From the IMG/VR virus record IMGVR_UViG_3300033995_001164, positions 62,001 through 126,000 of that record: 64,000 bases of DNA. One strand, given 5' to 3'. Positions 1 through 64,000 of this stretch are shown here, in pieces (position 1 is the stretch's first letter; each line of letters starts with the position of its first letter). Both the position numbers and the translations under genes were made by a program. The notes under the pieces were generated by a model. It was not told the DNA's origin and ran no database searches. It saw nothing but the letters and a program-made list of their open reading frames with translations.

Positions 1-162
1 TTCATTATTCTCCAAATACTCGATAATGTCAATCATAAGTTCATCATCATCAAGAATTCCCATGTTATTACATAAAGCAAACAAATCGGTTGCTTTAATA
101 ATCCATCTTTGGACTTTACTATCGCTAAGTTGTTTTATAATAAATTCATTTAGTTTTTCCAT
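1..162 (-). CDS. hypothetical protein, runs off the left edge (MEKLNEFIIKQLSDSKVQRW...)
   Basis: Manual translation from the ATG at 162, 1 nt after the stop of the upstream gene; open to position 1. Confidence 0.65.
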   Translation of the reverse strand, partial: MEKLNEFIIKQLSDSKVQRWIIKATDLFALCNNMGILDDDELMIDIIEYLENNE

Positions 163-163
163 C

Positions 164-508
164 TTATTTTGGTCGGTTCTCTTCAAACCATTCTACTATT
201 GCGTTTATCACCCATACCGCACCTGATGATAGAATCCCGTCAAAAAACCAACCAATCCATAGTGGAGTTCCAAACAATACAGATGTTGGTGAGAATACGG
301 TTAATGATAGGAACCAACCTCCGTGAAAAGAAAAGCACATTGGACAGGTTAATATACCTGAGATGAAGTGTCCTAATCCATTGAGTGGTGTGTATATATT
401 ATCACCCCATTTTTTAAAGAAGTCCCTAACCCCTTGAAAGATTGACCCGTATACCATAATATTCATAAGCCCGTAACTTAAAATGAACCAAGTTAAAATG
501 TTAGTCAT
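164..508 (-). CDS. small membrane protein, DUF1360-like
   Basis: Three hydrophobic segments and an ILTCPMCFSFHGGW motif resembling the DUF1360 CPxC..W signature. Confidence 0.55.
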   Translation of the reverse strand: MTNILTWFILSYGLMNIMVYGSIFQGVRDFFKKWGDNIYTPLNGLGHFISGILTCPMCFSFHGGWFLSLTVFSPTSVLFGTPLWIGWFFDGILSSGAVWVINAIVEWFEENRPK

Positions 509-524
509 ATTTTCTATTTTTTTT

Positions 525-1043
525 TTAAATTTTATTATCTAAATTTGAACCTTTCAAATACATCGCTTTGGTTCCTTCATTATATTTTTGAATATCTTGA
601 ATTGTTTTCTCATATTCTTTTATTGTTCGGTCCTTCTCAATATTATCAAGTTTTAATTTTTCAACTGTGTTTTGGAGAGCATCTAATTTAAGTTTTAATT
701 TATTGTCGGATGTCTCTTTTTCAACAATAACTTCTTTATTTACCTCAACTATCTTTTCTATCGGAACCTCTTTTATCACTTCAACAAGTTTCTCAATCTC
801 AACATATTCAATCTTGACAACTTCTTTTTCTTCAACCACAGGAACCTCAACATACTTGATAACTTCTTTGATAACTTCTTTTTCAAAAACATTCCCCGAA
901 CCTGACAATAGTCCGTACTTCTCAATTGAAAATCCTTCTGAATAACATTTCTTAATAATCTCTTCAGGGTTAAACTTATTAAGTTTACAATAACTTAATA
1001 AGTCCTTGTGTTCTCCGGAGGTTAGTTCAAGATTGATATTCAT
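525..1043 (-). CDS. coiled-coil protein with V/I-E-K-rich (VEVIKEVP) low-complexity repeats
   Basis: EKEVIKEVIKYVEVPVVEEKEVVKIEYVEIEKLVEVIKEVPIEKIVEV tract followed by a heptad-like C-terminus. Confidence 0.6.
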   Translation of the reverse strand: MNINLELTSGEHKDLLSYCKLNKFNPEEIIKKCYSEGFSIEKYGLLSGSGNVFEKEVIKEVIKYVEVPVVEEKEVVKIEYVEIEKLVEVIKEVPIEKIVEVNKEVIVEKETSDNKLKLKLDALQNTVEKLKLDNIEKDRTIKEYEKTIQDIQKYNEGTKAMYLKGSNLDNKI

Positions 1044-1594
1044 TTTAATTTTCTTTTAGGTGTTGGCTCATAATAATCATTATCCCAATCAGGTTCGATA
1101 GTTGGTGTATATTGCATCCCAGTTTGATAGTTATTACCAAACCATTTCCTATATCTTTCTTCGTAAGTCAATTCCTCACAACAATTCCCACCCCACTTTT
1201 GGTAGAAGTCATCGTCAAATAATAATTTATCAATAAATTGCCATTTATCCCAAATTAAATCGGGGTCAGCATCCGGGTCAGGAGTATCCAAAAATGTGTG
1301 AAATAACCTATCTGTTGTATTCATCGGAATAATATCCGGATTCGGTTCACCACCTCGTAATTGATTTAGAATCTCTTGGTCAATTTCTTTTTGAACTTCT
1401 TTGAATATCTCAGAAGTTAATTCATCGTGTTCTTTTTGTTTTTTAATTTCTCTTTCAAAAGTTTCCGGAGTTAATTGATGTAAACTATCAATATGAAACC
1501 ATTGAGTTGGAATTGTAAAAACCTTATACCCATCAGTTGGATTACCACCAATTGTAATACCATTTCTTATGTATTCGTAAATCTTGTTATCCAT
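1040..1594 (-). CDS. hypothetical protein
   Basis: 184-aa ORF overlapping both neighbours by a few nt, as in an operon. Confidence 0.6.
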   Translation of the reverse strand: MDNKIYEYIRNGITIGGNPTDGYKVFTIPTQWFHIDSLHQLTPETFEREIKKQKEHDELTSEIFKEVQKEIDQEILNQLRGGEPNPDIIPMNTTDRLFHTFLDTPDPDADPDLIWDKWQFIDKLLFDDDFYQKWGGNCCEELTYEERYRKWFGNNYQTGMQYTPTIEPDWDNDYYEPTPKRKLK

Positions 1595-2372
1595 TATTCA
1601 TAAGTTTTTCAGTTCCTTTTTCAATACAGTCAAACGAGTCTATCGAAAATTTAAGATATGGTTTTGAGTTAGGTAAATCAACAAAAGAGTACTTATCAGT
1701 ATCAATGTCGTAAACTCCGTATCCATGTTTACCAACACTCTCACCAAAATTTTGTTGTATTGTTGACCCAATCATAACACCTCTTTTCCCATTTGGGATA
1801 TTAAAGGTCGCACGTTTGTGAATATCTCCACATAGAATAAGGTCTAGCCCATTAAATTTTTCAATATCGTATGCATGAGAACCAAAGTCAAACCCTAAAT
1901 CCGTAGTTAATCCTACAACCGGGTCATGAAATAACCCTATTTTAAATCCAGTCGCAGTATCAATTTCCGGAGGAATGTTTCCTTGGAATTGTGAATATAC
2001 ACACCAAGACACATTCTCATCTTCATAAATCCCCCTATCTTTATAATAAACAATATTAGGGTTATTTAAGTTAGAAATAATCGGGGTTAAACTATCCAAT
2101 CTATCATTATTATTAATAAGAGCATCATGATTACCCGCAATCAATACAGTTTTCGCAATCTTAGCACATTCGGTCAATAACCAAGACGCAACCTCAATTA
2201 CTTCAGGCGTTAGTTGATTTTTTGAGTGTAGTAAATCTCCGGTGAAGGTAATTCTGTCCGGTTGTAATGTTTTCCACTCGTTCAGTGCTAATTGAAGAAT
2301 TTCACGGTATAAATCGTGGTCTTTAAATAGTTTGAGGTGTAAATCAGAGAAATGTATAATTCTGTTTATCAT
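1587..2372 (-). CDS. Mre11/SbcD-like metallophosphoesterase nuclease (T4 gp47-like)
   Basis: Motifs HFSDLH, TGDLLH, AGNHD, LFHD and GDIH. Confidence 0.85.
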   Translation of the reverse strand: MINRIIHFSDLHLKLFKDHDLYREILQLALNEWKTLQPDRITFTGDLLHSKNQLTPEVIEVASWLLTECAKIAKTVLIAGNHDALINNNDRLDSLTPIISNLNNPNIVYYKDRGIYEDENVSWCVYSQFQGNIPPEIDTATGFKIGLFHDPVVGLTTDLGFDFGSHAYDIEKFNGLDLILCGDIHKRATFNIPNGKRGVMIGSTIQQNFGESVGKHGYGVYDIDTDKYSFVDLPNSKPYLKFSIDSFDCIEKGTEKLMNNG

Positions 2373-2608
2373 TATTCTTTAATTAAAATTTTTTCTTCTT
2401 CCTCAAATGGATTAAACCCTTTGTTTATATGTCCACAAGAATCACATTTGTAAATTGGGAACGGTACTGTAGTGTCTTCCGTTGAACCTGTCATTAGTTT
2501 TGGGACTCTCTTTAGGAAGATTACCTCTCTAAAGTAAATTCCATCACAAGACTCACATTTTATCGTTGGACACTCTTTTAAATTAATTTTCGGTTGTTGT
2601 AATTCCAT
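2372..2608 (-). CDS. small zinc-ribbon protein (start probably MELQQPK at 2608)
   Basis: CESC...CDSC pair; the track's start at 2644 lies deeper inside the upstream gene. Confidence 0.65.
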   Translation of the reverse strand: MELQQPKINLKECPTIKCESCDGIYFREVIFLKRVPKLMTGSTEDTTVPFPIYKCDSCGHINKGFNPFEEEEKILIKE

Positions 2609-3470
2609 ATTGTTTTGTATTAAGTTTTTTAAGAAAACCATCAATGTTTTCCTTTAGATTAGAAATATACGAAGGTTCTACCGATTCTTCAAGTTTTTCC
2701 AAACTATCTTTTAACAAATCGAAATTTAAATTCTTCAATGTACGACTAAACGCATTAATAGCGTCAACAGAATCTTTAATTTTCTTATAAGTTATAAATC
2801 TAACTCGATAAATTGTCATCAATTTAAAAAGTAATTCTTCATCCCAACCATATCTAATTATTGATTTATCATCAATAGTATTGTCACTAGCATTGTAAAT
2901 AACGACAGGACTGTTAATTCCTGTCTCTGACCATTTCATATAAAAAGCAATCTTTCTATACGATATTGTTTTATCATCAGTTTTATCAATCAAATAAGCG
3001 AGTAAAGCATTTTTTGAGTAGTTATTGAATGTTGATATGTCATTTTTTGATGCAGTGCACCATCTAGTTCCCGCACCATATTTTAATGAACCTTTATGTG
3101 TTTTTGGAATAATAAAAAGAACTTTATCGTCTTCATATAAAACTTCAGCATGTTCTTCCCGACAGAACCCTTTTAATTCTTTATCAGTTTCTGCTTTATC
3201 CACAATTTCTTTTAAAGTAGGAATATGACCATATTTTTTATCGTAGATGTCTTTGTCTTGAATATAAGGTAATACCTCATCAAATCGATTAACCAAATCA
3301 ATTAACATATCAATTGTTCTAACACACCCGTTACTATTTCGGTGAGTCCAAGATTTTAATAAAAATTCGGTATATTTTCTTGTTGGTGTTTTATCACCAT
3401 TAACTAATCTATTGAAAGTTTCTATCTTTAACGACCAATACTTAACTTTTAATTCATCTATTTTTGACAT
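2583..3470 (-). CDS. conserved phage hypothetical protein with a KYGAGTRWC motif
   Basis: 295-aa ORF containing YEDDKVLFIIPKTHKGSLKYGAGTRWCTAS; a promoter-like element lies upstream. Confidence 0.6.
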   Translation of the reverse strand: MSKIDELKVKYWSLKIETFNRLVNGDKTPTRKYTEFLLKSWTHRNSNGCVRTIDMLIDLVNRFDEVLPYIQDKDIYDKKYGHIPTLKEIVDKAETDKELKGFCREEHAEVLYEDDKVLFIIPKTHKGSLKYGAGTRWCTASKNDISTFNNYSKNALLAYLIDKTDDKTISYRKIAFYMKWSETGINSPVVIYNASDNTIDDKSIIRYGWDEELLFKLMTIYRVRFITYKKIKDSVDAINAFSRTLKNLNFDLLKDSLEKLEESVEPSYISNLKENIDGFLKKLNTKQYGITTTEN

Positions 3471-3490
3471 GTTTATTTATTTAGTGGAGA

Positions 3491-3521
3491 TAAAGGTAAA
3501 TAAGTTTTTTACTTACCCAAA
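3491..3521 (-). promoter_or_regulatory. Bacteroidota primary-sigma-type promoter (TTTG-N19-TACCTTTA)
   Basis: One mismatch to the TTTG-N19-21-TAnnTTTG consensus, 20 nt upstream of the ATG at 3470. Confidence 0.5.
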
Positions 3522-4354
3522 TATTTGTTTGTATCCATCTCCAAAGTTGTTGTAATAACTTCTTTCGGAACCCGATATTCGTCAAATTCCGCATCTTCTT
3601 TTAAGTGAGTTACAATACACCCATATAACTTAATATTTTCGTATTTAGTACCTTCCAACATTTTGATTAGTAATTTACCATATAATGGTAATTGGACAAA
3701 GTAGTGCCCCAACGCATTGTCAGGTTGTTTTTGATATGGTTCCAACATTCTTTTTGTGTATCTTGTCTCAAGGAAGTTTTTTGGTTTGTTAGTCTTGTAG
3801 TCAGTAATAACTAAACCAAATTCATTTTGATGAATATTCATAATTAACCACGCTTTATCAGGCTGACCTACGTACCCCAATTCCGGGTCACCCAATATCA
3901 TCTCAGTATCAAGTAAGACAGCACCACGTTCTTCCATCAAATCAAGAAACTTTTTTCCCGCAACAATCATATTATCACTTTTAAATAATTGGACATTGTC
4001 ACATTCAAAAATTGGTTGTCGGACTTCTTTATACGAGCCATTTCTATTGATGAGCTCTTTTTCAAGTTCATAATGAACTCTACTACCCATATTGGTCGAA
4101 TAGAGTCCCGCTGCTGCCCACTCCTCAAGTAATTCTTTTTGTTTTTGTGGGTCGCCCTTGGCTTTAGTGTAGGACGCCTCCTCAACAGGAAACTCAGTAT
4201 AAAACTTCTTTAACACTTTTGACACCGAAGGGTAATCAGTTTTACCATTCATTGTATAAATGTGCTCTTCCTCCTCAAACGTCAATCCCAATGATTTTTG
4301 TCTTTGAGCGACTAATTCTCTTATTTCTTGTGCAATAGTTTTTAATTCTATCAT
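3509..4354 (-). CDS. PD-(D/E)XK exonuclease (RecB/Cas4-like fold)
   Basis: EMILGD...GQPD...ITDYKT...YFVQLPLY catalytic pattern; GSRVHYELE. Confidence 0.8.
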   Translation of the reverse strand: MIELKTIAQEIRELVAQRQKSLGLTFEEEEHIYTMNGKTDYPSVSKVLKKFYTEFPVEEASYTKAKGDPQKQKELLEEWAAAGLYSTNMGSRVHYELEKELINRNGSYKEVRQPIFECDNVQLFKSDNMIVAGKKFLDLMEERGAVLLDTEMILGDPELGYVGQPDKAWLIMNIHQNEFGLVITDYKTNKPKNFLETRYTKRMLEPYQKQPDNALGHYFVQLPLYGKLLIKMLEGTKYENIKLYGCIVTHLKEDAEFDEYRVPKEVITTTLEMDTNKYLGK

Positions 4355-4360
4355 ATTTTT

Positions 4361-4525
4361 TTATTTAAACATTGGTGTAAAATACTCAATTAGATATTTT
4401 GCGTAGTTAGTTAATAATTCGTGACCATCAAACATGAAAGTATCTTTTGAAGTATTAACGGCGTTTTGATACTCGTTTTTTAATCTTGAAAATGTTGATT
4501 TATCAACTGAAAGTGTATTTGACAT
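4361..4525 (-). CDS. small hypothetical protein (54 aa, MSNTLSVDKSTFSRLKNEY...FTPMFK), not in the ORF track
   Basis: Manual translation; fills the gap; near-consensus TTTG-N20-TTAATTTG element at 4549-4580. Confidence 0.65.
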   Translation of the reverse strand: MSNTLSVDKSTFSRLKNEYQNAVNTSKDTFMFDGHELLTNYAKYLIEYFTPMFK

Positions 4526-4586
4526 AGTTATTTTTATTATTTATGGTACAAATTAACAACATTTTTTTTATACTTCCAAATATTTC

Positions 4587-5489
4587 TTATAATATTTCAA
4601 AATAATATTCATCAATTTGACCTCTTAAGTCCGCAACATCCATATCTTTAGGTGGTTTAATTATTTTTATTTTATTATACAATCGACCGCCATTGAGTTC
4701 GTGATATAATTTTAATCCATCTTGAAAAGCGTCTTCATCAAGACAAATAATAATTTTACCCAATGCCTTCTCATATAAAGTTTCAAATAATAAATCACTC
4801 ATTTGCTTACCTAACATCACTATTGAATTATCCAAGAAAAATCCATCAAAAGCTCCCTCAACCAGATAAACATCTTTAAACCAATCAATACGATTTTCAT
4901 TAAAAATTATTTGATTTTTTTCAGCCGTTGGATTTTTATATTTCATTCTACCATTAACCCACGAACGAGCAACAAAATAATTTAACTTATTATTTTTATC
5001 AAATGATGGCACGATAACTCTATACGCAAATTCACCACTCACTGTATAACCTATTTGATATTTCTCAATTATTTCATCCGTAATCCCTCGAGAAGTTAAA
5101 TATCTATAAGCCTCCGCGTGTGGAATGAATCTTGGGTTGGAATCTTTGAATTGGGTGTACCCCTCAGGAAGTTTTAATTGAGTTTTTTTGGATTCTTTAA
5201 TTTTTAATTCCTCGGGTTTTACTAAGTTATAAATCTTTTTTTGTTCTTTAGTTCCATATCTATCAAATAATCTACCCAGAGGTCCGTGCATATTATTTTC
5301 ATCATCACAAGACCAACAATGAAATAAATGTTTTTCTAATGAAATTTCCAAATTACCTTTTTTTTGACCAACCCCACATTCAGGACAATTATACCCATAT
5401 TGTAATTTTGAATCATACGTCTTTTCAGGGTCTCCCAAAATTTCACATAAAATATCTAAAAGTATGTCTTTATCATCTACCATAAACAC
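4587..5489 (-). CDS. DNA primase (zinc finger + Toprim)
   Basis: CPEC...HCWSC zinc finger; YLVEGAFD, LDEDA and DVAD Toprim motifs. Confidence 0.85.
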   Translation of the reverse strand: MFMVDDKDILLDILCEILGDPEKTYDSKLQYGYNCPECGVGQKKGNLEISLEKHLFHCWSCDDENNMHGPLGRLFDRYGTKEQKKIYNLVKPEELKIKESKKTQLKLPEGYTQFKDSNPRFIPHAEAYRYLTSRGITDEIIEKYQIGYTVSGEFAYRVIVPSFDKNNKLNYFVARSWVNGRMKYKNPTAEKNQIIFNENRIDWFKDVYLVEGAFDGFFLDNSIVMLGKQMSDLLFETLYEKALGKIIICLDEDAFQDGLKLYHELNGGRLYNKIKIIKPPKDMDVADLRGQIDEYYFEIL

Positions 5490-5524
5490 AATTATAAGAA
5501 TAAAACACCATTATCCAAATTAAT

Positions 5525-6214
5525 TTAATCATTACCTTTACGTATATTATCTGTAGCCCATAAAGGTTGTAAATTATTTAACGAATTCACAATTTTAGGG
5601 TCAGAACCTTTTTCAAACTTACTAACAGGGATTATATGGTCAATATGCCACTTACCCCAATTATCCCAAGACATTCCTTCAGTAAATAAATTTTCCAGAT
5701 GATTTTTTAATTCTACCGCTGAATATCCTAAAATATCGTAGGTAGATGACTCTTTTTTACTGCCAAGTCGTCTAATAACCGAACCTAACATACTTCTCCA
5801 AGCATATATGTGAGGGTACCTAATATATCTTTTTTTGTAGTATTCGTTAAGTTTTTCATGATTATTTTTCGAATAGTTTTTAACTCTTTTTTTATGTGTC
5901 TCAGAAAACCCTGAAAAATTATTATAATTATATTTAAATTTATCACTACGACATTTTTTACAGACAGACCTATAACCATCTTTACTACTAATATGTTTAT
6001 GAAATTCACCAACACCTTTTTCAATTAAACAAATAGAACAAGTTTTACTATTTATAACAATCTTTTTATTTTTCCTATTTGTATGATATTCCTTCTTACT
6101 AATAATTTTACGACATTCTTTGCATTGATAATATCGTCCATCTTTCTCCCTAATATGATAATGAAATTCACAAACATCTTTTTCAATTAAACATTTACTA
6201 CATATTTTTCTCAT
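5525..6214 (-). CDS. HNH homing endonuclease with two N-terminal CxxC...CxxC zinc modules
   Basis: GMSWDNWGKWHIDHIIP...NLQPLWATDNIRKG; duplicated ICSKC/TCSIC...KDG...CKxC. Confidence 0.85.
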   Translation of the reverse strand: MRKICSKCLIEKDVCEFHYHIREKDGRYYQCKECRKIISKKEYHTNRKNKKIVINSKTCSICLIEKGVGEFHKHISSKDGYRSVCKKCRSDKFKYNYNNFSGFSETHKKRVKNYSKNNHEKLNEYYKKRYIRYPHIYAWRSMLGSVIRRLGSKKESSTYDILGYSAVELKNHLENLFTEGMSWDNWGKWHIDHIIPVSKFEKGSDPKIVNSLNNLQPLWATDNIRKGND

Positions 6215-6356
6215 TACTAAAATACTTTATTAATAATTTATTAACCAATGACGACAAATTAATAGATTTATCTCTAACAATTTTTTCAATATTAGGGTCT
6301 ATAGTGATAGACATCCTAATTTTCTTTTCTTCTAACTTTATTTGTTTACGTCCCAT
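6198..6356 (-). CDS. ribbon-helix-helix protein (52 aa, MGRKQIKLEEKKIRMSITIDPNIEKIVRDKSINLSSLVNKLLIKYFSNEKNM), not in the ORF track
   Basis: Manual translation; beta-strand (IRMSITID) + helix + INLSSLVN helix pattern; paralog at 53179-53331; overlaps the HNH start by 17 nt. Confidence 0.75.
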   Translation of the reverse strand: MGRKQIKLEEKKIRMSITIDPNIEKIVRDKSINLSSLVNKLLIKYFSNEKNM

Positions 6357-6426
6357 TTCAATAAATATATTACTTTTTGTTAAAGTATCATTTTTTTTAT
6401 AATAAAATTAATTTAATTTACCCTAA

Positions 6427-6573
6427 TTATGGTTCCAAATCTACAATGTGTTTCTTCCACCATTTTTTTAAACGACTATTGTCATTAAGTTTTTCAATCC
6501 GTTTGTCTATTGGAAAAATTAATAACCATGACAACGCAATTACACACCAAATTATAAAAAATACTATTTCCAT
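6427..6573 (-). CDS. small single-pass membrane protein (48 aa, MEIVFFIIWCVIALSWLLIFP...VDLEP), not in the ORF track
   Basis: Manual translation; hydrophobic N-terminus then a basic tail; overlaps the stop of the upstream gene. Confidence 0.65.
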   Translation of the reverse strand: MEIVFFIIWCVIALSWLLIFPIDKRIEKLNDNSRLKKWWKKHIVDLEP

Positions 6574-6968
6574 TTTATTGTTTTTATTTTCCAATTATTA
6601 TCAATACTTACCGCAAAATAAGCCAGATGTTGATTAATGTCCGTTAATAAACTATTTCTCAAAAAGATACCAAGTTTAATCGGTGAAACCTTATGAGATT
6701 TATCTGTTTTTATATCCGACCTATACCATTTACTTTGATTTGCAGAAGTTACAACCACCACATTTAATTCACCATCAAACACTACATCAATTTCATTATA
6801 ACAAGAATTAGGTGTTGTATCATAAACCCTATATCCCGTAATGGAAAAGACACCCCTATATCGTTTTCCAACAACAGGGATGTCTTTCGAATATTTTAAA
6901 ATTGTTTTTCTAAGATTTTTGGTTTCAGTATCTCTTCGAATTGTATTCATTCTGTCAAAATCATTCAC
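6564..6968 (-). CDS. hypothetical protein, probably early-expressed
   Basis: 134-aa ORF directly downstream of a perfect Bacteroidota promoter. Confidence 0.65.
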   Translation of the reverse strand: MNDFDRMNTIRRDTETKNLRKTILKYSKDIPVVGKRYRGVFSITGYRVYDTTPNSCYNEIDVVFDGELNVVVVTSANQSKWYRSDIKTDKSHKVSPIKLGIFLRNSLLTDINQHLAYFAVSIDNNWKIKTIKWK

Positions 6969-6987
6969 TTCACATTAATTTGTTCGG

Positions 6988-7019
6988 CAAAGATATAACA
7001 TTTTTTTCAATCTACCAAA
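6988..7019 (-). promoter_or_regulatory. Bacteroidota primary-sigma promoter (TTTG-N20-TATCTTTG)
   Basis: Exact match to TTTG-N19-21-TAnnTTTG, 19 nt upstream of the ATG at 6968. Confidence 0.7.
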
Positions 7020-7614
7020 TTCCCATCATTTTCATATAACCTAACGCACAAGTGTAACTATCTGTCATATCAAAATTTTCTTTTTTGAGAGTACTATTTC
7101 TAGTATATATCCAATTAATTTGAGGTTCTTTTTTAGCAACTAAGTCCCATATAATTTGTTTCTTGTCAATAGTTTTTGGTAATCCACCGAAAAGAACAAA
7201 CTTATTTTTATCATTCTCTTGAACTAATTCCGGGAATGCAAATTTTCTTGAATTATATGTTGAGATAAATTGAGGTACGACACCTAAAATATCGTAAACT
7301 TCTTTACATACTAAGGTATTAAATCTCAATAAAGTTCCAACAGTATACACATTATTTGAGTTCAATAAAGGTTCCTCAATAACAACATATTTAATACCCA
7401 TCCCAACATAACTCTCCAATTTTTGTTTGAAGATATCACTTTTAAGCATTAACTCTTCAATCTTGTTTTCAACTTTTGGTTTTGGGACCGGTGAAACATG
7501 AGTTAATTCTAATAATTCTTGACTTTGAATATCAAATAACGCAACTCCAACTGTTTTGGTTGACACATCTAATCCAAGGACTTTTGGGGAATCTTTCTTA
7601 ATGTTTTTTGTCAT
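7012..7614 (-). CDS. RuvC-like Holliday junction resolvase
   Basis: VLGLDVSTKTVG, VVIEEP and DMTDSY acidic catalytic residues. Confidence 0.8.
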   Translation of the reverse strand: MTKNIKKDSPKVLGLDVSTKTVGVALFDIQSQELLELTHVSPVPKPKVENKIEELMLKSDIFKQKLESYVGMGIKYVVIEEPLLNSNNVYTVGTLLRFNTLVCKEVYDILGVVPQFISTYNSRKFAFPELVQENDKNKFVLFGGLPKTIDKKQIIWDLVAKKEPQINWIYTRNSTLKKENFDMTDSYTCALGYMKMMGIW

Positions 7615-7615
7615 A

Positions 7616-8416
7616 TTAAATAATTTTACTACCTTTTTTTATATTGTCGATAGCCCACATTGGTTGTAAGTTAGTAAAATGACAGAGATTGTAAAGTTCT
7701 TCCTCAGTTTTGGCACTTGATAATGGTATTTTGTGGTCAATATGCCATCCATAATATCCGTAATTATCCCATGACATTCCTTCATTAAATTTTTGTTCTA
7801 AATGTTCTTTCAAAAATTCAGGAGAACAACCTATAATGTTAAAACTTTTATTATTTTTTCTTACATCTTTTAATTTAACATAAAAAAGTAACCTATTTCT
7901 AAGATTATGTTTTAATCTTTCGATTGGACATTTTTTTCGTTTATTTAACGAATTTGTAACCGACTTATTAATTAAATCTTTTTTATTTTTATCGTAATAT
8001 TCTTTCCATCTTTTTGTTTCTTTTTCAATATTATTTTTTCTATAATTTTTATTATATTCACCCCTTTTTTCTTTATTATTCGTATTTCTTTGTCTTGACT
8101 TCTCAATAAGAATTTCCCTATTTTTAGTATAATACTCTTTCCTTTTTATTAAAAGAATTTCCTTATTTTTTTCTATATATTCTTTCCTACCCTCTAAATT
8201 ATTAACATAATAATCTTTAAAATATAACTTAGTAACATCTTTTTTACTTTCTCGATATTTTTTTATTTTTTCAATATTTTTGTCATAATATTTTTTACTA
8301 ACATTTTTTCTACATTCTTTACAAATATTATTATACCCATCTTCCATACGACTATTCTTAAAAAAATATTCAACATTTTTTTCAAAGGCGCATTTATTAC
8401 ATTTTTTTGTATCCAT
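7616..8416 (-). CDS. HNH homing endonuclease (Zn ribbon + helical repeats + HNH)
   Basis: CNKC...CKEC; repeated YxxxNxE; GMSWDNYG..WHIDHKIP...NLQPMWAIDNIKKG. Confidence 0.85.
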   Translation of the reverse strand: MDTKKCNKCAFEKNVEYFFKNSRMEDGYNNICKECRKNVSKKYYDKNIEKIKKYRESKKDVTKLYFKDYYVNNLEGRKEYIEKNKEILLIKRKEYYTKNREILIEKSRQRNTNNKEKRGEYNKNYRKNNIEKETKRWKEYYDKNKKDLINKSVTNSLNKRKKCPIERLKHNLRNRLLFYVKLKDVRKNNKSFNIIGCSPEFLKEHLEQKFNEGMSWDNYGYYGWHIDHKIPLSSAKTEEELYNLCHFTNLQPMWAIDNIKKGSKII

Positions 8417-8422
8417 AATAAA

Positions 8423-10651
8423 TTAAAAATCAAGTTTTATCACATAAGATTGGATTCCTTGTCGTAATTCAGGTGATTGCAATTTAGATACAACCATAAG
8501 GTCTTTTTGTGAATTATATAACCCAATCTCCGTTACATATGAAGTTGTACCTGACATCCAAGTTGGATTCGATGTATTAGAAAACTGATTCCTACCTAAA
8601 TTTACAAGATATTTCATTTCATATATGGTCGCAGATATATCGGTTTCAAGATTCGCATACAGATAATACTCATCGCCAAAATTTAAATTATTTGATTGCC
8701 CATTCTGTGGAAGGTCAATATAATTAGCCAAATTATAGATAGGTGCCGAATCATACATAACCCGGTCAATTTGGAAAGTAGTATTTGTAATACCACTCAT
8801 AGTAATATACCCATTAATTGAACTACCTGTTAAATCAGATGTCACATCAATTTCTCTCCAAGCGGTTGTTAATGGTCTAGTGTCACCTGTTGTCACTTGA
8901 ACTAATAATTTCATTGAATTAGCCGAATATCCACTCAAATCAGCACTTGTATATGTATTCAAAGGTTGATTTAAAAATTTAAATTCTGAACCAAATCTAA
9001 CTGCAACATTTTTAGGGTCAGTAGTTACGGTATTATCCGCCCTTATATTAGAATAATAATTACAATGTAATGAATCTGTAAACCCTGTTGAATCGAATCG
9101 ATATGTCACCCAAACATTTTGAGTAATGTTCGTTACTAAAGGTTGAGTAGGGGTGTCACCAGGTGAACATATATTTGGTGTTAATAATGATAATTTTGGT
9201 GCCGGTAAAGTCCAATTTCTATTTGACTTGTACGACATTGCAGCAATAATTTCTTCGTCGTCAATAACAATAATTTCTTGGTCAGGAAAAACTTTACCAA
9301 CCCGATTTAATTTACCATTCGTATTTGGATTGTTATCCCATAATTGATAATATCTAATTCCCGGGTCATTCATATCGAGATTTTTAGTCGATTTGATATA
9401 TTGAGGGACACATAAATCATAATTACCTGGTGGGTCAATCCAAAATGTTTGCCCTATTGAACTACCCGAGGATTTATGCCACATTAGAGTAGGGATAGTT
9501 AATTTAAAGTGTCTTGCCAACCCTGTATTATCTGTTGGGTTTTGAGGGTCGTATGGTGTTGTTGCAAATTTTTCACCGTACACATTGTCAATATCTTGAT
9601 TTGTATAATGGATGATAGCAATTGCCTTTTGATTTGATGGTGGAACAATTATTGGTTCTTGATATGAATTATAGTAACCTACGAAACTCGTATCAGTTTG
9701 CCCACTAGCATTATTATACCCTAAGTATTCTTTAGTACCAATGTAGCTGACAGAACCATATTGAGTGTAATTTTCATAAATATTACTAAATAACCCAGCA
9801 GGACTTTCAGTCCATGGAATATTCATATTCCAAATCGGAGTATTTTCCCTTTGTGATACATCACAAGGACTTTCAAAATTAAATGCGTCTGTTTCCCAAT
9901 AAGGTGCCGGAGTTATTGTATCATAAATTACTGTCATCCCCGATGGGTAAACTAAAACACGAGCCATTTCACCACCTAAAACTTTTCCTGTATAATCAGG
10001 AACTGACCTATCTAAAGTCAATGTCCAAGTCGTAGTACCCGTAGTCCCCGTTGTAGGGCTCAAATCTTGTATTTTATAAGTTAAAACAGGAAATGTTCCA
10101 ACATTAGTACAACCACCATTACCATCGTAAATAATTGTAATGATATCATTAATTGATGGTGTTCCTGTAGTTGGTGAACAAATTAATGTATCTAAAGTAA
10201 TGTCAATCACTGTTTGACCAACTAAAGTAGTCATATCAACTTGATAGTTTGATGTCATAGTATACGCAGAACTTATTTGAACATTCCAATTTCCGGGAGT
10301 TCCTCCTGTCATAAAAAACCCTTTGTTACCCGCAGAATTATAAATTGGTTGAACTACACTGTCCATGTATGGAATACCATAGGTGCCTCCATTACTACCT
10401 TGAACATAATATGGATACTTGACATTCTGTTTGTTTGATTGAGGGGAACCCGTATCATTTTGAGCATTAAATGCCGGCATTAAAATGTTATTATTTGTTT
10501 GGTTATAGTTTGGAACCGCAGTATAACTTACCTCACTATCACCAATTTGAAAGTAAGCAATATCAAAATTCCCTTGTGATAGATATCTTCTACCCACATC
10601 AGTTAATCTTGTGTTAATCAATCCCGCAGTATTTTTAATTATATATGACAT
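8423..10651 (-). CDS. tail/baseplate structural protein (tail-collar/DUF3751-like termini)
   Basis: N-term RLTDVGRRYL...FDIAYFQIGDSE and C-term VTEIGLYN...VSKLQSP...KLDF patterns flank a large T/S/G-rich insert. Confidence 0.55.
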   Translation of the reverse strand: MSYIIKNTAGLINTRLTDVGRRYLSQGNFDIAYFQIGDSEVSYTAVPNYNQTNNNILMPAFNAQNDTGSPQSNKQNVKYPYYVQGSNGGTYGIPYMDSVVQPIYNSAGNKGFFMTGGTPGNWNVQISSAYTMTSNYQVDMTTLVGQTVIDITLDTLICSPTTGTPSINDIITIIYDGNGGCTNVGTFPVLTYKIQDLSPTTGTTGTTTWTLTLDRSVPDYTGKVLGGEMARVLVYPSGMTVIYDTITPAPYWETDAFNFESPCDVSQRENTPIWNMNIPWTESPAGLFSNIYENYTQYGSVSYIGTKEYLGYNNASGQTDTSFVGYYNSYQEPIIVPPSNQKAIAIIHYTNQDIDNVYGEKFATTPYDPQNPTDNTGLARHFKLTIPTLMWHKSSGSSIGQTFWIDPPGNYDLCVPQYIKSTKNLDMNDPGIRYYQLWDNNPNTNGKLNRVGKVFPDQEIIVIDDEEIIAAMSYKSNRNWTLPAPKLSLLTPNICSPGDTPTQPLVTNITQNVWVTYRFDSTGFTDSLHCNYYSNIRADNTVTTDPKNVAVRFGSEFKFLNQPLNTYTSADLSGYSANSMKLLVQVTTGDTRPLTTAWREIDVTSDLTGSSINGYITMSGITNTTFQIDRVMYDSAPIYNLANYIDLPQNGQSNNLNFGDEYYLYANLETDISATIYEMKYLVNLGRNQFSNTSNPTWMSGTTSYVTEIGLYNSQKDLMVVSKLQSPELRQGIQSYVIKLDF

Positions 10652-10782
10652 TATCTATAAATATTTTTTTTTATTTTCTTATTAAGTTATTAAAATAGGT
10701 TTTTATTATTTGTGGTAATCCCAACCTCTATTCTAATTAAGTACACCCTATTGGAGTACCGAGATTACGACCATTCCAATAT

Positions 10783-13101
10783 CTAACAAGAACCTATAAC
10801 ATTCATTATTTCGGTACTACTAACAATACTTCTTGCACATACATTATATGTACATATAGTGCTTAAGCAATACTCTGTGTCTGTTTGTTGAACTCCATCA
10901 CAATCTATATATGTTATTTCAAAAAACTCGTCATAAGGTGCACTTTGATAACTTGAACATACAGGTATCGTACTTGTCGGTACATAAATAAAATCATTTG
11001 TTTGAACTTGTCTTGAGATTCCAATAACAGAACTACAATTATCCCCAATAATTGTTGGTGTTGATATCACTGAAGAAACTTGAGTTATAATATTTGTCGT
11101 ACAGTTTGATTGAGATGCAACTTGCCCATCAGTAATTGTGTCCACAGTCGTTGAATTTATTTGTATTATATCTCCATTGGTTATTGTTATTGAATTACTA
11201 TATTGAATTGAAGTAATAATTTGGGTATTTGGAGAACAAAACGGCCTTGTCCCTTGAGATACCGGAGTTGTTGGACCAACGGTTGTGGTTATAGGTAATC
11301 CATTTTTGGTCACATTAAATACCACAGATGAATTACCACTACCCGGACCGTTTACCGTTATTAATGCGGTAGATATTAAATTAAAAGTCACACTAACACC
11401 AACCGGTAAAGGTGGATTAGATACTAAAGTCATCAATTGAGTAACTGTTTGAGAAACATTTGGAACTGAAGTTGTTGTTGCAACACCAACATTCGCCAAT
11501 GACAATTGATAAGTTACAGGTATCGAATCATACCCAATTGTCACTGTAGTTGTTTGTGAATTATTTTCTGAATCATAAACAACTACGGTATATGTGTTTG
11601 GACATAAATTGGTAAAAGTATTATTTGAATTAGATGTTATCCCTCCATTAATACTATATGAATAAGGTGAAGTTCCATTCTGAGCAAATATTGATATACT
11701 ACCATTACAATTTATGGTTCCTTGACAAGAACTGTTTGTTTTACTAACACTAACTTGTAATGGAATTACCGGAGGACATCCCCCTTTACTCATTGTTATG
11801 GAATATTGTTCATCCCCTCCTAATACGACCCAAGCAGAATCAGGTATTACATCAACAGTAGTGCTAATAACTACACCACCGCCCAAGGTTAATGGATTGT
11901 TTGTACCAATAATGTAGATTTCCCATCTATTATTATTAATACTCCAAACAATATCGTACCCAACGCTTGACCATTTAAATCGACCATTTTGAGTTCCATT
12001 ACAAACAAATTGTATTGGACCGAAATTTGGAACGCCAGTTCCAATTGCTATTAAACATAAATCAACACATTGAACTGGTGATGTTGGAGTCGGTGATGGT
12101 GTCATTGTTGGAGTTAATGAAGGAATTGGTCCGAGTAATTCACAAATTGTTGTTGCGGTATAATCAGGACTACCGTCAGGCCAATCATAATCTGTAACGA
12201 CAACTTCATAAGTACCAGCCGGAACCCCAAATAAAGTTTGACTTCGTTGACCTCCTTCCCAAAAGAAAGAATATGGTGCCGTACCACCTGTAACATTTAT
12301 TGATAAAATCCCCCCTAACGGATTGCTATTTGTTGGCGATTGTATTATATTACAACTAATACCCATATCAAATAAAGTGATAACGTCACATTCATTCTTC
12401 AATCTTATTACCGGAGTATTTGATGGCGTTGGGGTAGAGGTATTAGTTGGTGTTGGTGTTACAGTATTTGTCGTCGTAATTGTTGGTGTTACAGTATTTG
12501 TTGGTGTAATTGTTGGAGTTGGGGTTGGGGTCGGGGTTGAACAAATGACCGTTGTTCTCGTATTTAATTTCGTTACTCCTCCAAATGGTTTAGTATAATT
12601 AAACGATACTTCAAGACCAATTTGGATTCCTTGAACAAAGATACCACAACAATCCGTATAATAATACGTTCCCGTTGTTATCCCTAACCCGCAAATAATT
12701 GGGGGACTTGAAGGTGTTTGCGTGTTTGTTGGTGTATTAGTTGGTGTTGGTGTATTAGTTGGTGTTTGTGTGTTTGTTGTCGTATTAGTTGGTGTTTGTG
12801 TCGAGGTATTAGTTGGTGTCGGAGTTACCCCAATAGAGCAAGGGTTTGTCATCTCCACAGTACTATTTGTGGTAAAAGACGCTGAATTATTTTTGTAATA
12901 AAAAATTACAGGAGTTTGTACATCACTAACACATATACTATTTGGGTAATACCCACTATCAGTATATGGGTCATCCTGATTAATATCAACACAATCAAAA
13001 TAATTAACAAATACAACTCCATTAAGTAATGGGTCAGAATTGCCCGTCGCGTCTGCCAAATCAATAGCACTTATCGTTATGTCATAAAAACTACAAGCCA
13101 T
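10783..13101 (-). CDS. Cys-rich virion protein with Thr-Pro linkers and two SprB-like repeats
   Basis: PTPTNT tracts; GGILSINVTGGTAPYSFFW...GTYEVVVTD and CNGSISIFAQNGTSPYSYSI...YTVVVYD; N-terminus paralogous to 13422-15890. Confidence 0.65.
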   Translation of the reverse strand: MACSFYDITISAIDLADATGNSDPLLNGVVFVNYFDCVDINQDDPYTDSGYYPNSICVSDVQTPVIFYYKNNSASFTTNSTVEMTNPCSIGVTPTPTNTSTQTPTNTTTNTQTPTNTPTPTNTPTNTQTPSSPPIICGLGITTGTYYYTDCCGIFVQGIQIGLEVSFNYTKPFGGVTKLNTRTTVICSTPTPTPTPTITPTNTVTPTITTTNTVTPTPTNTSTPTPSNTPVIRLKNECDVITLFDMGISCNIIQSPTNSNPLGGILSINVTGGTAPYSFFWEGGQRSQTLFGVPAGTYEVVVTDYDWPDGSPDYTATTICELLGPIPSLTPTMTPSPTPTSPVQCVDLCLIAIGTGVPNFGPIQFVCNGTQNGRFKWSSVGYDIVWSINNNRWEIYIIGTNNPLTLGGGVVISTTVDVIPDSAWVVLGGDEQYSITMSKGGCPPVIPLQVSVSKTNSSCQGTINCNGSISIFAQNGTSPYSYSINGGITSNSNNTFTNLCPNTYTVVVYDSENNSQTTTVTIGYDSIPVTYQLSLANVGVATTTSVPNVSQTVTQLMTLVSNPPLPVGVSVTFNLISTALITVNGPGSGNSSVVFNVTKNGLPITTTVGPTTPVSQGTRPFCSPNTQIITSIQYSNSITITNGDIIQINSTTVDTITDGQVASQSNCTTNIITQVSSVISTPTIIGDNCSSVIGISRQVQTNDFIYVPTSTIPVCSSYQSAPYDEFFEITYIDCDGVQQTDTEYCLSTICTYNVCARSIVSSTEIMNVIGSC

Positions 13102-13203
13102 TATATTTTATTCATTTTATTCATCTTATTTTATAATTATAACTTTATTTTTTTTTTATGATAATATAATAACCCAAGTATAGTATTATTACTACTAATT
13201 GAC

Positions 13204-13422
13204 TTATATTACACTTTCAATTCCGCTTATTGTACAGTTATTTGCATCCACCACCTTCAACATATAAGATGATGATGTATCATATGGTGATGGTATATTA
13301 AACACATACGGCGTTGTGGTTATTGTTGTCACATAGAAACAACCACTCCCATTACTTTGACATATGTAAAGGTTATAGGGTGATTGTCCTGTTATACTAT
13401 TAATTGTTACTTGTATTGCCAT
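13204..13422 (-). CDS. small Cys-containing virion protein (single beta-sandwich-like module)
   Basis: 72 aa; GQSPYNLYIC...YMLKVVDANNC resembles the SprB-type end motif; coupled to the upstream gene. Confidence 0.6.
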   Translation of the reverse strand: MAIQVTINSITGQSPYNLYICQSNGSGCFYVTTITTTPYVFNIPSPYDTSSSYMLKVVDANNCTISGIESVI

Positions 13423-15890
13423 TATTTATTTTTTCTTCTTTTTTTCTTAGATGTGATAAATTCATAAACCATAAGTGAGAATTTATTACCAAAATAATGT
13501 ATTACTTTTCCAAGTTTATTATCCTCAGGTAATACACCCATCATATATGCCATGTGTTCAGACCAAGGTTTTGTTATTAAATAGAAATATTTCGAATATT
13601 GTGGGTTCTTAGTTAAGAAATTAACCACGGGTTTAGCCCAAGTCAAATATCCAAACATTCCTTTTTTATTTGTTTTTAACATCAATCTACCAAACTTCTC
13701 ATCCGCTTCCCAAATTTCTTTAGGTAAGTATCCTTGGTGATATAACAAATCACATATGATTTTTTGTTGTGTACCTCCTCCCGGACCAGGGTCTATTGGA
13801 CCAACATAAAAACAGGTACTACAATCAGGATATATGGTAGTATCAGATACACCAATTGAACTTGCAAAATAATCTCCGGTTTGAACAATAGGGACAAAAT
13901 TACCCGGAATAGTATAAGTTTCAGGTACTTCCCCTAAATATGTAAAACAATTCCCAAAAATCTCAGGGCTTTTAATTACCTGCCCAATTGTTGTTATTCC
14001 AGGGTGTTGTACTGTTTGAACTACTTGAGTCTTATAAACATTTCCTGAAATAACATAACAACTTTCATATAAAAACTTATTAGTTGAAGGTATAATAACC
14101 GGAACTCCACAAGAGGTACAGTCACTAAATTTAGTCGTTATTGAACTAAAATTATCCCCTTGGAATGTAATTGAAATTACATTTGTAGGTGGAATATATC
14201 CTGTATTATATCTACCAAGATAAGTCCAACAAGAACCAAGAATATCTTTAATTGTTTCACCAACAATTAATGAACCGTGAGGTAATGTTTGTATTACCAT
14301 TGAATTCTGTGTTTGGAAAAATACCGGTTGACAAGTTTGAAATACATATACCCAATTTGGTGTTGGTGTTGGGGTTTTTGTTGGTGTTGACGTTATTGTT
14401 GGAGTAGGGGGAGGTGTCGTACCAAAAGTTGAGCTAGGGGTGGGTGTTTGAGTAGGGGTGGGAGTATTTGTAGGTGTTTGAGTATTAGTATTTGTTGGGG
14501 TTGGAGTTGGAGTTGGTAATATTGAACAATTACTACAATTACCATAAACATTGTAAATATCTCCAACAGTAGTATTTGATGAGTAGTCGAAATCATCTCT
14601 AATATATGTTATACATTTTTGTTCTCCGTTCACCATCGCCAACATTGTAGTACCTACACTAATTGGGAGTCCCATATAAACTAAACTATCTGAGGTATAT
14701 ACCTCAACCCCTGTTTCACAAATGATTAATACCTTAACGGACACACAACTGAAGACACTTTCTAACATATTAAAAGTTACTTGACCTCCAACAGGAATGT
14801 TAGGTGTCGGCATGACAGTAGGTGTAACTGTCACAGTAGGACTTACCGGAGTATACCCACTTAAACTAAACGATACTGCGGTACCTAAACAAGGATTACT
14901 TGTTGGTGTTGGAGTGTTAGTTGGAGTGTTAGTTGGAGTGTTAGTTGGAGTAATGGTTAATGTTGGTGTTGGTTCCCAACCACAATCAAAATAAGCTTCA
15001 AAATCAAATGTCGTACAATCGATTGGTAATGGAGTTGGAGGTGGGCACTCTCCTACATTGAAATCCGTTGCTGAAATGTCGGGACATATTGATTTACAGG
15101 GTGTCGCACCTTGTAAAATACAATCGCCACCTAAACTATCACTTAAACACCAATATATTCCTGTGTAATAAATAAATGATGTTGTAATTGAATCTCCCGA
15201 GTAATATTGTTTATCATTATAGTATCCCGTCTCAGTATAATTTCCACTGTAACCCGTTAAAGCGGGTAATGTTGTGTTAAAACAATATATACTATTAGGA
15301 CAAGGTAAATCGGGTGTTGTTGGACAAGCAATATCCTCACAACCTGAAGAAACTTGTACAAAACTAACTCCCGTCCCATTATATATTGGACCCGAACCAT
15401 CATAAGTTATAACAGTTGCACATTCATTAAATAAAGTATCTGTAATTAAATAAGTGGTACCAATAACAAGAATTGAGGGTAAATCGACAAACCTAAATTT
15501 AATTAACGGATTACTACAACTTTGAAATTGAACAATATTACCACTTGTTGGGGTTGGAGTATTTGTTGGGGTTGGAGTATTTGTTGGTGTAGTCGTTGTG
15601 GTTGGTGTGGGTGTCACTTCAATGTCACAAGGACCTTGTATGTCCGTAGTACTATTCGTTGCAATTAAACCTAAATTATCTTTATAATAATAAATTACCG
15701 GAGTTTGAACATCACTAGCACATATACTATTTAAATAAACCCCCGCCTCGGAATATGAACCATTCTGATTAATATTATCACAATTAAAATAATCAACAAA
15801 TACAACACCATTAAGTAATGGGTCGGAATTTCCTGTCGCGTCCGCTAAATCAAGGGCACCTATCGTTATGTCATAAAAATTACAAGCCAT
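13422..15890 (-). CDS. Cys-rich Thr-Pro-linker virion protein with a C-terminal KIIC.. (CFI-box-CTERM-like) domain and basic tail
   Basis: Several PTPT tracts and many CxxC; ends GGGTQQKIICDLLYHQG...GYLTWAKPVV...KKKRRKNK. Confidence 0.6.
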   Translation of the reverse strand: MACNFYDITIGALDLADATGNSDPLLNGVVFVDYFNCDNINQNGSYSEAGVYLNSICASDVQTPVIYYYKDNLGLIATNSTTDIQGPCDIEVTPTPTTTTTPTNTPTPTNTPTPTSGNIVQFQSCSNPLIKFRFVDLPSILVIGTTYLITDTLFNECATVITYDGSGPIYNGTGVSFVQVSSGCEDIACPTTPDLPCPNSIYCFNTTLPALTGYSGNYTETGYYNDKQYYSGDSITTSFIYYTGIYWCLSDSLGGDCILQGATPCKSICPDISATDFNVGECPPPTPLPIDCTTFDFEAYFDCGWEPTPTLTITPTNTPTNTPTNTPTPTSNPCLGTAVSFSLSGYTPVSPTVTVTPTVMPTPNIPVGGQVTFNMLESVFSCVSVKVLIICETGVEVYTSDSLVYMGLPISVGTTMLAMVNGEQKCITYIRDDFDYSSNTTVGDIYNVYGNCSNCSILPTPTPTPTNTNTQTPTNTPTPTQTPTPSSTFGTTPPPTPTITSTPTKTPTPTPNWVYVFQTCQPVFFQTQNSMVIQTLPHGSLIVGETIKDILGSCWTYLGRYNTGYIPPTNVISITFQGDNFSSITTKFSDCTSCGVPVIIPSTNKFLYESCYVISGNVYKTQVVQTVQHPGITTIGQVIKSPEIFGNCFTYLGEVPETYTIPGNFVPIVQTGDYFASSIGVSDTTIYPDCSTCFYVGPIDPGPGGGTQQKIICDLLYHQGYLPKEIWEADEKFGRLMLKTNKKGMFGYLTWAKPVVNFLTKNPQYSKYFYLITKPWSEHMAYMMGVLPEDNKLGKVIHYFGNKFSLMVYEFITSKKKRRKNK

Positions 15891-15905
15891 TCAAATTTGT
15901 TTTAC

Positions 15906-15991
15906 TATAAATAACCCAATAGTGAGTTTTATACAAAAGAAATATAGTTTTATTGAAAAACAAATAAAGACAGGGTTAGGGAATATTTATA
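15906..15991. promoter_or_regulatory. divergent pair of TATTTATA motifs
   Basis: Plus-strand TATAAATA at 15906-15913 (upstream of the minus gene at 15890) and TATTTATA at 15984-15991 (upstream of the plus gene at 15996). Confidence 0.6.
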
Positions 15992-15995
15992 TTAT

Positions 15996-16181
15996 ATGAA
16001 ACTTCTTTCCACGATACAGAAAATTATTCAAGAATCTGAAGAAAATTATAACAATGCTTGTGAGGGCGTTACGTCAATTGACGAATTAGATAGACTTGAG
16101 AAACAATATATTGATTCATTAAAACTTTTAAAATTTTATAAAGTTAATGAAAATCGAAAACCTCTTAAAGAGGACATTTAG
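15996..16181 (+). CDS. small hypothetical protein, the only credible plus-strand gene
   Basis: 61 aa, preceded by TATTTATA and followed by hairpins. Confidence 0.65.
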   Translation: MKLLSTIQKIIQESEENYNNACEGVTSIDELDRLEKQYIDSLKLLKFYKVNENRKPLKEDI

Positions 16182-16183
16182 GA

Positions 16184-16246
16184 CCGTTATCAGTAATGGT
16201 AACAAAATAAAGGGGGAAGCTCGCTACTACCCCTTTTTTATTTTTT
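16184..16246 (+). terminator. double-hairpin element / bidirectional terminator
   Basis: CCGTTA-TCAG-TAATGG, then AAAGGGGG-(13 nt)-CCCCCTTT followed by a T-tract, between convergent genes. Confidence 0.65.
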
Positions 16247-16293
16247 CATTGATGTACTAACTTCACCCTTAAAATCTTTAAAAATTATATTGT

Positions 16294-17169
16294 TTACAAG
16301 GATTTTATTGCGTTAATGATTATATCTATATCAAACATCTCATTCAAATCGTTATAAGGAATGGTCCCCAAATCTTCAAACAACAAATGTTTAGCATAAT
16401 AATTATGTTCTAAATTTATTTCTCTTGTGGGAGCATTTGCAACAATATTTTGGTTATTTTCATATCCAAATATTTTTGGATTAGTTCCTACCCACATAAC
16501 TACAGATGAAAGTCCAAGAGCCTGAGCCATATGCATCGCACTTGAATCTATTAATAACCTTTTTTCAGATAAGGTTAAAAGAATTGCAATACTTCTAAAA
16601 GAATCTAACGCTTGTAAAGTATCCGGATAAGATAATTGGTCTTCTCGTTTAATATGAAGAATTGTGTATTTGTCTTTGAATTGACTAATAATTTCTTCAA
16701 CAACTGTTTGTGGAATATCTCGAGTCCAACTATATTGTAATGGTTGACCTACTCCACCGCCATTAGTTTGAATAGCGAAAATTGGTTTGTCCGTCTTATA
16801 AAAATTTTCAAAATATTGTCTTTCCGATTTTGAGATGAACAGTTCGGGTTGTTCTCCGTTATAAGTAATACCAAACATCTCACACCAAATTTCAATTAAG
16901 TGTTTGGATTCTGTAATGTAATCACTAGTATTGTAGGGGTCAGAAACAAACACCTTACAATCTTTATTCATTATGTATTTTTTATATATCCCGTTGGTTT
17001 GTGTATGATTTAACACTTTATTTACATTTGGATTTGCAATAAAAACATCCGGATATCCAGTAATAACAATAATATAGGCATTAGAGTATTGTTTTTTTAT
17101 TGCGCTTAAAACCGCTGTACTCATAATGGATTTTCCTAATCCACCATCGATAGTAAATATTATATTCAT
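16294..17169 (-). CDS. glycosyltransferase, GT9 (heptosyltransferase-like, GT-B fold)
   Basis: GGLGKSIMSTAVLSAIKKQYSNAYIIV N-terminal motif and LIDSSAMHMAQALGLSSVVMW C-terminal motif. Confidence 0.7.
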   Translation of the reverse strand: MNIIFTIDGGLGKSIMSTAVLSAIKKQYSNAYIIVITGYPDVFIANPNVNKVLNHTQTNGIYKKYIMNKDCKVFVSDPYNTSDYITESKHLIEIWCEMFGITYNGEQPELFISKSERQYFENFYKTDKPIFAIQTNGGGVGQPLQYSWTRDIPQTVVEEIISQFKDKYTILHIKREDQLSYPDTLQALDSFRSIAILLTLSEKRLLIDSSAMHMAQALGLSSVVMWVGTNPKIFGYENNQNIVANAPTREINLEHNYYAKHLLFEDLGTIPYNDLNEMFDIDIIINAIKSL

Positions 17170-17186
17170 TTCTTATTTTTTATTAA

Positions 17187-18008
17187 TTATACATAACCAA
17201 AATAGTTGTAAAACCATTGATAATGTCGTTTTATTCTTTCACAATTTTCATAACCTAAAATTTCATTAAAATCGTCCGGTTTTCTTTTAAATTCTGTTCG
17301 GAGTTTATGGTCCCCATATATTCCATGTACCACATCATTTTCGTGAGTAATTTGTTCAATAGTTTGAAAATTATGACCTTCATAGTAAGGTAATTCAATG
17401 TAATTGTAAAACTTTCTAAGTTCCTCTTCAGGATTATCCATTAAGTCTTCATAACGGATAAATAAGATATTAGAATCCAATCCTTGTTGGATTATATCTT
17501 GGAGTCGGTCAACAGAGATACCGACCGGTGCTCCTCCACCCCAAATATCAATCCTTTTATTTAAGGTTGTCCCTATAAGTTCGTTAGGGTTTTGAACATG
17601 GTTTTCTTTGGTTGGGTTTTTTCTAAAGTTTTTTTCCATTGAAGAGTAGATACTTCTAATGTCTCTCACCATACACACAATTTTTGGTCTTTCTTGGAAA
17701 AGATTTATTAATTGGTAATGTATTCCCCACCCTCGACTTTTATCTAAAACAAAAGGTTTGTCAGTTAATGGTTTAAAGAAACCTTGCATCCCATCACGAC
17801 AAAAATTAATAAACGCTTTATCCATTAAATCCGCATCTTGAGCTCTAATCTCTTGGGAATTGTTGTAATGATTTTTTGCTCCGAAAATTAATTCAATCAA
17901 CCCTGAAGTAGGAGTAACATAAAATTCCGGATTTTGACCAATTAGGTTTTGGAATAATGTTGAACCCGCTCGTGGGAGTGATGAATTAAAAAAAATTGTT
18001 TTACCCAT
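17187..18008 (-). CDS. PAPS-dependent sulfotransferase (start probably MGKTIFF at 18008)
   Basis: SSLPRAGSTLFQ (5'-PSB loop), DKSR, MVRDIRSIYSS (3'-PB) and FIRYEDLMDNP. Confidence 0.85.
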   Translation of the reverse strand: MGKTIFFNSSLPRAGSTLFQNLIGQNPEFYVTPTSGLIELIFGAKNHYNNSQEIRAQDADLMDKAFINFCRDGMQGFFKPLTDKPFVLDKSRGWGIHYQLINLFQERPKIVCMVRDIRSIYSSMEKNFRKNPTKENHVQNPNELIGTTLNKRIDIWGGGAPVGISVDRLQDIIQQGLDSNILFIRYEDLMDNPEEELRKFYNYIELPYYEGHNFQTIEQITHENDVVHGIYGDHKLRTEFKRKPDDFNEILGYENCERIKRHYQWFYNYFGYV

Positions 18009-18142
18009 TATCTTTTTGTTTAAAAATAAAAAGATAATGGATATTGTAAACAATTTTAAATAAATTAAGAATCAGTTTCTATTCTAATTAATATTAATTA
18101 ATACGTATGTTTTTTACACTCATAGTGATTACCATTTTATTA

Positions 18143-19660
18143 TTATAAACATGTTGACCCTTGAGGCTGAAGAGTTATTGTTATATCCGCATTTGTTGAT
18201 AAATCTACTCCTATAAATTCTACATAACCTGGAGTTAAAATACATTCATTGTACCCAGTATTTAATGAAAGATTTACGGGAGCATCTGTTGACACAGAAA
18301 CAAATACCCCTACTGTAGAAAGTCCTGGTATTGCACCTCCATAATTCCCTATAGCATTTTCTCCTCCTAATACTGGAAATGTTCCTGAGGTTGTAATAAT
18401 GGAAATTGAGTTTACTTGTACATCACCAATACTTCCAAAAGTGTCAACATTATTAATAAAAACTTGTCCTGTTGAAGTTATTGATGTAGTTGTAGGAGTT
18501 GGGGTCGTTGTTGGTGTTGGTGTTGGTGTTTGAGTTTGAGTTTGAGTTTGAGTAGGAGTTGGCGGGATAATACAAGGTTGAACTGTAAATACCCCTGTTA
18601 ATAAATTATACCCATATAAACCAACGCACTGGGTACCGGTACATGTATTATTAAAAAGTGTTATGTCTACATCAGGGAAATCATAATTACCCAATAAGAT
18701 TCCTCCAACATTATTAAATCCGTAATCACCATTACTAACCATTGTACCTCCCGAATAAGCAAACATTTGTAATCCAATCATACCATCACCTACTGTACTA
18801 AACCAATTAGCCTCGCAATTAATTTGAATACTATCAACAAGTCCGTTAATCCTTAAAGTTTCAACGTCAACATAAACACTTTCTGTCCCATATCCTCTAT
18901 TATCTCCCCCCCACCATAAATTAGGGCCTACCCACACACCGGAATTTAAAACACCATTAACACAATAACCCACAGGATTACTATTATTTGAATATGGCGT
19001 CGTATTTCCATTTACATATAATGTTGTTAAAGTATCTAAATCCGTCCCTGATGTTATTTCAAAATTATATTTAAAAACAAGATAATCCACGTCATTTATT
19101 ATTGGTACATTAGTTGGTGTTGGTGTTTGTGTTGGTGTTTGTGTTGGAGTTCCTGTTTGACTTGGGGTATTTGTTGGTGTTTGGGTAGGAGTCGCTGTTT
19201 GACTTGGAGTATTTGTCGGTGTTTGGGTTGGGGTTTGGGTTGGTGTTTGTGTTGGTGTATTTGTTGGCGTTTGACTTGAAGTATTTGTTGGTGTTTGTGT
19301 TGGTGTATTTGTTGGTGTTTGACTTGAAGTATTTGTTGGTGTTTGTGTTTGTGTTGGTGTATTTGTTGGCGTTTGACTTGAAGTATTTGTTGGTGTTTGT
19401 GTTGGAGTTCCTGTTTGTGTTGGTGTATTTGTTGGTGTATTTGTTGGTGTTTGAGTATTTGTGGGTGTCGTTGTATTTGTTGGAGTATTTGTGGGTGTTT
19501 GTGTGTTAGTCGGTGTTTGTGTGTTAGTCGGTGTTGCCGTTGGTGTTGGAGCTGGTAATAAAACACCATTAATTCTAATGGTGTTCGATATAAGATTGTT
19601 GTTAACCCTTTTCATAGAGGTTAACAACACATCATCAAATTTTTTAAGTAATTGTGTCAT
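18143..19660 (-). CDS. mucin-like Thr-Pro repeat virion protein with globular beta domains
   Basis: ~150-aa TPTNT/TPTQT tract; central DLD...[15 protein letters not shown] domain. Confidence 0.65.
19100..19550 (-). repeat. tandem 12/24-nt coding repeats ([12 protein letters not shown])
   Basis: Repeated plus-strand units such as gtatttgttggtgtttgacttgaa and ttgtgttggtgt. Confidence 0.9.
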
Positions 19661-19670
19661 TTATTTAAAT

Positions 19671-22600
19671 TTACAGTACTTCAACCCAACTATTATCCGG
19701 ACAGAAATAGAGTATATCATTTATCGCGTCGGTACAATAACCAATGATTCTAACATTATTACCGGATGCCGGTGGAGATGTTGAGCTAAACCCTCCCGCA
19801 GTTGTTGACACATATTGTATAGAACCTAAAGTCATACTAGTAAATGACGTTGTACTAAATTTAGCATAACCTCGTAGTAATATTCCATCAGCAACTGTAG
19901 TGCCTAAAGCAATACCTAATAATCCTGTCGACCCAGAAACAGTAGTTGCATTTGCTGCTGTCCAAATACCTCCTGAACTGTAATAATAAACCGAACCAGC
20001 AACTAATGTGCCAGAACCGAAGTAAATGACCTCTCCCGCACCACCATTAGTAGTTGGAACTGTAAATATTTTATTTTTATCAATATTAAGATTATTAACA
20101 AATGTTGTACAACTTCTGTTTGCCGTAAGATTATTACCTATAATATGACTATTATTAAATGATGAAGGGATTGTATTGCACATACCTCCAAGTATTGATG
20201 AATTTGTTGAATAAATGTTATTTTGAAATCCACCTCCGATAGTCGAATAGCAGGAAATTATATCAATTTTGTTACCATATCCACCCCCAATTGTTGACCC
20301 ATTACCAAAAGACCTGTTGATACTACCACCTCCAACAAATGATTGGCAACCGGAAGCGGTATTACATTTACCTCCACCAATTGTTGAGAAGTACCCTGTT
20401 GCACAGTTTCTAAATCCACCTCCAATTGTCGATAGTCTACCGGCATTACAACAAACAATTGCCCCTGATAATATACCTGTAGTTACATTAAATGTTCCAC
20501 CCGAAGTATTGTGTCCAATACCACCACCAATTGTTGCGCCTAATGAACAACATTCATTAGGCGTTGATTGAATTATATTTCTTTGTCCACCACCAATTTG
20601 TGAGAACCTTGCTCCCACACTATTACGACAACCACCGACAATAGTTGAGTAAACTCCTCGTGATGTGTTAAAACTACCTCCGCCAATAAAAGTATAACCA
20701 GCTGTTGCACAGTTTCTAAATCCACCTCCAATTGTCGATAGTTTACCGGCGTTACAACAATTAATTGACCCAGTTAAATCTCCCGTAGTCGCATCAAATG
20801 TTCCACCTGAAGTATTATGTCCAATACCTCCACCAATTGTCGCCCCTAATGAACAACATTCATTAGGCGTTGATTGAATTATATTTCTTTGTCCACCACC
20901 AATTTGTGAGAATTTAGCGTTTGTAATATTACAATATCCGCCTCCGATAAACGATGTTAACCCTAATGATGAGTTACATCGACCACCACCAATGAATGAA
21001 TTTTGTCCGGATGAAAGATTACAATAACCACCACCAATTGTTGATTGGTAACCTAATGATGAGTTACATTTACCTCCACCAATTGTTGAATAATACCCTG
21101 TTGTACCGTTTTCTCCACCACCACCAATTGTTGAGAAATCACCGAAAGTTTGATTACATCGTCCCCCACCAATGGTTGTGAAACCAATATTAGGGGTTGA
21201 AGTATTACAGTAACCTCCAGATATTGTATTACCACCAGTACTTGCTGCGACACTATTATAAACATTAGTATTAATAGTATTCCTATTCCCACCATTAATA
21301 ACATCACCTACTCTTGGGTAAGAGTAATTAAAATTTTGAGATGGAAAAATTCTGTTTGAATAACCACCACCGATAAATGATGTGGTACCTGATGATGAGT
21401 TACATCGACCACCACTGATTGTTGAGGTAGACCCTGAAACAAGATTATTAAAACCTCCTCCGATTGTTGAACAAAATCCGTTAGAAATATTTTGACGACC
21501 ACCACCAACGGTTGAATGAGTACAACAAGCCTTGTTATAAAACCCTCCACTAACTGTTGAACGGATACCATAAGCGGTGTTTTCCTGGCCACCCCCAACT
21601 GTCGAATAACAATTATTTGCAATATTATAATTACCTCCAGCAATTGTTGAATAAGTACCACAAGCAGTGTTACAAGAACCACCACCAATTGTTGAATAAT
21701 TATTTGAAGAAGTATTACCACAACCGCCACCGATAAACGATGTTAACCCTGATGATGAGTTACATTGACCACCACCAATGAATGAATTTTGTCCGGATGA
21801 AAGATTACAATAACCACCACCAATTGTTGATTGGTAACCTGATGATGAGTTACATTTACCTCCACCAATTGTTGAATAATTATTTGAAGAAGTATTATAC
21901 GAACCACCACCGATTGTAGAACTAAGTCCAGTAGCATCATTACTATATCCACCACTAATCGTAGAATTAAGATTTGACGCAATATTATTAAATCCCCCCC
22001 CAACTGTTGAATAAGTATTTGAAGCACAGTTTTGATAACCACCACCAATTGTTGACCAATTTCCAAGTGATGAATTACATCTTCCTCCACCAATTGTTGA
22101 CGCACATCCAATAGTATTATTGAAAACCCCACCAGCAATTGTTGAACCATCACCAGACGCACCATTTGTTACACCCCCACCAATTGTTGAATATGCAGTT
22201 GATACGGTATTATTTCGGCCACCTCCAATTGTTGAACAAGCTCCTGTTGCACAGTTTTGATAACCACCCCCAATTGTAGAATTAACCCCATAAGCAAGAT
22301 TAGAACTACCCCCACCAATTGTTGAGTAAGTACAAGAAGCGGTATTACCACGACCTCCACCAATTGTTGAAGTATAACCATACGCACAATTTGTTACACC
22401 CCCACCAATTGTTGAATAATTATTTGAAGAAGTATTATACGAGCCACCACCAATTGTTGACCAATTCCCAAGTGATGAGTTACATTGACCACCACCAATG
22501 AATGAATTTTGTCCGGATGAAAGATTACAATAACCACCACCAATTGTTGATTGGTAACCTGATGATGAGTTACATTTACCTCCACCAATTGTTGAATAAT

Positions 22601-24050
22601 TATTTGAAGAAGTATTATACGAACCACCACCGATTGTAGAACTAAGTCCAGTAGCATCATTACTATATCCACCACTAATCGTAGAATTAAGATTTGACGC
22701 AATATTATTAAATCCCCCCCCAACTGTTGAATAAGTATTTGAAGCACAGTTTTGATAACCACCACCAATTGTTGATTGGTAACCTGATGATGAGTTACAT
22801 TTACCTCCACCAATTGTTGAACAAGCTCCTGTTGCACAGTTTCTAAATCCACCCCCAATAGTTGATAATCTACCAGCATCACAACAAGTAATTACACCAG
22901 TTAAATTTCCAGTAGTAGTATTAAATGTTCCTCCATTAGTATTATGACCAATACCGCCACCAATTGTTACCCCTAAAGAGCAATAAGGATTTGTAGGGGA
23001 TTGAATTATGTTTCTTTGTCCTCCAGCAATAACTGAAAATCTTGAATTTGTTATGTTGCAACAACCAGCTCCAATTGTTGAATAAGTAGCAGAAGCGGTA
23101 TTATTTGTTCCCCCTCCAATTGTTGAAAAACCATCAGAAGTAAAATTACAAACACCACCTCCAACTGTTGAATTTGTTCCAGAAGCATAATTACATCTAC
23201 CACCACCTACTGTTGAATACGCACCAGTAGCATCATTGGAATAACCACCAGCAATTGTTGAACGACAACCAGAAGCAATATTTAATACACCACCACCAAT
23301 TGATGAATGGTTCGAAGTAGCGTTATTAGAACTACCACCTCCTATTGTTGCCTGACAACCAGAAGCAGTATTAAAAGAACCACCTCCAATTGTTGCATTA
23401 CTTCCACTTGCAGAATTGTTATTACCACCTGATATTGTTGAAATATATCCTGTTGCACAGTTTCTTAAACCACCACTTATCGTTGATAATTTTCCAGCAT
23501 TACAACAAGTAATTACTCCTGATAAAATACCTGTGGTCGCATTAAATGTTCCACCTGAAGTATTGTGTCCAATACCACCACCTATTGTCGTACCCAAAGA
23601 ACAACATTCATTTATTGGTGATTGAATTACGTTTCTATTACCACCACCAATAAATGACATTCTAGCGTTTGTTGTGTTTCCACTTCCACCTAAAGACGCA
23701 GAATAAGCACCTGACGCGATATTACTAACGCCACATCTAACTGATGAGTTAGTGCCAGTTCCTGATATAATAACCGCGGATGGACGGGTATCAGCACTAA
23801 CTTTCATAACTAAATCCGTATTTGTAATACCTGTATAATACCAATATTCTAATATTCCTGTATTAGAGGTTACATATCTACCTCCATTATATGTTGTTGT
23901 TCCGGTTATAATACCAACAGATAAACCAATATACCTATTTGCAATAATAATACTATTATTAGCTTCAGTGGTACTAGTCCACGGTCCGTATCGAGTGTCT
24001 AATGATTTAGGTGAAAATGTTTCTAAATTGTCATTAATTATAATTGCCAT
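19671..24050 (-). CDS. long tail fibre/adhesin with ~14-aa STIGGGxxN repeats (YadA-like beta-roll)
   Basis: Dozens of STIGGG..N repeats; N-terminal LDTRYGPW...RYIGLSVGI domain; C-terminal GLLGIAL..LLRGY..YFCPDNSW domain. Confidence 0.75.
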   Translation of the reverse strand: MAIIINDNLETFSPKSLDTRYGPWTSTTEANNSIIIANRYIGLSVGIITGTTTYNGGRYVTSNTGILEYWYYTGITNTDLVMKVSADTRPSAVIISGTGTNSSVRCGVSNIASGAYSASLGGSGNTTNARMSFIGGGNRNVIQSPINECCSLGTTIGGGIGHNTSGGTFNATTGILSGVITCCNAGKLSTISGGLRNCATGYISTISGGNNNSASGSNATIGGGSFNTASGCQATIGGGSSNNATSNHSSIGGGVLNIASGCRSTIAGGYSNDATGAYSTVGGGRCNYASGTNSTVGGGVCNFTSDGFSTIGGGTNNTASATYSTIGAGCCNITNSRFSVIAGGQRNIIQSPTNPYCSLGVTIGGGIGHNTNGGTFNTTTGNLTGVITCCDAGRLSTIGGGFRNCATGACSTIGGGKCNSSSGYQSTIGGGYQNCASNTYSTVGGGFNNIASNLNSTISGGYSNDATGLSSTIGGGSYNTSSNNYSTIGGGKCNSSSGYQSTIGGGYCNLSSGQNSFIGGGQCNSSLGNWSTIGGGSYNTSSNNYSTIGGGVTNCAYGYTSTIGGGRGNTASCTYSTIGGGSSNLAYGVNSTIGGGYQNCATGACSTIGGGRNNTVSTAYSTIGGGVTNGASGDGSTIAGGVFNNTIGCASTIGGGRCNSSLGNWSTIGGGYQNCASNTYSTVGGGFNNIASNLNSTISGGYSNDATGLSSTIGGGSYNTSSNNYSTIGGGKCNSSSGYQSTIGGGYCNLSSGQNSFIGGGQCNSSSGLTSFIGGGCGNTSSNNYSTIGGGSCNTACGTYSTIAGGNYNIANNCYSTVGGGQENTAYGIRSTVSGGFYNKACCTHSTVGGGRQNISNGFCSTIGGGFNNLVSGSTSTISGGRCNSSSGTTSFIGGGYSNRIFPSQNFNYSYPRVGDVINGGNRNTINTNVYNSVAASTGGNTISGGYCNTSTPNIGFTTIGGGRCNQTFGDFSTIGGGGENGTTGYYSTIGGGKCNSSLGYQSTIGGGYCNLSSGQNSFIGGGRCNSSLGLTSFIGGGYCNITNAKFSQIGGGQRNIIQSTPNECCSLGATIGGGIGHNTSGGTFDATTGDLTGSINCCNAGKLSTIGGGFRNCATAGYTFIGGGSFNTSRGVYSTIVGGCRNSVGARFSQIGGGQRNIIQSTPNECCSLGATIGGGIGHNTSGGTFNVTTGILSGAIVCCNAGRLSTIGGGFRNCATGYFSTIGGGKCNTASGCQSFVGGGSINRSFGNGSTIGGGYGNKIDIISCYSTIGGGFQNNIYSTNSSILGGMCNTIPSSFNNSHIIGNNLTANRSCTTFVNNLNIDKNKIFTVPTTNGGAGEVIYFGSGTLVAGSVYYYSSGGIWTAANATTVSGSTGLLGIALGTTVADGILLRGYAKFSTTSFTSMTLGSIQYVSTTAGGFSSTSPPASGNNVRIIGYCTDAINDILYFCPDNSWVEVL
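21753..22055. repeat. 303-nt exact direct repeat, copy 1
   Basis: Identical by eye to 22473-22775 (offset 720 nt). Confidence 0.9.
22473..22775. repeat. 303-nt exact direct repeat, copy 2
   Basis: Identical by eye to 21753-22055. Confidence 0.9.
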
Positions 24051-24054
24051 ATTA

Positions 24055-25725
24055 TTATAAGTTTCTTAATTGCATTGATGTGTTAGTTGTTTGATAATTA
24101 CTAATATATATATCAAAATTTATTCCTGACCAATACCCATCAGGACTATTTACTGATTGTAAAACCGGTGATTGAAATAAATTTGTTAACCCCCCTATAT
24201 TCCCGTTATTTAACGCATCTACATACCATTTAGTTTTATCCGGGTAATTATCAAATGTTGCAAACCACAAATATTTCGAAACCGCAGCAAATGGTATTAT
24301 TATCGTTCCCGCAGCACTTAATAAAATTTTATTAGCACTCCCACTTGAAATAAGTGACGCAATACTTGAAGTTGTCGGTTGTGTTGTGGATACCCCCCAA
24401 AAAAATGGGTATATATTATTATAAGTAAATGTTGTACTATCGTAATTAGTTGATGCGGATTGTGGTGCATTAACACTTCTAACTTGTGAAGCTCTGACAT
24501 CAGTTGAGCCTTTATTATTTTGTTTAGCCAATCCAGTAAAATAATTACCATCAGATTTATATACAGTTAAGGTTGTTGTATTTAATCCTGTAGGCGCCGG
24601 TAGTGTATACACTTCAGAATAAGGTGTTGGACTTATAGTATATGATATATTTGGATTATTGGGGTCTGTATATCCGAATTGACTAGGTATATTAGTTGTA
24701 AACCCACTAGTTAAAGTTGTGTCAGTGAAAATCGGATTACCGTCTCTTAATAATCGTAATTGAGTGTATCGTCCTGCATCATTTTTAACACCTGTTGCCG
24801 TCAATGATAACGAGATAGTTGAACCCACCTCAGCAAGAGTATTAGAAACCCCCCCTATTGAAATTGTCGGTATTGTATATGTTGGTAGTACTGTTGGAAA
24901 TAATAAGTCATTAAATAAACTGACAAAAGTATTCCCACTTAAACTACTAACTGTGGTTCCGGAGGGAATTCCCCCTACATCAGTTGGCATCACTAATGTT
25001 GGTGATAATAAAGTATTATAGGTTGTATATAATATAGTTCCCTCACTAATACCTAACCCAGTATTTGCAGAAACACTTATCTCACCACTTGTAAATCCTG
25101 TAACAGGTACTGTTCCTCCCGTAACATTATATAATTCTAATGTTGAGGTTGCGGAAAAATAAGTCGCACCTGAGACTTGAGCTCCTCCCGCATAAAATAT
25201 TTTCCAACGAGCATCATTTCTTGACACACCATTGACATTTTCAATTGTTGATGCGGTCCAAGCATTGACAAACGCAGTTCCTTCCGTGGTATTACTTCTA
25301 ACAATAGTCGAATAATTTGATTCAGTTACTGTTACAGGTGTTTGTCCGCTAACCGCAGCCCATAAAGATTCATAATTCGGTATATTATATTGGTAAACAG
25401 TATTTGTTTCTTGAACAAACACTAACATACCAAGTCTTCTTCTTCCTGAGGAAATATTATCTGAGTTTAAAGTAATAAAATCAGGTGAGGATAAAGGGTT
25501 AGACCCTTTTGTGAAATTTATTGGAATTGTATTTGCAGATAATTGAATATTTGATGGATATGTCGATGCAGTTAATATTAAATTAAGGTCATTTAAATTG
25601 TAAACTTCCATATACCCCCCAGTACTTAATACTGAAAAATTTGTACCAAAAGTACTGGTTCTATCAGCACTTTGAGTACCGGATAATTGGGCTGAGGTTA
25701 AAGGGTTTTTATAAGGGAATGACAT
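24055..25725 (-). CDS. virion structural/fibre-associated protein
   Basis: T/S/G-rich; GGYMEV...RRRLGMLVFV motif; located in the tail module. Confidence 0.55.
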   Translation of the reverse strand: MSFPYKNPLTSAQLSGTQSADRTSTFGTNFSVLSTGGYMEVYNLNDLNLILTASTYPSNIQLSANTIPINFTKGSNPLSSPDFITLNSDNISSGRRRLGMLVFVQETNTVYQYNIPNYESLWAAVSGQTPVTVTESNYSTIVRSNTTEGTAFVNAWTASTIENVNGVSRNDARWKIFYAGGAQVSGATYFSATSTLELYNVTGGTVPVTGFTSGEISVSANTGLGISEGTILYTTYNTLLSPTLVMPTDVGGIPSGTTVSSLSGNTFVSLFNDLLFPTVLPTYTIPTISIGGVSNTLAEVGSTISLSLTATGVKNDAGRYTQLRLLRDGNPIFTDTTLTSGFTTNIPSQFGYTDPNNPNISYTISPTPYSEVYTLPAPTGLNTTTLTVYKSDGNYFTGLAKQNNKGSTDVRASQVRSVNAPQSASTNYDSTTFTYNNIYPFFWGVSTTQPTTSSIASLISSGSANKILLSAAGTIIIPFAAVSKYLWFATFDNYPDKTKWYVDALNNGNIGGLTNLFQSPVLQSVNSPDGYWSGINFDIYISNYQTTNTSMQLRNL

Positions 25726-25748
25726 ATTTTTATTTTATTATTTAATTA

Positions 25749-26723
25749 TTATGATTTAATATCCCCTTTAATCCATAGGGTATTTGTTAATGGTGGCGAC
25801 GATGGTTGTGAACATAATTCAATCATCCATAATATTCGATATACCCCTGAAGGAATAACACAACCTGACGGTACTATAACATTGACAGATGCATTTACCG
25901 CATCAGGAATTCCGTCATTAATTATCGAAGTTGAACAAGCACTTCCAATACCAACATCTAAAGTCATATTATTAAGAGCACCACCAACTCCATTAAGCGG
26001 AATCCAAACGGTATAGGTGTATTGTATTGACGAATTTATTTGTGATGGTAAAATTGGTACACTACCTAAAGTGTATTGATTTTGAGGACACCCGTATGAA
26101 TCAGTTCCACCTCCTGATGATTGCATAATAGTCCCCGAAAATGTGGATATATTTGTAACAAAATTACCCGATGAACCAGTCCATCCCGAATATTGTACGT
26201 ATAAAGCCATATCGTCAGCATAACTGGAACCTGCCGGTGTACCACTGTTACCCCACCCAAAGAATGCAGTTGCACCAGTATTGTACATGTATGACCCTAA
26301 ATCATTCAATGAAGTACTATCTTGTGGTTCAGGGAATATATAACCTAAAAACGCAGCCCCACTTGGTGTTGGTGTTTGAGTTGGAGTATTTGTTTGAGTT
26401 GGAGTATTTGTTTGAGTTGGAGTATTTGTCGGAGTATTTGTCGGAGTTTGAGTAGGGGTAGGAGTTTGAGTAGGGGTTTGAGTAGGAGTAGTTGTCGGAG
26501 TCACACATTGAAGCTCAATAACTACTCCAATTAACATTTCTTCTAATGTTACACCGGAATAATAAAGTATATCATTAACGTAAATGTCAAAAGGGCCTAA
26601 CGCCGGAGAATCCGGACTAACCTTAATAAGATAAGAAGAACATGAAGTTACTGCCAACGCTTGTACTATTTCATTATCACAACCGGACGCGGTATTAATT
26701 ACGGTAATTGAATATATGGCCAC
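25749..26723 (-). CDS. Thr-Pro-linker virion protein
   Basis: PTQTPT tract at ~26360-26500 between two Cys-containing domains. Confidence 0.6.
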   Translation of the reverse strand: MAIYSITVINTASGCDNEIVQALAVTSCSSYLIKVSPDSPALGPFDIYVNDILYYSGVTLEEMLIGVVIELQCVTPTTTPTQTPTQTPTPTQTPTNTPTNTPTQTNTPTQTNTPTQTPTPSGAAFLGYIFPEPQDSTSLNDLGSYMYNTGATAFFGWGNSGTPAGSSYADDMALYVQYSGWTGSSGNFVTNISTFSGTIMQSSGGGTDSYGCPQNQYTLGSVPILPSQINSSIQYTYTVWIPLNGVGGALNNMTLDVGIGSACSTSIINDGIPDAVNASVNVIVPSGCVIPSGVYRILWMIELCSQPSSPPLTNTLWIKGDIKS

Positions 26724-26795
26724 TATTAATATTTTATAATAAATACCTCAAAAGTTTTAATTTAGCAACTAAAAATTGAATTTAAAAATTTAGTT

Positions 26796-27107
26796 TCACG
26801 GATTTAACTTAGAGATAGTCACATTCATTTCACAATCCGCCAATATTATAGTAATTTCAAATGCACATCCCTCACTACAATTTAGAATTTTGAAAACTTC
26901 ACATCCGACAGAATCAACCATTAATAACATAACTTCGGGCGCCGTATCGAAAATAGAAGGAATCACAGTATTATAAGATACTGTCGGAGGGACTGGTCCT
27001 GAAAGAATAGCACCAATTAAAGATTTATTATTACCATAAACATCCGCAATGAAAATGTCAACAGGATATGTACCCCCCGAAATTTCATTTATTCTTACTT
27101 GTGTCAT
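26796..27107 (-). CDS. small virion protein (start probably MTQVRI at 27107)
   Basis: ATGA overlap with the stop of the upstream gene; GGTYPVDIFI...MLLMVDSVGC resembles 13204-13422. Confidence 0.6.
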   Translation of the reverse strand: MTQVRINEISGGTYPVDIFIADVYGNNKSLIGAILSGPVPPTVSYNTVIPSIFDTAPEVMLLMVDSVGCEVFKILNCSEGCAFEITIILADCEMNVTISKLNP

Positions 27108-29239
27108 GTCAAACAAATTATATCATATTCAATTATCAAATCAATTACAATTTCTTGACCTTGCAATGTATTATCACCTCTTGTAGTCTCAATTGTAATT
27201 AAATTTTCAGTTGGGTTAGTTTCCACCTTTCCAACTCCGGGTATACTCAACAGTAATTGAGTTATCGTATCATAATAAAGGTTATCTTGAGGAGCGTCGA
27301 TTAATGACGTTGAAGTGTAAAATTCTTCACTTGTGGTTAAATTTAATGGTGTTACTGAGACTTTAGCAGTGAAAGTCGCCCCATTTAATTCACATCCAGT
27401 GTTATCCAATGTTAAATCATAAAAACCTTCATTTAACATTTGTAATAAACCGAATTTAGTTGGTGATGTAATATTAAAAATTTCTGACCCCATAACATAT
27501 GTTTGATATGATGTTAAATTTTCATAACAACTAATTGTTGTTGTACGAGATAGTGAACACCCATTTCCACCGACAAGAATTAAACTATAAGTTCCCCCTG
27601 TTAATCCAGAAACTTGGATTTGTTGCGGGTTGCCAGGGACATTGTCTGACCAATCAAAATTAAATGGGGGAACACCTTGATTAATAAACGCAGTAATTTT
27701 ACCTGAACTCCCTGTTCCACAAGATGTGCTATAAAGTGAGAAATCTAATGGAACACTCCCATTTATTAAAACATTACTTGTTTGAATACAATTAGTTGCG
27801 TCAGAAACAGTAACAACATGATTACCAGCAACTAAATTATTAAATGTCACTGATGTTAAACTAGTATCAATAATATCATATAAACCATTGTCAATTGAGT
27901 AATCAATTGGTAATGTAGCACCTGAAGTCGTACTTATAGTAATTGAGCCGTTCGATTGTCCACAAGTTGTTCCCGTAACTTGAGTTGAGATGGTGTATTT
28001 ATTTTCCGCAATAATCGTTACTTCTTCAACATAAGAACACCCTAAACTATCACTAACTGCAACACTATAAGTTCCGGAAATTAAATTAGTATATATTTGA
28101 GTTGTTTGATTAGTACTAACATTAATAGTACTTCCACCAGGATTAATTAAAGTATACGTAAATGGTGATGAACCTCCAACAACAGATACCGTAATTTGTC
28201 CATTACTACTTGAACAAGTTGAATTAACCCCATTAATAGTAACTGATTGGATACCTGATGGAGACACTAATGTCGTTGTCGCAAAGGTCTGGCATAACCC
28301 TGCGTCGGTAACTTGAAATGAATAAGGTCCTGCAGATAAACCACTAATACTAAATGTGTTAGAATATGAAATTGATACATCCCCTGTCGATGCCGAATAA
28401 TAATATGGTGAGGTTCCCCCTGTAATGGTTAAACTTAACACACCATCGCTAGAAAAACAACCCGGTGGGGTCGCAGTAAAAACACCAAACCCAATTGGGT
28501 TAATATTAGTTATCGTACCGTCTTTAGTCACCACACACCCATAGGAATCACTAACACTAACAGAGTAAATACCCTCCGTTAACCCTGTGATTGTTGACCC
28601 TGTTTGCCCGTTATTCCATAAATAACTATAAGGGGGAGAACCTGTTGTTCCTGTAATAGTTATTTTACCTATAGGTGTTCCACCACAGCTTGAATTTGGG
28701 ACAACATATAAACCATAATTTAAAGGTATTGACTCCTCAATTATAAAACTCGGACTTCTACCTAAACACCCTCCTAAATCCAATGAAGTTAAATAATAAG
28801 TGCCCGCACTTAAGTTACCAAAAACAATGTTTGAAACATTTGTGTTGGCGGACATTACAAAAGTATCTGTTGACGTGTAAACACTAAATATAGTAGAAGA
28901 GAAGTTAGAAGTTGAAGTTCCCGTAACCATTCCATCATCTCCACTACAAGTAGTATTTTTAACCCCTAATATTGAACAACAAACCCCATTAGATATTGGT
29001 ATATTGATATATTCTTGGTAATTTGAGGGGAGAGTACTATCGTTTACTAATAAAACATACGTTTCCGCGCTTAAGTTTGTTTGGATATATGAGTTATTAG
29101 TTAATACAGGTCCACTAACATATGGGCTAATAATTTGCACGGTATATGGAGGTGTAGCTCCAGATAAAGATAAATTAAACGACCCTGTTTGATTATTAGT
29201 GCAATCACCCGTTACATTTATATTATAATTAAAATTCAT
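27104..29239 (-). CDS. SprB-repeat protein (about seven repeats)
   Basis: Repeated C..G.I.....G..PY.Y.W....GL..G.Y.V.V.D..GC units typical of the SprB repeat. Confidence 0.8.
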   Translation of the reverse strand: MNFNYNINVTGDCTNNQTGSFNLSLSGATPPYTVQIISPYVSGPVLTNNSYIQTNLSAETYVLLVNDSTLPSNYQEYINIPISNGVCCSILGVKNTTCSGDDGMVTGTSTSNFSSTIFSVYTSTDTFVMSANTNVSNIVFGNLSAGTYYLTSLDLGGCLGRSPSFIIEESIPLNYGLYVVPNSSCGGTPIGKITITGTTGSPPYSYLWNNGQTGSTITGLTEGIYSVSVSDSYGCVVTKDGTITNINPIGFGVFTATPPGCFSSDGVLSLTITGGTSPYYYSASTGDVSISYSNTFSISGLSAGPYSFQVTDAGLCQTFATTTLVSPSGIQSVTINGVNSTCSSSNGQITVSVVGGSSPFTYTLINPGGSTINVSTNQTTQIYTNLISGTYSVAVSDSLGCSYVEEVTIIAENKYTISTQVTGTTCGQSNGSITISTTSGATLPIDYSIDNGLYDIIDTSLTSVTFNNLVAGNHVVTVSDATNCIQTSNVLINGSVPLDFSLYSTSCGTGSSGKITAFINQGVPPFNFDWSDNVPGNPQQIQVSGLTGGTYSLILVGGNGCSLSRTTTISCYENLTSYQTYVMGSEIFNITSPTKFGLLQMLNEGFYDLTLDNTGCELNGATFTAKVSVTPLNLTTSEEFYTSTSLIDAPQDNLYYDTITQLLLSIPGVGKVETNPTENLITIETTRGDNTLQGQEIVIDLIIEYDIICLT

Positions 29240-32226
29240 TAAATACTATCACAATTTATGTTTATTTGTATACCTACATTTAATGTAAGTATTTCATTAA
29301 TATTTCTTTGAGTACAAGTTAGACTTGTGACAGTTAAAATGTTTCCATTTAAAAAATATGTAAACCCATAGTCGTATAACAATGGAAGATATTCAATTAA
29401 AGCATTTCTCCACATGATATTTGTTGGGGCATCAGTATATCCATACCCAACATAAAATGGCTCCTTAATTAACAAATCATCATTAATTCTTAAATCCACG
29501 TACCATTCAGTTTGAACCGAATTTTGAATACAATCGTTTAAAGTATACCCACTTTCAGCAATCATATTATTAACTCTATTCGCCAAAATACTATTAAAGT
29601 TTCCAACATTAACATCCCCATTTGACCAAGCATATATATTATAATCAACATATTCTGTTGTACAAGTATAATCGAATATGTTTGAAATTATATAACAAGG
29701 GTCAACAGGAACCGGAATAAATTGACAACCTCGTTGTCTTCTATAAACAAATTTTTGTTTATGTAAGATAGAGTTCTCCATTTTAACACCTGAATTCCAA
29801 ATTGTTGTGGCAGGAATCATTTGTTCCGCTAACTTCATCCAGTAAGGACCAATACCATTTACATAATCAATTAATTTTTGATAAGTATATTTGTTATTTG
29901 GTAATCCAACAGTTTGTTCAGATTCTATGTATTTCCACCAAATTGATTGGAGTACCGGATATCCGCCTGTTTTACCGTCAGTAATATATTGTCGATTTCT
30001 AACATTAATCATATTTTCCCAAAATGTTTGTGAGAATTCAAAGAATGTTTTCTTTTTTGGTTCAGGATTAATATATGTCCAATCCACTCCGCCAGGAACC
30101 GGATAACCAACAGTTAATCCCGATTCAGGAAACGGATAATCATATTCAACAGACTCTTTCCAAACATCGTATAATAAACCTTGTGATGGATTTAAAAATA
30201 AATCAACATTCTTAACATTTAAGACTAATTTCTCATTATCAACATAATAATAAGCATTGTAATCACCATTAACTGAAACTCTTATTTTATTATCTTCTTC
30301 TAACCACGACTTATTATTATCAATTACTTTTTGTAATTTAAAACCTTCTGTCATATATGGGAAATCCCTAAATCGGTCTAAGTAAGGTTGTCCGTAAGTG
30401 AATGGTTGTAATTGTGTTTGAATATTATAATTTTGACCGGTATAAACGGCGCCCGTAATAACCACCTCATCAGGACTTCTATGTTGTGGAGTTGATTCAT
30501 ACCAACCGGCACCAATTTGGAAGTAATAATTTTCAGTATTAACAGGGGCCTTTGGATATCCAAAAATATCAATAGGATAATCAGATAATCTAATTGAGAC
30601 ATCCTCATATGTCGCATTTGAGGTATAACCTGAATATATGTGACCACGAATTTTGTAAGTATCACCAGGTAAATAAGACGGAACTTTATTAACATAAGTC
30701 CCCCCCGAAATTGACGCCCACTGAGTCTCAAATTGCGTTAAATTAATTTTTTGGTCAGCCAAATAAATATGTTCATTAAATTCAATTAATGAATCAGGTG
30801 CACCAATTAATCTCAACATAAATTCAACAGACCTCCTAGTTCCTTTTGATTTAAAAAGATAAGAGGCATTAAGAATTAAATTACGATAAAACGAATAGTT
30901 TATCTCAGTTGGTGTAAGAGCCCTAGCGTAACCCGGATATGTTGGTGTTGCTGTATTCCCAAAAACAGAACTTAAGAAATCTTCATCTGTTATTGGAGAA
31001 AAATTAGAACTCCACCCTAATGTTTGAGCCAAATTAACAAGTAATTGAGATGGTATATCATTGGATGGGTTATAATTAACCGAATTCATGTAAGCTAAAG
31101 CATCTATAAATTGTTTTATTTGGTCGAAACTTCTACCATAAATTTGAAATATTTTCTCAACTTTTTGACCCATAGTATCAAACTCTTTTAAAGAGTCCGT
31201 TACCAAAAATCTTGAAATTAAATTTGTTTTGAATGAATCTAAATTAACCGCAATCTCATCAAGTTGGGTTAGATAATCGTCAAATAAAAATGAACGAATA
31301 TCAAGATTCCACACACCGTCTTTAGGCCAAGTAACCTGTTGGTAATTCGTGTAAAATTCACCACTTTCTGTTTGAGCAGGTACTTGAAAAACCGCAGTAT
31401 ATTCAGGTCTAATTAAACGATTTAATAAGAATTTTTCAACTTCATCAAAACTTTCTGCAAAAATCTTATCAGCAATTAAATCATTTGGCCTAATTTGATA
31501 ATCCTCATTTATTGTTGTGGCCGTTATTCCAAAAGGAGCTCCTGAAACATAAAACGAAATATAACCATCACTTAATGTTTGAGACGGTTGGAATGACACA
31601 ATTTTAAAAATATTGTCATTTATACTTACGCAATAATCTAAATAAGTATTGTATAAATTTCGATAAGGAGATGTTACTATTTCTCGTAAATTTAAATTTG
31701 TTGAGGCACTAACCGAATAATCAATATCAAAAGGATTGTTAATTCTGTCGACATTAACTTCAAAATAAGTTTCATCATTAACTGAATCGTAAGATATGTT
31801 TATTGCGGTTGACCCTGTAACAAATTCCAAGTTACTAAACATAACATCTAACGATGCTGGAAAATAATGAATTACCTTAGTTGCAGATACTTGTAACCTT
31901 TTACGTAATGAACCGTACATAGAAAAGTTAAGGACTTGTGAAACATCATAATTAGGATAAACCCTAAATTGTGTTGCCATAATCCTCCTACTCTCATTAA
32001 CATCATCTATATTTAACGATTGTAAACTTAAGGGTTCCGAAAATGCCCCTACATTAAAAGTTCTATTAACCTTCTCTGTAACCGAAGTAGTAAATTCAAA
32101 ATTACCTTGCGTTAGACCTCCCCCTTCAACCGTTTGTAAACCTACAATGTTGTCGGAAAAAGTCGCAGCCCCACTTCCGGGTCTTGGCGGATAAAAATAT
32201 TTTGTCGTATTTACAGTTACTGCCAT
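29239..32226 (-). CDS. baseplate wedge/tail protein (P2 gpI/T4 gp7-like region)
   Basis: DIPSQLLVNLAQTLGW...YLFKSKGTRRSVEFMLRLIG motif; module context. Confidence 0.6.
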   Translation of the reverse strand: MAVTVNTTKYFYPPRPGSGAATFSDNIVGLQTVEGGGLTQGNFEFTTSVTEKVNRTFNVGAFSEPLSLQSLNIDDVNESRRIMATQFRVYPNYDVSQVLNFSMYGSLRKRLQVSATKVIHYFPASLDVMFSNLEFVTGSTAINISYDSVNDETYFEVNVDRINNPFDIDYSVSASTNLNLREIVTSPYRNLYNTYLDYCVSINDNIFKIVSFQPSQTLSDGYISFYVSGAPFGITATTINEDYQIRPNDLIADKIFAESFDEVEKFLLNRLIRPEYTAVFQVPAQTESGEFYTNYQQVTWPKDGVWNLDIRSFLFDDYLTQLDEIAVNLDSFKTNLISRFLVTDSLKEFDTMGQKVEKIFQIYGRSFDQIKQFIDALAYMNSVNYNPSNDIPSQLLVNLAQTLGWSSNFSPITDEDFLSSVFGNTATPTYPGYARALTPTEINYSFYRNLILNASYLFKSKGTRRSVEFMLRLIGAPDSLIEFNEHIYLADQKINLTQFETQWASISGGTYVNKVPSYLPGDTYKIRGHIYSGYTSNATYEDVSIRLSDYPIDIFGYPKAPVNTENYYFQIGAGWYESTPQHRSPDEVVITGAVYTGQNYNIQTQLQPFTYGQPYLDRFRDFPYMTEGFKLQKVIDNNKSWLEEDNKIRVSVNGDYNAYYYVDNEKLVLNVKNVDLFLNPSQGLLYDVWKESVEYDYPFPESGLTVGYPVPGGVDWTYINPEPKKKTFFEFSQTFWENMINVRNRQYITDGKTGGYPVLQSIWWKYIESEQTVGLPNNKYTYQKLIDYVNGIGPYWMKLAEQMIPATTIWNSGVKMENSILHKQKFVYRRQRGCQFIPVPVDPCYIISNIFDYTCTTEYVDYNIYAWSNGDVNVGNFNSILANRVNNMIAESGYTLNDCIQNSVQTEWYVDLRINDDLLIKEPFYVGYGYTDAPTNIMWRNALIEYLPLLYDYGFTYFLNGNILTVTSLTCTQRNINEILTLNVGIQININCDSI

Positions 32227-33134
32227 TAAGTTGTTATATTTGTGAAGTTTTTACTAAAATCAATATTATTATTTCTATTCTGTCTAACTTCATATAACAA
32301 CGCATTAAATTGGTCTCTAACCTCATATAAATTATATTGTCTAAAAATGTTATTTGCGGAATCATAGATTGTGTAAATCCCGTCGTCGATTGATTTACTT
32401 TGGTTTCCATAAAGAGCAATCGCAAGAGATGAAATATCATATTCAACCATTTCTATTTCAACAGTAACCGGGTTAAAGAACGTATTAGTAATAATAATAT
32501 CTTGACTTGGTTGTCCAATAAACGGTGTTGCGTTTGGTTTGTTAGTCGGTGATGATGATGGTGATAAAGTTAAAAACAATAAGTTTGAAGACCCGTCAAC
32601 ATATCTATATCTAATCGCCTTTTGTTGTGTATTAACTTCATTTGTTACGACAGGTTCACAATAAAAACTTGAGGTAATTACTCTAAAGAAATTTGGTATT
32701 TTTGAACCGTCCGGATTTAAATATTCAATACGAAATCCAACCAATCCTTGGGGTACAAATTTATTTTGATACTGAGTTGGGACATTAGCCAAATCAATAA
32801 CTAAACCTTTGACGTTGGGTAACGAACTCAAAACACCGCAATCAGTAATTGTTGTTCTAATTTGTGCTGGTCTCAAATAAAGGGTGTAAAACCCTAAAGC
32901 GTTAAACTGACTTGCAGGTAAAGTTAAATTATATAACCCTCCTAAAACTTCAACACCGGCATTCCCACCCGTTTCTGAGTTTTCAAAGTAAGGTCGTAAA
33001 ATAGTTTGAGCATCCAACTTCGTTAAAACGAATTGGTCTGTCACATCCCTACTTGGAGTGTAATTTAGTATAATTTCGACATCTGCAGGTGAGACATCGG
33101 AACCTCTGACGGTCCCATACGACGATATTGCCAT
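32226..33134 (-). CDS. structural-module hypothetical protein
   Basis: 302-aa ORF with a 1-nt stop/start overlap with the next gene. Confidence 0.55.
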   Translation of the reverse strand: MAISSYGTVRGSDVSPADVEIILNYTPSRDVTDQFVLTKLDAQTILRPYFENSETGGNAGVEVLGGLYNLTLPASQFNALGFYTLYLRPAQIRTTITDCGVLSSLPNVKGLVIDLANVPTQYQNKFVPQGLVGFRIEYLNPDGSKIPNFFRVITSSFYCEPVVTNEVNTQQKAIRYRYVDGSSNLLFLTLSPSSSPTNKPNATPFIGQPSQDIIITNTFFNPVTVEIEMVEYDISSLAIALYGNQSKSIDDGIYTIYDSANNIFRQYNLYEVRDQFNALLYEVRQNRNNNIDFSKNFTNITT

Positions 33135-33137
33135 TTT

Positions 33138-33905
33138 TTATATTGTCTTTAATATTTTATTTCCTTTTTTTAAATTATCTTCAGCCCATAATGGTTGAAG
33201 ATTCGTATAGTAACTAAGTTGGTAAATTTCTTCTTCAGTTTTAGATGAAGATAATGGTATTATGTGGTCTATATGCCACCCATATAATCCATAATTTTCC
33301 CAAGACATACCCTCCTTAAATTGTTTTTCCAAATGTTCTTTAAGAAATTCCGGAGTACATCCTACAATTTCAAAGGTTTTATTTTTTTTAGTTATAATGT
33401 TAAGTTTCAAATATTGACTTAATCTTCGTCTAATATTACTTGACATTTTTCTTTTTGGTTTTTGATTACTTTTCTTAAGGGTTTCTTTTATTTTTTCAGG
33501 ATTGTTTTCTCGATATTTTTTGTGAGATTCCATTATTTTTTCAATATTATTTTCTCTATATTGTTTACTATATTCCTTTATCTTTTCAATATTATTTTTT
33601 TTCCAAATTGATGAATTTTCAATAGATTTTTTAGAATTATTTTCATACCATTTTTGACTATAATCTTTTACCTTATCAGGGTTATTTTTTTTCCATTCTC
33701 TACTTCTTTGGATTTCTTTTTCAGAGTTTATTTTATACCAATTTTGACTTGTCTCTTTTTTCTTCTCTGAATTAAGTTCCATCCATTTTGAAACACGTTT
33801 TATATTACACGTTTTACATTCACTCCTCCTATAAAGTTTTTTCTCTAAATAAAAATCATCCAATGATTTTTCAATTAAACATTTAGTACAAACTTTTGTT
33901 TCCAT
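33138..33905 (-). CDS. HNH homing endonuclease with seven 15-aa helical repeats (start probably METKVC at 33905)
   Basis: CTKC...CKTC; (W/Y)xxNxEK repeats; GMSWENYG..WHIDHIIP...NLQPLWAEDNLKKG; TATTTAT immediately upstream. Confidence 0.85.
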   Translation of the reverse strand: METKVCTKCLIEKSLDDFYLEKKLYRRSECKTCNIKRVSKWMELNSEKKKETSQNWYKINSEKEIQRSREWKKNNPDKVKDYSQKWYENNSKKSIENSSIWKKNNIEKIKEYSKQYRENNIEKIMESHKKYRENNPEKIKETLKKSNQKPKRKMSSNIRRRLSQYLKLNIITKKNKTFEIVGCTPEFLKEHLEKQFKEGMSWENYGLYGWHIDHIIPLSSSKTEEEIYQLSYYTNLQPLWAEDNLKKGNKILKTI

Positions 33906-33936
33906 ATTCATAAATACCTTATCTCTTTTTTTTCTG

Positions 33937-35028
33937 TTAATTTTCTTTATTAATGACATTGAAGAACCCAAACCCATAGTTAATCATGTCACCAAGGTTA
34001 TCTACCTCACCTAATCTTTGTATTCTCTCATACGCGGAGTTTTTACCTCTTTCAACAAAAACATTAGTTTGAACCTGTGCTTGGTCAATAACTTTGAGTA
34101 ATACCTCATCTTTAGTTATTGGAACCGCAGTTATATTATTTTCCGTAAGTCCTGATGATTGTACGAAATAAATTGTGGTACCATCAATGTAATCATAGTA
34201 ATTAATTTCAGTAATTGTATAAGCAGTATAAATTGAAGTAACATCTGTTATTGCTCCCCATATTTGACCATTACTAATCACAGGAACCCCAATTCGTTCA
34301 TTAATTGTTGGATTACCATACATTTTTAACTCATTAATTCTCGACTTAGTAATTCCTGATACGGTAAACGGTATTGAAACATAATTGTTAGAGGTTTGAG
34401 CAGATACTTCATTAATCGCATCCCCAGAAAATATATAATCATAAGATACCGAAGTCCCAACCCAATTCCCTGAAGAAGGAGCAAAAAATGCTTCACCCTG
34501 TGGGTTGTAAATTACAACATCACTAAATGGAACCGTTATTGTTTTTGAAACACTGGTAATGCCCCAAGGATTTGTTTGTTCTAATTTAATCGTATATTCT
34601 TTATTCTCAACAGGGTATGTGTGATTAATTGAATTAGGTGCGTAATTAGTGATAGTTTGTTTTGGGGAACCGTCACCCCAATCAATCTTATATGAAGATA
34701 AATCTAAAAATTTTTGGAACTCATCCGACGTATTATAAACATTGTAAAGGTAAGGGGATGATGTTGTTGAAGAAAATATAAAATTTGCAACAACATTTTT
34801 TTGTAATACCGCACCATCAAATGGACTATAATACCCGGTATCAACCGCACTTTGTCTAATCAAAATAGGTATAGTCAATCCGGTTAATAAGGAACTACCA
34901 TTAACACCCGAACTAACAACTTGGGTCATTGCAGAATAAACACCAACGGGTGTCCCTTCATAATCAACAACGAATAAATCCCCAAGAATCGTTTCCGGTG
35001 ATATTTTAATATTATAAAAATCTTCCAT
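33937..35028 (-). CDS. structural protein with a PKD-like domain
   Basis: IDWGDGSP...INHTYP...YTIKL PKD signature. Confidence 0.55.
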   Translation of the reverse strand: MEDFYNIKISPETILGDLFVVDYEGTPVGVYSAMTQVVSSGVNGSSLLTGLTIPILIRQSAVDTGYYSPFDGAVLQKNVVANFIFSSTTSSPYLYNVYNTSDEFQKFLDLSSYKIDWGDGSPKQTITNYAPNSINHTYPVENKEYTIKLEQTNPWGITSVSKTITVPFSDVVIYNPQGEAFFAPSSGNWVGTSVSYDYIFSGDAINEVSAQTSNNYVSIPFTVSGITKSRINELKMYGNPTINERIGVPVISNGQIWGAITDVTSIYTAYTITEINYYDYIDGTTIYFVQSSGLTENNITAVPITKDEVLLKVIDQAQVQTNVFVERGKNSAYERIQRLGEVDNLGDMINYGFGFFNVINKEN

Positions 35029-35858
35029 TATACAGGTGGGTTAATATATTCAAACCATTTTATGGGAATTGTTGTCCCGAGTCTTTGTCCATTAGTATTA
35101 ACTACTTGATATGTTTGATTTTTATAGTCTAAATTTACGGTATAGTAAAAAAATGTGTTATTATCAAAAAAATATGGATTAGCCCCTGTAGCAAAATTTG
35201 CTTGTGGACCTTCAGTAGTGTCTAATGGGTCTGTACCATTACCTGTCATCATTTTAGTGAATTGTCCGGTTTTAGCATTATAAAATTTAGCGGACATATA
35301 AAATGTATTAATATCTAAAAACTCTCTCTTTTTTAACCAATAAATAAAAAACCCTTCTTTATCTCCAACATAATCTAAAATAAATTTTGGTTTCCTAACA
35401 TCTACCACAGTCCTCTGCATTTGAGTGGACATTTTTAATCCTTGTTGTGTTGGTATAATGACGGTTAAATAATTTGTTTGTTTTTTCTCATCCGTATTAT
35501 CGTAAAAATCCAATTTAAAAAATGAATTTGTAAAATTATTAGTATAATAATATAAATCTTGGGGAGTAAATCCCTCACCTATATAATTTATTTTCCAATT
35601 ATTAATATTATTAATCGAACCTCCCGAATAAAAATAAAACTCATAATTAATTTCAGTGTTATTTGTTGTAGTATCAGGTGCATGACTAAATCGACTAATC
35701 TCAAAATCACGACCTACTCCAATAACTTCAGTAATAACATCAGACTCATATTCATCAATTGCCATATCTAAACCCAAATAGTCCCAAGTTAGTCTAACCG
35801 GAATATTTATTTGTTTATCAATACCATTTGGTACTATAGTGACTTTATTCACACTCAT
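35028..35858 (-). CDS. structural-module hypothetical protein
   Basis: 276-aa ORF overlapping its neighbours. Confidence 0.55.
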   Translation of the reverse strand: MSVNKVTIVPNGIDKQINIPVRLTWDYLGLDMAIDEYESDVITEVIGVGRDFEISRFSHAPDTTTNNTEINYEFYFYSGGSINNINNWKINYIGEGFTPQDLYYYTNNFTNSFFKLDFYDNTDEKKQTNYLTVIIPTQQGLKMSTQMQRTVVDVRKPKFILDYVGDKEGFFIYWLKKREFLDINTFYMSAKFYNAKTGQFTKMMTGNGTDPLDTTEGPQANFATGANPYFFDNNTFFYYTVNLDYKNQTYQVVNTNGQRLGTTIPIKWFEYINPPV

Positions 35859-37542
35859 CTATTAATGGTTTAATTGTAACATCGGAACCATATAGGCTTT
35901 CGTTGTAGTTTATTCCTTCGGGTATTAATCTAAAAGTAATATCAGTAAAAGGATAATGAGATGTATTTAAAAACGGGTAATCAACCCCTCTTTCTAAATT
36001 ATCCGTAAAACCATAAGTATATATATCCCTCCATCTAAACTCTTGGTCGGCGCTTGAATAAAAAGAATAATTAGGGATTTGGTCAATAATATTAACATCT
36101 CCCGTTTCAACATAATCAGAAAAAACCCTTAATGTCATTTTATTATGTGGTTGATAATAATAACCTAATGAATTTGTGTCCGGTAAATTTGATGTTTGAA
36201 ATATAGTTTGGTTATACTTTATTTTATGGTAATAAGGTGAAATTACTCTTTCAATTTGTTCATAATCATTCCACTCACAAAAATCACCGTCCATTACATC
36301 TCCTTTCACTAAATTACTATTATAATAAAACGTCTTAGTCGCGCCACTAGTTTGAGTATATGAAGATAATGGAATTGTTGTGTTGGAGTCAGTATTAGTT
36401 AAATCCCAATATTGATTTACTGTTTTGGTTAAGTTAAACCCCCAACCTTGTTTTAAACCGACCCCAGATGACGGCTCATTAAAATAACCTGAATATCCTT
36501 TATTAACAATTGTTAAAAAAATCTCACTTAATGGTCGTTTTTGATTATCAATGTACCCCGCAAAATCTAAATCATACGCCGAAGTCATATTATATGCATT
36601 ACTACTTGTTTTTTGAGAAATTCTTGAAATATGATTTGGTGTGATAGAACTGTATTCGAATTTCATAGTCTCTTTAAATACATTTTTTTCAAACCCAATT
36701 TTAGTAACAATTAAATCATCTAAATTTGTAATCACTTTGTGTTCTCTCACATAATATTTTGATTTAGTCTCCGTTAAATTATCCGGGTTTATGACTCTTT
36801 TAAAAGTACCATTCACATTATCACCAAATGTAGTTCCGGTATACCCAATATTTAAAACATTAAAAACATACTCTTCACTACCAAATAATCCATTACCTAA
36901 TGAGTAAACTTGGAAAATGTTTGAATTTCGATAAGTTAATGATAATTCAACATATTCATTTGTTGTTAACCCATGAGACCCAATACATTTAAAAGAAATT
37001 AATCCATTCCCATTAATTTCAATATTTTCAATACTAAAGGGAATACCTTGCTCCGCAACCCAATTAATAGTACCTAAAGTATCTGAATAGTAGTTTAATT
37101 TTTTTGTGTTATTATTTTCATGAGCATATGTTAAATAATACATCCAATTATAGGTATAAGCACTTTTGGATTTATAAACAAAGTGTTGATTATCAGTAAT
37201 CGGTCTAAAAAAATCAAATTCATAAAACTGAGGGAATCCCTTCCAAGTACCACTATTAAATGATGTTTGAGGGTCAACATAATACAAATTATATTGAAAT
37301 GGTAAGTAAGTAGTTGTGCCTGTATATGTGTTATCGTATAAATATTTAACTTTAAATGTTGGTCTAAAAATAGTACATAACTGTCTTTCGTCATCATAAA
37401 CTTGAGCCAAACTTATAGTTGTACTTCTATCGTATTCCGTTATTTGTTGACTTGTTTGGTCTAATGAGATAGAAACATTTTCATTAACAGAAGGCGCCCC
37501 CTTATATTTAAGGTTACTTGGTATTATAGTGTAATTATTCAT
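35845..37542 (-). CDS. structural-module hypothetical protein
   Basis: 565-aa aromatic/beta-rich ORF overlapping its neighbours. Confidence 0.55.
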   Translation of the reverse strand: MNNYTIIPSNLKYKGAPSVNENVSISLDQTSQQITEYDRSTTISLAQVYDDERQLCTIFRPTFKVKYLYDNTYTGTTTYLPFQYNLYYVDPQTSFNSGTWKGFPQFYEFDFFRPITDNQHFVYKSKSAYTYNWMYYLTYAHENNNTKKLNYYSDTLGTINWVAEQGIPFSIENIEINGNGLISFKCIGSHGLTTNEYVELSLTYRNSNIFQVYSLGNGLFGSEEYVFNVLNIGYTGTTFGDNVNGTFKRVINPDNLTETKSKYYVREHKVITNLDDLIVTKIGFEKNVFKETMKFEYSSITPNHISRISQKTSSNAYNMTSAYDLDFAGYIDNQKRPLSEIFLTIVNKGYSGYFNEPSSGVGLKQGWGFNLTKTVNQYWDLTNTDSNTTIPLSSYTQTSGATKTFYYNSNLVKGDVMDGDFCEWNDYEQIERVISPYYHKIKYNQTIFQTSNLPDTNSLGYYYQPHNKMTLRVFSDYVETGDVNIIDQIPNYSFYSSADQEFRWRDIYTYGFTDNLERGVDYPFLNTSHYPFTDITFRLIPEGINYNESLYGSDVTIKPLIDECE

Positions 37543-40500
37543 TTACTGAATATTTTGTTTTAAATTTATCTAAAGCACTCTCTCCTTTAACCGGACCAAA
37601 ATAAAATTGATATGGCGCGCCGACTAAAAATTTAGGATTTCTAACTAATGAAGCATTACTTGAATAATTACCATTATCATCCATCCCAAAAATATATCCT
37701 CGAGCCATTAAATCTTCACTACTAACGTCGACATTAGATGCCAAAAAATATTTAGTTGTTAAACTAGCTCTGTCTAATCCTTGGTAAGGGGTATTTTGGA
37801 TTATGTCTTCGGTGTCTGTTGCCCAATTATTATATTGACCTCCAAATAAATTTGACGAGGAATTGTTGACAGGAATATCAAGTTCCCATTGATAAAATGG
37901 TACAACTTGGGATTTAATCCCATAAGGGTAGGGGTAAAACCCAATATTGTCGTTACCTCTAAAATTAATCCTACCGGGAGTTAAATAATCCTTAGTTTGT
38001 AAATTTTCAGTTGTTGATGAAAACCATACTGCAATTGTTGGATTTTCTGAATTACCCAATATTGTTGTTGGTGGACCTCCTGTCGTTTCATAATATTCAG
38101 GTGAAAAATTAATATTACCAATTTCACAATTAATTGACATTAATTGAGCTAAATCCCCATCAATTCTACGGCGCCTACCTAAAATGTCATTGGTTTCATT
38201 ACGAGAAAATAACTGTTGTAATGAGTTATCTCCCAATGGTATTATTTGAGCCAAAAAACCTTCATCGGTAATCCGTGAAATAACAAATAAATTAATTAAA
38301 TCAGAGGTATCCCCATAACTAGTTGAATTAATATTAGGTAATATATACCCCTTAGTTGATGGGTCAAAAGTTATCTCAGAATAAAAATAATCTTTCATAC
38401 CTAAATTAATAATTGTTGTTGGGAACATTAAATTAACTACGTTAACTCCATAATCATTATTAGTCTTATTACCTACAAATCTATTACTAATGTAGTTGTA
38501 TGGACTACTTCTATAATAAAAATTATTAGTATCCTCATCAAAATAAGATAAATCCTTACAAAATTTTGGTGGTAAAGCTTTATTTTGACTATTATAAAAA
38601 GTGTCCACTTGAATCGGAAATGCGTAAAGAGAACCATTAATCCAATTATTCATAAACGATTGTGATAACACTCCTCGACATATTCCATAGAAAAATCTAA
38701 AACGAAACCCCCATTCAGCAAAACTTCCAATATCTTTTAACATATCAATTAAAGGTCGTCTCATAAACATATAACACCCATTTTCAACAGCATCATTATT
38801 TTCACAAGATTCGTTAATATCAAAATCGTCACCAAATCCTTTATAACAATTTAAACTAACCATACCTTCACAATCAAAACTTCGTAAAACAGTACTGTCA
38901 TTAGGTAATCCTGTTAAATCCGCAGTTACTTGGTCGGCACCTGTTGTATTACTTTGTGATGAAATAACACCTGATTCGGTATTAATTGAATAGATTCCAA
39001 AATTATTATTTTGTTGTAATAAAGAAGGGTTATTATCCCACGAACCACCATCTAAAAAGTCAGAACTAGGTAGCCTATCCGTCCTTAACACATTTTGTTG
39101 CGAAGAATTAATAGTCATTATATTTGTTTGGGTAAAAGTTTTTGTATAGTAAAAATAATTAAAAGACCCATATGAAAAAGAAAGACTATTTCCTAATTGG
39201 TCATTATAATCATTGGATGACATTGCGGCAACTCCAGATACATTTTCAGTATTATCATATTTTGAACTATCGGGTAGTGACAACCAAAACCCATTTGAGG
39301 TTGTTGATATCACTTTATTACCCGAAATTTGAAATTTTAATGGGGGTGTTAAGCTACTATCCAACGAACTATAATATCTTGTCGCTGTTGTTGTAAATCC
39401 CGAATATTTATTTCCCGGATTAAAAAAATATGATTGGTAAAACATACCGCTTTGGGTATAAGGTTGCACTGACAATGAAACATTGTCCAACTTTTGAATT
39501 GGAATATTAAGTCGTGTCGACGCAGTTACTGACCAATTTGAGTCATTTTCATTTGTCCCAAATAAACCTCCTAATTTGTATTCATTTAAATATAACGGGG
39601 AATAAGGGTCAACACCTCTTTGTAAAACTAAAATGTACTGAGATTCATAATCCTCCAAATAGTCAGTGGCGGTCATTGATACCACTGATTGAACCACACC
39701 AATGTTACCAGAAACTTTTTTATATTCAGTAATAACTGTTGGTGTTGATAATATATTTGGAAAAGATTGTGTTGTACCTGAATTCCATATCAATATCGCC
39801 TGAGAAACCGTAATTGCGGTTATAACTTGGTAATATTCAATATCAGAAGGAAATTTATAATTTGTTTCAGTTGAACCATAAGGTAAGATATAAGAGGTAC
39901 TTAAATTACTATTTTGGCTGCCGTCATTAGGGTTAGCATAAGATATGTTCACAATTGTTTGTCCACTACCATTATATGAACTACCACTAATCCCTGTAGT
40001 TATACCAGATATAGTATTAGCAGTATATAAATAATTTTTATCCTCCGAATTACTAAAATTAACAAAACTTAATAAATCCCCGGGATTATATTGTTCTTGA
40101 GATAAAACGGTAATTGAATTATCGTAATGATATTTTCCAACATTTTCATTCTTAGAAACAGTAACTTTAATCTTATTGACCCCCGTAAAATAATTTGACC
40201 TTTGATTAAACAAGTTAATCCTTTCTCCAATTGGTAAATTTTTACTTGCCAAAATACGCTCCCCATTAAGACTATACACGTTTGAAATTGGTAACTTATA
40301 TCGTTGATTATTTGAAACCGTACTAACACTACCATAACCCGCCAAAACTTGTGAATAAACATCACTTAATTGTTCCGCGGTATCAGTATCTCCCGAAAAT
40401 CTAATAGATTCCAACATCGCGGTATAGTTTTCTTGCAAAGACACATAAGTTAGAATTCCGGTACCATTTGGATTTCCTTCATTATACGTATTATTACTTT

Positions 40501-42280
40501 GAACTCCGGTCTCTTGTTTACAATCACAAGCCTGACAATCAGGGTATGTTATCATAGGTATCCTAAAAGTATAATCTCTTTTATCACATTTAATCCCTAA
40601 ACTACGACAAATCCAACTAAACCACCTTTTTCTAAATATTCGAATATTACAGATAGAACAAAGAGCACTAATCACTATATTATATAAAAATAAGACAATA
40701 TGCATCGCAATTAAAATACCAATAAATGCCGGTTGTATTATTGTAAAAATAATTGAAAATAAGAAAAATAGTAAATCGAAATTTCTAAACCCGTCATTAA
40801 CCGGAAATTTATTAACACTATTAGCACAATCATTATTATCAATTTCCTTAATCCCAATAAATTGACCTTTATTTCCTTTTTTGTATTGGTCAATTAATGA
40901 TGAAACCGTATAAACTTTATTGAATTGGAATTCATAAAATGTGTCCTCACAATTAATAGACTCATTAAGTTTGTCGATTTTTTCTTGAGAAGTGAAACCA
41001 TTAGTGTATCCACTCCAATCTAACCCAAAATAATATGAACTAGCCAGTTTTTCTCTATCAGCGGTTGTCCCCGAAAAATATGGGTCATTATTCTCGTTAA
41101 TCCACCCATATTCTTTAACATTCGGAACTAAATAATATGGTCGTCTTGTTTGTAATGTTAAATCATTTGGTTGTTGCCATTTAATTTTAAATCGATATTT
41201 CCCTTTAGTTGGAATACCTACGCTTGGGTCGTTGGATATAACTTTTTCCCCAAATTCATTAGTAATGAAATAATCCAAATTCATTGGCATTTCAGTTAAC
41301 CACACCCCATTACCGTCAATTATATTACCTGATTGTTCAAATTGATATTGTTCTAAAATAGGATTACCATCTGAATCTTGTTGTATTGTTTGTCTAATTC
41401 CTAAAATTTGCCCCGGGCCTGTAGTTAAATCACATAAGTTACCTAAATTATCTTTTGGTTTACAATTTTTCCTAACCCTAAAAGTATCAGGTGATGAAAA
41501 CATAGAACCCATAAAAACTGATGTCGGTTGTATATCAACATTTGCATCATTCCTAAGGTCAAAATCAACTCGATTAACTGCTATTTGACAAATATCAGGG
41601 TCACCCCATAATGGAGCAACTGATAAAGTTTTAGTTAATGTTATTATTTGAGGTAATGATGATAAATCAGTTGAAGTTTTAAATCGATTACCAGAAACTT
41701 GTGATTCGGTTGCTAATCCAGTTCTAATTAAATCTTGAGGTGTTAATGAGAACTCCCCAATATCAGATAAATCAACATCCATTACTAAAGTTTGGGAACC
41801 TAATGGTACTCCCATTATCATATAATCACCACTATCATTAGTTTTTGTGGTATACTTATAATATTTGTCGTAAATTTCAACAACAGTACTATCAATTAAT
41901 ACATCACTTCTTGTTGGTAAAGTACCTGTCGCTGCGTGAACAGAATATGATTTTTCGTAAGGTAATAAATTATATCGATACCCATCAGAATTTTTATCTG
42001 TTGGAGATTTATAAGGATATATACTTGAAATGATTGGATTAGACTCATCAATTGGCTCAACGGGAAGAAACACAGACACACGAGCATTTGGAATACCAAA
42101 TCCATTATTTGCTGTGACTCTTCCAACAACAACACCGTATTCCGAACAACTCCTACTATAAACGTCAGTTTGTTGTATTTTTAACGATAAGATTTCTAAA
42201 AACTCAAAATCTTGGTCTAACTGAACATTGATTGTTTTGTTTACTCCTAATTCGGTTCTAATTCTATATGACTGACCCAT
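37535..42280 (-). CDS. large structural protein with a carboxypeptidase-regulatory-like N-terminal domain and an internal hydrophobic hairpin
   Basis: GVVVGRVTANNGFGIPNARVSVF; hydrophobic stretch at ~40600-40780. Confidence 0.55.
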   Translation of the reverse strand: MGQSYRIRTELGVNKTINVQLDQDFEFLEILSLKIQQTDVYSRSCSEYGVVVGRVTANNGFGIPNARVSVFLPVEPIDESNPIISSIYPYKSPTDKNSDGYRYNLLPYEKSYSVHAATGTLPTRSDVLIDSTVVEIYDKYYKYTTKTNDSGDYMIMGVPLGSQTLVMDVDLSDIGEFSLTPQDLIRTGLATESQVSGNRFKTSTDLSSLPQIITLTKTLSVAPLWGDPDICQIAVNRVDFDLRNDANVDIQPTSVFMGSMFSSPDTFRVRKNCKPKDNLGNLCDLTTGPGQILGIRQTIQQDSDGNPILEQYQFEQSGNIIDGNGVWLTEMPMNLDYFITNEFGEKVISNDPSVGIPTKGKYRFKIKWQQPNDLTLQTRRPYYLVPNVKEYGWINENNDPYFSGTTADREKLASSYYFGLDWSGYTNGFTSQEKIDKLNESINCEDTFYEFQFNKVYTVSSLIDQYKKGNKGQFIGIKEIDNNDCANSVNKFPVNDGFRNFDLLFFLFSIIFTIIQPAFIGILIAMHIVLFLYNIVISALCSICNIRIFRKRWFSWICRSLGIKCDKRDYTFRIPMITYPDCQACDCKQETGVQSNNTYNEGNPNGTGILTYVSLQENYTAMLESIRFSGDTDTAEQLSDVYSQVLAGYGSVSTVSNNQRYKLPISNVYSLNGERILASKNLPIGERINLFNQRSNYFTGVNKIKVTVSKNENVGKYHYDNSITVLSQEQYNPGDLLSFVNFSNSEDKNYLYTANTISGITTGISGSSYNGSGQTIVNISYANPNDGSQNSNLSTSYILPYGSTETNYKFPSDIEYYQVITAITVSQAILIWNSGTTQSFPNILSTPTVITEYKKVSGNIGVVQSVVSMTATDYLEDYESQYILVLQRGVDPYSPLYLNEYKLGGLFGTNENDSNWSVTASTRLNIPIQKLDNVSLSVQPYTQSGMFYQSYFFNPGNKYSGFTTTATRYYSSLDSSLTPPLKFQISGNKVISTTSNGFWLSLPDSSKYDNTENVSGVAAMSSNDYNDQLGNSLSFSYGSFNYFYYTKTFTQTNIMTINSSQQNVLRTDRLPSSDFLDGGSWDNNPSLLQQNNNFGIYSINTESGVISSQSNTTGADQVTADLTGLPNDSTVLRSFDCEGMVSLNCYKGFGDDFDINESCENNDAVENGCYMFMRRPLIDMLKDIGSFAEWGFRFRFFYGICRGVLSQSFMNNWINGSLYAFPIQVDTFYNSQNKALPPKFCKDLSYFDEDTNNFYYRSSPYNYISNRFVGNKTNNDYGVNVVNLMFPTTIINLGMKDYFYSEITFDPSTKGYILPNINSTSYGDTSDLINLFVISRITDEGFLAQIIPLGDNSLQQLFSRNETNDILGRRRRIDGDLAQLMSINCEIGNINFSPEYYETTGGPPTTILGNSENPTIAVWFSSTTENLQTKDYLTPGRINFRGNDNIGFYPYPYGIKSQVVPFYQWELDIPVNNSSSNLFGGQYNNWATDTEDIIQNTPYQGLDRASLTTKYFLASNVDVSSEDLMARGYIFGMDDNGNYSSNASLVRNPKFLVGAPYQFYFGPVKGESALDKFKTKYSVNE

Positions 42281-42375
42281 TCAATTCTTTTAATTTATAA
42301 ATAGTTTATGAGTGATTTTTCAAAGAAATACACACCATATTTAATTATAAACTAGTTGTCACAGAAATAAACCTG

Positions 42376-44214
42376 TTAAGAGAATGTAACTGATTGGAAA
42401 TTTTTAACGGACACTTTAATATCTTTATTAGGGTATCTAACTTGGTACACTTGTGATGGTTGAGCAAAAATAGTATCATCAACAGTTGAAATTTCTTTTG
42501 TCTCAGCGTCAACATATTCCATGGATGTTTCCGCGGAAGAATATTGACCCCCAACATTATTAAATACATTTACCCCAACTACTGTTAATACACCATTTTG
42601 ATTTTGGATAATACTTTTCAATTCAGATAAATAAACATTTTGACCTAATTCCCGTGTTTGAGGATTGAAATATGTTGAAATTCTATCAACGACATCCGCA
42701 ATAACTTGACCGGAATTTTGAGCAGAATCTAAAACAATTTGAACATTAATACTTAAATCAATAACCTGAGCAGTTAAAATTGAAATATAATCGTTTATCA
42801 TTCTATAATTCGACAAATAATTAGCAACATTTTGTCTTAATGTATCTGAAACAATACTTGTTAGTTTTCCTGAAGTATCGTAGGATAATAACTGAATCAA
42901 TATCTTATTGTTATTTTCAGTAATTGAAACTTTTGCAGGCGCCCCAAATTCTGCCGGCATATTTCGAATAATTGACTCGTAATCCTGTACTGTAACCGCT
43001 CTTTTTTGAGCCGAAAAGTTAAACGATACATAATTCCTAATTTCTTCTAATGATGGTACACCAGCACCTCCAATGGCTGCAGTAACATTGGTACATCTTA
43101 ATGAATTCACAACAGATGAGTTAGTTAATTCAGATGGTCCATTAACAAAGAAATTTACTGTACCAATTTGATTAATAACATTTGTTCCCAAGTTTGTCGC
43201 CAAACCACCACCCACTCTATATTGAATGAACAAGGTCGAGTTTGGAGTTAAAGCAGAACCCAATGAAAAGTTATTTGAATATCTTTGTAAATCAATTGTT
43301 GCACCAACCGTGGTAAATTGGTCTAAAGAATCTTGTGCTGTATTTGTACCACCACCAAATGTCATCTTTTTAAAACCTTCCGGAGTGTATTCCGTTATAA
43401 ATCTATTAGATGTCTGAATATATTTTCCAACCTTAATACCCGGTTGGTCTGACACTTTTGTTGGGTCTTCAATGAATACTCGGTCTTCCGCAAGTGCATC
43501 GACTTCATACCATTTATTTGATACCCCCAAAAATTCAGCAGTTGATGGGACATTTGTATATTCAGTACCACTTTTTAATAATACATTAGTAATCCCTAAT
43601 ACATTTTTCTCAGGTAAGAATAATTCGAAGAATGGTTTAACATCATTTGGTGTGATGACTCTTTTAAACACTTTTGTTATACCATTAACAACTAATTCTC
43701 TTTTTGTAATCGTATAATTAATTAAGACATTATTTGCATTAAAATTTGGTATTTTTAAACGATTTGGGAATCCTTGAGCATTATATGGTGAAGTAAAATC
43801 TACATCATAGATGTTTTCAAAGACTATTCCGGCTCCGACAACTTGAGACCCTCTTGTTAATGTTCCTAAGTATCTTTCATCTTCTTTGTCCCCAAACGCA
43901 GGAACGGTTATTGAAAAATCAACTAAAGACACTGATGGTCTTTGTCCCGGTAATTTTAACCCATAGGTTCTAGCAATATTATAAATTGAAGACCTTTGTT
44001 GAGCATACTGTAAAACAGTTTCCTGAATACTTCTATCAATATGATAATGTAAATTGTCCGCTACCGCAGCATTCAAATCTAAGAATACCGAGAATACAGA
44101 AGCATCATTAAAGTCCTGTATTAATTCAGGGTAATAAGTCCTTACATAGTTTAATAATTCAGTTCTTATTCCTTGATAATCTCTGGTAGTATAAGATATA
44201 TTACGATTTGCCAT
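42376..44214 (-). CDS. baseplate wedge subunit (T4 gp6 / baseplate J-like)
   Basis: YTTRDYQGIRTELL...DFNDAS; GGAGVPSLEEIR...RAVTVQDY. Confidence 0.85.
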   Translation of the reverse strand: MANRNISYTTRDYQGIRTELLNYVRTYYPELIQDFNDASVFSVFLDLNAAVADNLHYHIDRSIQETVLQYAQQRSSIYNIARTYGLKLPGQRPSVSLVDFSITVPAFGDKEDERYLGTLTRGSQVVGAGIVFENIYDVDFTSPYNAQGFPNRLKIPNFNANNVLINYTITKRELVVNGITKVFKRVITPNDVKPFFELFLPEKNVLGITNVLLKSGTEYTNVPSTAEFLGVSNKWYEVDALAEDRVFIEDPTKVSDQPGIKVGKYIQTSNRFITEYTPEGFKKMTFGGGTNTAQDSLDQFTTVGATIDLQRYSNNFSLGSALTPNSTLFIQYRVGGGLATNLGTNVINQIGTVNFFVNGPSELTNSSVVNSLRCTNVTAAIGGAGVPSLEEIRNYVSFNFSAQKRAVTVQDYESIIRNMPAEFGAPAKVSITENNNKILIQLLSYDTSGKLTSIVSDTLRQNVANYLSNYRMINDYISILTAQVIDLSINVQIVLDSAQNSGQVIADVVDRISTYFNPQTRELGQNVYLSELKSIIQNQNGVLTVVGVNVFNNVGGQYSSAETSMEYVDAETKEISTVDDTIFAQPSQVYQVRYPNKDIKVSVKNFQSVTFS

Positions 44215-44220
44215 ATGATA

Positions 44221-44691
44221 TTAAATATTAATTATAACAAAATCACTCGGACCAAAAGTTGTATTATTGGTCGAGTAATCTATTTTTATTTTTGCGGTAT
44301 ATTCTGAAGTTCCTTTACCGGGGAATCTATAAATTGACGATTCACTAGAACCAACAGTTGCAGTTCCTGTTGCTAAATCAACTTCTTCCATTGGGTCTGC
44401 GGGACTTATAGTTATTTGGTTTAATAATAAATTAGGCATAAAAGTACCGACAGCATCTCGAATGTCTGATTCAATGGCGTCAAATGTTAATCCATCGAAC
44501 GGTTCAAATAAAAACTCATAGAGTCTTGTTCCAAAAGTTGGTAAATAATATCTTGACCCTTTACGGGTTAGAAGTAAGTGAATTAAATCGGCTTTAATTT
44601 CCTGCGACTCATACTCAGTAAGTTGTAGATAATCCCCTTTTACAGAATCTCTGAAAGGAAAATTAATACCATATGTTGTTCCATCTGCCAT
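44221..44691 (-). CDS. baseplate gp25/GPW-like protein
   Basis: IKADLIHLLLTRKGSRYYLPTFGTRLYEFLFEP. Confidence 0.85.
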   Translation of the reverse strand: MADGTTYGINFPFRDSVKGDYLQLTEYESQEIKADLIHLLLTRKGSRYYLPTFGTRLYEFLFEPFDGLTFDAIESDIRDAVGTFMPNLLLNQITISPADPMEEVDLATGTATVGSSESSIYRFPGKGTSEYTAKIKIDYSTNNTTFGPSDFVIINI

Positions 44692-44732
44692 ATCTATAAT
44701 TATAGTCTTGTGATTATTTCTTATAAATACCT

Positions 44733-44763
44733 AAAAATAAAAAATCCCGACATTGCCGGGATT
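44733..44763 (-). terminator. intrinsic terminator after nrdA
   Basis: AATCCCG-7nt-CGGGATT stem followed by a T-tract on the minus strand; TATTTATA follows at 44722-44729. Confidence 0.75.
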
Positions 44764-44782
44764 ATTATATGTATTCATTTTA

Positions 44783-47209
44783 TTATGAACCACAACCAAA
44801 ACATTCAAATTCAGAATCAGTTGGTTTAACAACTTCTTCAATTAAATTTATTTTTGGTTTATCGACTTTAACTATTGGTTGTTGTACTTTTGAAATATCA
44901 ACCGCTAAGTGTTTAGCTCCGGTTGAAATTGCTTTAGTTCTAACATAATAACAAAGAGTTTTTAACCCTTTACCCCAAGAATGAAAATGGGATGATGAAA
45001 TTTTTGATAATGTTGGTTCAGACATGTAGATATTCATTGACTGTGATTGGTCTATAAATGGTGCTCGGTCAGCTGACATATCAATCAGTTCTCTTTGAGA
45101 GATTTCCCAAATTGTTTTATATTTTGGTATTAAATGTTCAATCCTTTTAACTTTTTTATTGTAATTCTTATCTTCATTATCTAAATAATGATTAAAGTTA
45201 ATATTTTGAATCGAACCTTCATTCATAATAATTTCATTTTTTAAATCTTCACACCAAACACCTAATTTTTCAAAATCATTAATTAAATATTTATTAACAA
45301 TTAAAATTTCCCCACCAACTACACGACGATTAAATAACGCTGAGTGAGCCGGTTCTGTCATTTCAAATGAACCTGTAATTTTAGCTGAAGACGCAACGGG
45401 CATTTGAGCGGTAAATAATGAATTACAAACACCATATTTTGAAACATTATCTTTCAATCCATTCCAATCCCAACGACCTGATAAATTATCTTCAGTCATT
45501 CCCCACATATTAAATTGGAATACTCCTTGAGACATCGGTGAACCTTCAAAAAACTTATATGGTTGGAATAAACCTTCTTGACATAGAAAACTACTTTCAG
45601 AGATTGCCGCGAAATAGATTGTTTCAAAAATATCTTTATTAAGTTTTTTCGCTTCTTCAGATGTAAAAATATAATCCATTAAAAAAAAGACATCTGCAAG
45701 ACCTTGAGTTCCAATTGCTATTGCTCTTTGTTCTAACCCTCCTTTTCTTCCTTGTTCAGTTGAATAACTATTGATGTCCACAACTTTATTAAGTGCTCTA
45801 ACAACCTTTCTAACCTCACTGTAAAGTAAGTTGAAGTCGAACTCACCTTTTATAATGAAGTTCTTCAACACCATAGATGATAATGTACAGATTGCGGTAG
45901 TGTTCTCATCTGTATATTGGTAAATCTCATTACATAGGTTAGATTGTTTAATCACTCCAATGTTTTGATGGTTTGTCTTTCTGTTAGCACTATCTTTAGA
46001 ACATAAGTAAGGAACCCCGGTTTCAACTTGAGATTCAATAATCTTATTCCAAATTGTCTGAGCTTTCACTTTCTTACCTAAACCAAGTTCAACCGCCTTA
46101 TCGTAATTTGATTCATACTCATCACCATAAGCTTCCTGTAATGGTTTAATACCCGCTTTAATAATGTCGTTAGGACAGAATAAATACCAGTCATCGTTGT
46201 TCTTAACTGCGTTCATAAAATTGTCCGGTAACCAAATTGAGGTAAATAAATCTTTTGCTCTCAATTCCTCAGCACCTGTATTTTTTTTGATTTCAAGTAA
46301 GTCCATTATGTCTTTATGCCAAGGTTCTATGTAGATAGCAGCACTACCCGGTCTTCTACCTTGTTGATTAAAGAATCTCAACCCTTCATTAACAATTTTC
46401 AAATATTTTAATAATCCACCCGCAAATCCTCCTGACGAATTAATACGACTTTCTTTACTACGAATGTTAGACATTGATAATCCAATTCCTGCTGCGTCTG
46501 ACGAATAAGTCGAAATATCATTGAATGTTTGTAATAACCCTTCTCTTGAATCCCCATTATTATATTTCAACACGCAAGACGCCAATTGAGGTGTTTTAGT
46601 ACCCGCATTAATCATGATTGGAGTCGCAGGAGAAATAAGTTGGTTTGATAATGAATTGTAATATTCAACCGCCTCTTCAAAAGATTTAGTAACCCATAAT
46701 GCGACCCTCATATACATATGTTGCGGTCTTTCAATTACAACACCTTTCGGAGTCTTCAACAAATACATTTCCTGTAATGATTTCCACGCAAAATAATCAA
46801 AATTATAATCATTATCGTGATTTATTACAGAATCAATATCTCCCCACCCATATTCGTTAATTGTATCAATTAATATGTCATTAATAACACCATCCTCGTG
46901 TAAACGTTTCATAGTATTACAAAAACTACTATCAGTGTCTTTATGATATGCCGAAATAGCAACTGAAGAAGCCAATCTTGAGTAATCGTGATGACTACCA
47001 GTGTAAGCCGCCGCAATCTCATAAACCAATTTATCTAACTCTTTAGTCGTAATAAATCCTTCAGTCGGAACCGAGGTAATTACCTTAATAAAAATTTCAT
47101 CTGAATTAACATTTAAACCTTTTGCCGCTCGTTTAACCCTATTATAAATTTTTTGAGGGTTAAATGAAACTTCATCTCCCCCTCTTTTTTTAATCTTTAA
47201 TGACATCAT
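44783..47209 (-). CDS. nrdA: ribonucleotide reductase class I alpha subunit with ATP cone
   Basis: N-terminal ATP cone; SPATP, QLASC, SNLCNE and TAQMPVASS; C-terminal CFGC. Confidence 0.95.
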   Translation of the reverse strand: MMSLKIKKRGGDEVSFNPQKIYNRVKRAAKGLNVNSDEIFIKVITSVPTEGFITTKELDKLVYEIAAAYTGSHHDYSRLASSVAISAYHKDTDSSFCNTMKRLHEDGVINDILIDTINEYGWGDIDSVINHDNDYNFDYFAWKSLQEMYLLKTPKGVVIERPQHMYMRVALWVTKSFEEAVEYYNSLSNQLISPATPIMINAGTKTPQLASCVLKYNNGDSREGLLQTFNDISTYSSDAAGIGLSMSNIRSKESRINSSGGFAGGLLKYLKIVNEGLRFFNQQGRRPGSAAIYIEPWHKDIMDLLEIKKNTGAEELRAKDLFTSIWLPDNFMNAVKNNDDWYLFCPNDIIKAGIKPLQEAYGDEYESNYDKAVELGLGKKVKAQTIWNKIIESQVETGVPYLCSKDSANRKTNHQNIGVIKQSNLCNEIYQYTDENTTAICTLSSMVLKNFIIKGEFDFNLLYSEVRKVVRALNKVVDINSYSTEQGRKGGLEQRAIAIGTQGLADVFFLMDYIFTSEEAKKLNKDIFETIYFAAISESSFLCQEGLFQPYKFFEGSPMSQGVFQFNMWGMTEDNLSGRWDWNGLKDNVSKYGVCNSLFTAQMPVASSAKITGSFEMTEPAHSALFNRRVVGGEILIVNKYLINDFEKLGVWCEDLKNEIIMNEGSIQNINFNHYLDNEDKNYNKKVKRIEHLIPKYKTIWEISQRELIDMSADRAPFIDQSQSMNIYMSEPTLSKISSSHFHSWGKGLKTLCYYVRTKAISTGAKHLAVDISKVQQPIVKVDKPKINLIEEVVKPTDSEFECFGCGS

Positions 47210-47221
47210 ATTGTTTTTATT

Positions 47222-48172
47222 TTAGAAATCCTCCGTAAATGTTAATGATTCCCCTAATTTAGCTTTTTGATATTCCATTGTTCTTGATTCAAAGAAATTA
47301 CCTTTTGTTTCAACAGCAATTTGTTCCATAAATTTAAATGGTTGTTCAACATTAAAATGTTTTTTACATCCAAATTTAACTAACAATCCATCAGTAACAA
47401 ATTCAAGGTATTGTTTCATTAAGTTCGAATTCATACCAATTAAAGATACTGGTAATGATTCAGTAATAAACTCTTTTTCAATTTCTAACGCAGATAATAA
47501 GATTTCTTTAATTCTTTTTTCAGTTGGTTTGTTCTCCACATGATTGTTAATTAAGTGAATCGCAAAATCACAATGTAAGTTCTCATCTTTAAAGATAAGA
47601 CTATTAGCATTACATAATCCCTGCATAATTCCTCTCGATTTCATCCAAAAGATAGAACAAAACGAACCGGAAAAGAATATACCCTCAACAGCCGCAAATG
47701 CAACTAATCTTTCTTGGAATGAAGCATTCTCAATCCAATCAAGCGCCCATTTAGCTTTCTTTTGAACTGCCGGTAGTCTATCAATTGCATGGAAGCATTC
47801 ATCTTTTTCTTTGTCGTCAGACACATAAGTATCTATCAATAAAGAATACATTAATGAGTGAATATTCTCCATCATAATTTGGAATCCGTAGAAGAATTTC
47901 GCCTCAGCATATTGAACTTCTTTTAAGAAATTTTCTGCCAAGTTTTCATTTACGATACCATCAGAGGCAGCAAAGAACGCTAATATATTTTTAAGGAAAT
48001 ATCTTTCATTATCCGATAGATTTTCCCAATCTCTAATATCGTTAGATAAATCCACTTCTTCTGCCGTCCAAAACGCGGCTTGGTGTTGTTTATAATATTC
48101 CCAAATATCATTATGTTCTATTGGGAAAATGACAAATCGGTCATTATTTGGTTCTAATATTTTTTCTTTCAT
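47222..48172 (-). CDS. nrdB: ribonucleotide reductase class I beta subunit
   Basis: [43 protein letters not shown] and NFFE. Confidence 0.95.
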
Positions 48173-48179
48173 TTTTTTT

Positions 48180-50618
48180 TTAATTTTGTTGTGATTCTCT
48201 TTGTTTTCTTTTTTCTAAAAGTTCTTTAACTCTATCTCTTTTTCTATCTTCTTGTTGTTCTTCAAACCCTAAGAAAGTGACTGAACTTTCTGTATCAATT
48301 TCAAGTAATTCATTATTAAATTTACAATTTTCAAATACTACCCCATCTTTTCCAAGACGAGATTTAGTGATTGCAATTGTCGCTAAATTCATTTCTTTTT
48401 GTGTCAATGTTTTTGCAACCGATATAATAACGTGTCCTACTTGAGCCTTTTTGATTGACCCCCCCATTTGGTCAGTTGTTACTACCTCAGCAGATATTGA
48501 AGACCTATTACCTTGTGTTGCCGTCCACCCGACTAAATCAAGTTCGTGACACATCGCCTCAAATCCTCTCATTACTGAACCTTCCGCTTTCCACTCATCT
48601 TTACTACTTGATTCCGGTAAAATACAATCAATGTAATCCACTAAAACTAAATCAATTTTAATACCGTCAGCAATCATTTTTCTAACTTGAGTTTTGATTT
48701 GATTCATTGTCATAGTGTCTGAAGCCAATTTCTTCAATATTAAACGATTTTGCATCGTTTCTTTAATTTCAGTAATTTTAGACATTACATCTTCTTTATG
48801 TAATACTAAATTATCCGGTTCAATACCTGTCCACATCGTAAAATGTTTTCTTTGGATAATTTTTGGGTTATCCTCGAAGAATATTTGTAAAACATTGTAA
48901 CCTAAATTAAAAGCAGTGTTTGCAATTTTTGATAAAATGGTTGTGTTATGTGTTAAAACATAATCTCTAGTCACGTATAACTCGTCCGGATTAGAAACTT
49001 TAATACAAGTCGCCTCCTCATCATGAGAATAAGTTATCGACTTGACATATTTCTGTTCAACATATTTCTCCCTCTTATAATATCTACCAACTTTTCTTAG
49101 TAATTTGAACGGAACAACGTCATTTGCAAAAGACATTGTTATCGTGTAAGCCAACTGACCCTCTTTCTTCTCTCCGTCATAAGTATAAGTCGGTATTTTA
49201 GTGTTAATTCGAACAGTTCCACCCAAAGATAAAACTAATTCCCTAACATTATTACACAATTGTTCCGATATCGTCGTAAATTGAACCGTCCCTTTTTTAT
49301 CAACATGCCCATCAGTATCCATTAAACCTTGTAATAATGAAACTCTTACATCTAATGAATTATAAAGATAATCTTTTGGTATAAATTTATTGTTAGACTT
49401 TTTATTTAACAAATCATAAACTTTTAGTCGTTCTTTTATTTTACCCTTTAAGTTTATTGATTTTATACTTTTAGTTTCAGTTCTATAATATTCATTAAAC
49501 GATGAATGTTCACCAAGACATTCAATGGAATCAAATAACTCATCGTCCTTAGTACTTATACGGACACCACTATCACAAATACTACCATCTCCCAACAATA
49601 ACCCAAGTAAATATGGGTCTATCAACACTTCTCTTTTTTCAAAATCGACCGGACTTACCACAGGTAATCTATAGTTATATCGACCTCTCTTCTTAATATC
49701 TTTCATCATATCAGAGGTTTTAACAACCTTATACCCATAGTTCGGTTTATAAACACCCTTACCATTAACCCTTGTTTTAGCGGTTCTCATGTTCAATGTA
49801 TTAACACTCCAAAGATGTTCTTCATCACAATTCACAAAAGTATCATCACTAAACTCTACTTTATAAATTGGTCTAACACCTTGTGGGTAAACACCTATCA
49901 CATATTGTTCTTTCCCATCACTACCAATAACCTTATCCCCAAGTTTTACTTCACCCATTTTTACCCATCCTTGAGGTGTTAAAACCGGTTCAGAGTTTGG
50001 ACAGCTCTTGCCAACACCTGTTGGTGCTAATATAACCCCAATTTCCCCTTTTGCTAAACCACCTTTCAATAATTTGTCAATTCCCGGAATACCCATTGGG
50101 ATTGGGTGTCGGTAGTCTTCGTCTAAGACAGTATCTAAATTTTCAAATATATCTGTCTGACCTTTATCAACCTCTCCGACCTGCAATGCGTCTCTCATCA
50201 AACCTTCAACTTTATCATATGATTCAAAGTCTCCTTGGGTAATAATTTTCTGAGCCTTATCCATCGCCTTCTGTAGTTCTTGTTGTTTACAAAATTTCAA
50301 CGCCTTCTCTTGAACGAACATTGTTCCTTCAATTGGAGCGTCCTGAATTTGTTTGATTGTATCTAAAACAATCTTAGCGACCATTTCCTGTGAGATTTCG
50401 GACCTAACAATTTGCCCTAAAGTATCAAAATTTGGTGTTGATTCATATTTTTTGTAGTACTCTTTTGTCATCTGTAAAATGATTTTAAAATACTTATTAT
50501 CAAAATACACTGACTCAATAACATCCATTATAGATGATGAAAAATCTTTATCTACTATTATCTGATTTAGTAATTGTATTTGAAATGTGTTACCTAAGTA
50601 ATCGAAATTTTTATTCAT
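48180..50618 (-). CDS. replicative DNA helicase (DnaB/T4 gp41-like) containing an intein
   Basis: LAPTGVGK|TT Walker A interrupted by an intein; LVDYID, TATQGNR and KSRLG. Confidence 0.9.
48945..50006 (-). mobile_element. 354-aa intein with LAGLIDADG endonuclease, inserted in the helicase P-loop
   Basis: Starts [14 protein letters not shown]; EEHLW block B; LLGLLLGDG and LQGLMDTDG; ends VLTHN|T. Confidence 0.92.
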
Positions 50619-50654
50619 AATTTATTTTAAAGTTATCCTTGTATTATTAAATAC

Positions 50655-51107
50655 TTACCTAGCCAAGTCAAGTTCCAAATAATTGTAACTTAATTTTTTG
50701 TCTGAAAAAATGTCAGTCAATCCTCGAAGAGTTTCCTTCAAGAAAGGTCTTACATCGACAGTATACCTAACTTTCGGTGGATAAAATTTTCCATCAAAAA
50801 CTCTATGACAAATTGTCTGTTCACCTAATTTAATATAAATGTTAAACACTTCAGGGCCATCAGTAAACGATGTGTCCATAATTGTTGGGTCATTCATAAT
50901 GGAATCTTGATTGTCCATCATATACGCCAATGTTTTCATTTTCAAATACTCTTGAAGTTCGTCCTTGAATTCCGCAATGAACTCATACAGCTCAATCGAG
51001 TTCTTCGCCTTTGGAATATACCCCCTTACATTAAAGAATCTTTGAACTACAATATTATCATTTAATGATAATAAGAACTCCATCTTGGTACTTTCTTGTT
51101 CTTTCAT
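50655..51107 (-). CDS. conserved hypothetical protein
   Basis: 150-aa ORF within the replication block. Confidence 0.6.
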   Translation of the reverse strand: MKEQESTKMEFLLSLNDNIVVQRFFNVRGYIPKAKNSIELYEFIAEFKDELQEYLKMKTLAYMMDNQDSIMNDPTIMDTSFTDGPEVFNIYIKLGEQTICHRVFDGKFYPPKVRYTVDVRPFLKETLRGLTDIFSDKKLSYNYLELDLAR

Positions 51108-51131
51108 AATTTTAAGTTTGTTTGTTTTTAA

Positions 51132-51446
51132 TTATACTATTTGTTTTCCCTCAACATTTCTTTTTATTCTGTCGGAGGTTCTTTTGTTTAACCATAAAAG
51201 AGCTTCGTCTAATTTGGTAATAGCAATTGCGTTTTCGCGACAAGGGAATTTACTTTGTAAGTAATTCATTCTGTTTAACAACATTTCAATTAATTCCTCA
51301 TTTGTTGTACCATCGGCGATTGTCTTTAATTCTGTTGAACCTTCAGTTATTGGTTCTTTTTGAATAAATTGTAATGCCTGTCCTTGTTCCTCTTTGTTTT
51401 CAAAGTTTGATAACTCGTACTTGTGTCCTTCTACTAATACTTTCAT
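51132..51446 (-). CDS. tad1: Tad1-like anti-defence (cyclic nucleotide sponge) protein; start probably MKVLVEG at 51446
   Basis: GTTNEELIEMLLNRMNYLQSKFPCRENAIAITKLDEALLWLNKRTSDRIKRNVEG matches the Tad1 C-terminal pattern (RENAxA.T..EEAL.W.N.R..DR..RNV.G); ATGA coupling to the upstream gene. Confidence 0.75.
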   Translation of the reverse strand: MKVLVEGHKYELSNFENKEEQGQALQFIQKEPITEGSTELKTIADGTTNEELIEMLLNRMNYLQSKFPCRENAIAITKLDEALLWLNKRTSDRIKRNVEGKQIV

Positions 51447-52441
51447 TTGTTTGTGTTTCGTTTTTCTTTTCTTGTTAATTTCATAAATGGTCTTAGGAAA
51501 TTCACCCAAGCCTCATCGTTTTTTGGAAGATATTTAAAGAGACCATCTTCCATCATAAGTCTCATTAGATTTTTGTATCCCCTATCGGTGGGGTCAATCG
51601 TGTCAGTAATAATTTGGTTTACTAATTCTTTCGCATTTTCTGTAATTAAGGGGTTAGATAAATCGACTATTTTTTTGTTTGTAGTGTAAAACTCTTCACC
51701 AAGTATACCATTTTTTGTTTTACCAATCAAAATATTTTCCAATACTTTTGATTTTTTTTCTTGCACGATATTTCCTGCATTAACTCGTATTTCTTCCATA
51801 GTGCATGGTTTAACCTGCATATCAGGGAATAATTTAACTAAAGTTTTTTCACCTAAACCCTCAATACCATTAATATTATCAGAATTATCTCCTGTAAGAA
51901 TTTTACAAGTTAAGACATTATAGTGGGGAATTTGAACTTTATTGATGGTAATCATATCACCCTGTTTAAAGTATTGTTTTGAGTTTGGTGAGTAAACGGA
52001 TACTTTATCCGAGATAAGCTGTGTAAGGTCCTTATCTGATGAAAATATGGTAATGTCTTCGTTGGTTGACATTTTACAATAATACGCAATAAGGTCGTCT
52101 CCTTCGTTATGAGGCGTTTCAACTTGCCTAACAAAGACCTCCTCAAGATATTCTTTAATACGAGCGTTTTGAGTTAGATATGATTCAAGTTCATATTCAT
52201 TAATATTTTGTTTTCTATTTGTCTTATATTGAGGATAAAGTTCTTTCCGAGTGGACGAACTATGTTCGGCATCCCACATAACAACTACCTTATCGTAATT
52301 ATGTTCCTCAAGGAATTTTCTAATGGTGTTGATAAAGTGGTAGATAGCACCCGAATGATTTTTATCACTATAAAGTTCTTTAACTCCGTGATACCCAATC
52401 TTCATTAAGTTGGCACCGTCAATTAATAATGTTTTTTTCAA
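51443..52441 (-). CDS. 5'-3' exonuclease / T4 RNase H-like flap nuclease
   Basis: LLIDG, EGDDLIA, SSDKDLTQ and GDNSDNINGIEGLGEKT. Confidence 0.9.
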   Translation of the reverse strand: MKKTLLIDGANLMKIGYHGVKELYSDKNHSGAIYHFINTIRKFLEEHNYDKVVVMWDAEHSSSTRKELYPQYKTNRKQNINEYELESYLTQNARIKEYLEEVFVRQVETPHNEGDDLIAYYCKMSTNEDITIFSSDKDLTQLISDKVSVYSPNSKQYFKQGDMITINKVQIPHYNVLTCKILTGDNSDNINGIEGLGEKTLVKLFPDMQVKPCTMEEIRVNAGNIVQEKKSKVLENILIGKTKNGILGEEFYTTNKKIVDLSNPLITENAKELVNQIITDTIDPTDRGYKNLMRLMMEDGLFKYLPKNDEAWVNFLRPFMKLTRKEKRNTNK

Positions 52442-52457
52442 TTAAACCTATTTAAGG

Positions 52458-53189
52458 TTATACAATAATTTTGTTACTCTTTTTTAAATTATCTTCAGCC
52501 CATAATGGTTGAAGATTTTCATAATGACATAACTTATAAAGTTCGTCTTCTGTTTTTGCCGATGATAATGGAATGATGTGGTCAATATGCCACTCACCCC
52601 TGTTATCCCAACTCATACCATCGCTAAATTGGGTTTCTAAATGTTCTTTAAGAAATTCCGGTGAACACCCTACAATATCGAAAGTTTTATTAGTTTTACT
52701 AATGTTTCGGGTTTTAAGAAATGATAAAAGTCTAGACCTCATAATACATTTTAATCGAAAAATAACATCATTTTTTAATCTTAAAGAATGATAAAGATTT
52801 CTTTTTACTTTAACTTTTTCTTTATTTTTTTCTGACCACTCTTTTTTATAAGTTAAAATAGTTTCTTTATTATTTTCATAATATATTTTATACCGATTTG
52901 GGTCTTTTTGGTATCTTTTTTTTGACCTATCATTATCTTTTACCCTAATTACATCAATATTTTCTTCTCGGTAATTTTTAACTTTTAATAATATTTTTTC
53001 CCGGTTATCAATGTATTCTTTTCTTTTTTGAGCCTTTATTTTTTCATCGTTATTATCCCTATATTTTTTCCAAACCATATAAGAACATTGTTTACATTCA
53101 GTTCTAAACCCATCTTTAGAATCTTTTCTTTTTCTAAAATTAGGTAATTCTTTTTCAAGATTACACTTACTACAAACTTTAGTTTCCAT
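52458..53189 (-). CDS. HNH homing endonuclease
   Basis: CSKC...KDG..ECKQC; YxxxNxE repeats; GMSWDNRGEWHIDHIIP...NLQPLWAEDNLKK. Confidence 0.85.
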   Translation of the reverse strand: METKVCSKCNLEKELPNFRKRKDSKDGFRTECKQCSYMVWKKYRDNNDEKIKAQKRKEYIDNREKILLKVKNYREENIDVIRVKDNDRSKKRYQKDPNRYKIYYENNKETILTYKKEWSEKNKEKVKVKRNLYHSLRLKNDVIFRLKCIMRSRLLSFLKTRNISKTNKTFDIVGCSPEFLKEHLETQFSDGMSWDNRGEWHIDHIIPLSSAKTEDELYKLCHYENLQPLWAEDNLKKSNKIIV

Positions 53190-53331
53190 TTCTAATATAT
53201 TCTTTTAATAATTTATTAACAAGGGAAGATAAATTTATAGATTTATCCTTAAAGTACTGTGGAAGTTCTGGGTCTATTGAGACTCCAATCTTAACTTTCT
53301 TTTCAATTTCTTCTTTTTTCTTTCTTCCCAT
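53179..53331 (-). CDS. ribbon-helix-helix protein (50 aa, MGRKKKEEIEKKVKIGVSIDPELPQYFKDKSINLSSLVNKLLKEYIRNGN), not in the ORF track
   Basis: Manual translation; paralog of 6198-6356; overlaps the HNH start by 11 nt. Confidence 0.75.
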   Translation of the reverse strand: MGRKKKEEIEKKVKIGVSIDPELPQYFKDKSINLSSLVNKLLKEYIRNGN

Positions 53332-53382
53332 ATTAATAAATATCTACAAATGTAATAAAAGTAGAATAATTATAACTTTTTT

Positions 53383-54375
53383 TTATTCTTCTTCAAAACT
53401 TTCTTTTTCTGATTCATCAAGTATAATCTCCCCCGTACCACTAAGTATTGCGTTCCAATATCCAGAATATTCTTTTTTATATTTATCTAAAGACTCTTTT
53501 GTGTCCGCAATATATCCTTGAGGCACTACAATAATTTTACTATCCTTATATTGTATTCCATTCACGTGATTTTTTAATATAGAGATTTTTGTTCTAGTTG
53601 CGTAGGAAATTGTTCTACCATTTTTAGTTGCCGTAATATGATTCACACCCGCCTTTTTTTGATTACCAAATAAAAATACCAAACTACTTGCTAACCATAT
53701 CGCCTCACCACCCTTACTCTTAATTTCCGCTTGGCCAAACGGGTTATCAGGAAGGAGTACCCATGGTTGATTTAAAAAAACCACGGTATTATAATATGGA
53801 TAATCTTCTTTTTTAGATTTAGATATTCTTGAATGTATACCCATACCAACTTTATCAGCAAGTACTTTAGCGGTGTGCATTCCCCCACCTTTTCCGTCAA
53901 ATGTCATTTGACAGGGAATTGACCCAATTGAGTCCCATAAAAATAATAGACTATAAGGTATTTCACCTCTTTCTTGAGCATCTAACACATCATTAATAAA
54001 ATCAGTTGCTTGTTCAACAACGTCAAATGAATCGTTAAATATAAAATGACCGTCCCAAACACCATCCTCATTTTGTTCTGCCTGTAATCCAAGTTCTACC
54101 GAGTGTTCCCAAGACCATTTTTTTTCCGTAATAATAAACACCGGTAAATGTCCTTTTTTTTGGGCATCAACCGCTGCCAATATCATTGCTGTTGATTTTG
54201 ATGTGTTTGAGTGACCCAAGAACATATTAATTCCTCCCATCACCGGACCTGGTAATCCAACCGTATCCATAAACGCCTCACCACAATTATAAAAACTCTC
54301 AGGTTTATATTTTGTTTTTGTTGAGAATTTACCTTTAATATCCTCTAATGAGAATGTTTTCTTCTTAATTGCCAT
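53383..54375 (-). CDS. RecA/UvsX-like recombinase
   Basis: GHSNTSKST Walker A-like, FIITEK, LWDSIGS Walker B, FLNQ and KSKGGEA..LAS. Confidence 0.8.
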   Translation of the reverse strand: MAIKKKTFSLEDIKGKFSTKTKYKPESFYNCGEAFMDTVGLPGPVMGGINMFLGHSNTSKSTAMILAAVDAQKKGHLPVFIITEKKWSWEHSVELGLQAEQNEDGVWDGHFIFNDSFDVVEQATDFINDVLDAQERGEIPYSLLFLWDSIGSIPCQMTFDGKGGGMHTAKVLADKVGMGIHSRISKSKKEDYPYYNTVVFLNQPWVLLPDNPFGQAEIKSKGGEAIWLASSLVFLFGNQKKAGVNHITATKNGRTISYATRTKISILKNHVNGIQYKDSKIIVVPQGYIADTKESLDKYKKEYSGYWNAILSGTGEIILDESEKESFEEE

Positions 54376-54661
54376 TTTCTATTTTTTTAATGTGTGGTAA
54401 TTTGTTTGTTTTATTTCTATTGTATTTTGAAGGGTCCTCTTCATATAGTACATCAACTTCTTCTTCATGAAAAGTGATTAATCGAATACTGTTCACACCT
54501 TCTTCATTAACCCCCTCATCTAACATCCCAAATAAAACGCTATCACCAATTTGTTTACTCCTACCTGAAAAGTAAGTTTTATCTTTTAGTTGACTTAAAA
54601 TTTCATAAGACAACATTTTATTGTCCCTCAATTGTAAATCAATTTCTTCTTTAAATGTCAT
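54365..54661 (-). CDS. hypothetical protein
   Basis: 98-aa ORF overlapping the recA start. Confidence 0.55.
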   Translation of the reverse strand: MTFKEEIDLQLRDNKMLSYEILSQLKDKTYFSGRSKQIGDSVLFGMLDEGVNEEGVNSIRLITFHEEEVDVLYEEDPSKYNRNKTNKLPHIKKIENGN

Positions 54662-54725
54662 ATAATAATATCATTAATACTTGGACAATAAGTATGTCTT
54701 ACGGTCCAAGTTTTATTATTTTATT

Positions 54726-55577
54726 TTAGAATGGAAGCTCTTCATCAGGTAAATCATTCATTTGTGGGTCAATAGGACTTTCATTTGATTTAGCACCACC
54801 AAAAGACTCTGTACCGACTGAATCACTTTCGTAAGAATATCCACCTTTATCTGAATCCCATCTTGGAGTTTCCCCACGAGCAATTGCTTCAAGATATTCA
54901 ACCGGTTTTTTAGAATAAACATCTAACCAAGTTAACTCATCATTAATCCAAGCATCTGCCTGTGCTTGGTCTGTATGTACAGGACCTTTGTCTTCATACA
55001 TAATTGTAGATACAGTCGTGTATTCTTTTCCTTTTGGTGTTTTAGCCTTAGATAATTCAATGATTAAATCTCTACCTTCTTGAGCGTTGGTAATATCACC
55101 TTTGTTTCTCCAAATTGGGATAATTTTATCTAAGATACCATCGTTTTTGTAGTTATGTTTGAATCTCCAAAATTTAGGTCCGTGGTCTTCATTATCTCTA
55201 TCGATAACTTTTACGATATAGAATTTACGAGAACGGTACTGAGTAGCTAATTGTTTGTCAGATTCTTTTCCGGTTGAAATTAACTCTTCGTAAACCTCAT
55301 TTAAAGGTGAACGCTCGTTATCATTCTTTCCCGGGTCGTAGAATTTTTGCCATTGTCCCCCAACTTGAATCTCATGATACCAAGCCTCTTTGAATGGTGA
55401 AGAACCATCACTCGTAGGTAGGATTCTAACTCTTCTTTGTCCTGATTGCTCCTTATCACCTAAGATAAGTGCAAAATATTTTTTCATTCTTTCGTCTTGC
55501 GACATTTTTCCTTGGGCCCCGCCCCCTGATTGTTTTGAATTTTCGTACTGTGCCAATACGGCGTCTAATGAACTCAT
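54726..55577 (-). CDS. single-stranded DNA-binding protein (T4 gp32-like)
   Basis: VRILP..PF...YH, KVIDR..KFWRF, D.T..GRDL; acidic DEELPF tail. Confidence 0.75.
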   Translation of the reverse strand: MSSLDAVLAQYENSKQSGGGAQGKMSQDERMKKYFALILGDKEQSGQRRVRILPTSDGSSPFKEAWYHEIQVGGQWQKFYDPGKNDNERSPLNEVYEELISTGKESDKQLATQYRSRKFYIVKVIDRDNEDHGPKFWRFKHNYKNDGILDKIIPIWRNKGDITNAQEGRDLIIELSKAKTPKGKEYTTVSTIMYEDKGPVHTDQAQADAWINDELTWLDVYSKKPVEYLEAIARGETPRWDSDKGGYSYESDSVGTESFGGAKSNESPIDPQMNDLPDEELPF

Positions 55578-55609
55578 GTGTTAAATAATTAAATTGTTAA
55601 ATTGTTAAA

Positions 55610-55641
55610 TAAACATAAGTGATAAATCGGGAAAAGTCAAA
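55610..55641 (-). promoter_or_regulatory. Bacteroidota-type promoter (TTTG-N20-TATGTTTA) for the SSB/recA block
   Basis: One mismatch to consensus; lies immediately after a terminator. Confidence 0.55.
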
Positions 55642-55642
55642 T

Positions 55643-55670
55643 TAAAAAAGGTGTCCGTTAAGACACCTTT
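55643..55670 (-). terminator. intrinsic terminator
   Basis: AAAGGTGTC-6nt-GACACCTTT stem followed by Ts on the minus strand. Confidence 0.75.
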
Positions 55671-55680
55671 GAAGTTTTTA

Positions 55681-56382
55681 TTATCGTTTGAATGAGGGTT
55701 TGTAGTCGTCTCGTTGAGAACCTGGTTGGAAGGAATTTTTAATATCGCTTGAATTAATGTCTTCAACTTCATCGGAAGTTAAAACATATTCATTTTTTCC
55801 GGTCATTTCCATTTCGTCTTGTTTGTCATCAAAAAATTGAGATAATTTTTGATTGAAAGGGTATGAATCGTAACTTCTCAATTCTAATTTCTCTTGAGGT
55901 GTTTTTTCTCGATATTTTTCAATTTTACTTTCAAGTGAATTTAATTTGTTCATTACATTATCCATCTCTCCTAATTTGGATTCTAAGTTAGATAGTTGAC
56001 TGAATAAGTTTTCAAAATACTCATCTTGTTTAGTTTCAATATTTTTTTGAGAATTAACCAAATCAGTAATTTCAAGTTCTTCACTTCCACTACCATCATC
56101 AGTTGATTCTTCAGAACTACCCTCATCATCGATTTTTTCTACATCAGGGTCAGTTGCAACATCAATTGCTTGTGGTATATCTCCAGGCGCCGGTGGTGGT
56201 ACTGCCTCAGATGGTGCTGGAGCCGGTGGAGTTTCTTCTCCCGGTGGGGCCATTGGTGGTGTCAAAGCACCTAATTCATCTTCAATGGGTGTTTCAGGTT
56301 CAACCGCAGCTTGTTCCATAATATAATTGTTAATATTATGATACCTTGTAATTTCTTGTATTAATTTTCTATCTAATGCCAT
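55681..56382 (-). CDS. acidic Pro-rich coiled-coil protein (possible virion/scaffold)
   Basis: Pro/Glu-rich middle, heptad C-terminal half. Confidence 0.55.
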   Translation of the reverse strand: MALDRKLIQEITRYHNINNYIMEQAAVEPETPIEDELGALTPPMAPPGEETPPAPAPSEAVPPPAPGDIPQAIDVATDPDVEKIDDEGSSEESTDDGSGSEELEITDLVNSQKNIETKQDEYFENLFSQLSNLESKLGEMDNVMNKLNSLESKIEKYREKTPQEKLELRSYDSYPFNQKLSQFFDDKQDEMEMTGKNEYVLTSDEVEDINSSDIKNSFQPGSQRDDYKPSFKR

Positions 56383-56388
56383 TTTTAA

Positions 56389-56613
56389 TTATCCGTTTAA
56401 TAATTGTTTAATTCCTCCTGCTGTCTCAACTCTAACTTTTCTGTTAATCGTTGTTTGATGTCCAGCTCTTTCAATAAGCCCATCTCTTTCTCTGATTGTA
56501 TAACAATCACCTGTATCTAAATCACAAACTTGTTGTGTTCCATCACCGTTATCTGTTTGAGAAACTCTTGTTGATTTTCCAAGATAGTTGTCTAATGCTG
56601 ATTTTATGTTCAT
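56389..56613 (-). CDS. small hypothetical protein
   Basis: 74 aa, QVCDLDTGDC; TATTTATA 14 nt upstream of the start. Confidence 0.6.
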   Translation of the reverse strand: MNIKSALDNYLGKSTRVSQTDNGDGTQQVCDLDTGDCYTIRERDGLIERAGHQTTINRKVRVETAGGIKQLLNG

Positions 56614-56645
56614 AAAATTGTTTTTATTATAAATATATCATTATG

Positions 56646-59600
56646 TTATAAAGTGAAAACATCACTTATTATTGTTTGTACCAATATTTCACCTCCAATT
56701 GGTGAGGTAGTCCCGTATGGTCGATATTCAACTTGTAATCTGAAAGACCCTAATTTGTTAAGGGTTATTTCATTTGTATAATTTGTTGTTATCCCCCCAA
56801 TCCCACTATAATTAACTATTTCATATGTGGTAGCGTTTAAAATTTTAGTACTAACGACATTTTGAGTAGTAAAAGGTTTTTCAGTAATAAAATTATATGT
56901 AATATAACCACCCGCGGGTTTTTTAATATTATAGTAACTCCACCCTTCCCCTTGTAAATTTGGGGAATCAAAAAGTTTAATTAACGATAGTTTTTGTTGA
57001 GGAAACGTTGGTAAAGTTTGACTTGTTGGCACATTCTCAACCGGTACTTGGGTTTGCCCAGGAGCGGTATACCATACCTTAAATGGAAATTGTTGTACCA
57101 CAGGTTGCTCTACCCCTTTATATGCTTTTAATATAAACACAAGGTCTATTTGCGTTTTACCTTCAATTTTTGGAATACTATCAATAAAGTAAGATTCTAC
57201 TTCAGTTAATGTCACATTAAATTCGTTATTTAAAACTTGTCCTCCAACACTTATTTCACTTTGTGAAATATATTTTCGACTAACTTTACCATTAACTTCT
57301 ACCAACTCATAAACAGTATACCTCATGTCAGGATTAGGAGATAAAACATATCCCGTTGATTGAGGATTTATCTTGACATTTAAAGATTGGGTTTTACTCT
57401 CATTTAATTGTATCTCAGTACCAATCATAGTCAAAGGTCCGACAGTTTGAGGATTAGTATTTGATGATTGTAATTGTTCCGAAGTTGACGAATTTGTCGT
57501 TTGATTTTGAGGGTTTTGATAACCTCCCGGTGATGATGCAGATGATGCAACTATTGATGGGTCAAACGTATAGTCCCCAACACTTGTAAAGACCCCATTT
57601 GGTGTTGTAATAACAATCTTACCTTTACTAATAACCTTACCAGTTCCAATTATTGGAGTATTAAATCTTAAGGTAGTACCATTAAACACGGTAAATTCAG
57701 TAGATGGTACATTAACCCCGTTAACCTTAATTGAACTTGTTCCATTAAAATCAGTACCATTAACTTGAACTATTGTACCTGTATTTCCAGATAGTGGTGA
57801 GAATGATGTTATTATTGGTGGTGGACAAGATAGTTGTGATACAACCGCAGTAGTTGTCGGCACCCCATTACTTGAACCCTTACTTTCAACTTCATTTATC
57901 GTGTTTTTTAAATCTTCAACAATCGCCTTTGTCGCTATTTTAACACCAAGTGCCGAAGTTAAGGCACGGTCAAAAGTATTTTTTAATGTCTCATAATCCT
58001 TAATATGTGTATCATAATATGATTCAGATAAAACTTTAACCGGCCAAAAACAAGCATAATATTTAACAAGTCCAAGATTCGATATTTGTGGAATTCTTTC
58101 TCGTATTCTTGCGGACATAAATGCAATAAAATTATCTATTGTACTAAAATTTGCAATAGGTAATGATTCTTTTGTTGCAGGGGTTTGATTAAGATTAAGG
58201 CAAGAATAAGTACTTAAAAATGTCCCGTCAATTTCCCCATAATCAATATCTAATGTCACAGTTGCAAAATTATGATTCCATCCGTTAAATTTACCTATTT
58301 TACTATTACTCGCCTTTTGAAATGTTCTAACATATGAAATACAATAAATAATTGTTGCTAACTCAAGATTATTTGGCATGATTCTTTTAAGTGCCTCAGC
58401 AAATTGTGATTCAGTTATCCCTGTAAGAACCGCGTTAGTTGATTGAAACTTTTTATTAAGATAAATCGGTAATACTTTACTTTCACATTGATTAGTAGTT
58501 CCTTTAGTACTATTCGCCGATTGTACGATATTATTTGATTTAGTACTTTCAGTTGAAGCGCTTAAAACATTAATTGTATCTTTCTTAATTTTAAGAAGTT
58601 CCTCAACTTTGGTTAGTAAATTTTGATTAATACTTTGAATAAAATTATCAATTGCTGGTAAATCATAAACCCCTTGTCTAACTCCTTGAAATGTTGTTTG
58701 GAATTGACCCGGTTGAATAGAATGTTCAACTTGTTGTATCATATATGGGCCATTAAACATTGGTACATGTCTTAAATTAAAATACATGGTCGGTTGTAAT
58801 AACGCATTACCTAAACAAACGACCGAACATTTATAACTTCTTTGTTTGTATAAATTATATAAACTGGCATTTTGAGTTGCAACATTTTTACCTGACGCTT
58901 GGTCAACCATATTTAATTGAGTTGCAATTGTTTCTGATGTTGCAACCCCATTATCTTGTGACACACTAAAAGAATAAAAAACATTTTGATTTCTAATTCC
59001 AATATCAACACTAAACCCTACGCATTTATTTGAAACACCCCAATCTTTTTTACCAACTTGGTTTTCAATTAAAGGGTTTTCAGATGCCCTACCCATATCA
59101 AACGCATCATCTCGGAATCTAAAATTACCTTTTGGTAAATTTAAATATTGTGATGGTTTACCAACATAGAAACAAACCATTTTTGAACTTGATTTTCTAT
59201 AATCAACATCTAAAAATGTACCCCATAAGTTATTAGCAAATTCCAACGAACCTTCCGCTCTATTCGGAATTGTGGTACCATCTACATCTTGAACATTGTA
59301 AAAATTAATATATGCAGGTAAATTCATTACCGTAAAATTATTTTTAATTAATAATCCACTAATAAAAGTATAAACACTCATTGACTCATTTATTGATTTT
59401 TGACTGAACATATTTCTCATTTCAAAAATATCTAATAAGATAGTATCACCAATATTTCTTGACGCCCTATCTAAAAATAAAATATCTTCAAATAATGTCT
59501 TACTTTTATAATCTCCACCAGCAATCCATTTATCGTTTAACGCTTTGAAAACTTCATAATTTTCAACCTTACTCTGTTGACTGTCAATAGCACTTTGAAT

Positions 59601-62600
59601 TGTTTTTTCCGGTAATTGTTCTTGGTCAGGTAAATTTTTTCTAACCCCTTCCAGTACAAGATTTAAAAAATTATCTTGTAAAACACTTTCATTTGTAAGG
59701 TATTGGTTAATTTGTGCTTGAAATTGTGCAACAGTGATATTTGGGTTTTTTAATTTTTGAGTGGCATACATTTTAATAATTGGTGCCAATAAAACAACAT
59801 TATCAACAGTAAATTGAATATTATTATCAATGAAAAAATCAGTGATGTATGAACCGGTACTGCTGTATACAACATTATTTATAGTTGAAAACCCCACTTC
59901 AGTTTCAAGAGTAATCCAAGCGTTTGGATTTAACAATTGAGACTGACTAAGACTTAATGAACTTGTTTTTGTTGGTAAAGTATTTTTTACATACGGTTGA
60001 AACTTAATTGGGTCAATGACTTTTTGAACATTATTATGGGACAAATAAGAATCGAAAATTCTTCTATTATAATTTGACGGATTACCGTATCTAAATAAGA
60101 TATCATAATTCATAAAATCTTTAATACCTGTTTGAAAAACATTATATTGGTTTCCAATTGTATTAGAAAAATAATTGAGGTCTGAAACCTCTTTTCCTTG
60201 AATTGGGACTGTCATTAAATTTCTAAATAATGACTGAAAATTTCTAAAATTATCATTAGTATCGACAGGTGAAGTATCAAATTGGGATACTTGCGCGTTT
60301 GTCGCACTATTTGTAATAGGTTTACTAAAGTTTAAAAATTCTTGTTCAAATAAATCTAATATTTTTTTCTCAAAAACTGAAAATATCTCCTCAATTTCTG
60401 TATAATTATCACCGTTCAAAAAATATAATGGTGATTGTGTCTCCCCGCTATTAATTCGAGTAATATAAGAATCCGGTTGTGGATACGTAATTTGATTACT
60501 ATCAAAATAACCATAGTTTGGTGCCGACCATAAAGTCCTAACAGAACCATTATAAACACTTGGGTTTGATGTTAAATTAACCTTAGTATTATTTCCCGTG
60601 GTTAAATTATCAACACAGGCAATTTTTGACTGATTTAGAGGATTACCAAATGAAGGTACAACATAGTAATCTGTACCTTTAGTATTACTTACCGGGTTAC
60701 AATTAACATCAGGATAATAATTACTACTACTAAGTAATACAGAATATGTAATAACATTTAATGTTTTACCATTTTGATTTGCGGATATAATATTTGAATC
60801 TGAGAAATTATACAATTTCATACCACCTTTAACACTATTTTCAATCTCAAGATTAGTATATTCATCATATAATTCAAACCCATTATAAAACACATTAAAA
60901 TCATTAATTACTTTAGGATAAAACCCTACATTCATTTTAGCAGTTGTTGGGGTTTCTTCTTGTAGTGTAATTGAAATTGGTGATTCATTATAATTAAATT
61001 GGTATGTTTGAGTATTTGAACTTAGTATAGGACTATAATTTGTTGTGTAGTCGAAATTAGTCCAAGCACTTGATAAAATATCAACATTAGATTCTTTGTA
61101 TTTTTTATAACGATGCCATATAGACCCATACTTTAATATCCAAGCATATGGTAGTTTATGTATTGCTCCAAATTTTTTGAAACAAGATGAAATATAATCT
61201 AACTCATCAGGAACGGTATTAGTGTTGGTCTTATACCGTTCTCTTAAAGTCGCCAAAGGCAATGAATTTAAAAAGAGATACGCGGATTGTACATAAGGAT
61301 AAGGGTCACTTGTTCTATTATTTTGAACACCATTCATAATTGAATTAACAAAATATGGAGTATTCAACATAGAAGTTGTCGTTTTAAACGGTAATACATC
61401 TGTTGGAGTCGTAGCGTCATAATATCCTTCAGTTGCAACGAAATTTTTAGGTTCTCTTTCTAAATAAAAATCTTTTAAACCATATGGATTTAATAAATTA
61501 AATTGTAATGCGACTAATGATGGATTTTGGTTTTGATAAAATGAAAAATTAGTAACCGGTCTATTTGTTGTAAAATTATATACATCATTAAAATTTGATA
61601 TGATTTTTCTTGGTTCAAATATCTTTAAAGTTTTTTTAGTATTATACACTTCATTACCAACTGACTTTTTACTTGAACTTAGGTTATTTAAACACCAAGT
61701 GGGGTTAGTGTATGGTAAGGTATCTACAATCAAAGGTTCGTTTGATGCATTTTTTAATAATACATCTAAAGCAAATGATTTAGTACTAACTTGTGGTATT
61801 TTACCAATATCAGATGTAGATAAAATACTATAAGAATTATTAACTAAATTTTTAATATATGGTGTAACAAAGAAATCACGAATATAATCTTGGTAAGCTC
61901 GACCGGTACCGTCATTTGATATGGTACTTAAAAATTGCGGATATGAATTTGCCTTTAAATTATAATTTTTAAGTTTTAATGTTAGATATGGTGAACTTAT
62001 ACCAAGTCCTTTAACAATGTTGTTAACTTCCGATTCAACATTTAACTTAATTAATTCATCAATTTGATTAGAATTTGCTCTAATTAATCCGGAATAATGT
62101 GATGTTAAAAATTGTCGTTCCCAAATTTCATAAAAGAATTTAACCTCTTCTTTATTGACATATGGTAATCCCGCAGATGGAAACTCAATTGCATTTATAT
62201 TAATTCGATTAGTATCTCTTTCATTATCTAATGGTGGCGGGGCAATCGGAATTGTAAATTTTTGAGTTAGTCCCTTCATATACTCTTCGACAAATTCAAC
62301 TTCAGGCCATTTATCAAAAAGATAACCTTGTGTTAAGTTAACAACTGTTGGGTCAGCAATATATTTTAATTGAAATCTTCCTTTTTTATCTTCGGGTGTT
62401 TCAACAAAAAATAATGGCCATGGATATACCGGTTCTTCCGAATTCGATAAACCTTGATTAGATTCTTTGGCACTAACAGATATTGGGACTTTCTGTCTCG
62501 TCTCAGAACTTTGAGCAGAAGACGGATTATCCATAATGGCTTGTTTTCTAACAGGGTCATATTTTACATTCCAAGCATTAGTATGAACATCATCTAATAA

Positions 62601-64000
62601 TCTAATAAACGCCTCTGCAGATGCCATAACAACTGCAATCATATTTCTAACTGTTGGTTTAAATCCAAGACCACTGTCAGTGTCTTCAATTTTTCTTAAC
62701 AATTCCGCAGAAATTGATGATTCATATTCTGATAATTTTTTATTTGCATCAGTCTCTAATAAAGATATCTGACCATCAAATCTATTCGTCCCTTCAAAGA
62801 TAAAAAAACTTGGTGCCAATACTTCTGATTTTGAAATTACAGGAAGTTTTGTTTGATATAATTGTTCTTTAAAAGCATTTATGTCATCTTCTGTCGGTAA
62901 TACTTTACCTGTTTGTAACCTTACTGTTTCTTTCCAATTGATAGCACCATCAACTGGTGGGTCAATTTTAAGAGTGTTAAATTTAATAGGATTTGGAATT
63001 GGGGATTCCCCATTTTTACCTAAAGTTTCATTTTCAGATAAAGCTTTGTTAAATTTATCAACATAACTTTCCAATAATTTACCGGCAGTTTCTTTTTCCC
63101 CCAAGGTTAATTTTTTATAAACATAAACTTTTTCATTTGTATTATTTAACACAATTGGTTTTGGGTCAATATAGGTATTAAACCATGAAATGTTTGTTCC
63201 CCTAATCGCAGAAAAATATTGTTTTAATATTTCTTTATAATTACGAATATTAGTAAGAGGCATAACCTTCGCTTTAGGAAATTTATCCATAATACGATTC
63301 TCAAATGTACTCAACTTAGTCATCAATTGGAATAATGTTAATTCCGGTAAATCAGCCGGAATTAATCCTTTTGCCTTATATTCACTATAAACCTCAACAA
63401 TTTTTTGATAACCCTTTTCCGAAACTATTTGAGTAACAACAGAGTTATCACTTTGAGAATTATTCTGTGAAATAACTCCTTGAGCCTTTGATTGTGATTC
63501 TGCCGTCTTATTAGATTCCTGTGTTCCTGTAGGAGATGTCGAAATATTAAATGTTTGACCATACATGTGTGGTACTGCCATTAAATGTCCCATTGATATT
63601 TCATTTAAGACATTAAACTTGTATCCTTTAAATTGTAAATCCACTTGATAGTTACCACTAAATGTATTAAATGTTGCATGAAATTTTTCCAAATTTAATT
63701 GATATCTAATTGCCTGTCCATAATACCCTTTTAATGTTAAATAAAAGGGTGGGTAAGGAAGATTAAAAAAAGCGGCATAAGGCGAATTATTACCCAACGA
63801 AAACAATGCTTTACCTTGAACATCCTCCAACCTCATACTAACTGAAGGTACAAAAGACGAATTAGTTGTTATATTAATTGATGTAATCCCAAGTAATCCA
63901 TTATCAAACACATTTGTTAAATTGGCCGGAGAACTGATTGAATATGCCTGATTACCGTCATTAGTCGGAACTGTCTTTTCCATCATTTGATTATCACCAT
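56646..64000 (-). CDS. giant (>2446 aa) baseplate-hub-like protein with an IPT/TIG domain; 5' end beyond the window
   Basis: Frame is open upstream of 63986 to the edge; GNALLQPTMYFNL..VPMFNGPYMIQQVEHSI...TTFQGVR gp27/gpD-type motif; PIITSFSPLSGNTGTIVQVNGTDF IPT/TIG motif. Confidence 0.65.
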   Translation of the reverse strand, partial: GDNQMMEKTVPTNDGNQAYSISSPANLTNVFDNGLLGITSINITTNSSFVPSVSMRLEDVQGKALFSLGNNSPYAAFFNLPYPPFYLTLKGYYGQAIRYQLNLEKFHATFNTFSGNYQVDLQFKGYKFNVLNEISMGHLMAVPHMYGQTFNISTSPTGTQESNKTAESQSKAQGVISQNNSQSDNSVVTQIVSEKGYQKIVEVYSEYKAKGLIPADLPELTLFQLMTKLSTFENRIMDKFPKAKVMPLTNIRNYKEILKQYFSAIRGTNISWFNTYIDPKPIVLNNTNEKVYVYKKLTLGEKETAGKLLESYVDKFNKALSENETLGKNGESPIPNPIKFNTLKIDPPVDGAINWKETVRLQTGKVLPTEDDINAFKEQLYQTKLPVISKSEVLAPSFFIFEGTNRFDGQISLLETDANKKLSEYESSISAELLRKIEDTDSGLGFKPTVRNMIAVVMASAEAFIRLLDDVHTNAWNVKYDPVRKQAIMDNPSSAQSSETRQKVPISVSAKESNQGLSNSEEPVYPWPLFFVETPEDKKGRFQLKYIADPTVVNLTQGYLFDKWPEVEFVEEYMKGLTQKFTIPIAPPPLDNERDTNRININAIEFPSAGLPYVNKEEVKFFYEIWERQFLTSHYSGLIRANSNQIDELIKLNVESEVNNIVKGLGISSPYLTLKLKNYNLKANSYPQFLSTISNDGTGRAYQDYIRDFFVTPYIKNLVNNSYSILSTSDIGKIPQVSTKSFALDVLLKNASNEPLIVDTLPYTNPTWCLNNLSSSKKSVGNEVYNTKKTLKIFEPRKIISNFNDVYNFTTNRPVTNFSFYQNQNPSLVALQFNLLNPYGLKDFYLEREPKNFVATEGYYDATTPTDVLPFKTTTSMLNTPYFVNSIMNGVQNNRTSDPYPYVQSAYLFLNSLPLATLRERYKTNTNTVPDELDYISSCFKKFGAIHKLPYAWILKYGSIWHRYKKYKESNVDILSSAWTNFDYTTNYSPILSSNTQTYQFNYNESPISITLQEETPTTAKMNVGFYPKVINDFNVFYNGFELYDEYTNLEIENSVKGGMKLYNFSDSNIISANQNGKTLNVITYSVLLSSSNYYPDVNCNPVSNTKGTDYYVVPSFGNPLNQSKIACVDNLTTGNNTKVNLTSNPSVYNGSVRTLWSAPNYGYFDSNQITYPQPDSYITRINSGETQSPLYFLNGDNYTEIEEIFSVFEKKILDLFEQEFLNFSKPITNSATNAQVSQFDTSPVDTNDNFRNFQSLFRNLMTVPIQGKEVSDLNYFSNTIGNQYNVFQTGIKDFMNYDILFRYGNPSNYNRRIFDSYLSHNNVQKVIDPIKFQPYVKNTLPTKTSSLSLSQSQLLNPNAWITLETEVGFSTINNVVYSSTGSYITDFFIDNNIQFTVDNVVLLAPIIKMYATQKLKNPNITVAQFQAQINQYLTNESVLQDNFLNLVLEGVRKNLPDQEQLPEKTIQSAIDSQQSKVENYEVFKALNDKWIAGGDYKSKTLFEDILFLDRASRNIGDTILLDIFEMRNMFSQKSINESMSVYTFISGLLIKNNFTVMNLPAYINFYNVQDVDGTTIPNRAEGSLEFANNLWGTFLDVDYRKSSSKMVCFYVGKPSQYLNLPKGNFRFRDDAFDMGRASENPLIENQVGKKDWGVSNKCVGFSVDIGIRNQNVFYSFSVSQDNGVATSETIATQLNMVDQASGKNVATQNASLYNLYKQRSYKCSVVCLGNALLQPTMYFNLRHVPMFNGPYMIQQVEHSIQPGQFQTTFQGVRQGVYDLPAIDNFIQSINQNLLTKVEELLKIKKDTINVLSASTESTKSNNIVQSANSTKGTTNQCESKVLPIYLNKKFQSTNAVLTGITESQFAEALKRIMPNNLELATIIYCISYVRTFQKASNSKIGKFNGWNHNFATVTLDIDYGEIDGTFLSTYSCLNLNQTPATKESLPIANFSTIDNFIAFMSARIRERIPQISNLGLVKYYACFWPVKVLSESYYDTHIKDYETLKNTFDRALTSALGVKIATKAIVEDLKNTINEVESKGSSNGVPTTTAVVSQLSCPPPIITSFSPLSGNTGTIVQVNGTDFNGTSSIKVNGVNVPSTEFTVFNGTTLRFNTPIIGTGKVISKGKIVITTPNGVFTSVGDYTFDPSIVASSASSPGGYQNPQNQTTNSSTSEQLQSSNTNPQTVGPLTMIGTEIQLNESKTQSLNVKINPQSTGYVLSPNPDMRYTVYELVEVNGKVSRKYISQSEISVGGQVLNNEFNVTLTEVESYFIDSIPKIEGKTQIDLVFILKAYKGVEQPVVQQFPFKVWYTAPGQTQVPVENVPTSQTLPTFPQQKLSLIKLFDSPNLQGEGWSYYNIKKPAGGYITYNFITEKPFTTQNVVSTKILNATTYEIVNYSGIGGITTNYTNEITLNKLGSFRLQVEYRPYGTTSPIGGEILVQTIISDVFTL

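What the first reader, a model, noticed from the sequence alone, without database searches (positions are those of the whole stretch)
6198..6390. Unannotated RHH + HNH two-gene cassette, present twice (also 52458-53365)
Seen: two ~50-aa ORFs missed by the track (6198-6356 and 53179-53331) are clear paralogs (MGRK...EKK...IDP...DKSINLSSLVNKLL..Y). Each overlaps the start codon of a downstream HNH endonuclease (17 and 11 nt) and has TATTTAT 4 nt upstream of its own ATG. The two cassettes are 47 kb apart in unrelated contexts (next to primase; between recA and RNase H), so the pair appears to move as a unit. Established: a strand-helix-helix pattern with an NxS helix start is typical of ribbon-helix-helix (CcdA/CopG/Arc-like) DNA binders. 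The putative DNA-contacting strand differs (IRMSIT vs VKIGVS) while helix B is identical. Inference: this is a self-regulating mobile nuclease cassette, either an RHH repressor limiting a free-standing homing endonuclease or an RHH-antitoxin/HNH-toxin pair. The other two HNH paralogs here lack the RHH, which gives an internal comparison.
Basis: partly seen in the sequence, partly recalled or inferred. Interest (0 to 1): 0.75.

Follow-up and report, generated by a model that had tools for sequence, protein, structure and literature searches.

The report
Homing nuclease cassettes with RHH head
Two small genes in this 309-kb freshwater phage encode ribbon-helix-helix DNA-binding proteins that, together with their promoter, form a portable "head" placed in front of selfish homing-endonuclease genes, most likely to keep nuclease expression in check.

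Summary
Both ORFs (6198-6356 and 53179-53331, minus strand) are real paralogs with 54% identity. They overlap the downstream HNH genes by 17 and 11 nt. They are under purifying selection (dN/dS about 0.11) and belong to a family of at least 1,320 protein clusters that is almost entirely restricted to phages.

Structure prediction gives a strand-helix-helix monomer and a supported homodimer. The best structural matches are CopG, Arc and ORF56.

The whole genome carries five paralogs: four precede HNH genes and one precedes a LAGLIDADG gene. A sixth, unrelated RHH-like gene precedes a GIY-YIG-like nuclease. Relatives also pair the same head with a PD-(D/E)xK nuclease.

The head is the promoter, the RHH gene and the partner's first three codons. 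It is at least 95% identical in front of unrelated partner genes.

Most related phages have empty sites, with the recombinase and FEN genes only 8-31 nt apart. Some carry decayed remnants. These are therefore free-standing homing-endonuclease cassettes.

The RHH has no toxin-binding tail and serves interchangeable partners, so a toxin-antitoxin pair is unlikely. An autorepressor of the cassette promoter is the best reading, but this is inferred and not shown. I rate it a new variant of a known kind.

The parts
6357..6426 (-). Non-coding head of cassette A. On the minus strand it reads TACTTT-N5-AAAGTA (an inverted repeat), then ATATATTTAT, then 4 nt, then the ATG. It is a promoter-like element with operator-like repeats.
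   Evidence: ACTTT lies 19-20 nt before TATTTA in 77 of 90 unique heads.
6198..6356 (-). RHH-A, a 52-aa ribbon-helix-helix protein. Its strand reads KIRMSIT.
   Evidence: (Pfam CcdA E 1.3e-3, below the cut-off). It is 100% identical to copies in four IMG/VR contigs.
5525..6214 (-). HNH-A, 229 aa. It has two N-terminal CxxC...CxxC zinc ribbons and a C-terminal HNH motif (WHIDHIIP...NLQPLW...DN). It overlaps RHH-A by 17 nt.
   Evidence: (PHROG 1035 'endonuclease VII', E 6e-28).
53332..53382 (-). Non-coding head of cassette B. It starts right after the recombinase stop codon. It reads A-run/AAAAGT, 12 nt, ACTTTT, 13 nt, GATATTTAT, TAAT, ATG.
   Evidence: The left boundary of the insert is defined against empty sites.
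53179..53331 (-). RHH-B, a 50-aa ribbon-helix-helix protein. Its strand reads KVKIGVS.
   Evidence: Pfam CcdA E 8e-5, 23.3 bits against a cut-off of 22.4. AF2 pLDDT 85 with helices 22-29 and 34-47. RHH structures are the best Foldseek matches. The homodimer is supported at 0.61 against 0.00 for controls.
52458..53189 (-). HNH-B, 243 aa, with a zinc ribbon and a C-terminal HNH domain. It overlaps RHH-B by 11 nt.
   Evidence: (PHROG 1035, E 4e-25).
7616..8416 (-). HNH paralog H5 with no RHH and no promoter motif of its own. It follows the upstream gene directly.
33138..33977 (-). HNH paralog H6 without an RHH. Its likely start is the METKVCTKC at 33905, and it is embedded in an operon.
53383..54375 (-). 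Recombinase (UvsX/RecA-like). It is the left flank of insertion site B.
   Evidence: annotated 'recombinase' in Flavobacterium phage vB_FspM_immuto, 37% identity.
51443..52441 (-). 5'-3' exonuclease/FEN (RNase H-like). It is the right flank of insertion site B.
   Evidence: 5_3_exonuc_N, E 3e-32.
4587..5489 (-). DnaG-type primase. It is the right flank of insertion site A.
6427..6594 (-). A 55-aa ORF that forms the left flank of insertion site A. In cassette-free relatives it lies about 40 nt from the primase gene.
   Evidence: L396, L398-L401.

Best explanation
Each locus is a free-standing homing-endonuclease cassette of about 0.9 kb, inserted between two conserved replication or recombination genes. 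One lies upstream of the primase gene. The other lies between the recombinase and FEN genes.

The cassette has a portable 5' head and an exchangeable nuclease body. The head holds a short A-rich boundary, a phage promoter-like element ((G)ATATTTAT, 4-8 nt before the ATG) overlaid with phased or inverted ACTTT/AAAGT repeats, a 45-55-aa RHH gene, and the start codon plus the first 2-3 codons of the nuclease.

Shown: the RHH fold and predicted dimer, the linkage, the modularity, the presence/absence polymorphism, and purifying selection.

Inferred: the RHH dimer binds the repeats over its own promoter and represses it. Because the nuclease has no promoter of its own and its ATG lies inside the end of the RHH ORF (an overlap of 3n+2 nt), nuclease synthesis would be tied to RHH transcription and translation. 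Negative feedback would then keep the nuclease at a low, bounded level. It would also limit read-through from the cassette promoter into the essential downstream gene.
For: RHH fold:
- Pfam CcdA N-terminal RHH domain and a PHROG 'Arc-like repressor' family match.
- The AF2 model shows an extended strand followed by two helices, pLDDT 85.
- The best Foldseek matches are ORF56, StnY, CopG, CdbA, Arc and TacA, with TM 0.45-0.57.
- The homodimer score is 0.61 against 0.00 for the best of 3 controls. That mark was reached by 20 of 30 proteins solved as pairs and by 1 of 23 solved as single chains. The interface covers residues 11-21 plus both helices.

Linkage: of 109 non-redundant RHH loci, about 79 have an intact HNH partner, 10 a LAGLIDADG partner, and 4 a NUMOD3 + TnsA-like PD-(D/E)xK partner. 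The rest are remnants or contig edges. Independent Logan, ENA and JGI contigs show the same pairs.

Modularity: the head is at least 95% identical in five cassettes, and similarity ends right after partner codon 3. Beyond that point lie three unrelated genes.

Mobility:
- At the recombinase|FEN site, about 60 of the 80 loci fetched with the FEN gene have an 8-31-nt gap and no cassette.
- Eight of those loci show RHH+HNH together, five further loci (contig ends or the L320/321 remnant) show only a piece of the HNH gene, and none has the RHH alone.
- L320/321, L081, L033 and L185 are decayed copies.
- The primase site is empty in L396 and L398-L401.

Operator-like repeats:
- ACTTT sits at a fixed -20/-19 from TATTTA in 77 of 90 unique heads.
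- Extra copies lie 9-12 nt away.
- The inverted pair AAAGT..ACTTT occurs in 34 of 90 heads against 0.37 expected from shuffles.
- RHH subclasses at one and the same site differ in both the strand residues and the flanking repeats.

Selection: RHH dN/dS is 0.11 against 0.29 for the HNH, and amino-acid identity is 83% against 59%.

Analogy: RHH-only repressors are encoded first in the operon they control, as with CopG-RepB and Arc/Mnt (my own knowledge). IS605 Arc is shown to repress the transposon's promoter (bioRxiv 10.64898/2026.09.24.754181). I-TevI autorepression shows that homing endonucleases are kept under negative feedback (PMC2988022).
Against: - No binding or expression data exist.
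- The metatranscriptome contigs were too sparse to place a transcription start.
- An ACTTT-type promoter also precedes three RHH-less nuclease genes in this genome, at G000 188751, 229073 and 240389. ACTTT may therefore be a promoter element of this cassette class rather than the RHH operator.
- Inverted repeats arise easily in 31% GC DNA, and the heads are related by descent, so the shuffle test overstates significance.
- Three of seven HNH paralogs, and an H1-like copy at the same primase site (L406), manage without an RHH.
- The RHH stays intact next to decayed nucleases. This may point to a role beyond controlling its own nuclease.
- Foldseek E-values are weak (0.7-10), and the Pfam hit is borderline.
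Confidence: 0.6

Rival explanations
1. Toxin-antitoxin pair. The RHH would be a CcdA-like antitoxin that binds and neutralises the HNH toxin protein and also represses the operon.
For: - The best Pfam hit is CcdA, and there is a weak BrnA_antitoxin hit.
- JGI names many homologs 'post-segregation antitoxin'.
- The gene order, with a small RHH first and overlapping a larger nuclease, mimics type II operons.
Against: - The match covers only the N-terminal DNA-binding part of CcdA, profile positions 1-39 of 71.
- The proteins end 3-9 residues after helix B, and that tail is shared with the partner's reading frame.
- The same head (at least 95% nt identity) precedes HNH, PD-(D/E)xK and methylase genes, and paralogs precede a LAGLIDADG gene. 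Co-evolved protein neutralisation is therefore implausible.
- There is one hit in 185,579 cellular genomes, on a 2.2-kb MAG contig.
- Partners decay while the RHH persists. If the nuclease were an addictive toxin, the antitoxin would be expected to become dispensable once the toxin is gone.
Confidence: 0.06
2. Trans-acting phage regulator or shared regulon. The RHH paralogs would act mainly on other promoters, for example all ACTTT-type nuclease promoters or neighbouring replication genes. They could act as repressor or activator, and the link to the nuclease would be hitch-hiking within a mobile module.
For: - An ACTTT-type promoter is shared by RHH-headed and RHH-less nuclease genes.
- K12 and K14 of the strand region are nearly invariant across classes.
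- The RHH is retained after the nuclease decays.
- There is no terminator between the cassette and the downstream FEN or primase gene.
Against: - RHH and nuclease are gained and lost together at the recombinase|FEN site.
- The tight 3n+2 overlap is conserved in 101 of 105 pairs.
- RHH classes track insertion sites, as expected for a cis-acting part of each cassette.
Confidence: 0.17
3. Homing accessory or immunity factor. The RHH would bind DNA at or near the nuclease's target or the cassette borders. It would either protect the carrier genome from self-cleavage or help repair-mediated copying.
For: - Each RHH class is tied to one genomic site.
- The RHH is more conserved than the nuclease.
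Against: - Near-identical heads serve nucleases of different folds, which would have different targets.
- No resemblance is evident by eye between the head repeats and the empty-site sequence. No formal comparison was made.
- RHH-less paralogs persist at similar sites.
Confidence: 0.08
4. One gene read by programmed frameshift. RHH and nuclease would be fused into one protein by a +1/-2 shift, with the RHH serving as the nuclease's DNA-binding domain.
For: The nuclease always lies in the same relative frame, with an overlap of 3n+2 nt.
Against: - Every partner keeps its own ATG.
- Overlap length varies from 8 to 35 nt with no shared slippery sequence.
- In cassette B, the partner frame carries a stop six codons upstream of its ATG, read directly.
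- The constant frame follows simply from common descent of the junction.
Confidence: 0.02

Closest known systems
Free-standing homing endonuclease genes of T4-like phages (seg and mob genes)
   Same: - A nuclease gene of a homing-endonuclease family inserted between conserved genes.
- Presence/absence polymorphism among relatives.
- Its own promoter, many paralogs per genome, and decay remnants (PMC2988022).
   Different: T4 seg and mob genes carry no separate regulator gene. Their control is by promoter choice and RNA hairpins that hide the ribosome-binding site. Here a dedicated RHH gene and its promoter form a conserved head that is shared by four nuclease families.
I-TevI transcriptional autorepression
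   Same: Negative feedback on the promoter of a homing-endonuclease gene by a DNA-binding module of the element itself.
   Different: In I-TevI the nuclease's own DNA-binding domain binds an operator that resembles the homing site. Here a separate RHH protein would do the job, and the repeats do not resemble the empty site by eye.
CopG-RepB operon of plasmid pMV158; Arc and Mnt of phage P22 (RHH-only repressors)
   Same: - A protein of about 45-53 aa that is an RHH domain and nothing else.
- It is encoded first in the operon it represses, ahead of a DNA-cutting protein in the CopG case.
- CopG and Arc are among the best structural matches.
Operon details are from my own knowledge.
   Different: No detectable sequence relationship. 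The partner here is a homing endonuclease, and the module is mobile and recombines with different partners.
Arc of IS605-family transposons (bioRxiv 10.64898/2026.09.24.754181)
   Same: A small RHH encoded inside a selfish element and shown to repress the element's own promoter for its nuclease and transposase genes. The authors note in passing that related arc genes lie next to homing-endonuclease genes.
   Different: - A bacterial transposon with TnpA and TnpB, not a phage cassette.
- A divergent or bidirectional gene arrangement rather than an overlapping, co-directional pair.
- Homology to the present family was not tested.
Controller (C) proteins of restriction-modification systems (for example C.PvuII, C.AhdI)
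   Same: A small autoregulatory DNA-binding gene lies just upstream of an endonuclease gene, often overlaps it, and sets the nuclease level (my own knowledge).
   Different: C proteins are helix-turn-helix proteins, act as activator and repressor in turn, and serve restriction enzymes that are paired with a methylase.
CcdA/CcdB and other type II toxin-antitoxin systems with RHH antitoxins
   Same: The RHH DNA-binding domain gives the best Pfam hit, and the gene order is similar.
   Different: - There is no C-terminal toxin-binding region.
- The partner is not a known toxin family and is interchangeable.
- The family is restricted to phages.

Membership tests
Ribbon-helix-helix (RHH/MetJ-Arc) superfamily | A strand-helix-helix domain of about 45 residues | tested here: met
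   In the AF2 model (pLDDT 85), residues 11-21 are extended and helices span 22-29 and 34-47. The best Foldseek matches are RHH proteins over their whole length, with TM 0.45-0.57 but weak E-values.
Ribbon-helix-helix (RHH/MetJ-Arc) superfamily | A homodimer in which the two N-terminal strands pair into one sheet | tested here: met
   The prediction scored 0.61 against 0.00 for the best of 3 controls. That mark was reached by 20 of 30 proteins solved as pairs and by 1 of 23 solved as single chains. The symmetric interface includes residues 11-21 of both copies. This is a prediction, not a measurement.
Ribbon-helix-helix (RHH/MetJ-Arc) superfamily | A sequence-profile match to a curated RHH family | tested here: inconclusive
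   - RHH-B matches Pfam CcdA at E 8e-5, 23.3 bits against a cut-off of 22.4.
- RHH-A scores 19.5 bits, below the cut-off.
- A PHROG 'Arc-like repressor' family matches at E 1.3e-3.
- A profile search of PDB sequences found nothing meaningful.
Ribbon-helix-helix (RHH/MetJ-Arc) superfamily | Sequence-specific binding to repeated DNA sites | not testable with these tools
   Only candidate sites were found: phased or inverted ACTTT/AAAGT repeats.
Type II toxin-antitoxin system (CcdAB-like) | The antitoxin has a toxin-binding region in addition to its DNA-binding domain | tested here: not met
   The proteins are 45-55 aa long. Three to nine residues follow helix B, and these overlap the partner ORF.
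Type II toxin-antitoxin system (CcdAB-like) | A fixed, co-evolving toxin partner | tested here: not met
   The same head precedes HNH, PD-(D/E)xK and methylase genes. Paralogs precede a LAGLIDADG gene.
Type II toxin-antitoxin system (CcdAB-like) | Growth arrest by the toxin that is relieved by the antitoxin | not testable with these tools
   This needs expression tests.
Free-standing homing endonuclease gene | Encodes a nuclease of a homing-endonuclease family | tested here: met
   - HNH: PHROG 1035 at E 4e-25. Pfam HNH is near its cut-off in protein scans and over it in the six-frame search. H201, D203, H204, N225 and N234 are invariant.
- LAGLIDADG_3 is over its cut-off.
- NUMOD3 is over its cut-off.
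Free-standing homing endonuclease gene | An intergenic insertion that is present in some related genomes and absent, with an intact junction, in others | tested here: met
   At the recombinase|FEN site, inserts of 860-944 nt contrast with gaps of 8-31 nt. The primase site is filled here and empty in L396 and L398-L401.
Free-standing homing endonuclease gene | Cleaves the cassette-free allele and is copied into it during co-infection | not testable with these tools
   There is no isolate. This needs in-vitro cleavage of the empty-site DNA and phage crosses.
C-protein-controlled restriction-modification system | A helix-turn-helix controller protein and a cognate methylase | tested here: not met
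   The regulator is an RHH. There is no methylase in the window cassettes. The methylase next to some heads (L044, L091) appears where the nuclease is missing.

The most novel reading that the evidence does not exclude
The RHH head would be a universal, exchangeable control module that this phage lineage uses for selfish nucleases of all four classical homing-endonuclease families. The RHH paralogs would share a core site (ACTTT) and so form a genome-wide network. That network would silence or time the genome's ~18 nuclease-type genes, including the RHH-less ones that carry the same promoter type. New nucleases would join by recombination at the conserved junction just after the partner's start codon.
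Probability: 0.25. Interest if true: 0.78.

Novelty: new variant of a known kind. Interest (0 to 1): 0.62.

Why it matters
How phages tolerate dozens of selfish nucleases is known mainly from T4. There, control is by promoter choice, RNA hairpins and, for I-TevI, self-repression.

This finding is a different solution. A dedicated micro-repressor gene is physically welded to the nuclease's start codon. It is conserved more strongly than the nuclease and is re-used across HNH, LAGLIDADG, PD-(D/E)xK and, with a second RHH type, GIY-YIG enzymes.

It gives a directly testable model of dosage control of homing endonucleases. It also shows gene-module shuffling at a defined junction, and it warns against annotating these roughly 50-aa genes as 'antitoxins'.

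The family is abundant, with at least 1,320 clusters, yet it is missing from deposited phage genomes and has not been described in the literature I could search. The one exception is a passing remark in the IS605 Arc preprint.

Tried and rejected
- **PDB profile search.** Searching the RHH alignment against PDB sequences gave only spurious repeat-protein hits.
- **GenBank phages.** megablast of the region and tblastn of the RHH found no match.
- **Transcript evidence.** Five weak RNA-type runs were found. The laid contigs were short fragments, partly from relatives, with no information on direction or 5' ends, so nothing can be said about transcription starts.
- **Sigma-70-type scan.** Promoter-like hits were no more frequent than in shuffles and sat at inconsistent positions. 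No intrinsic terminators were found around either cassette.
- **PDB profile search with the HNH alignment.** The only hit was a weak match of the N-terminal zinc ribbon to Hpy99I, E 0.013.
- **Relationship of the sixth RHH.** hhalign between the main RHH family and the sixth one (G000 266860) showed no significant relationship.
- **Frameshift fusion.** Considered and rejected; see the rival explanations.
- **RHH gene as homing target.** The idea that the RHH gene is the target rather than part of the element was rejected, because empty sites lack the RHH too.
- **Methylase as a designed partner.** Rejected. In L043 the head is followed by a nuclease and then an intein-less methylase. In L044 the nuclease is missing and only its first codons remain.
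- **RHH-HNH complex.** This was not tested.
Full report
**Observation.** The window is bases 62001-126000 of a 309,177-bp virus record with 31.6% GC. All genes near the finding lie on the minus strand. ORF 6198-6356 (52 aa) and ORF 53179-53331 (50 aa) exist as described. They are 54% identical, E 2e-13. They overlap the downstream ORFs 5525-6214 and 52458-53189 by 17 and 11 nt, and each has TATTTAT 4 nt before its ATG.

The downstream proteins have N-terminal CxxC...CxxC zinc ribbons and a C-terminal HNH motif. They match PHROG 1035 'endonuclease VII' at E 6e-28 and 4e-25. Pfam HNH scores just under its cut-off in protein scans and over it in the six-frame search. His201, Asp203, His204, Asn225 and Asn234 are invariant in 18 homologs.

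The flanks are a DnaG-type primase on one side and a recombinase plus a 5'-3' exonuclease/FEN on the other. The nearest deposited phage is Flavobacterium phage vB_FspM_immuto, whose recombinase is 37% identical. A Bacteroidota host is therefore plausible but not shown.

**The small proteins are real and are RHH proteins.** The family has at least 1,320 clusters at 90% identity in public metagenomes, and JGI labels many of them 'post-segregation antitoxin'. Across 52 cassettes at one site, the RHH has dN/dS of about 0.11 and 83% mean amino-acid identity. The HNH has 0.29 and 59%.

RHH-B passes the Pfam CcdA cut-off, matching only the N-terminal DNA-binding part of that model. RHH-A falls just below it. 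With a 52-sequence alignment, AlphaFold2 gives an extended segment 11-21 followed by helices 22-29 and 34-47, pLDDT 85. The best Foldseek matches are all RHH proteins (ORF56 of pRN1, StnY, CopG, CdbA, Arc, TacA) at TM 0.45-0.57. Their E-values are weak, as expected for 45 residues.

A two-copy complex prediction scored 0.61 against 0.00 for the best of three controls. That mark was reached by 20 of 30 proteins solved as pairs and by 1 of 23 solved as single chains. The symmetric interface includes the strand residues 11-21. That supports an RHH-type dimer without proving it.

**The pattern is wider than the finding.** The genome holds five paralogs of this RHH. Four overlap HNH paralogs by 17, 11, 20 and 20 nt. 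The fifth (G000 45640-45801) overlaps a LAGLIDADG endonuclease gene by 17 nt. Three HNH paralogs lack an RHH.

A sixth small gene (G000 266860-266997, 45 aa) has weak matches to other RHH families: RHH_7/CopG-like, RepB-RCR_reg and HicB, all near E 2e-3. It overlaps by 14 nt a nuclease with NUMOD3 and NUMOD1 modules and a weak GIY-YIG match. That pair is conserved in related contigs.

I collected 109 non-redundant RHH loci from IMG/VR and the genome. Their downstream partners are:
- about 79 intact HNH genes of this family;
- 10 LAGLIDADG genes;
- 4 NUMOD3 + TnsA-like PD-(D/E)xK genes, plus one truncated copy;
- 2 C5 methylases;
- 1 zinc-finger protein (DUF4379/DUF723);
- truncated remnants, contig edges or nothing for the rest.

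Of 105 partners, 101 overlap the RHH by 3n+2 nt, mostly 11 or 20. Contigs from Logan, ENA and JGI show the same pairs, and there the RHH is a called gene.

**The head is a module.** I aligned five cassettes whose partners are an HNH (two), a PD-(D/E)xK nuclease (two) and a methylase (one). The DNA is at least 95% identical from the A-run after the upstream stop codon, through the promoter-like region and the whole RHH ORF, up to ATG-GAA-AC of the partner. It is unrelated from the next codon on. This explains why unrelated partners begin with METK or MRK.

The methylase case looks secondary. In L043 the head is followed by a nuclease and then an intein-less methylase. In L044 only the first codons of the nuclease remain in front of the methylase.

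**The cassettes are mobile insertions.** Eighty relatives were fetched with the FEN gene. In about 60 of them the recombinase and FEN genes are 8-31 nt apart with no cassette. Eight loci carry RHH and HNH together, and where both flanks are present the insert is 860-944 nt; this group includes the window's phage. Five further loci (contig ends or the L320/321 remnant) show only a piece of the HNH gene, and none carries the RHH alone.

The near-isogenic pair L318 and L319 places the insert exactly between the recombinase stop and the FEN start. Several copies are decaying:
- L320/321 keep a mutated promoter, the first codons of the RHH and the last 57 residues of the HNH.
- L081, L033, L185 and L190 have broken HNH genes behind an intact RHH.

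The primase site is empty in the closest relatives. L406 has an H1-like HNH at that site with a promoter but no RHH. RHH classes track sites: the R2 type at recombinase|FEN, the R1 type before the primase gene, and the R5 type with LAGLIDADG between a DnaJ-like gene and a D12 methylase. The family is practically absent from cellular genomes, with one hit on a 2.2-kb MAG contig among 185,579 species. It is also absent from deposited phage genomes.

**Upstream region.** (G)ATATTTAT followed within 20 nt by an ATG occurs at 54 places in the genome, in front of many kinds of genes, so it is a general promoter-like motif. What distinguishes the heads is ACTTT at a fixed 19-20 nt upstream of TATTTA. 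This holds in 77 of 90 unique heads and 32 of 37 strand classes. Extra copies lie 9-12 nt away, and an inverted AAAGT lies 8 or 17 nt upstream in 34 of 90 heads, against 0.37 expected from shuffles.

In the genome, ACTTT accompanies 5 of 6 RHH rows and 6 of 48 other rows, Fisher p 8e-4. Two RHH subclasses at the same site differ both in the outward-facing strand residues and in the sequences flanking ACTTT. The R3 class has its own palindrome, TGTGAAT/ATTCACA.

Two cautions apply. The sequences are AT-rich and related by descent. Three RHH-less nuclease genes also have an ACTTT-type promoter. ACTTT may therefore belong to the promoter of this cassette class rather than to the operator.

**Mechanism.** Four things are shown: a conserved dimeric RHH-only protein, encoded first and welded to a nuclease gene that has no promoter of its own, inside a mobile cassette. 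The rest is inferred. The RHH binds the repeats over its promoter and represses it. The overlap couples nuclease translation to RHH translation. Together these hold the nuclease at a low level and limit read-through into the downstream essential gene, since no terminator-like sites were found.

The nearest precedents are:
- CopG-RepB and Arc/Mnt (my own knowledge);
- Arc of IS605, shown to repress the transposon promoter, in a preprint that notes in passing that related arc genes sit beside homing endonucleases;
- I-TevI self-repression;
- C proteins of restriction-modification systems (my own knowledge).

The antitoxin reading fails two defining tests: there is no toxin-binding region and no fixed partner. 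Searches of the held literature found no description of a conserved RHH-homing-endonuclease cassette in phages.

**Verdict.** 'Repressor' is the better of the two proposed mechanisms but remains untested. I rate this a new variant of a known kind, namely free-standing homing-endonuclease genes with a dedicated, portable RHH control head. Interest is 0.62.

Noticed in passing
window 48180-50618 (-): This 812-aa ORF is a DnaB-like helicase interrupted by a LAGLIDADG/Hom_end homing-endonuclease domain, which is probably an intein. A second ORF with LAGLIDADG hits (962 aa) lies at G000 143613-144071.
   Followed up: partly
G000 266860-267641 (outside the window; L427:861-1641): A sixth head: a 45-aa CopG-like RHH candidate overlaps by 14 nt a GIY-YIG-like nuclease with NUMOD3 and NUMOD1 modules. 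It lies behind two tandem TATACTTTTT repeats and ATATTTAT. The pair is conserved in L437-L440.
   Followed up: yes
G000 40125, 169545, 188751, 196899, 229073, 233641, 240389, 259760, 278598 (ORF starts): The genome holds about 18 free-standing nuclease genes of homing-endonuclease type. Those without an RHH head often start with a helix-turn-helix-like segment and still have the ATATTTAT promoter. This may be an alternative, built-in way of self-regulation.
   Followed up: partly
whole genome; window examples 6357-6370 and 53332-53344: (G)ATATTTAT sits only 4-20 nt before many start codons, and no Shine-Dalgarno-like sequence is evident. This suggests very short or absent mRNA leaders in this phage.
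   Followed up: no
L044:322-2460 and L091:3203-5284 against the methylase downstream of L043:2910-3806: The C5 DNA methylase next to the recombinase-side cassette exists with an intein (Intein_splicing + LAGLIDADG_3) and without one. This is a second layer of selfish-element polymorphism at the same locus.
   Followed up: partly
L185:3137-3247; L320:3255-3500: L185 has a collapsed HNH gene: 36 aa made of the first ~20 and last ~12 residues, joined in frame. L320 has a 239-nt remnant with a mutated promoter.
   Followed up: yes
L161:2305-3132: This partner seems to combine the N-terminus typical of the PD-(D/E)xK partners (MEENRCHCK...) with a C-terminal HNH motif. It may be a domain-shuffled nuclease.
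   Followed up: no
G000 151940 (-) and 152023 (+) (L005): The fourth RHH head shares its AAAGT/ACTTT region with a divergent ATATTTAT promoter for a 125-aa ORF on the other strand. One operator could control both directions.
   Followed up: no
window 5525-6214 (-): HNH-A carries two copies of the N-terminal zinc ribbon (residues about 1-38 and 54-91), whereas its paralogs have one.
   Followed up: no

What the first reader, a model, noticed from the sequence alone, without database searches (positions are those of the whole stretch)
10783..26723. Candidate virion glyco-sulfation system: sulfotransferase + GT9 embedded among mucin-like Thr-Pro structural genes
Seen: a sulfotransferase (17187-18008) and a GT9-like glycosyltransferase (16294-17169) sit in tandem, co-oriented, directly downstream of a protein with a ~150-aa Thr-Pro tract (18143-19660). 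Three more Thr-Pro-linker, Cys-rich genes lie nearby (10783, 13422, 25749). Established: Thr-Pro linkers are common O-glycosylation substrates, PAPS-dependent sulfotransferases sulfate glycans, and Bacteroidota bind and import sulfated glycans through SusC/D systems. Inference: the phage may decorate its own fibres with a sulfated glycan, for stiffening, protease resistance, or as bait/mimicry for a glycan-foraging host. Alternatives are modification of host LPS/surface (superinfection exclusion) or of DNA. No PAPS-synthesis gene is in the window.
Basis: partly seen in the sequence, partly recalled or inferred. Interest (0 to 1): 0.72.

Follow-up and report, generated by a model that had tools for sequence, protein, structure and literature searches.

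The report
Phage fibre-linked sulfation and glycosylation cassette
A 309-kb uncultured jumbo phage has a sulfotransferase and a heptosyltransferase-like enzyme beside its tail-fibre genes, part of a cassette with its own activated-sulfate genes that is shared by many related phages and tracks a glycine-rich repeat fibre rather than the Thr-Pro proteins first suspected.

Summary
A sulfotransferase (ST, 17187-18008) and a GT9-fold enzyme (16294-17169) sit in tandem among four Thr-Pro-tract genes in a 309-kb jumbo-phage genome.

The link to the Thr-Pro genes does not survive comparison. Among 26 non-redundant related loci, neighbours of the ST were:
- Gly-rich 15-residue-repeat fibre (window 19671-24050): 25
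- GT9: 23
- APS-kinase-like gene: 19
- NMNAT-like nucleotidyltransferase (NT): 16
- any Thr-Pro-tract gene: 6

The usual cassette is fibre > ST > APSK > NT > GT9, often with extra glycosyltransferases and FkbM methyltransferases. In this genome APSK and NT lie about 45 kb away, so a PAPS-supply candidate exists outside the window.

Fibre-seeded searches find GT9 100-700 bp downstream of the fibre in 14 of 22 loci, sometimes without the ST.

APSK and NT are always paired (79/79) and occur fused in viruses, archaea and bacteria, which suggests a minimal PAPS synthase.

Best reading: a phage pathway building a sulfated glycoconjugate, most likely on the adjacent fibre. The acceptor is inferred, not shown, and host-envelope modification remains a serious rival.

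The closest precedent is the predicted sulfation genes in giant-virus fibril glycosylation clusters. I rate it a new variant of a known kind.

The parts
17187..18008 (-). PAPS-type sulfotransferase (ST), 273 aa
   Evidence: Pfam Sulfotransfer_3 scores 55.8 bits and Sulfotransfer_1 48 bits. The 'SSLPRxGS(T)' loop and the 'RDxR...S' segment are invariant in 23 homologues. The AF2 model has pLDDT 89.9. Closest solved and Swiss-Prot structures are TPST1/2 (TM about 0.56), followed by CurM-ST, NoeE, Stf3, NodH and HS3ST.
16294..17169 (-). GT9-fold (GT-B) glycosyltransferase-like enzyme, 291 aa, divergent from canonical heptosyltransferases
   Evidence: The AF2 model has pLDDT 89.5. Foldseek matches are GT9 3tov, WaaF, WaaC, then TibC/Aah/BimC. 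The C-terminal 'LLIDSSxxHxAxALG' aligns to the donor motif of WaaC and WaaF. At the N-terminus an invariant 'GGLGK13' stands where WaaC and WaaF have 'xxxGD13'.
19671..24050 (-). Gly/Ser/Thr/Asn/Cys-rich fibre (FIB), 1459 aa, with at least 54 tandem 15-residue 'xSTIGGGxxNxSSGx' units. It is the conserved neighbour of the cassette.
   Evidence: Repeat analysis is. Relatives lie near the ST in 25 of 26 non-redundant loci. In FIB-seeded loci GT9 lies 100-700 bp downstream in 14 of 22.
18143..19660 (-). 505-aa protein with a ~150-aa TPTNT/TPTQT tract, lying between FIB and ST. Lineage-specific and not a conserved partner.
   Evidence: Sequence and composition are. It hits phrog_24956, of unknown function. 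Its globular part weakly resembles DUF5977, BACON-like and tail-fibre models, TM about 0.5. Homologues occur only in near-identical genomes.
13422..15890 (-). 822-aa Cys-rich protein with three PT linkers
   Evidence: Beyond near-identical genomes, only its N-terminal ~90-aa module recurs.
10783..13101 (-). 772-aa Cys-rich protein with PT linkers. Its N-terminal module is paralogous to that of 13422-15890.
25749..26723 (-). 324-aa protein with one 50-aa PT tract
   Evidence: Weak relatives (28-32% identity) occur in 4 further loci.
24055..25725 (-). 556-aa Ser/Thr-rich protein immediately upstream of FIB (fibre module)
   Evidence: Sequence is. Relatives at 54-57% identity lie near the ST in 6 further loci.
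18002..18043 (.). 20-nt A/T-rich inverted repeat with a 2-nt spacer that encloses the ST start codon
   Evidence: Its function is unknown.

Best explanation
ST and the GT9-like enzyme are two parts of a four-gene phage cassette: ST, APS kinase, an NMNAT-like nucleotidyltransferase (NT), and GT9-like. The cassette belongs to the tail-fibre module of a large clade of uncultured aquatic jumbo phages. In this genome it is split: ST and GT9 lie in the window, while APSK and NT lie about 45 kb upstream at G000:32595-33466.

Proposed mechanism:
1. The phage APS kinase makes PAPS. The APS comes either from the host or from the NT acting as a small sulfate adenylyltransferase.
2. The GT9-like GT-B enzyme transfers a sugar from a nucleotide sugar, possibly ADP-activated, onto an acceptor in the cytoplasm.
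3. The ST sulfates the product.

The most likely acceptor is the adjacent Gly/Ser/Thr-rich 15-residue-repeat fibre, by analogy with autotransporter heptosyltransferases encoded next to their beta-helical adhesin substrates.

Shown here: enzyme families and folds, conserved motifs, and the synteny.
Inferred: that the four genes form one pathway, the NT's substrate, and above all the acceptor.
For: ST identity: family scores, conserved PAPS-binding-type motifs and fold.

GT9 identity: GT9 fold with a conserved donor motif.

Pairing: ST and GT9 are paired in 73 of 80 loci in both gene orders. The cassette order is fibre > f8 > ST > APSK > NT > GT9, with two rearranged variants.

Non-redundant counts out of 26 loci: FIB 25, GT9 23, APSK 19, NT 16, PT 6.

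APSK:
- Its profile hits only APS kinases in the PDB, with E down to 1.7e-19, and the P-loop, DGDxxR and SPY motifs are conserved.
- In locus L060 the same slot holds a canonical 223-bit APS kinase.
- The own-genome orthologues are 52% (APSK) and 89% (NT) identical to cassette copies.

APSK-NT coupling:
- The two are paired in 79 of 79 APSK-seeded loci.
- They are fused in both domain orders in 7 of 10 sampled long homologues, and one homologue is fused to a DHHA1 domain, the pAp-phosphatase family.

Glycan context: relatives place multi-domain GT4/GT9/GT32-like plus FkbM-methyltransferase proteins and a GT25 inside the cassette. This genome has a second cluster with an FkbM methyltransferase, GT2s and a UDP-Glc/GDP-Man dehydrogenase.

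Fibre link: independently seeded FIB loci have GT9 directly downstream in 14 of 22.

Against an LPS acceptor: the GT9 N-domain lacks the net positive charge of WaaC and WaaF (0 vs +8 and +5), and the G-D13 position holds an invariant Lys. No hydrophobic segments are seen.
Against: - No direct evidence that any virion protein is modified.
- Adjacency to fibre genes could simply reflect a variable late-gene region.
- The top structural matches of the GT9-like enzyme are LPS heptosyltransferases.
- The invariant Lys at the canonical catalytic Asp position leaves its chemistry uncertain.
- The ST's nearest characterised relatives are protein-tyrosine sulfotransferases, not glycan sulfotransferases.
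- The APSK-NT unit often lies more than 10 kb from any ST: only 9 of 46 APSK-seeded loci have an ST nearby. It also occurs as a fusion in the complete 56-kb Xylella phage Bacata, which has no recognisable sulfotransferase. The unit is therefore not exclusively an ST helper.
- The NT is closest to NMN adenylyltransferases and does not match the ATP-sulfurylase family above threshold.
- The GT9-fibre complex prediction gave no answer.
Confidence: 0.42

Rival explanations
1. Host-envelope modification. The cassette builds or alters a sulfated sugar on host LPS core, O-antigen or capsule during infection. The purpose would be to block superinfection, prevent progeny from re-adsorbing to lysed cells, or change interactions with grazers.
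For: The GT9-like model is structurally closest to the LPS heptosyltransferases WaaF, WaaC, OpsX and WaaQ. JGI names the family 'ADP-heptose:LPS heptosyltransferase'. A GT25 ('LPS biosynthesis') and multi-GT proteins accompany the cassette in relatives. Sulfotransfer_3 includes glycolipid sulfotransferases such as NodH and NoeE (PMC11625862).
Against: The cassette sits inside the fibre module on the same strand and tracks the FIB fibre through three rearrangements. The GT9 N-domain is not basic, unlike WaaC and WaaF, and the G-D13 position holds Lys. No flippase, ligase or polymerase-type genes were seen in the loci examined, although this was not surveyed exhaustively.
Confidence: 0.25
2. The Thr-Pro tracts of the neighbouring structural proteins are the O-glycosylation and sulfation substrate, forming mucin-like decorated linkers.
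For: In this genome, and in about a quarter of relatives, PT-tract proteins flank the cassette. In one sub-clade a PT-tract ORF directly follows the cassette (L058, L062, L067, L068, L073, L074, L077, L083). The other PT-ORF group in this genome lies about 8 kb from the second GT cluster.
Against: Only 6 of 26 non-redundant loci have any PT-tract ORF within about 10 kb, and a relaxed Ser/Thr/Pro criterion gives the same count. The PT proteins themselves are not conserved beyond near-identical genomes. PT linkers are common flexible spacers that need no modification.
Confidence: 0.1
3. Direct protein tyrosine sulfation. The ST works like a TPST or RaxST and sulfates Tyr residues of a fibre or secreted peptide, while GT9 acts independently.
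For: TPST1/2 are the best sequence matches (E 1.9e-8) and the best structural matches (TM about 0.56). The fibre repeats often carry a Tyr just before 'STIGGG'.
Against: In the HMM alignment, the position of the TPST 'GEETR' acidic pair, whose second Glu I recall as the catalytic base (from memory), is occupied by an invariant 'TPTSG'. Only the N-terminal two thirds aligns. The tight ST-GT9 pairing and the surrounding sugar enzymes point to a glycan acceptor.
Confidence: 0.08
4. The APSK-NT unit, and perhaps the ST, serves a nucleotide or small-molecule function unrelated to virion or envelope glycans. Examples are an NAD-type or 3'-phospho-adenylyl metabolite used in host takeover or counter-defence, or a DNA modification.
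For: The NT is closest to NMN adenylyltransferases. The APSK-NT fusion exists in small siphoviruses without a sulfotransferase, next to a COG3236/GTP-cyclohydrolase-II-type gene in the early region. The unit is frequently far from any ST.
Against: The kinase domain is a genuine APS-kinase-family member with APS-binding-type motifs, scoring up to 231 bits in the fusions. The genome has no NadV. The unit sits inside the ST cassette in 19 of 26 loci. ST and GT9 remain paired and fibre-linked regardless. No precedent for DNA sulfation was found.
Confidence: 0.1

Closest known systems
Fibril-glycosylation gene clusters of Megavirinae giant viruses (Moumouvirus australiensis Ma457 SAT/APS kinase plus Ma461 sulfotransferase among GTs; also Cotonvirus) - PMC10117803
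   Same: A virus-encoded cluster that combines glycosyltransferases, a roughly 260-aa sulfotransferase and the virus's own activated-sulfate enzyme, proposed to decorate virion surface fibres. In both cases sulfation is predicted, not demonstrated.
   Different: Those are eukaryotic giant viruses with a canonical 620-655-aa SAT/APS-kinase. This is a tailed phage with a minimal 148-aa APS kinase plus a 136-aa NMNAT-like NT, a GT9-fold enzyme, and linkage to a tail-fibre gene. Homology between the two sulfotransferases was not tested.
Autotransporter adhesin heptosyltransferases (TibC-TibA, Aah-AIDA-I; BAHT family)
   Same: A GT9-type catalytic core (TM 0.59-0.70). The enzyme gene lies directly beside a long repeat-built, Ser/Thr-rich beta-solenoid-type surface protein. 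The enzyme is a cytoplasmic protein glycosyltransferase.
   Different: The phage enzyme lacks the ~100-residue N-terminal extension of TibC and Aah; it aligns to their residues ~93-385. It has Lys at the canonical G-D position. The fibre repeat is 15 residues rather than 19. No activity is known, and there is no sulfation in BAHT systems.
Mycobacteriophage virion glycosylation (Freeman et al. 2023, cited in PMC12619734; the paper itself is not held in the library)
   Same: Phage-encoded glycosyltransferases modify the phage's own structural proteins.
   Different: There the targets are the C-termini of capsid and tail-tube subunits. The GT families differ, and no sulfotransferase or PAPS genes are involved. 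That case is experimentally shown; this one is not.
Rhizobial Nod-factor sulfation (NodH or NoeE with NodPQ) and the analogous Xanthomonas RaxST-RaxPQ system (the latter from my own knowledge)
   Same: A Sulfotransfer_3-family enzyme is genetically coupled to dedicated PAPS-synthesis genes. NoeE and NodH are among the structural matches.
   Different: Those are bacterial, use canonical CysDN/CysC-type PAPS synthesis, and act on lipo-chitooligosaccharide or peptide acceptors.
LPS core heptosyltransferases WaaC and WaaF (GT9)
   Same: Best structural matches, with a shared D-S/T-G-x-x-H donor motif.
   Different: Pfam GT9 scores below its cut-off. The N-domain cannot be aligned by sequence. Lys replaces Asp13, and the N-domain is neutral rather than basic.

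Membership tests
PAPS-dependent sulfotransferase (Pfam Sulfotransfer_3 / Sulfotransfer_1) | Profile score above the curated cut-off | tested here: met
   55.8 bits vs 27, and 48 bits vs 22. The whole-genome scan finds this single copy.
PAPS-dependent sulfotransferase (Pfam Sulfotransfer_3 / Sulfotransfer_1) | 5'-phosphosulfate-binding loop (P-K/R-x-G-S/T-T) and 3'-phosphate-binding R-D-x-R...S segment | tested here: met
   P12, R13, G15, S16, R115, D116, R118 and S123 are invariant in 23 homologues and align with TPST 'PRSGTT' and 'mvRDgRasvhSm'.
PAPS-dependent sulfotransferase (Pfam Sulfotransfer_3 / Sulfotransfer_1) | Sulfotransferase fold | tested here: met
   The model has pLDDT 89.9. The top 35 PDB matches with E<=1e-3 are all sulfotransferase-fold enzymes (sulfotransferases plus retinol dehydratase).
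PAPS-dependent sulfotransferase (Pfam Sulfotransfer_3 / Sulfotransfer_1) | Sulfate transfer from PAPS to an acceptor | not testable with these tools
   Needs an enzyme assay.
Tyrosylprotein sulfotransferase (TPST) | Catalytic Glu in the 'GEETR' segment (Glu99 of TPST2; its role is from my own knowledge) | tested here: not met
   In the HMM alignment that segment corresponds to an invariant 'TPTSG' (T32-G36) in the phage family.
Tyrosylprotein sulfotransferase (TPST) | Full-length similarity | tested here: not met
   Only residues ~2-210 of 273 align, with TM 0.5-0.57.
GT9 heptosyltransferase | Pfam PF01075 above the gathering score | tested here: not met
   14.1 bits vs 22. There is no sequence-level PDB match even at E<=10.
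GT9 heptosyltransferase | GT-B fold closest to GT9 structures | tested here: met
   3tov E 2.5e-13 with TM 0.69; WaaF, WaaC and TibC follow. Swiss-Prot WaaF gives TM 0.67-0.71.
GT9 heptosyltransferase | C-terminal donor-binding D-(S/T)-G-x-x-H motif | tested here: met
   Invariant D208, S209 and H213 align to WaaC 'DTGLSH' and WaaF 'DSGLMH'.
GT9 heptosyltransferase | N-terminal G-D catalytic aspartate (Asp13 of WaaC; its role is from my own knowledge) | tested here: not met
   The ungapped N-termini read WaaC '...SSMGD13', WaaF '...SWVGD13' and phage '...GGLGK13', with K13 invariant in 21 sequences. The secondary-structure register is the same. This was not checked by residue-level superposition.
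GT9 heptosyltransferase | Basic acceptor (N-terminal) domain suited to anionic Kdo2-lipid A | tested here: not met
   Net charge of the N-half is 0, versus +8 (WaaC) and +5 (WaaF). This is a crude measure.
Autotransporter heptosyltransferase (BAHT: TibC/Aah) | N-terminal ~100-aa extension (TibC_1st / iron-finger region) | tested here: not met
   The 291-aa phage protein aligns to residues ~93-385 of Aah and TibC. It gives no TibC_1st hit.
Autotransporter heptosyltransferase (BAHT: TibC/Aah) | Enzyme gene adjacent to a repeat-built surface-protein substrate gene | tested here: met
   GT9 lies 100-700 bp downstream of the FIB-type fibre in most of the 14/22 FIB-seeded loci that have it. This shows adjacency only, not a substrate relationship.
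APS kinase (CysC, PF01583) - the gene at G000:33023-33466, outside the window | Profile score and conserved P-loop, D-G-D-x-x-R and S-P-Y motifs | tested here: met
   Pfam 61 bits vs 21.1. The family profile hits 24 APS kinases first, with E down to 1.7e-19. G7, Q8, G12, K13, T14, D33, G34, D35, R38, R51, N54 and P79 are invariant.
APS kinase (CysC, PF01583) - the gene at G000:33023-33466, outside the window | Full-length equivalence to CysC (NCBIfam equivalog cut-offs; complete C-terminal lid) | tested here: not met
   59-62 bits vs cut-offs of 127-244. The match ends at profile position 131 of 152. It is a shortened form.
ATP sulfurylase (PF01747) - the NT at G000:32595-33002, outside the window | Family profile match | tested here: not met
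   No hit in the genome. There are only sub-threshold hits (18-22 bits) in two relatives. The closest solved structures are NMN adenylyltransferases.
ATP sulfurylase (PF01747) - the NT at G000:32595-33002, outside the window | Functional coupling to APS kinase (as in bifunctional PAPS synthases) | tested here: met
   Paired in 79 of 79 loci. Fused to APS_kinase domains in both orders. This shows association, not activity.
Virus-encoded virion glycan-decoration system | Modified virion protein demonstrated | not testable with these tools
   No cultured representative exists. Closest cultured ST homologues are 25-31% identical and lie in a different genomic context.

The most novel reading that the evidence does not exclude
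This clade of jumbo phages makes its own PAPS with a previously unrecognised minimal PAPS synthase. That synthase would consist of a ~135-aa NMNAT-like nucleotidyltransferase acting as a third, analogous type of sulfate adenylyltransferase, plus a ~150-aa APS kinase. The phage would use the PAPS, together with a GT9-derived protein glycosyltransferase, to coat its repeat-built tail fibres with a sulfated sugar. This would be the first sulfated phage virion. The same NT-APSK unit occurs fused in archaea, bacteria and small cultured phages, so it would be a widespread overlooked route to activated sulfate.
Probability: 0.2. Interest if true: 0.85.

Novelty: new variant of a known kind. Interest (0 to 1): 0.62.

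Why it matters
- Sulfated glycoconjugates are not known on phage particles. A phage pathway that supplies its own activated sulfate and is wired to the host-recognition fibre would add a new layer to phage-host recognition, particle stability and escape from recognition in aquatic systems.
- These families are very abundant: thousands of 90%-identity clusters.
- It would be a prokaryotic-virus counterpart of giant-virus fibril glycosylation.
- Separately, the obligate and often fused APS-kinase/NMNAT-like pair is a concrete, cheaply testable candidate for a new kind of ATP sulfurylase. Testable copies exist in cultured Xylella, Xanthomonas and Stenotrophomonas phages.

Tried and rejected
Searches and tests that gave nothing usable:
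- Megablast of the region against cultured phages found nothing.
- The GT profile against PDB sequences found nothing, even at E<=10.
- The sigma-70 promoter and terminator scans were no better than shuffled sequence, so no operon statement is made.
- The GT9 plus fibre-repeat complex prediction returned 'no answer' and is not used either way.
- ST and GT9 searches in three large records that hold the isolated APSK-NT unit found nothing, but those records are only 40-75% complete, so this is inconclusive.

Readings considered and set aside:
- NAD-salvage role for the NT: there is no NadV and no second NMNAT-type gene, and the NT is always tied to an APS kinase. The reading is not excluded.
- Canonical PAPS genes: ATP sulfurylase and CysD/PAPS-reductase families are absent from the genome.
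- A canonical ATP sulfurylase substituting for the NT in L060: not found. The neighbours there are DUF2061, a DnaJ-like protein and DUF2827.
- DNA modification: disfavoured by the fibre-module location and the sugar and methyl-transfer neighbours.

Other observations:
- Cellular ST homologues (42-51% identity in Verrucomicrobiota, Planctomycetota and Synechococcus) lack the cassette and sit in varied contexts, so they gave no acceptor clue.
- The 'moraphage' paper (PMC12619734) describes aquatic Bacteroidota jumbo phages with core GTs but does not mention sulfotransferases. Whether this genome belongs to that lineage was not tested.

Full report
CONTEXT
The window is bases 62001-126000 of a 309,177-bp IMG/VR virus record with 31.6% GC, rated complete by CheckV. 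Nearly all large ORFs are on the minus strand. PHROG matches identify baseplate wedge proteins, ribonucleotide reductase, a helicase, a UvsX-like recombinase and an SSB in the window, so this is a T4-like-organised jumbo myovirus. No cultured phage matches at the DNA level.

CHECK OF THE OBSERVATION
- 17187-18008 is a sulfotransferase: Sulfotransfer_3 55.8 bits, Sulfotransfer_1 48 bits.
- 16294-17169 reaches Pfam GT9 only below threshold. A confident AlphaFold model (pLDDT 89.5) has GT9 enzymes as all its best structural matches. Its C-terminal 'LLIDSSxxHxAxALG' aligns to the donor-binding motif of E. coli WaaC and WaaF, fetched from an annotated genome.
- The 505-aa protein upstream has a ~150-residue TPTNT/TPTQT tract, and three further PT-linker proteins lie nearby, two of them Cys-rich.
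- Genome-wide, eight ORFs carry such tracts and four of them are here.

WHAT THE PAIR IS LINKED TO
The ST has 167 relatives in viral contigs, and I fetched 80 loci at 52-100% identity.
- ST and the GT9-like gene are co-oriented and close in 73 of 80 loci. Both gene orders occur, which argues for functional coupling rather than frozen synteny.
- I clustered all ORFs of the 62 sequence-distinct loci and reduced them to 26 representatives (<90% ST identity, at least 9 kb on both sides). Neighbour counts out of 26 were: Gly-rich fibre family 25, GT9 23, a 150-aa kinase family 19, a 135-aa nucleotidyltransferase family 16, any Thr-Pro-tract ORF 6. A looser Ser/Thr/Pro criterion gives the same 6.
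- The PT proteins' globular parts are found only in near-identical genomes.
- The typical arrangement is fibre > f8 > ST > kinase > (f5) NT > (f5) GT9. Two rearranged variants keep the same set.

THE KINASE AND THE NUCLEOTIDYLTRANSFERASE
- This genome encodes orthologues of both (52% and 89% identity to cassette copies) at G000:33023-33466 and 32595-33002, about 45 kb upstream of the window, abutting each other. The cassette is split here.
- The kinase scores 61 bits on Pfam APS_kinase (cut-off 21.1). It stays below NCBIfam equivalog cut-offs and lacks part of the C-terminal lid.
- A profile of 22 family members hits 24 APS kinases first in the PDB (E down to 1.7e-19). The P-loop, D-G-D-x-x-R, R/N and S-P-Y positions are invariant.
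- In locus L060 the same slot next to the ST is filled by a canonical 226-aa APS kinase scoring 223 bits. This supports the functional assignment of the slot.
- The NT has the H-x-G-H and I-S-A-T-x-x-R nucleotidyltransferase signatures. It is closest to NadM-type NMN adenylyltransferases, though only over its first ~60 residues.
- The genome has no NadV and no other NMNAT-type gene, and no canonical ATP sulfurylase or CysD.
- In 79 of 79 loci seeded with the kinase, the NT is its immediate neighbour.
- The nearest structural neighbours of a close NT-like cluster (the rank-1 hit; the Atlas holds no model of the query itself) in the ESM Atlas are single proteins combining APS_kinase and CTP_transf_like domains, from viruses, Methanobacteriota and Pseudomonadota.
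- An exhaustive profile search found 4074 relatives. Of ten long ones scanned, seven are APS-kinase fusions in both domain orders (66-231 bits), and one is fused to a DHHA1 domain. DHHA1 belongs to the family that includes the pAp phosphatases of sulfate-activation pathways (PMC10322725, PMC8268124).
- All associations of this NT family therefore concern (P)APS metabolism. The simplest reading is a minimal two-part PAPS synthase in which the NT adenylylates sulfate. This is inference. No family-level match to ATP sulfurylase passes threshold, and I found no paper describing such an enzyme.

A CAVEAT ON THAT UNIT
- Only 9 of 46 kinase-seeded loci with adequate flanks have an ST within 10 kb.
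- Cultured Xylella, Xanthomonas and Stenotrophomonas siphoviruses carry the fused form inside genes annotated 'kinase' or 'adenylylsulfate kinase'.
- In the complete 56-kb genome of Xylella phage Bacata the fusion lies in an early-gene region next to a COG3236/GTP-cyclohydrolase-II-type gene, and no Sulfotransfer_1 or Sulfotransfer_3 member is detectable.
- The unit therefore has, at least in some phages, a role that does not need a recognisable phage sulfotransferase.

GLYCAN CONTEXT
- In relatives, the variable 'f6' genes inside or beside the cassette are multi-domain enzymes. One 1447-aa protein combines FkbM methyltransferase, a GT32-like DXD domain, GT4 and GT9 domains. A 712-aa protein combines GT4 and GT9. 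A GT25 recurs, and the long form of f5 carries DUF2061.
- This genome has a second cluster at about 174-181 kb with an FkbM methyltransferase, GT2 and GT92-like enzymes and a UDP-glucose/GDP-mannose dehydrogenase. It lies a few kb from the other group of PT-tract ORFs.
- These neighbours favour a sugar acceptor for the ST, even though its closest characterised relatives are tyrosylprotein sulfotransferases. In the alignment, the TPST 'GEETR' acidic segment corresponds to an invariant 'TPTSG' in the phage family.

THE FIBRE
- The 1459-aa protein at 19671-24050 is 21% Gly, 14% Ser, 12% Thr, 11% Asn and 4.4% Cys. It contains at least 54 tandem 15-residue units of the form xSTIGGGxxNxSSGx. It has no Pfam match.
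- I seeded a new search with this protein. Of 22 loci that are not near-identical to the window and have at least 5 kb downstream, 14 have a GT9 homologue, mostly 100-700 bp past the fibre's stop. Eight also have the ST, and six show fibre then GT9 without an ST.
- The GT9-fibre link thus looks primary, with sulfation as an addition.
- This resembles the adhesin heptosyltransferases TibC and Aah, which are encoded next to the repeat-built adhesins they glycosylate and which are among the structural matches.
- The phage enzyme differs from both GT9 subgroups. It lacks the BAHT N-terminal extension. The ungapped N-terminus has an invariant Lys where WaaC and WaaF have the Gly-Asp13 aspartate. 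Its N-half is electrically neutral rather than basic. I recall Asp13 as the catalytic base from the literature, not from a tool.
- A complex prediction of GT9 with a fibre fragment gave no answer.

HOST AND DISTRIBUTION
- Both enzyme families are very abundant in metagenomes: 5070 and 3755 clusters at E<=1e-3.
- Cultured phages hold only distant homologues (25-35% identity) in Synechococcus and Pelagibacter phages. There the ST is not near fibre genes.
- Low-GC contigs with the full cassette are binned with Sediminibacterium, Flavobacteriaceae, Bacteroidetes and Bacteroides MAGs. High-GC cellular genomes hold lone ST homologues without the cassette.
- This is a weak hint of Bacteroidota hosts and nothing more.

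COMPARISON WITH WHAT IS KNOWN
- The nearest described system is the fibril-glycosylation cluster of some Megavirinae giant viruses. It contains a SAT/APS-kinase and a sulfotransferase beside GTs, and its authors state that sulfation awaits validation (PMC10117803; also noted in PMC11625862).
- Phage virion glycosylation is established for mycobacteriophages (Freeman et al. 2023, as cited in PMC12619734).
- I found no paper on a phage sulfotransferase linked to fibres.
- The system is therefore a new variant of a known kind. Its possibly new element is the minimal NT-APS-kinase unit.

VERDICT
- The glyco-sulfation idea is supported at pathway level.
- The Thr-Pro substrate idea is not supported.
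- The acceptor (fibre or host envelope) remains open, with the fibre favoured by synteny.

Noticed in passing
Outside the window: G000:32595-33466 (locus L004:1010-1866, minus strand): An abutting APS-kinase-like gene (148 aa) and an NMNAT-like nucleotidyltransferase gene (136 aa). The pair is obligate (79 of 79 loci) and occurs as a single fused protein in viruses, archaea and bacteria, with one relative fused to DHHA1. It is a candidate minimal PAPS synthase.
   Followed up: yes
Locus L240 (Xylella phage Bacata LR743524.1, 29138-29878): Cultured 55-56-kb Xylella, Xanthomonas and Stenotrophomonas siphoviruses carry the APS-kinase/NT fusion in an early-gene region next to a COG3236/GTP-cyclohydrolase-II-type gene. 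Bacata has no detectable sulfotransferase. This implies an ST-independent role and offers a tractable experimental system.
   Followed up: partly
Outside the window: G000:174154-181775 (loci L117, L118): A second glycan-enzyme cluster: an FkbM methyltransferase, a GT2/GT92-like enzyme, a two-domain GT2, a UDP-Glc/GDP-Man dehydrogenase, PhoH and another GT2. It lies a few kb from the other PT-tract ORFs (G000:159880-166501) and from a 911-aa protein with a weak UspA1-repeat hit.
   Followed up: partly
window 19671-24050 versus locus L008: In one otherwise 100%-identical contig (L008) the repeat fibre is the only gene that differs: 83% identity in the best segment and about 720 bp shorter. Within the window copy, long blocks of repeats recur nearly verbatim. 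The fibre therefore appears to change repeat number quickly.
   Followed up: no
window 18002-18043: A 20-nt A/T-rich inverted repeat (90% complementary, 2-nt spacer) encloses the ATG of the sulfotransferase. A run of eight T follows about 10 nt downstream on the coding strand. It could be a translational or termination element.
   Followed up: partly
Locus L060:10767-11447: In one relative, the slot next to the ST holds a canonical full-length APS kinase (223 bits) followed by a DUF2061 membrane protein, a DnaJ-like protein and a DUF2827 protein, with no NT. DUF2061 (the long form of family f5) travels with the cassette in many loci, and a homologue of the f5 family lies at G000:224038-224235 in this genome (77% identity to a short-form f5; the DUF2061 domain was not checked there).
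   Followed up: partly
window 48180-50618: An 812-aa ORF with DnaB-like helicase matches at residues 559-798. Its middle part (~195-570) matches families labelled terminase large subunit, primase and helicase loader. It may be an inserted element (intein-like) or a fusion.
   Followed up: no
Outside the window: G000:172210-172926 (L118:2210-2926): A dUTPase N-terminal part is followed by HINT/intein-splicing-type matches, suggesting an intein-interrupted or truncated dUTPase.
   Followed up: no
window 33138-33977 and 52458-53189: Two paralogous endonuclease VII / HNH-type genes (phrog_1035) lie among structural and replication genes. They are probably homing endonucleases.
   Followed up: no
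window 56646-63986: A 2446-aa ORF that ends 14 bases before the window end. It was not examined.
   Followed up: no
Loci L087, L097, L098, L101, L109: Low-GC contigs carrying the phage-type cassette are deposited within MAGs labelled Sediminibacterium, Bacteroidetes, Flavobacteriaceae and Bacteroides. They are likely phage contigs binned with hosts, or mis-binned.
   Followed up: partly

Follow-up and report, generated by a model that had tools for sequence, protein, structure and literature searches.

The gene at positions 51132–51446 on the minus strand of the stretch analysed here very probably encodes a sponge of the Tad1 family, carried as an optional cassette by a lineage of jumbo phages from lake water that probably infects Bacteroidota. 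The stretch (hereafter the window) is 64,000 nucleotides long and corresponds to bases 62001–126000 of IMG/VR virus record IMGVR_UViG_3300033995_001164. This record is 309,177 bp in length and rated complete, which identifies it as a jumbo phage. Membership of the 104-aa gene product in the Tad1 family is well supported and held with high confidence, as sequence, predicted fold, predicted dimer and binding-site residues all agree on it. Homology, fold, dimer model, residue conservation and the presence or absence of the gene among relatives were all computed.

The tad1 gene and its genomic setting

The gene was read as a 104-aa ORF (P0001) with an ATG start codon at 51446 and a TAA stop codon at 51134–51132. 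The initial annotation had placed the start at this ATG, coupled by ATGA to the preceding gene, and both are present: the ATG overlaps the TGA stop codon of the upstream exonuclease gene (51445–51443) with three bases in common, which yields ATGA at 51446–51443. The motif quoted in that annotation, CRENAIAITKLDEALLWLNKRTSDRIKRNVEG, comprises residues 69–100 of the 104-aa protein. A length of exactly 104 aa with the same starting Met was found in 103 of the 121 close homologues, and in the junction alignment related phages have a stop codon immediately upstream of the tad1 Met. We therefore rejected a 125-aa reading from the TTG at 51509, which would overlap the exonuclease gene by 67 nt, as an artefact of the gene caller. 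The dN/dS of tad1 relative to six homologues (pairs with unsaturated dS) was 0.03–0.15, indicating a coding gene under purifying selection. None of the RNA runs searched for tad1 contained the gene (share at most 0.07).

The features of the locus are as follows, in the direction of the genes.

54726–55577, minus strand: gp32-like single-stranded DNA-binding protein (SSB)
54365–54661, minus strand: 98-aa gene between those for the SSB and the UvsX-like recombinase, variable among relatives
53383–54375, minus strand: UvsX-like recombinase
Between the recombinase and HNH endonuclease genes, minus strand: 50-aa CcdA-like gene
52458–53189, minus strand: HNH endonuclease, 243 aa
51443–52441, minus strand: 5'-3' exonuclease/flap endonuclease of the T4 RNase H type, 332 aa (PF02739, E 3.1e-32; PF01367; phrog_107)
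51447–51457, minus strand: upstream copy of the junction repeat, AACACAAACAA.., truncated in the window and lying inside the 3' end of the exonuclease gene
51443–51446, minus strand: ATGA start/stop overlap of tad1 with the upstream exonuclease gene (sequence)
51132–51446, minus strand: tad1 homologue, 104 aa, stop codon included (ORF, translation, PF24729, phrog_2428, Tad1 chains in the PDB)
51108–51125, minus strand: second copy of the junction repeat on the downstream side, ACAAACAAACTTAAAATT, after the tad1 stop codon and before the start of the 150-aa gene
50655–51107, minus strand: 150-aa protein of unknown function downstream of tad1, core to the lineage
48180–50618, minus strand: DnaB helicase, 812 aa, split by a LAGLIDADG intein and followed by the RNR small subunit gene

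The 150-aa protein had no match in Pfam or PHROG. In all 78 informative relatives (from the best 80 of at least 598), its gene comes after that of the exonuclease, at 67–100% identity.

Location among replication genes is not unusual for tad1. The prototype gene in SPG24/SBSphiJ7 lies between the SSB and UvsX-like recombinase genes and adjoins the DNA polymerase gene. Members of the 104-aa clade in unrelated metagenomic phages adjoin DNA ligase, helicase and thymidylate synthase, or primase and helicase.

Several other features of the window were recorded. The intein of the DnaB-like helicase, with matches to PF14528, PF05204 and Hint and a LAGLIDADG homing endonuclease, is variably present: many relatives match just the helicase parts, over a far shorter span. 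The HNH endonuclease gene and the overlapping 50-aa CcdA-like ORF (52458–53331, minus strand) form another optional cassette, situated in the interval between the UvsX-like recombinase and the exonuclease and missing from many relatives. A very large ORF of 2446 aa lies upstream of the replication genes (56646–63986, minus strand) and is possibly longer, as its frame reaches the window edge. Other giant ORFs are found at 37535–42280 (1581 aa) and 19671–24050 (1459 aa).

Presence and absence of the tad1 cassette

We collected relatives by means of the exonuclease gene and not tad1, taking the best 80 of at least 598 matches, 78 of which had enough downstream sequence to be informative. In 73 of these 78, there was no tad1: the exonuclease gene was followed by approximately 10 nt and then by the 150-aa gene. 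One such relative without tad1 (L116) has an exonuclease 99% identical and a 150-aa gene 96% identical to those of the window. The five loci bearing tad1 all repeated the genotype of the window itself. A search that started with tad1 yielded additional carriers with the gene at this junction (L012, L014, L016 and L029). A second jumbo-sized contig of the lineage, IMGVR_UViG_3300027804_002812 (L188, 326,291 bp), with an exonuclease 75% identical to that of the window, is likewise without tad1 at the junction.

On a DNA tree of the exonuclease gene (85 rows), the distribution of tad1 required at least five changes, even when only well-supported branches were considered, and each carrier had a close sister without the gene. 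This sample is non-random, since carriers from the tad1 search were added to it.

The junction alignment of relatives with and without tad1 revealed an imperfect direct repeat, ACACAAACAAA..TTAAA, that bounds the tad1 cassette. In phages without tad1, a single copy at the junction leads directly to the ATG of the 150-aa gene. In L012 and L029, the exonuclease and tad1 genes are joined by TAA, 2–3 nt and ATG instead of ATGA. Compared with these two relatives, the window carries a 10-nt deletion, and the ATGA overlap that results from it is private to the window's sub-lineage.

Logan contigs from four lake-water runs contained the window's form at a depth of 41–99. Short contigs of related strains in the same runs, present at low depth, skip tad1; in run X1, for example, such a contig passes from 51114 to 51449 at a depth of 5.1 versus 64.5. 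Because the skipping contigs are short and only 90–95% alike, they give just a hint that forms with and without tad1 co-occur in the same lake samples.

Thus, tad1 is an accessory gene at a fixed hotspot in this lineage. The initial annotation had described it as hard-wired into the replication operon rather than accessory, and this description does not hold given the absence of the gene from most close relatives, the five or more gains or losses, and the direct repeats. The same annotation's coupling of tad1 to the RNase H gene fared better in part: the overlap is real, yet it is a private feature of one sub-lineage produced by a deletion. A similarly patchy pattern was reported by Leavitt et al., who found the prototype tad1 in one of eight phages of the SBSphiJ group. 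The locus is a clean natural example of a putative anti-defence gene that is present or absent at a single junction within an otherwise conserved replication module.

Family assignment, predicted structure and putative ligand sites

The similarity of the 104-aa sequence to Tad1 is far above chance. The single Pfam match was PF24729 (Acb2/Tad1 hairpin), at 27.9 bits against a curated cut-off of 27, and the protein matched phrog_2428 in PHROGs with an E-value of 1.3e-24. A phmmer search against all PDB sequences returned CmTad1 (8kbb, E 2.5e-13) and CbTad1 (7uav/8kbg/8kbh, E 6e-11), with no significant match other than Tad1 chains. With a profile of 61 homologues, the E-values improved to 6.7e-29 (8kbb) and 1.5e-24 (7uav), and the alignment to CbTad1 (7uav) spanned profile positions 7–103. 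Among GenBank phages, tblastn identified SBSphiJ7 Tad1 (54% identity over residues 28–100) and the annotated SPG24 Tad1 (47% identity over residues 7–100). Some homologues in GenBank and the PDB are labelled "structural protein" or "ABC transporter ATPase"; we treated these as legacy annotations and discounted them as evidence. Neither a second PF24729 gene nor Tad2 (PF11195) was found in the 309-kb genome.

The AlphaFold2 (AF2) model built on the 61-row alignment reached a mean pLDDT of 90.8. A model from the single sequence (pLDDT 50.7) was discarded. Two regions are predicted.

51315–51443, minus strand: N-terminal beta-sheet region, residues 2–44, with the invariant His8 aligned to CbTad1 H29 (AF2 model and profile alignment)
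51162–51302, minus strand: C-terminal helical hairpin with helices 49–66 and 70–95 (AF2 model and HMMER alignments to 7uav and 8kbb)

The beta-sheet consists of five short strands in the model (2–5, 9–12, 23–27, 29–32 and 40–44), and the profile alignment sets GH.YEL onto YHEYVI of CbTad1. When the model was searched against the PDB with Foldseek, the top 20 matches were all Tad1 entries (E 1.4e-4 to 7e-4, TMq 0.59–0.73) and the next had an E-value above 1. VIA-align superposed 96 of the 104 residues with Z-scores of 9.3–9.6 and an rmsd of 2.3–2.9 Å, placing model residues 1–104 on CbTad1 16–124 and CmTad1 15–122. The beta-sheet was covered by Tad1 rows only, the non-Tad1 rows matching the helical hairpin alone. 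As the alignment starts at CbTad1 residue 16, the predicted structure appears to be one strand short of CbTad1. The profile and Foldseek searches against Tad1 structures are the check that the initial annotation had proposed for its Tad1-like identification, and with both Foldseek and VIA-align a structural match to Tad1 was found. The Tad1 motif given there also fits the sequences of the solved Tad1 proteins.

Prediction of a two-copy complex gave a homodimer with an ipSAE of 0.83 (0.82–0.83 in three runs), versus 0.00 for the best control. The runs agreed in at least 97% of contacts, with a partner pLDDT of at least 87. The ipSAE mark used for calibration is reached by 20 of 30 solved homodimers and by one of 23 monomers. 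The predicted interface, a symmetric helix bundle (residues 74–86) with a strand seam (25:25), agrees with the published description of the CbTad1 dimer, although the high score may stem from solved Tad1 dimers that the model had learned.

We mapped residues through HMMER alignments onto the positions specified in Leavitt et al. 2022 and Li et al. 2023 (numbering in the 7uav SEQRES equals that of the paper plus 1, and in 8kbb that of the paper plus 10). The candidate cyclic-trinucleotide site lies on the hairpin and comprises C69, R70, A73, I74 and T77. R70 corresponds to R90 of CbTad1 and R88 of CmTad1, and T77 to T97 and T95, respectively; C69, A73 and I74 align with the CmTad1 trinucleotide-site positions C87, A91 and M92. 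R70 was present in 116 of the 121 clade members and replaced by Lys in the other five, and T77 and C69 were present in all 121. In CmTad1, the interface of the hexamer (a trimer of dimers) is formed by R88, T95, K96, Q98, E99, M102, W103 and K106. By alignment, the putative hexamer-interface residues K78, E81, W85 and K88 on the hairpin of the 104-aa protein are identical to those of CmTad1, as are R70 and T77; L84 stands for M102, a conservative change, and D80 for Q98.

In the putative pocket for gcADPR and cyclic dinucleotides, eight positions are identical to CbTad1, with H8 corresponding to H29, G36 to G55, R59 to R78, F67 to F87, N72 to N92, R89 to R109, R93 to R113 and G100 to G120. Six of the aligned pocket positions lie on the predicted hairpin (R59, L63, F67, N72, R89 and R93). 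Residues H8, R59, N72, T77, W85, R89 and R93 were invariant across the 121-member clade. CbTad1 N122 is replaced by Q102. There are two further differences, Leu63 for the adenine-stacking F82 of CbTad1 and Thr38 for R57. The active prototype, SBSphiJ7 Tad1, has a shorter loop and likewise lacks the Arg at the latter position, so only the Phe-to-Leu change stands out. Position 63 was Leu in 119 of the 121 clade members. In CbTad1, the F82A/N92A double mutation abolishes gcADPR binding.

The first 15 or so residues of CbTad1 have no counterpart in the 104-aa protein. Within this segment, Q8 and L13 of CbTad1 hold the guanine of 2',3'-cGAMP. The initial annotation had pointed to a divergent N-terminal half, and the N-terminus does differ, both from CbTad1 in this way and from SBSphiJ7 Tad1 in length. 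N-terminal variation is normal in the Tad1 family, given that the members we recovered ranged from 102 to about 135 aa and had several N-terminal architectures. The cyclic-dinucleotide spectra of characterised Tad1 homologues are likewise reported to vary widely.

Possible hosts, proposed function and known sponges

The window stretch was present in at least 21 lake-water metagenome runs and has a GC content of approximately 32%. Nucleotide similarity to cultured phages was restricted to short patches shared with Flavobacterium phages (HNH gene) and Tenacibaculum phage pT24 (RNR gene), and no nucleotide-level relative beyond these patches was found among cultured phages. In a scan of prokaryote genomes with one genome per species, every one of the 12 full-length homologues with an identity of at least 58% belonged to Bacteroidota; more distant matches were scattered across other phyla. 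The homologue-bearing genomes included isolates of Runella limosa and R. defluvii, Emticicia and Tenacibaculum litopenaei, as well as MAGs of Flavobacteriaceae, Sphingobacteriales, Bacteroidales and Cyclobacteriaceae. SMODS-family cyclases were detected in four of five homologue-bearing Bacteroidota genomes and ThsB-type TIR proteins in two. PADLOC identified CBASS pairs of a cyclase and a 4TM effector in the genomes from Tenacibaculum and Flavobacteriaceae; in Runella limosa, it identified ThsB genes. No tRNA gene in the window was informative on the host. Taken together, the Bacteroidota homologues, the CBASS and ThsB genes in their genomes and the patches shared with Flavobacterium and Tenacibaculum phages make a Bacteroidota host with Thoeris or CBASS plausible, as the initial annotation had proposed.

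One of the homologue-bearing isolates, Runella limosa DSM 17973 (L090), has four ThsB_TIR-type matches within 4 kb of a single contig (G001:C4:2094-6025), of which PADLOC confirmed ThsB on two ORFs. A Tad1 homologue 66% identical to the 104-aa protein is located on a 358-kb scaffold of this genome, so the strain may combine a Thoeris-like locus with a sponge carried by a prophage.

As a Tad1-family sponge, the tad1 product would be made together with the phage replication genes and would form head-to-tail dimers, three of which would probably assemble into a hexamer. Six dimer-interface pockets would take gcADPR (3'cADPR/2'cADPR), the signal of Thoeris, and certain cyclic dinucleotides, and two pockets on the three-fold axes would take CBASS cyclic trinucleotides. 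Sequestration of these signals would keep the host ThsA or CBASS effectors off. The gene is an optional cassette, located at a single fixed junction that has the flap-endonuclease gene on one side and the conserved 150-aa gene on the other.

The placement of tad1 could also be read as a sign that the protein is an accessory factor of replication resembling Tad1 in fold alone; the coupling of its gene to that of the flap endonuclease would then indicate a role in DNA metabolism rather than in immune evasion. The ATGA overlap would fit this, as would the frequent occurrence of Tad1 homologues amid DNA-metabolism genes (ligase, helicase, primase and thymidylate synthase; SSB and recombinase). However, 73 of the 78 close relatives (from the best 80 of at least 598) replicate without tad1 while having the same flanking genes, the overlap stems from a recent 10-nt deletion, and proteins of 70–83% identity are found in phages where their neighbours are unrelated to the replication genes of this phage. 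Moreover, strong conservation extends beyond the scaffold to the ligand-site residues, and the biochemical function of the Tad1 family is established. We therefore consider a replication factor extremely improbable.

A different question is which signal the protein would bind. The dimer pocket of a Tad1-fold sponge could have shifted from gcADPR to another main ligand, with the trinucleotide site perhaps retained; candidates are Bacteroidota signals such as 3',3'-c-di-GMP (CdnE/STING CBASS), other cyclic dinucleotides or a different TIR product. Such a shift would be in line with the nearly fixed, clade-specific Phe-to-Leu change at the adenine-stacking position (119 of 121), with the missing N-terminal segment, which in CbTad1 contacts the second base of the dinucleotide, and with the diversity of cyclic-dinucleotide spectra among characterised Tad1 proteins. 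Among bacterial genomes, only those of Bacteroidota contain members of the clade, and CBASS systems of Bacteroides and Sphingobacterium use cGG, their phages carrying a cGG-binding Tad2. On the other hand, eight of the mapped gcADPR contacts are kept, including N72, R89 and R93, the residues responsible for recognising the adenine and the diphosphate, and a Leu can still pack on a base. Diverse Tad1 homologues have also inhibited type I Thoeris throughout the literature: Leavitt et al. 2022 found 799 homologues and tested ten, all of which were inhibitory, and the same was true of most of the 20 tested in a 2025 preprint that retrieved 1,587 non-redundant homologues from IMG/VR. We regard a shifted pocket as quite unlikely. 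It is also rather unlikely, in our estimate, that the 104-aa clade constitutes a functionally distinct Tad1 subfamily, with a dimer pocket that favours a signal characteristic of Bacteroidota immunity (such as c-di-GMP from CdnE/STING CBASS or a non-canonical TIR product); if it did, the clade could be a handle for identifying that signal. Apart from the Phe-to-Leu change and the missing N-terminal strand, no feature of the protein has the potential to yield something new, in the form of a different ligand range.

We thus favour a Tad1 sponge carried by a lineage of freshwater jumbo phages with Bacteroidota as the probable hosts, a well-supported reading that leaves the understanding of how Tad1 works unchanged. 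Compared with the Bacillus phage prototype, the Tad1 of SBSphiJ7/SPG24 (142 aa), the 104-aa protein has the common hairpin CRENA..ITKLEEAL.WLNKRT..R..R.VEG, and the prototype gene likewise lies amid replication and recombination genes and is likewise found in some group members only. The two differ in that the window protein is 38 residues shorter at the N-terminus than SBSphiJ7 Tad1, has a loop before helix 1 that is longer by 6 residues, and reads YLQ where the prototype has YFQ (Leu for Phe ahead of the conserved Gln). The host phylum differs as well, being probably Bacteroidota for the window phage and Bacillota for SBSphiJ7.

CbTad1 and CmTad1 are prophage Tad1 proteins of Clostridium botulinum and Clostridioides mangenotii, respectively (PDB 7UAV, 7UAW, 8SMD and 8KBB–8KBH). 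Li et al. 2023 described a Tad1 hexamer with dual binding, of gcADPR or cyclic dinucleotides and of cyclic trinucleotides. The window protein resembles them in its predicted fold and predicted head-to-tail dimer and, by alignment, in the trinucleotide Arg/Thr pair, the hexamer-interface Lys/Glu/Trp/Lys and most gcADPR contacts, whereas sequence identity is only 29–36% and the first strand of CbTad1 (Q8, L13) is absent.

Acb2 belongs to the same Pfam hairpin family (PF24729) as the window protein, which would also have in common with it the hexameric logic with two trinucleotide sites. The N-terminal beta-sheet, present in the window model, is a Tad1 feature, whereas the Acb2 protomer is all-helical (7UQ2, 8H39). 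No Acb2 chain was among the PDB matches by sequence or fold. An Acb2 identity was ruled out on account of the beta-sheet and of the PDB matches, which were to Tad1 chains only.

Another jumbo phage protein with a Tad1-type hairpin is gp184 of Pseudomonas phage phiKZ (PDB 8Y6V chain I). Our Tad1 profile matched the C-terminal 70 residues of this 230-aa protein with an E-value of 4.8e-10. A 2026 review (PMC13282480) describes Tad1 as a phiKZ-encoded, virion-injected sponge that blocks CBASS and Thoeris, and we infer that gp184 is the sponge meant there. The Tad1-like part of gp184 is C-terminal and the protein is reported to be virion-injected, whereas the window protein is a free-standing 104 aa encoded amid replication genes. 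Among cultured phages, no member of the 104-aa clade was found, the best cultured match in Bacteroidota being gp070 of Cellulophaga phage phi4:1 (32% identity). Both the Tad1 family and the occurrence of Tad1 in a jumbo phage were therefore already known, and the 104-aa protein adds a member. Particular to it are a large 104-aa clade with tight conservation, whose members in bacterial genomes all belong to Bacteroidota, the missing first strand and Leu63.
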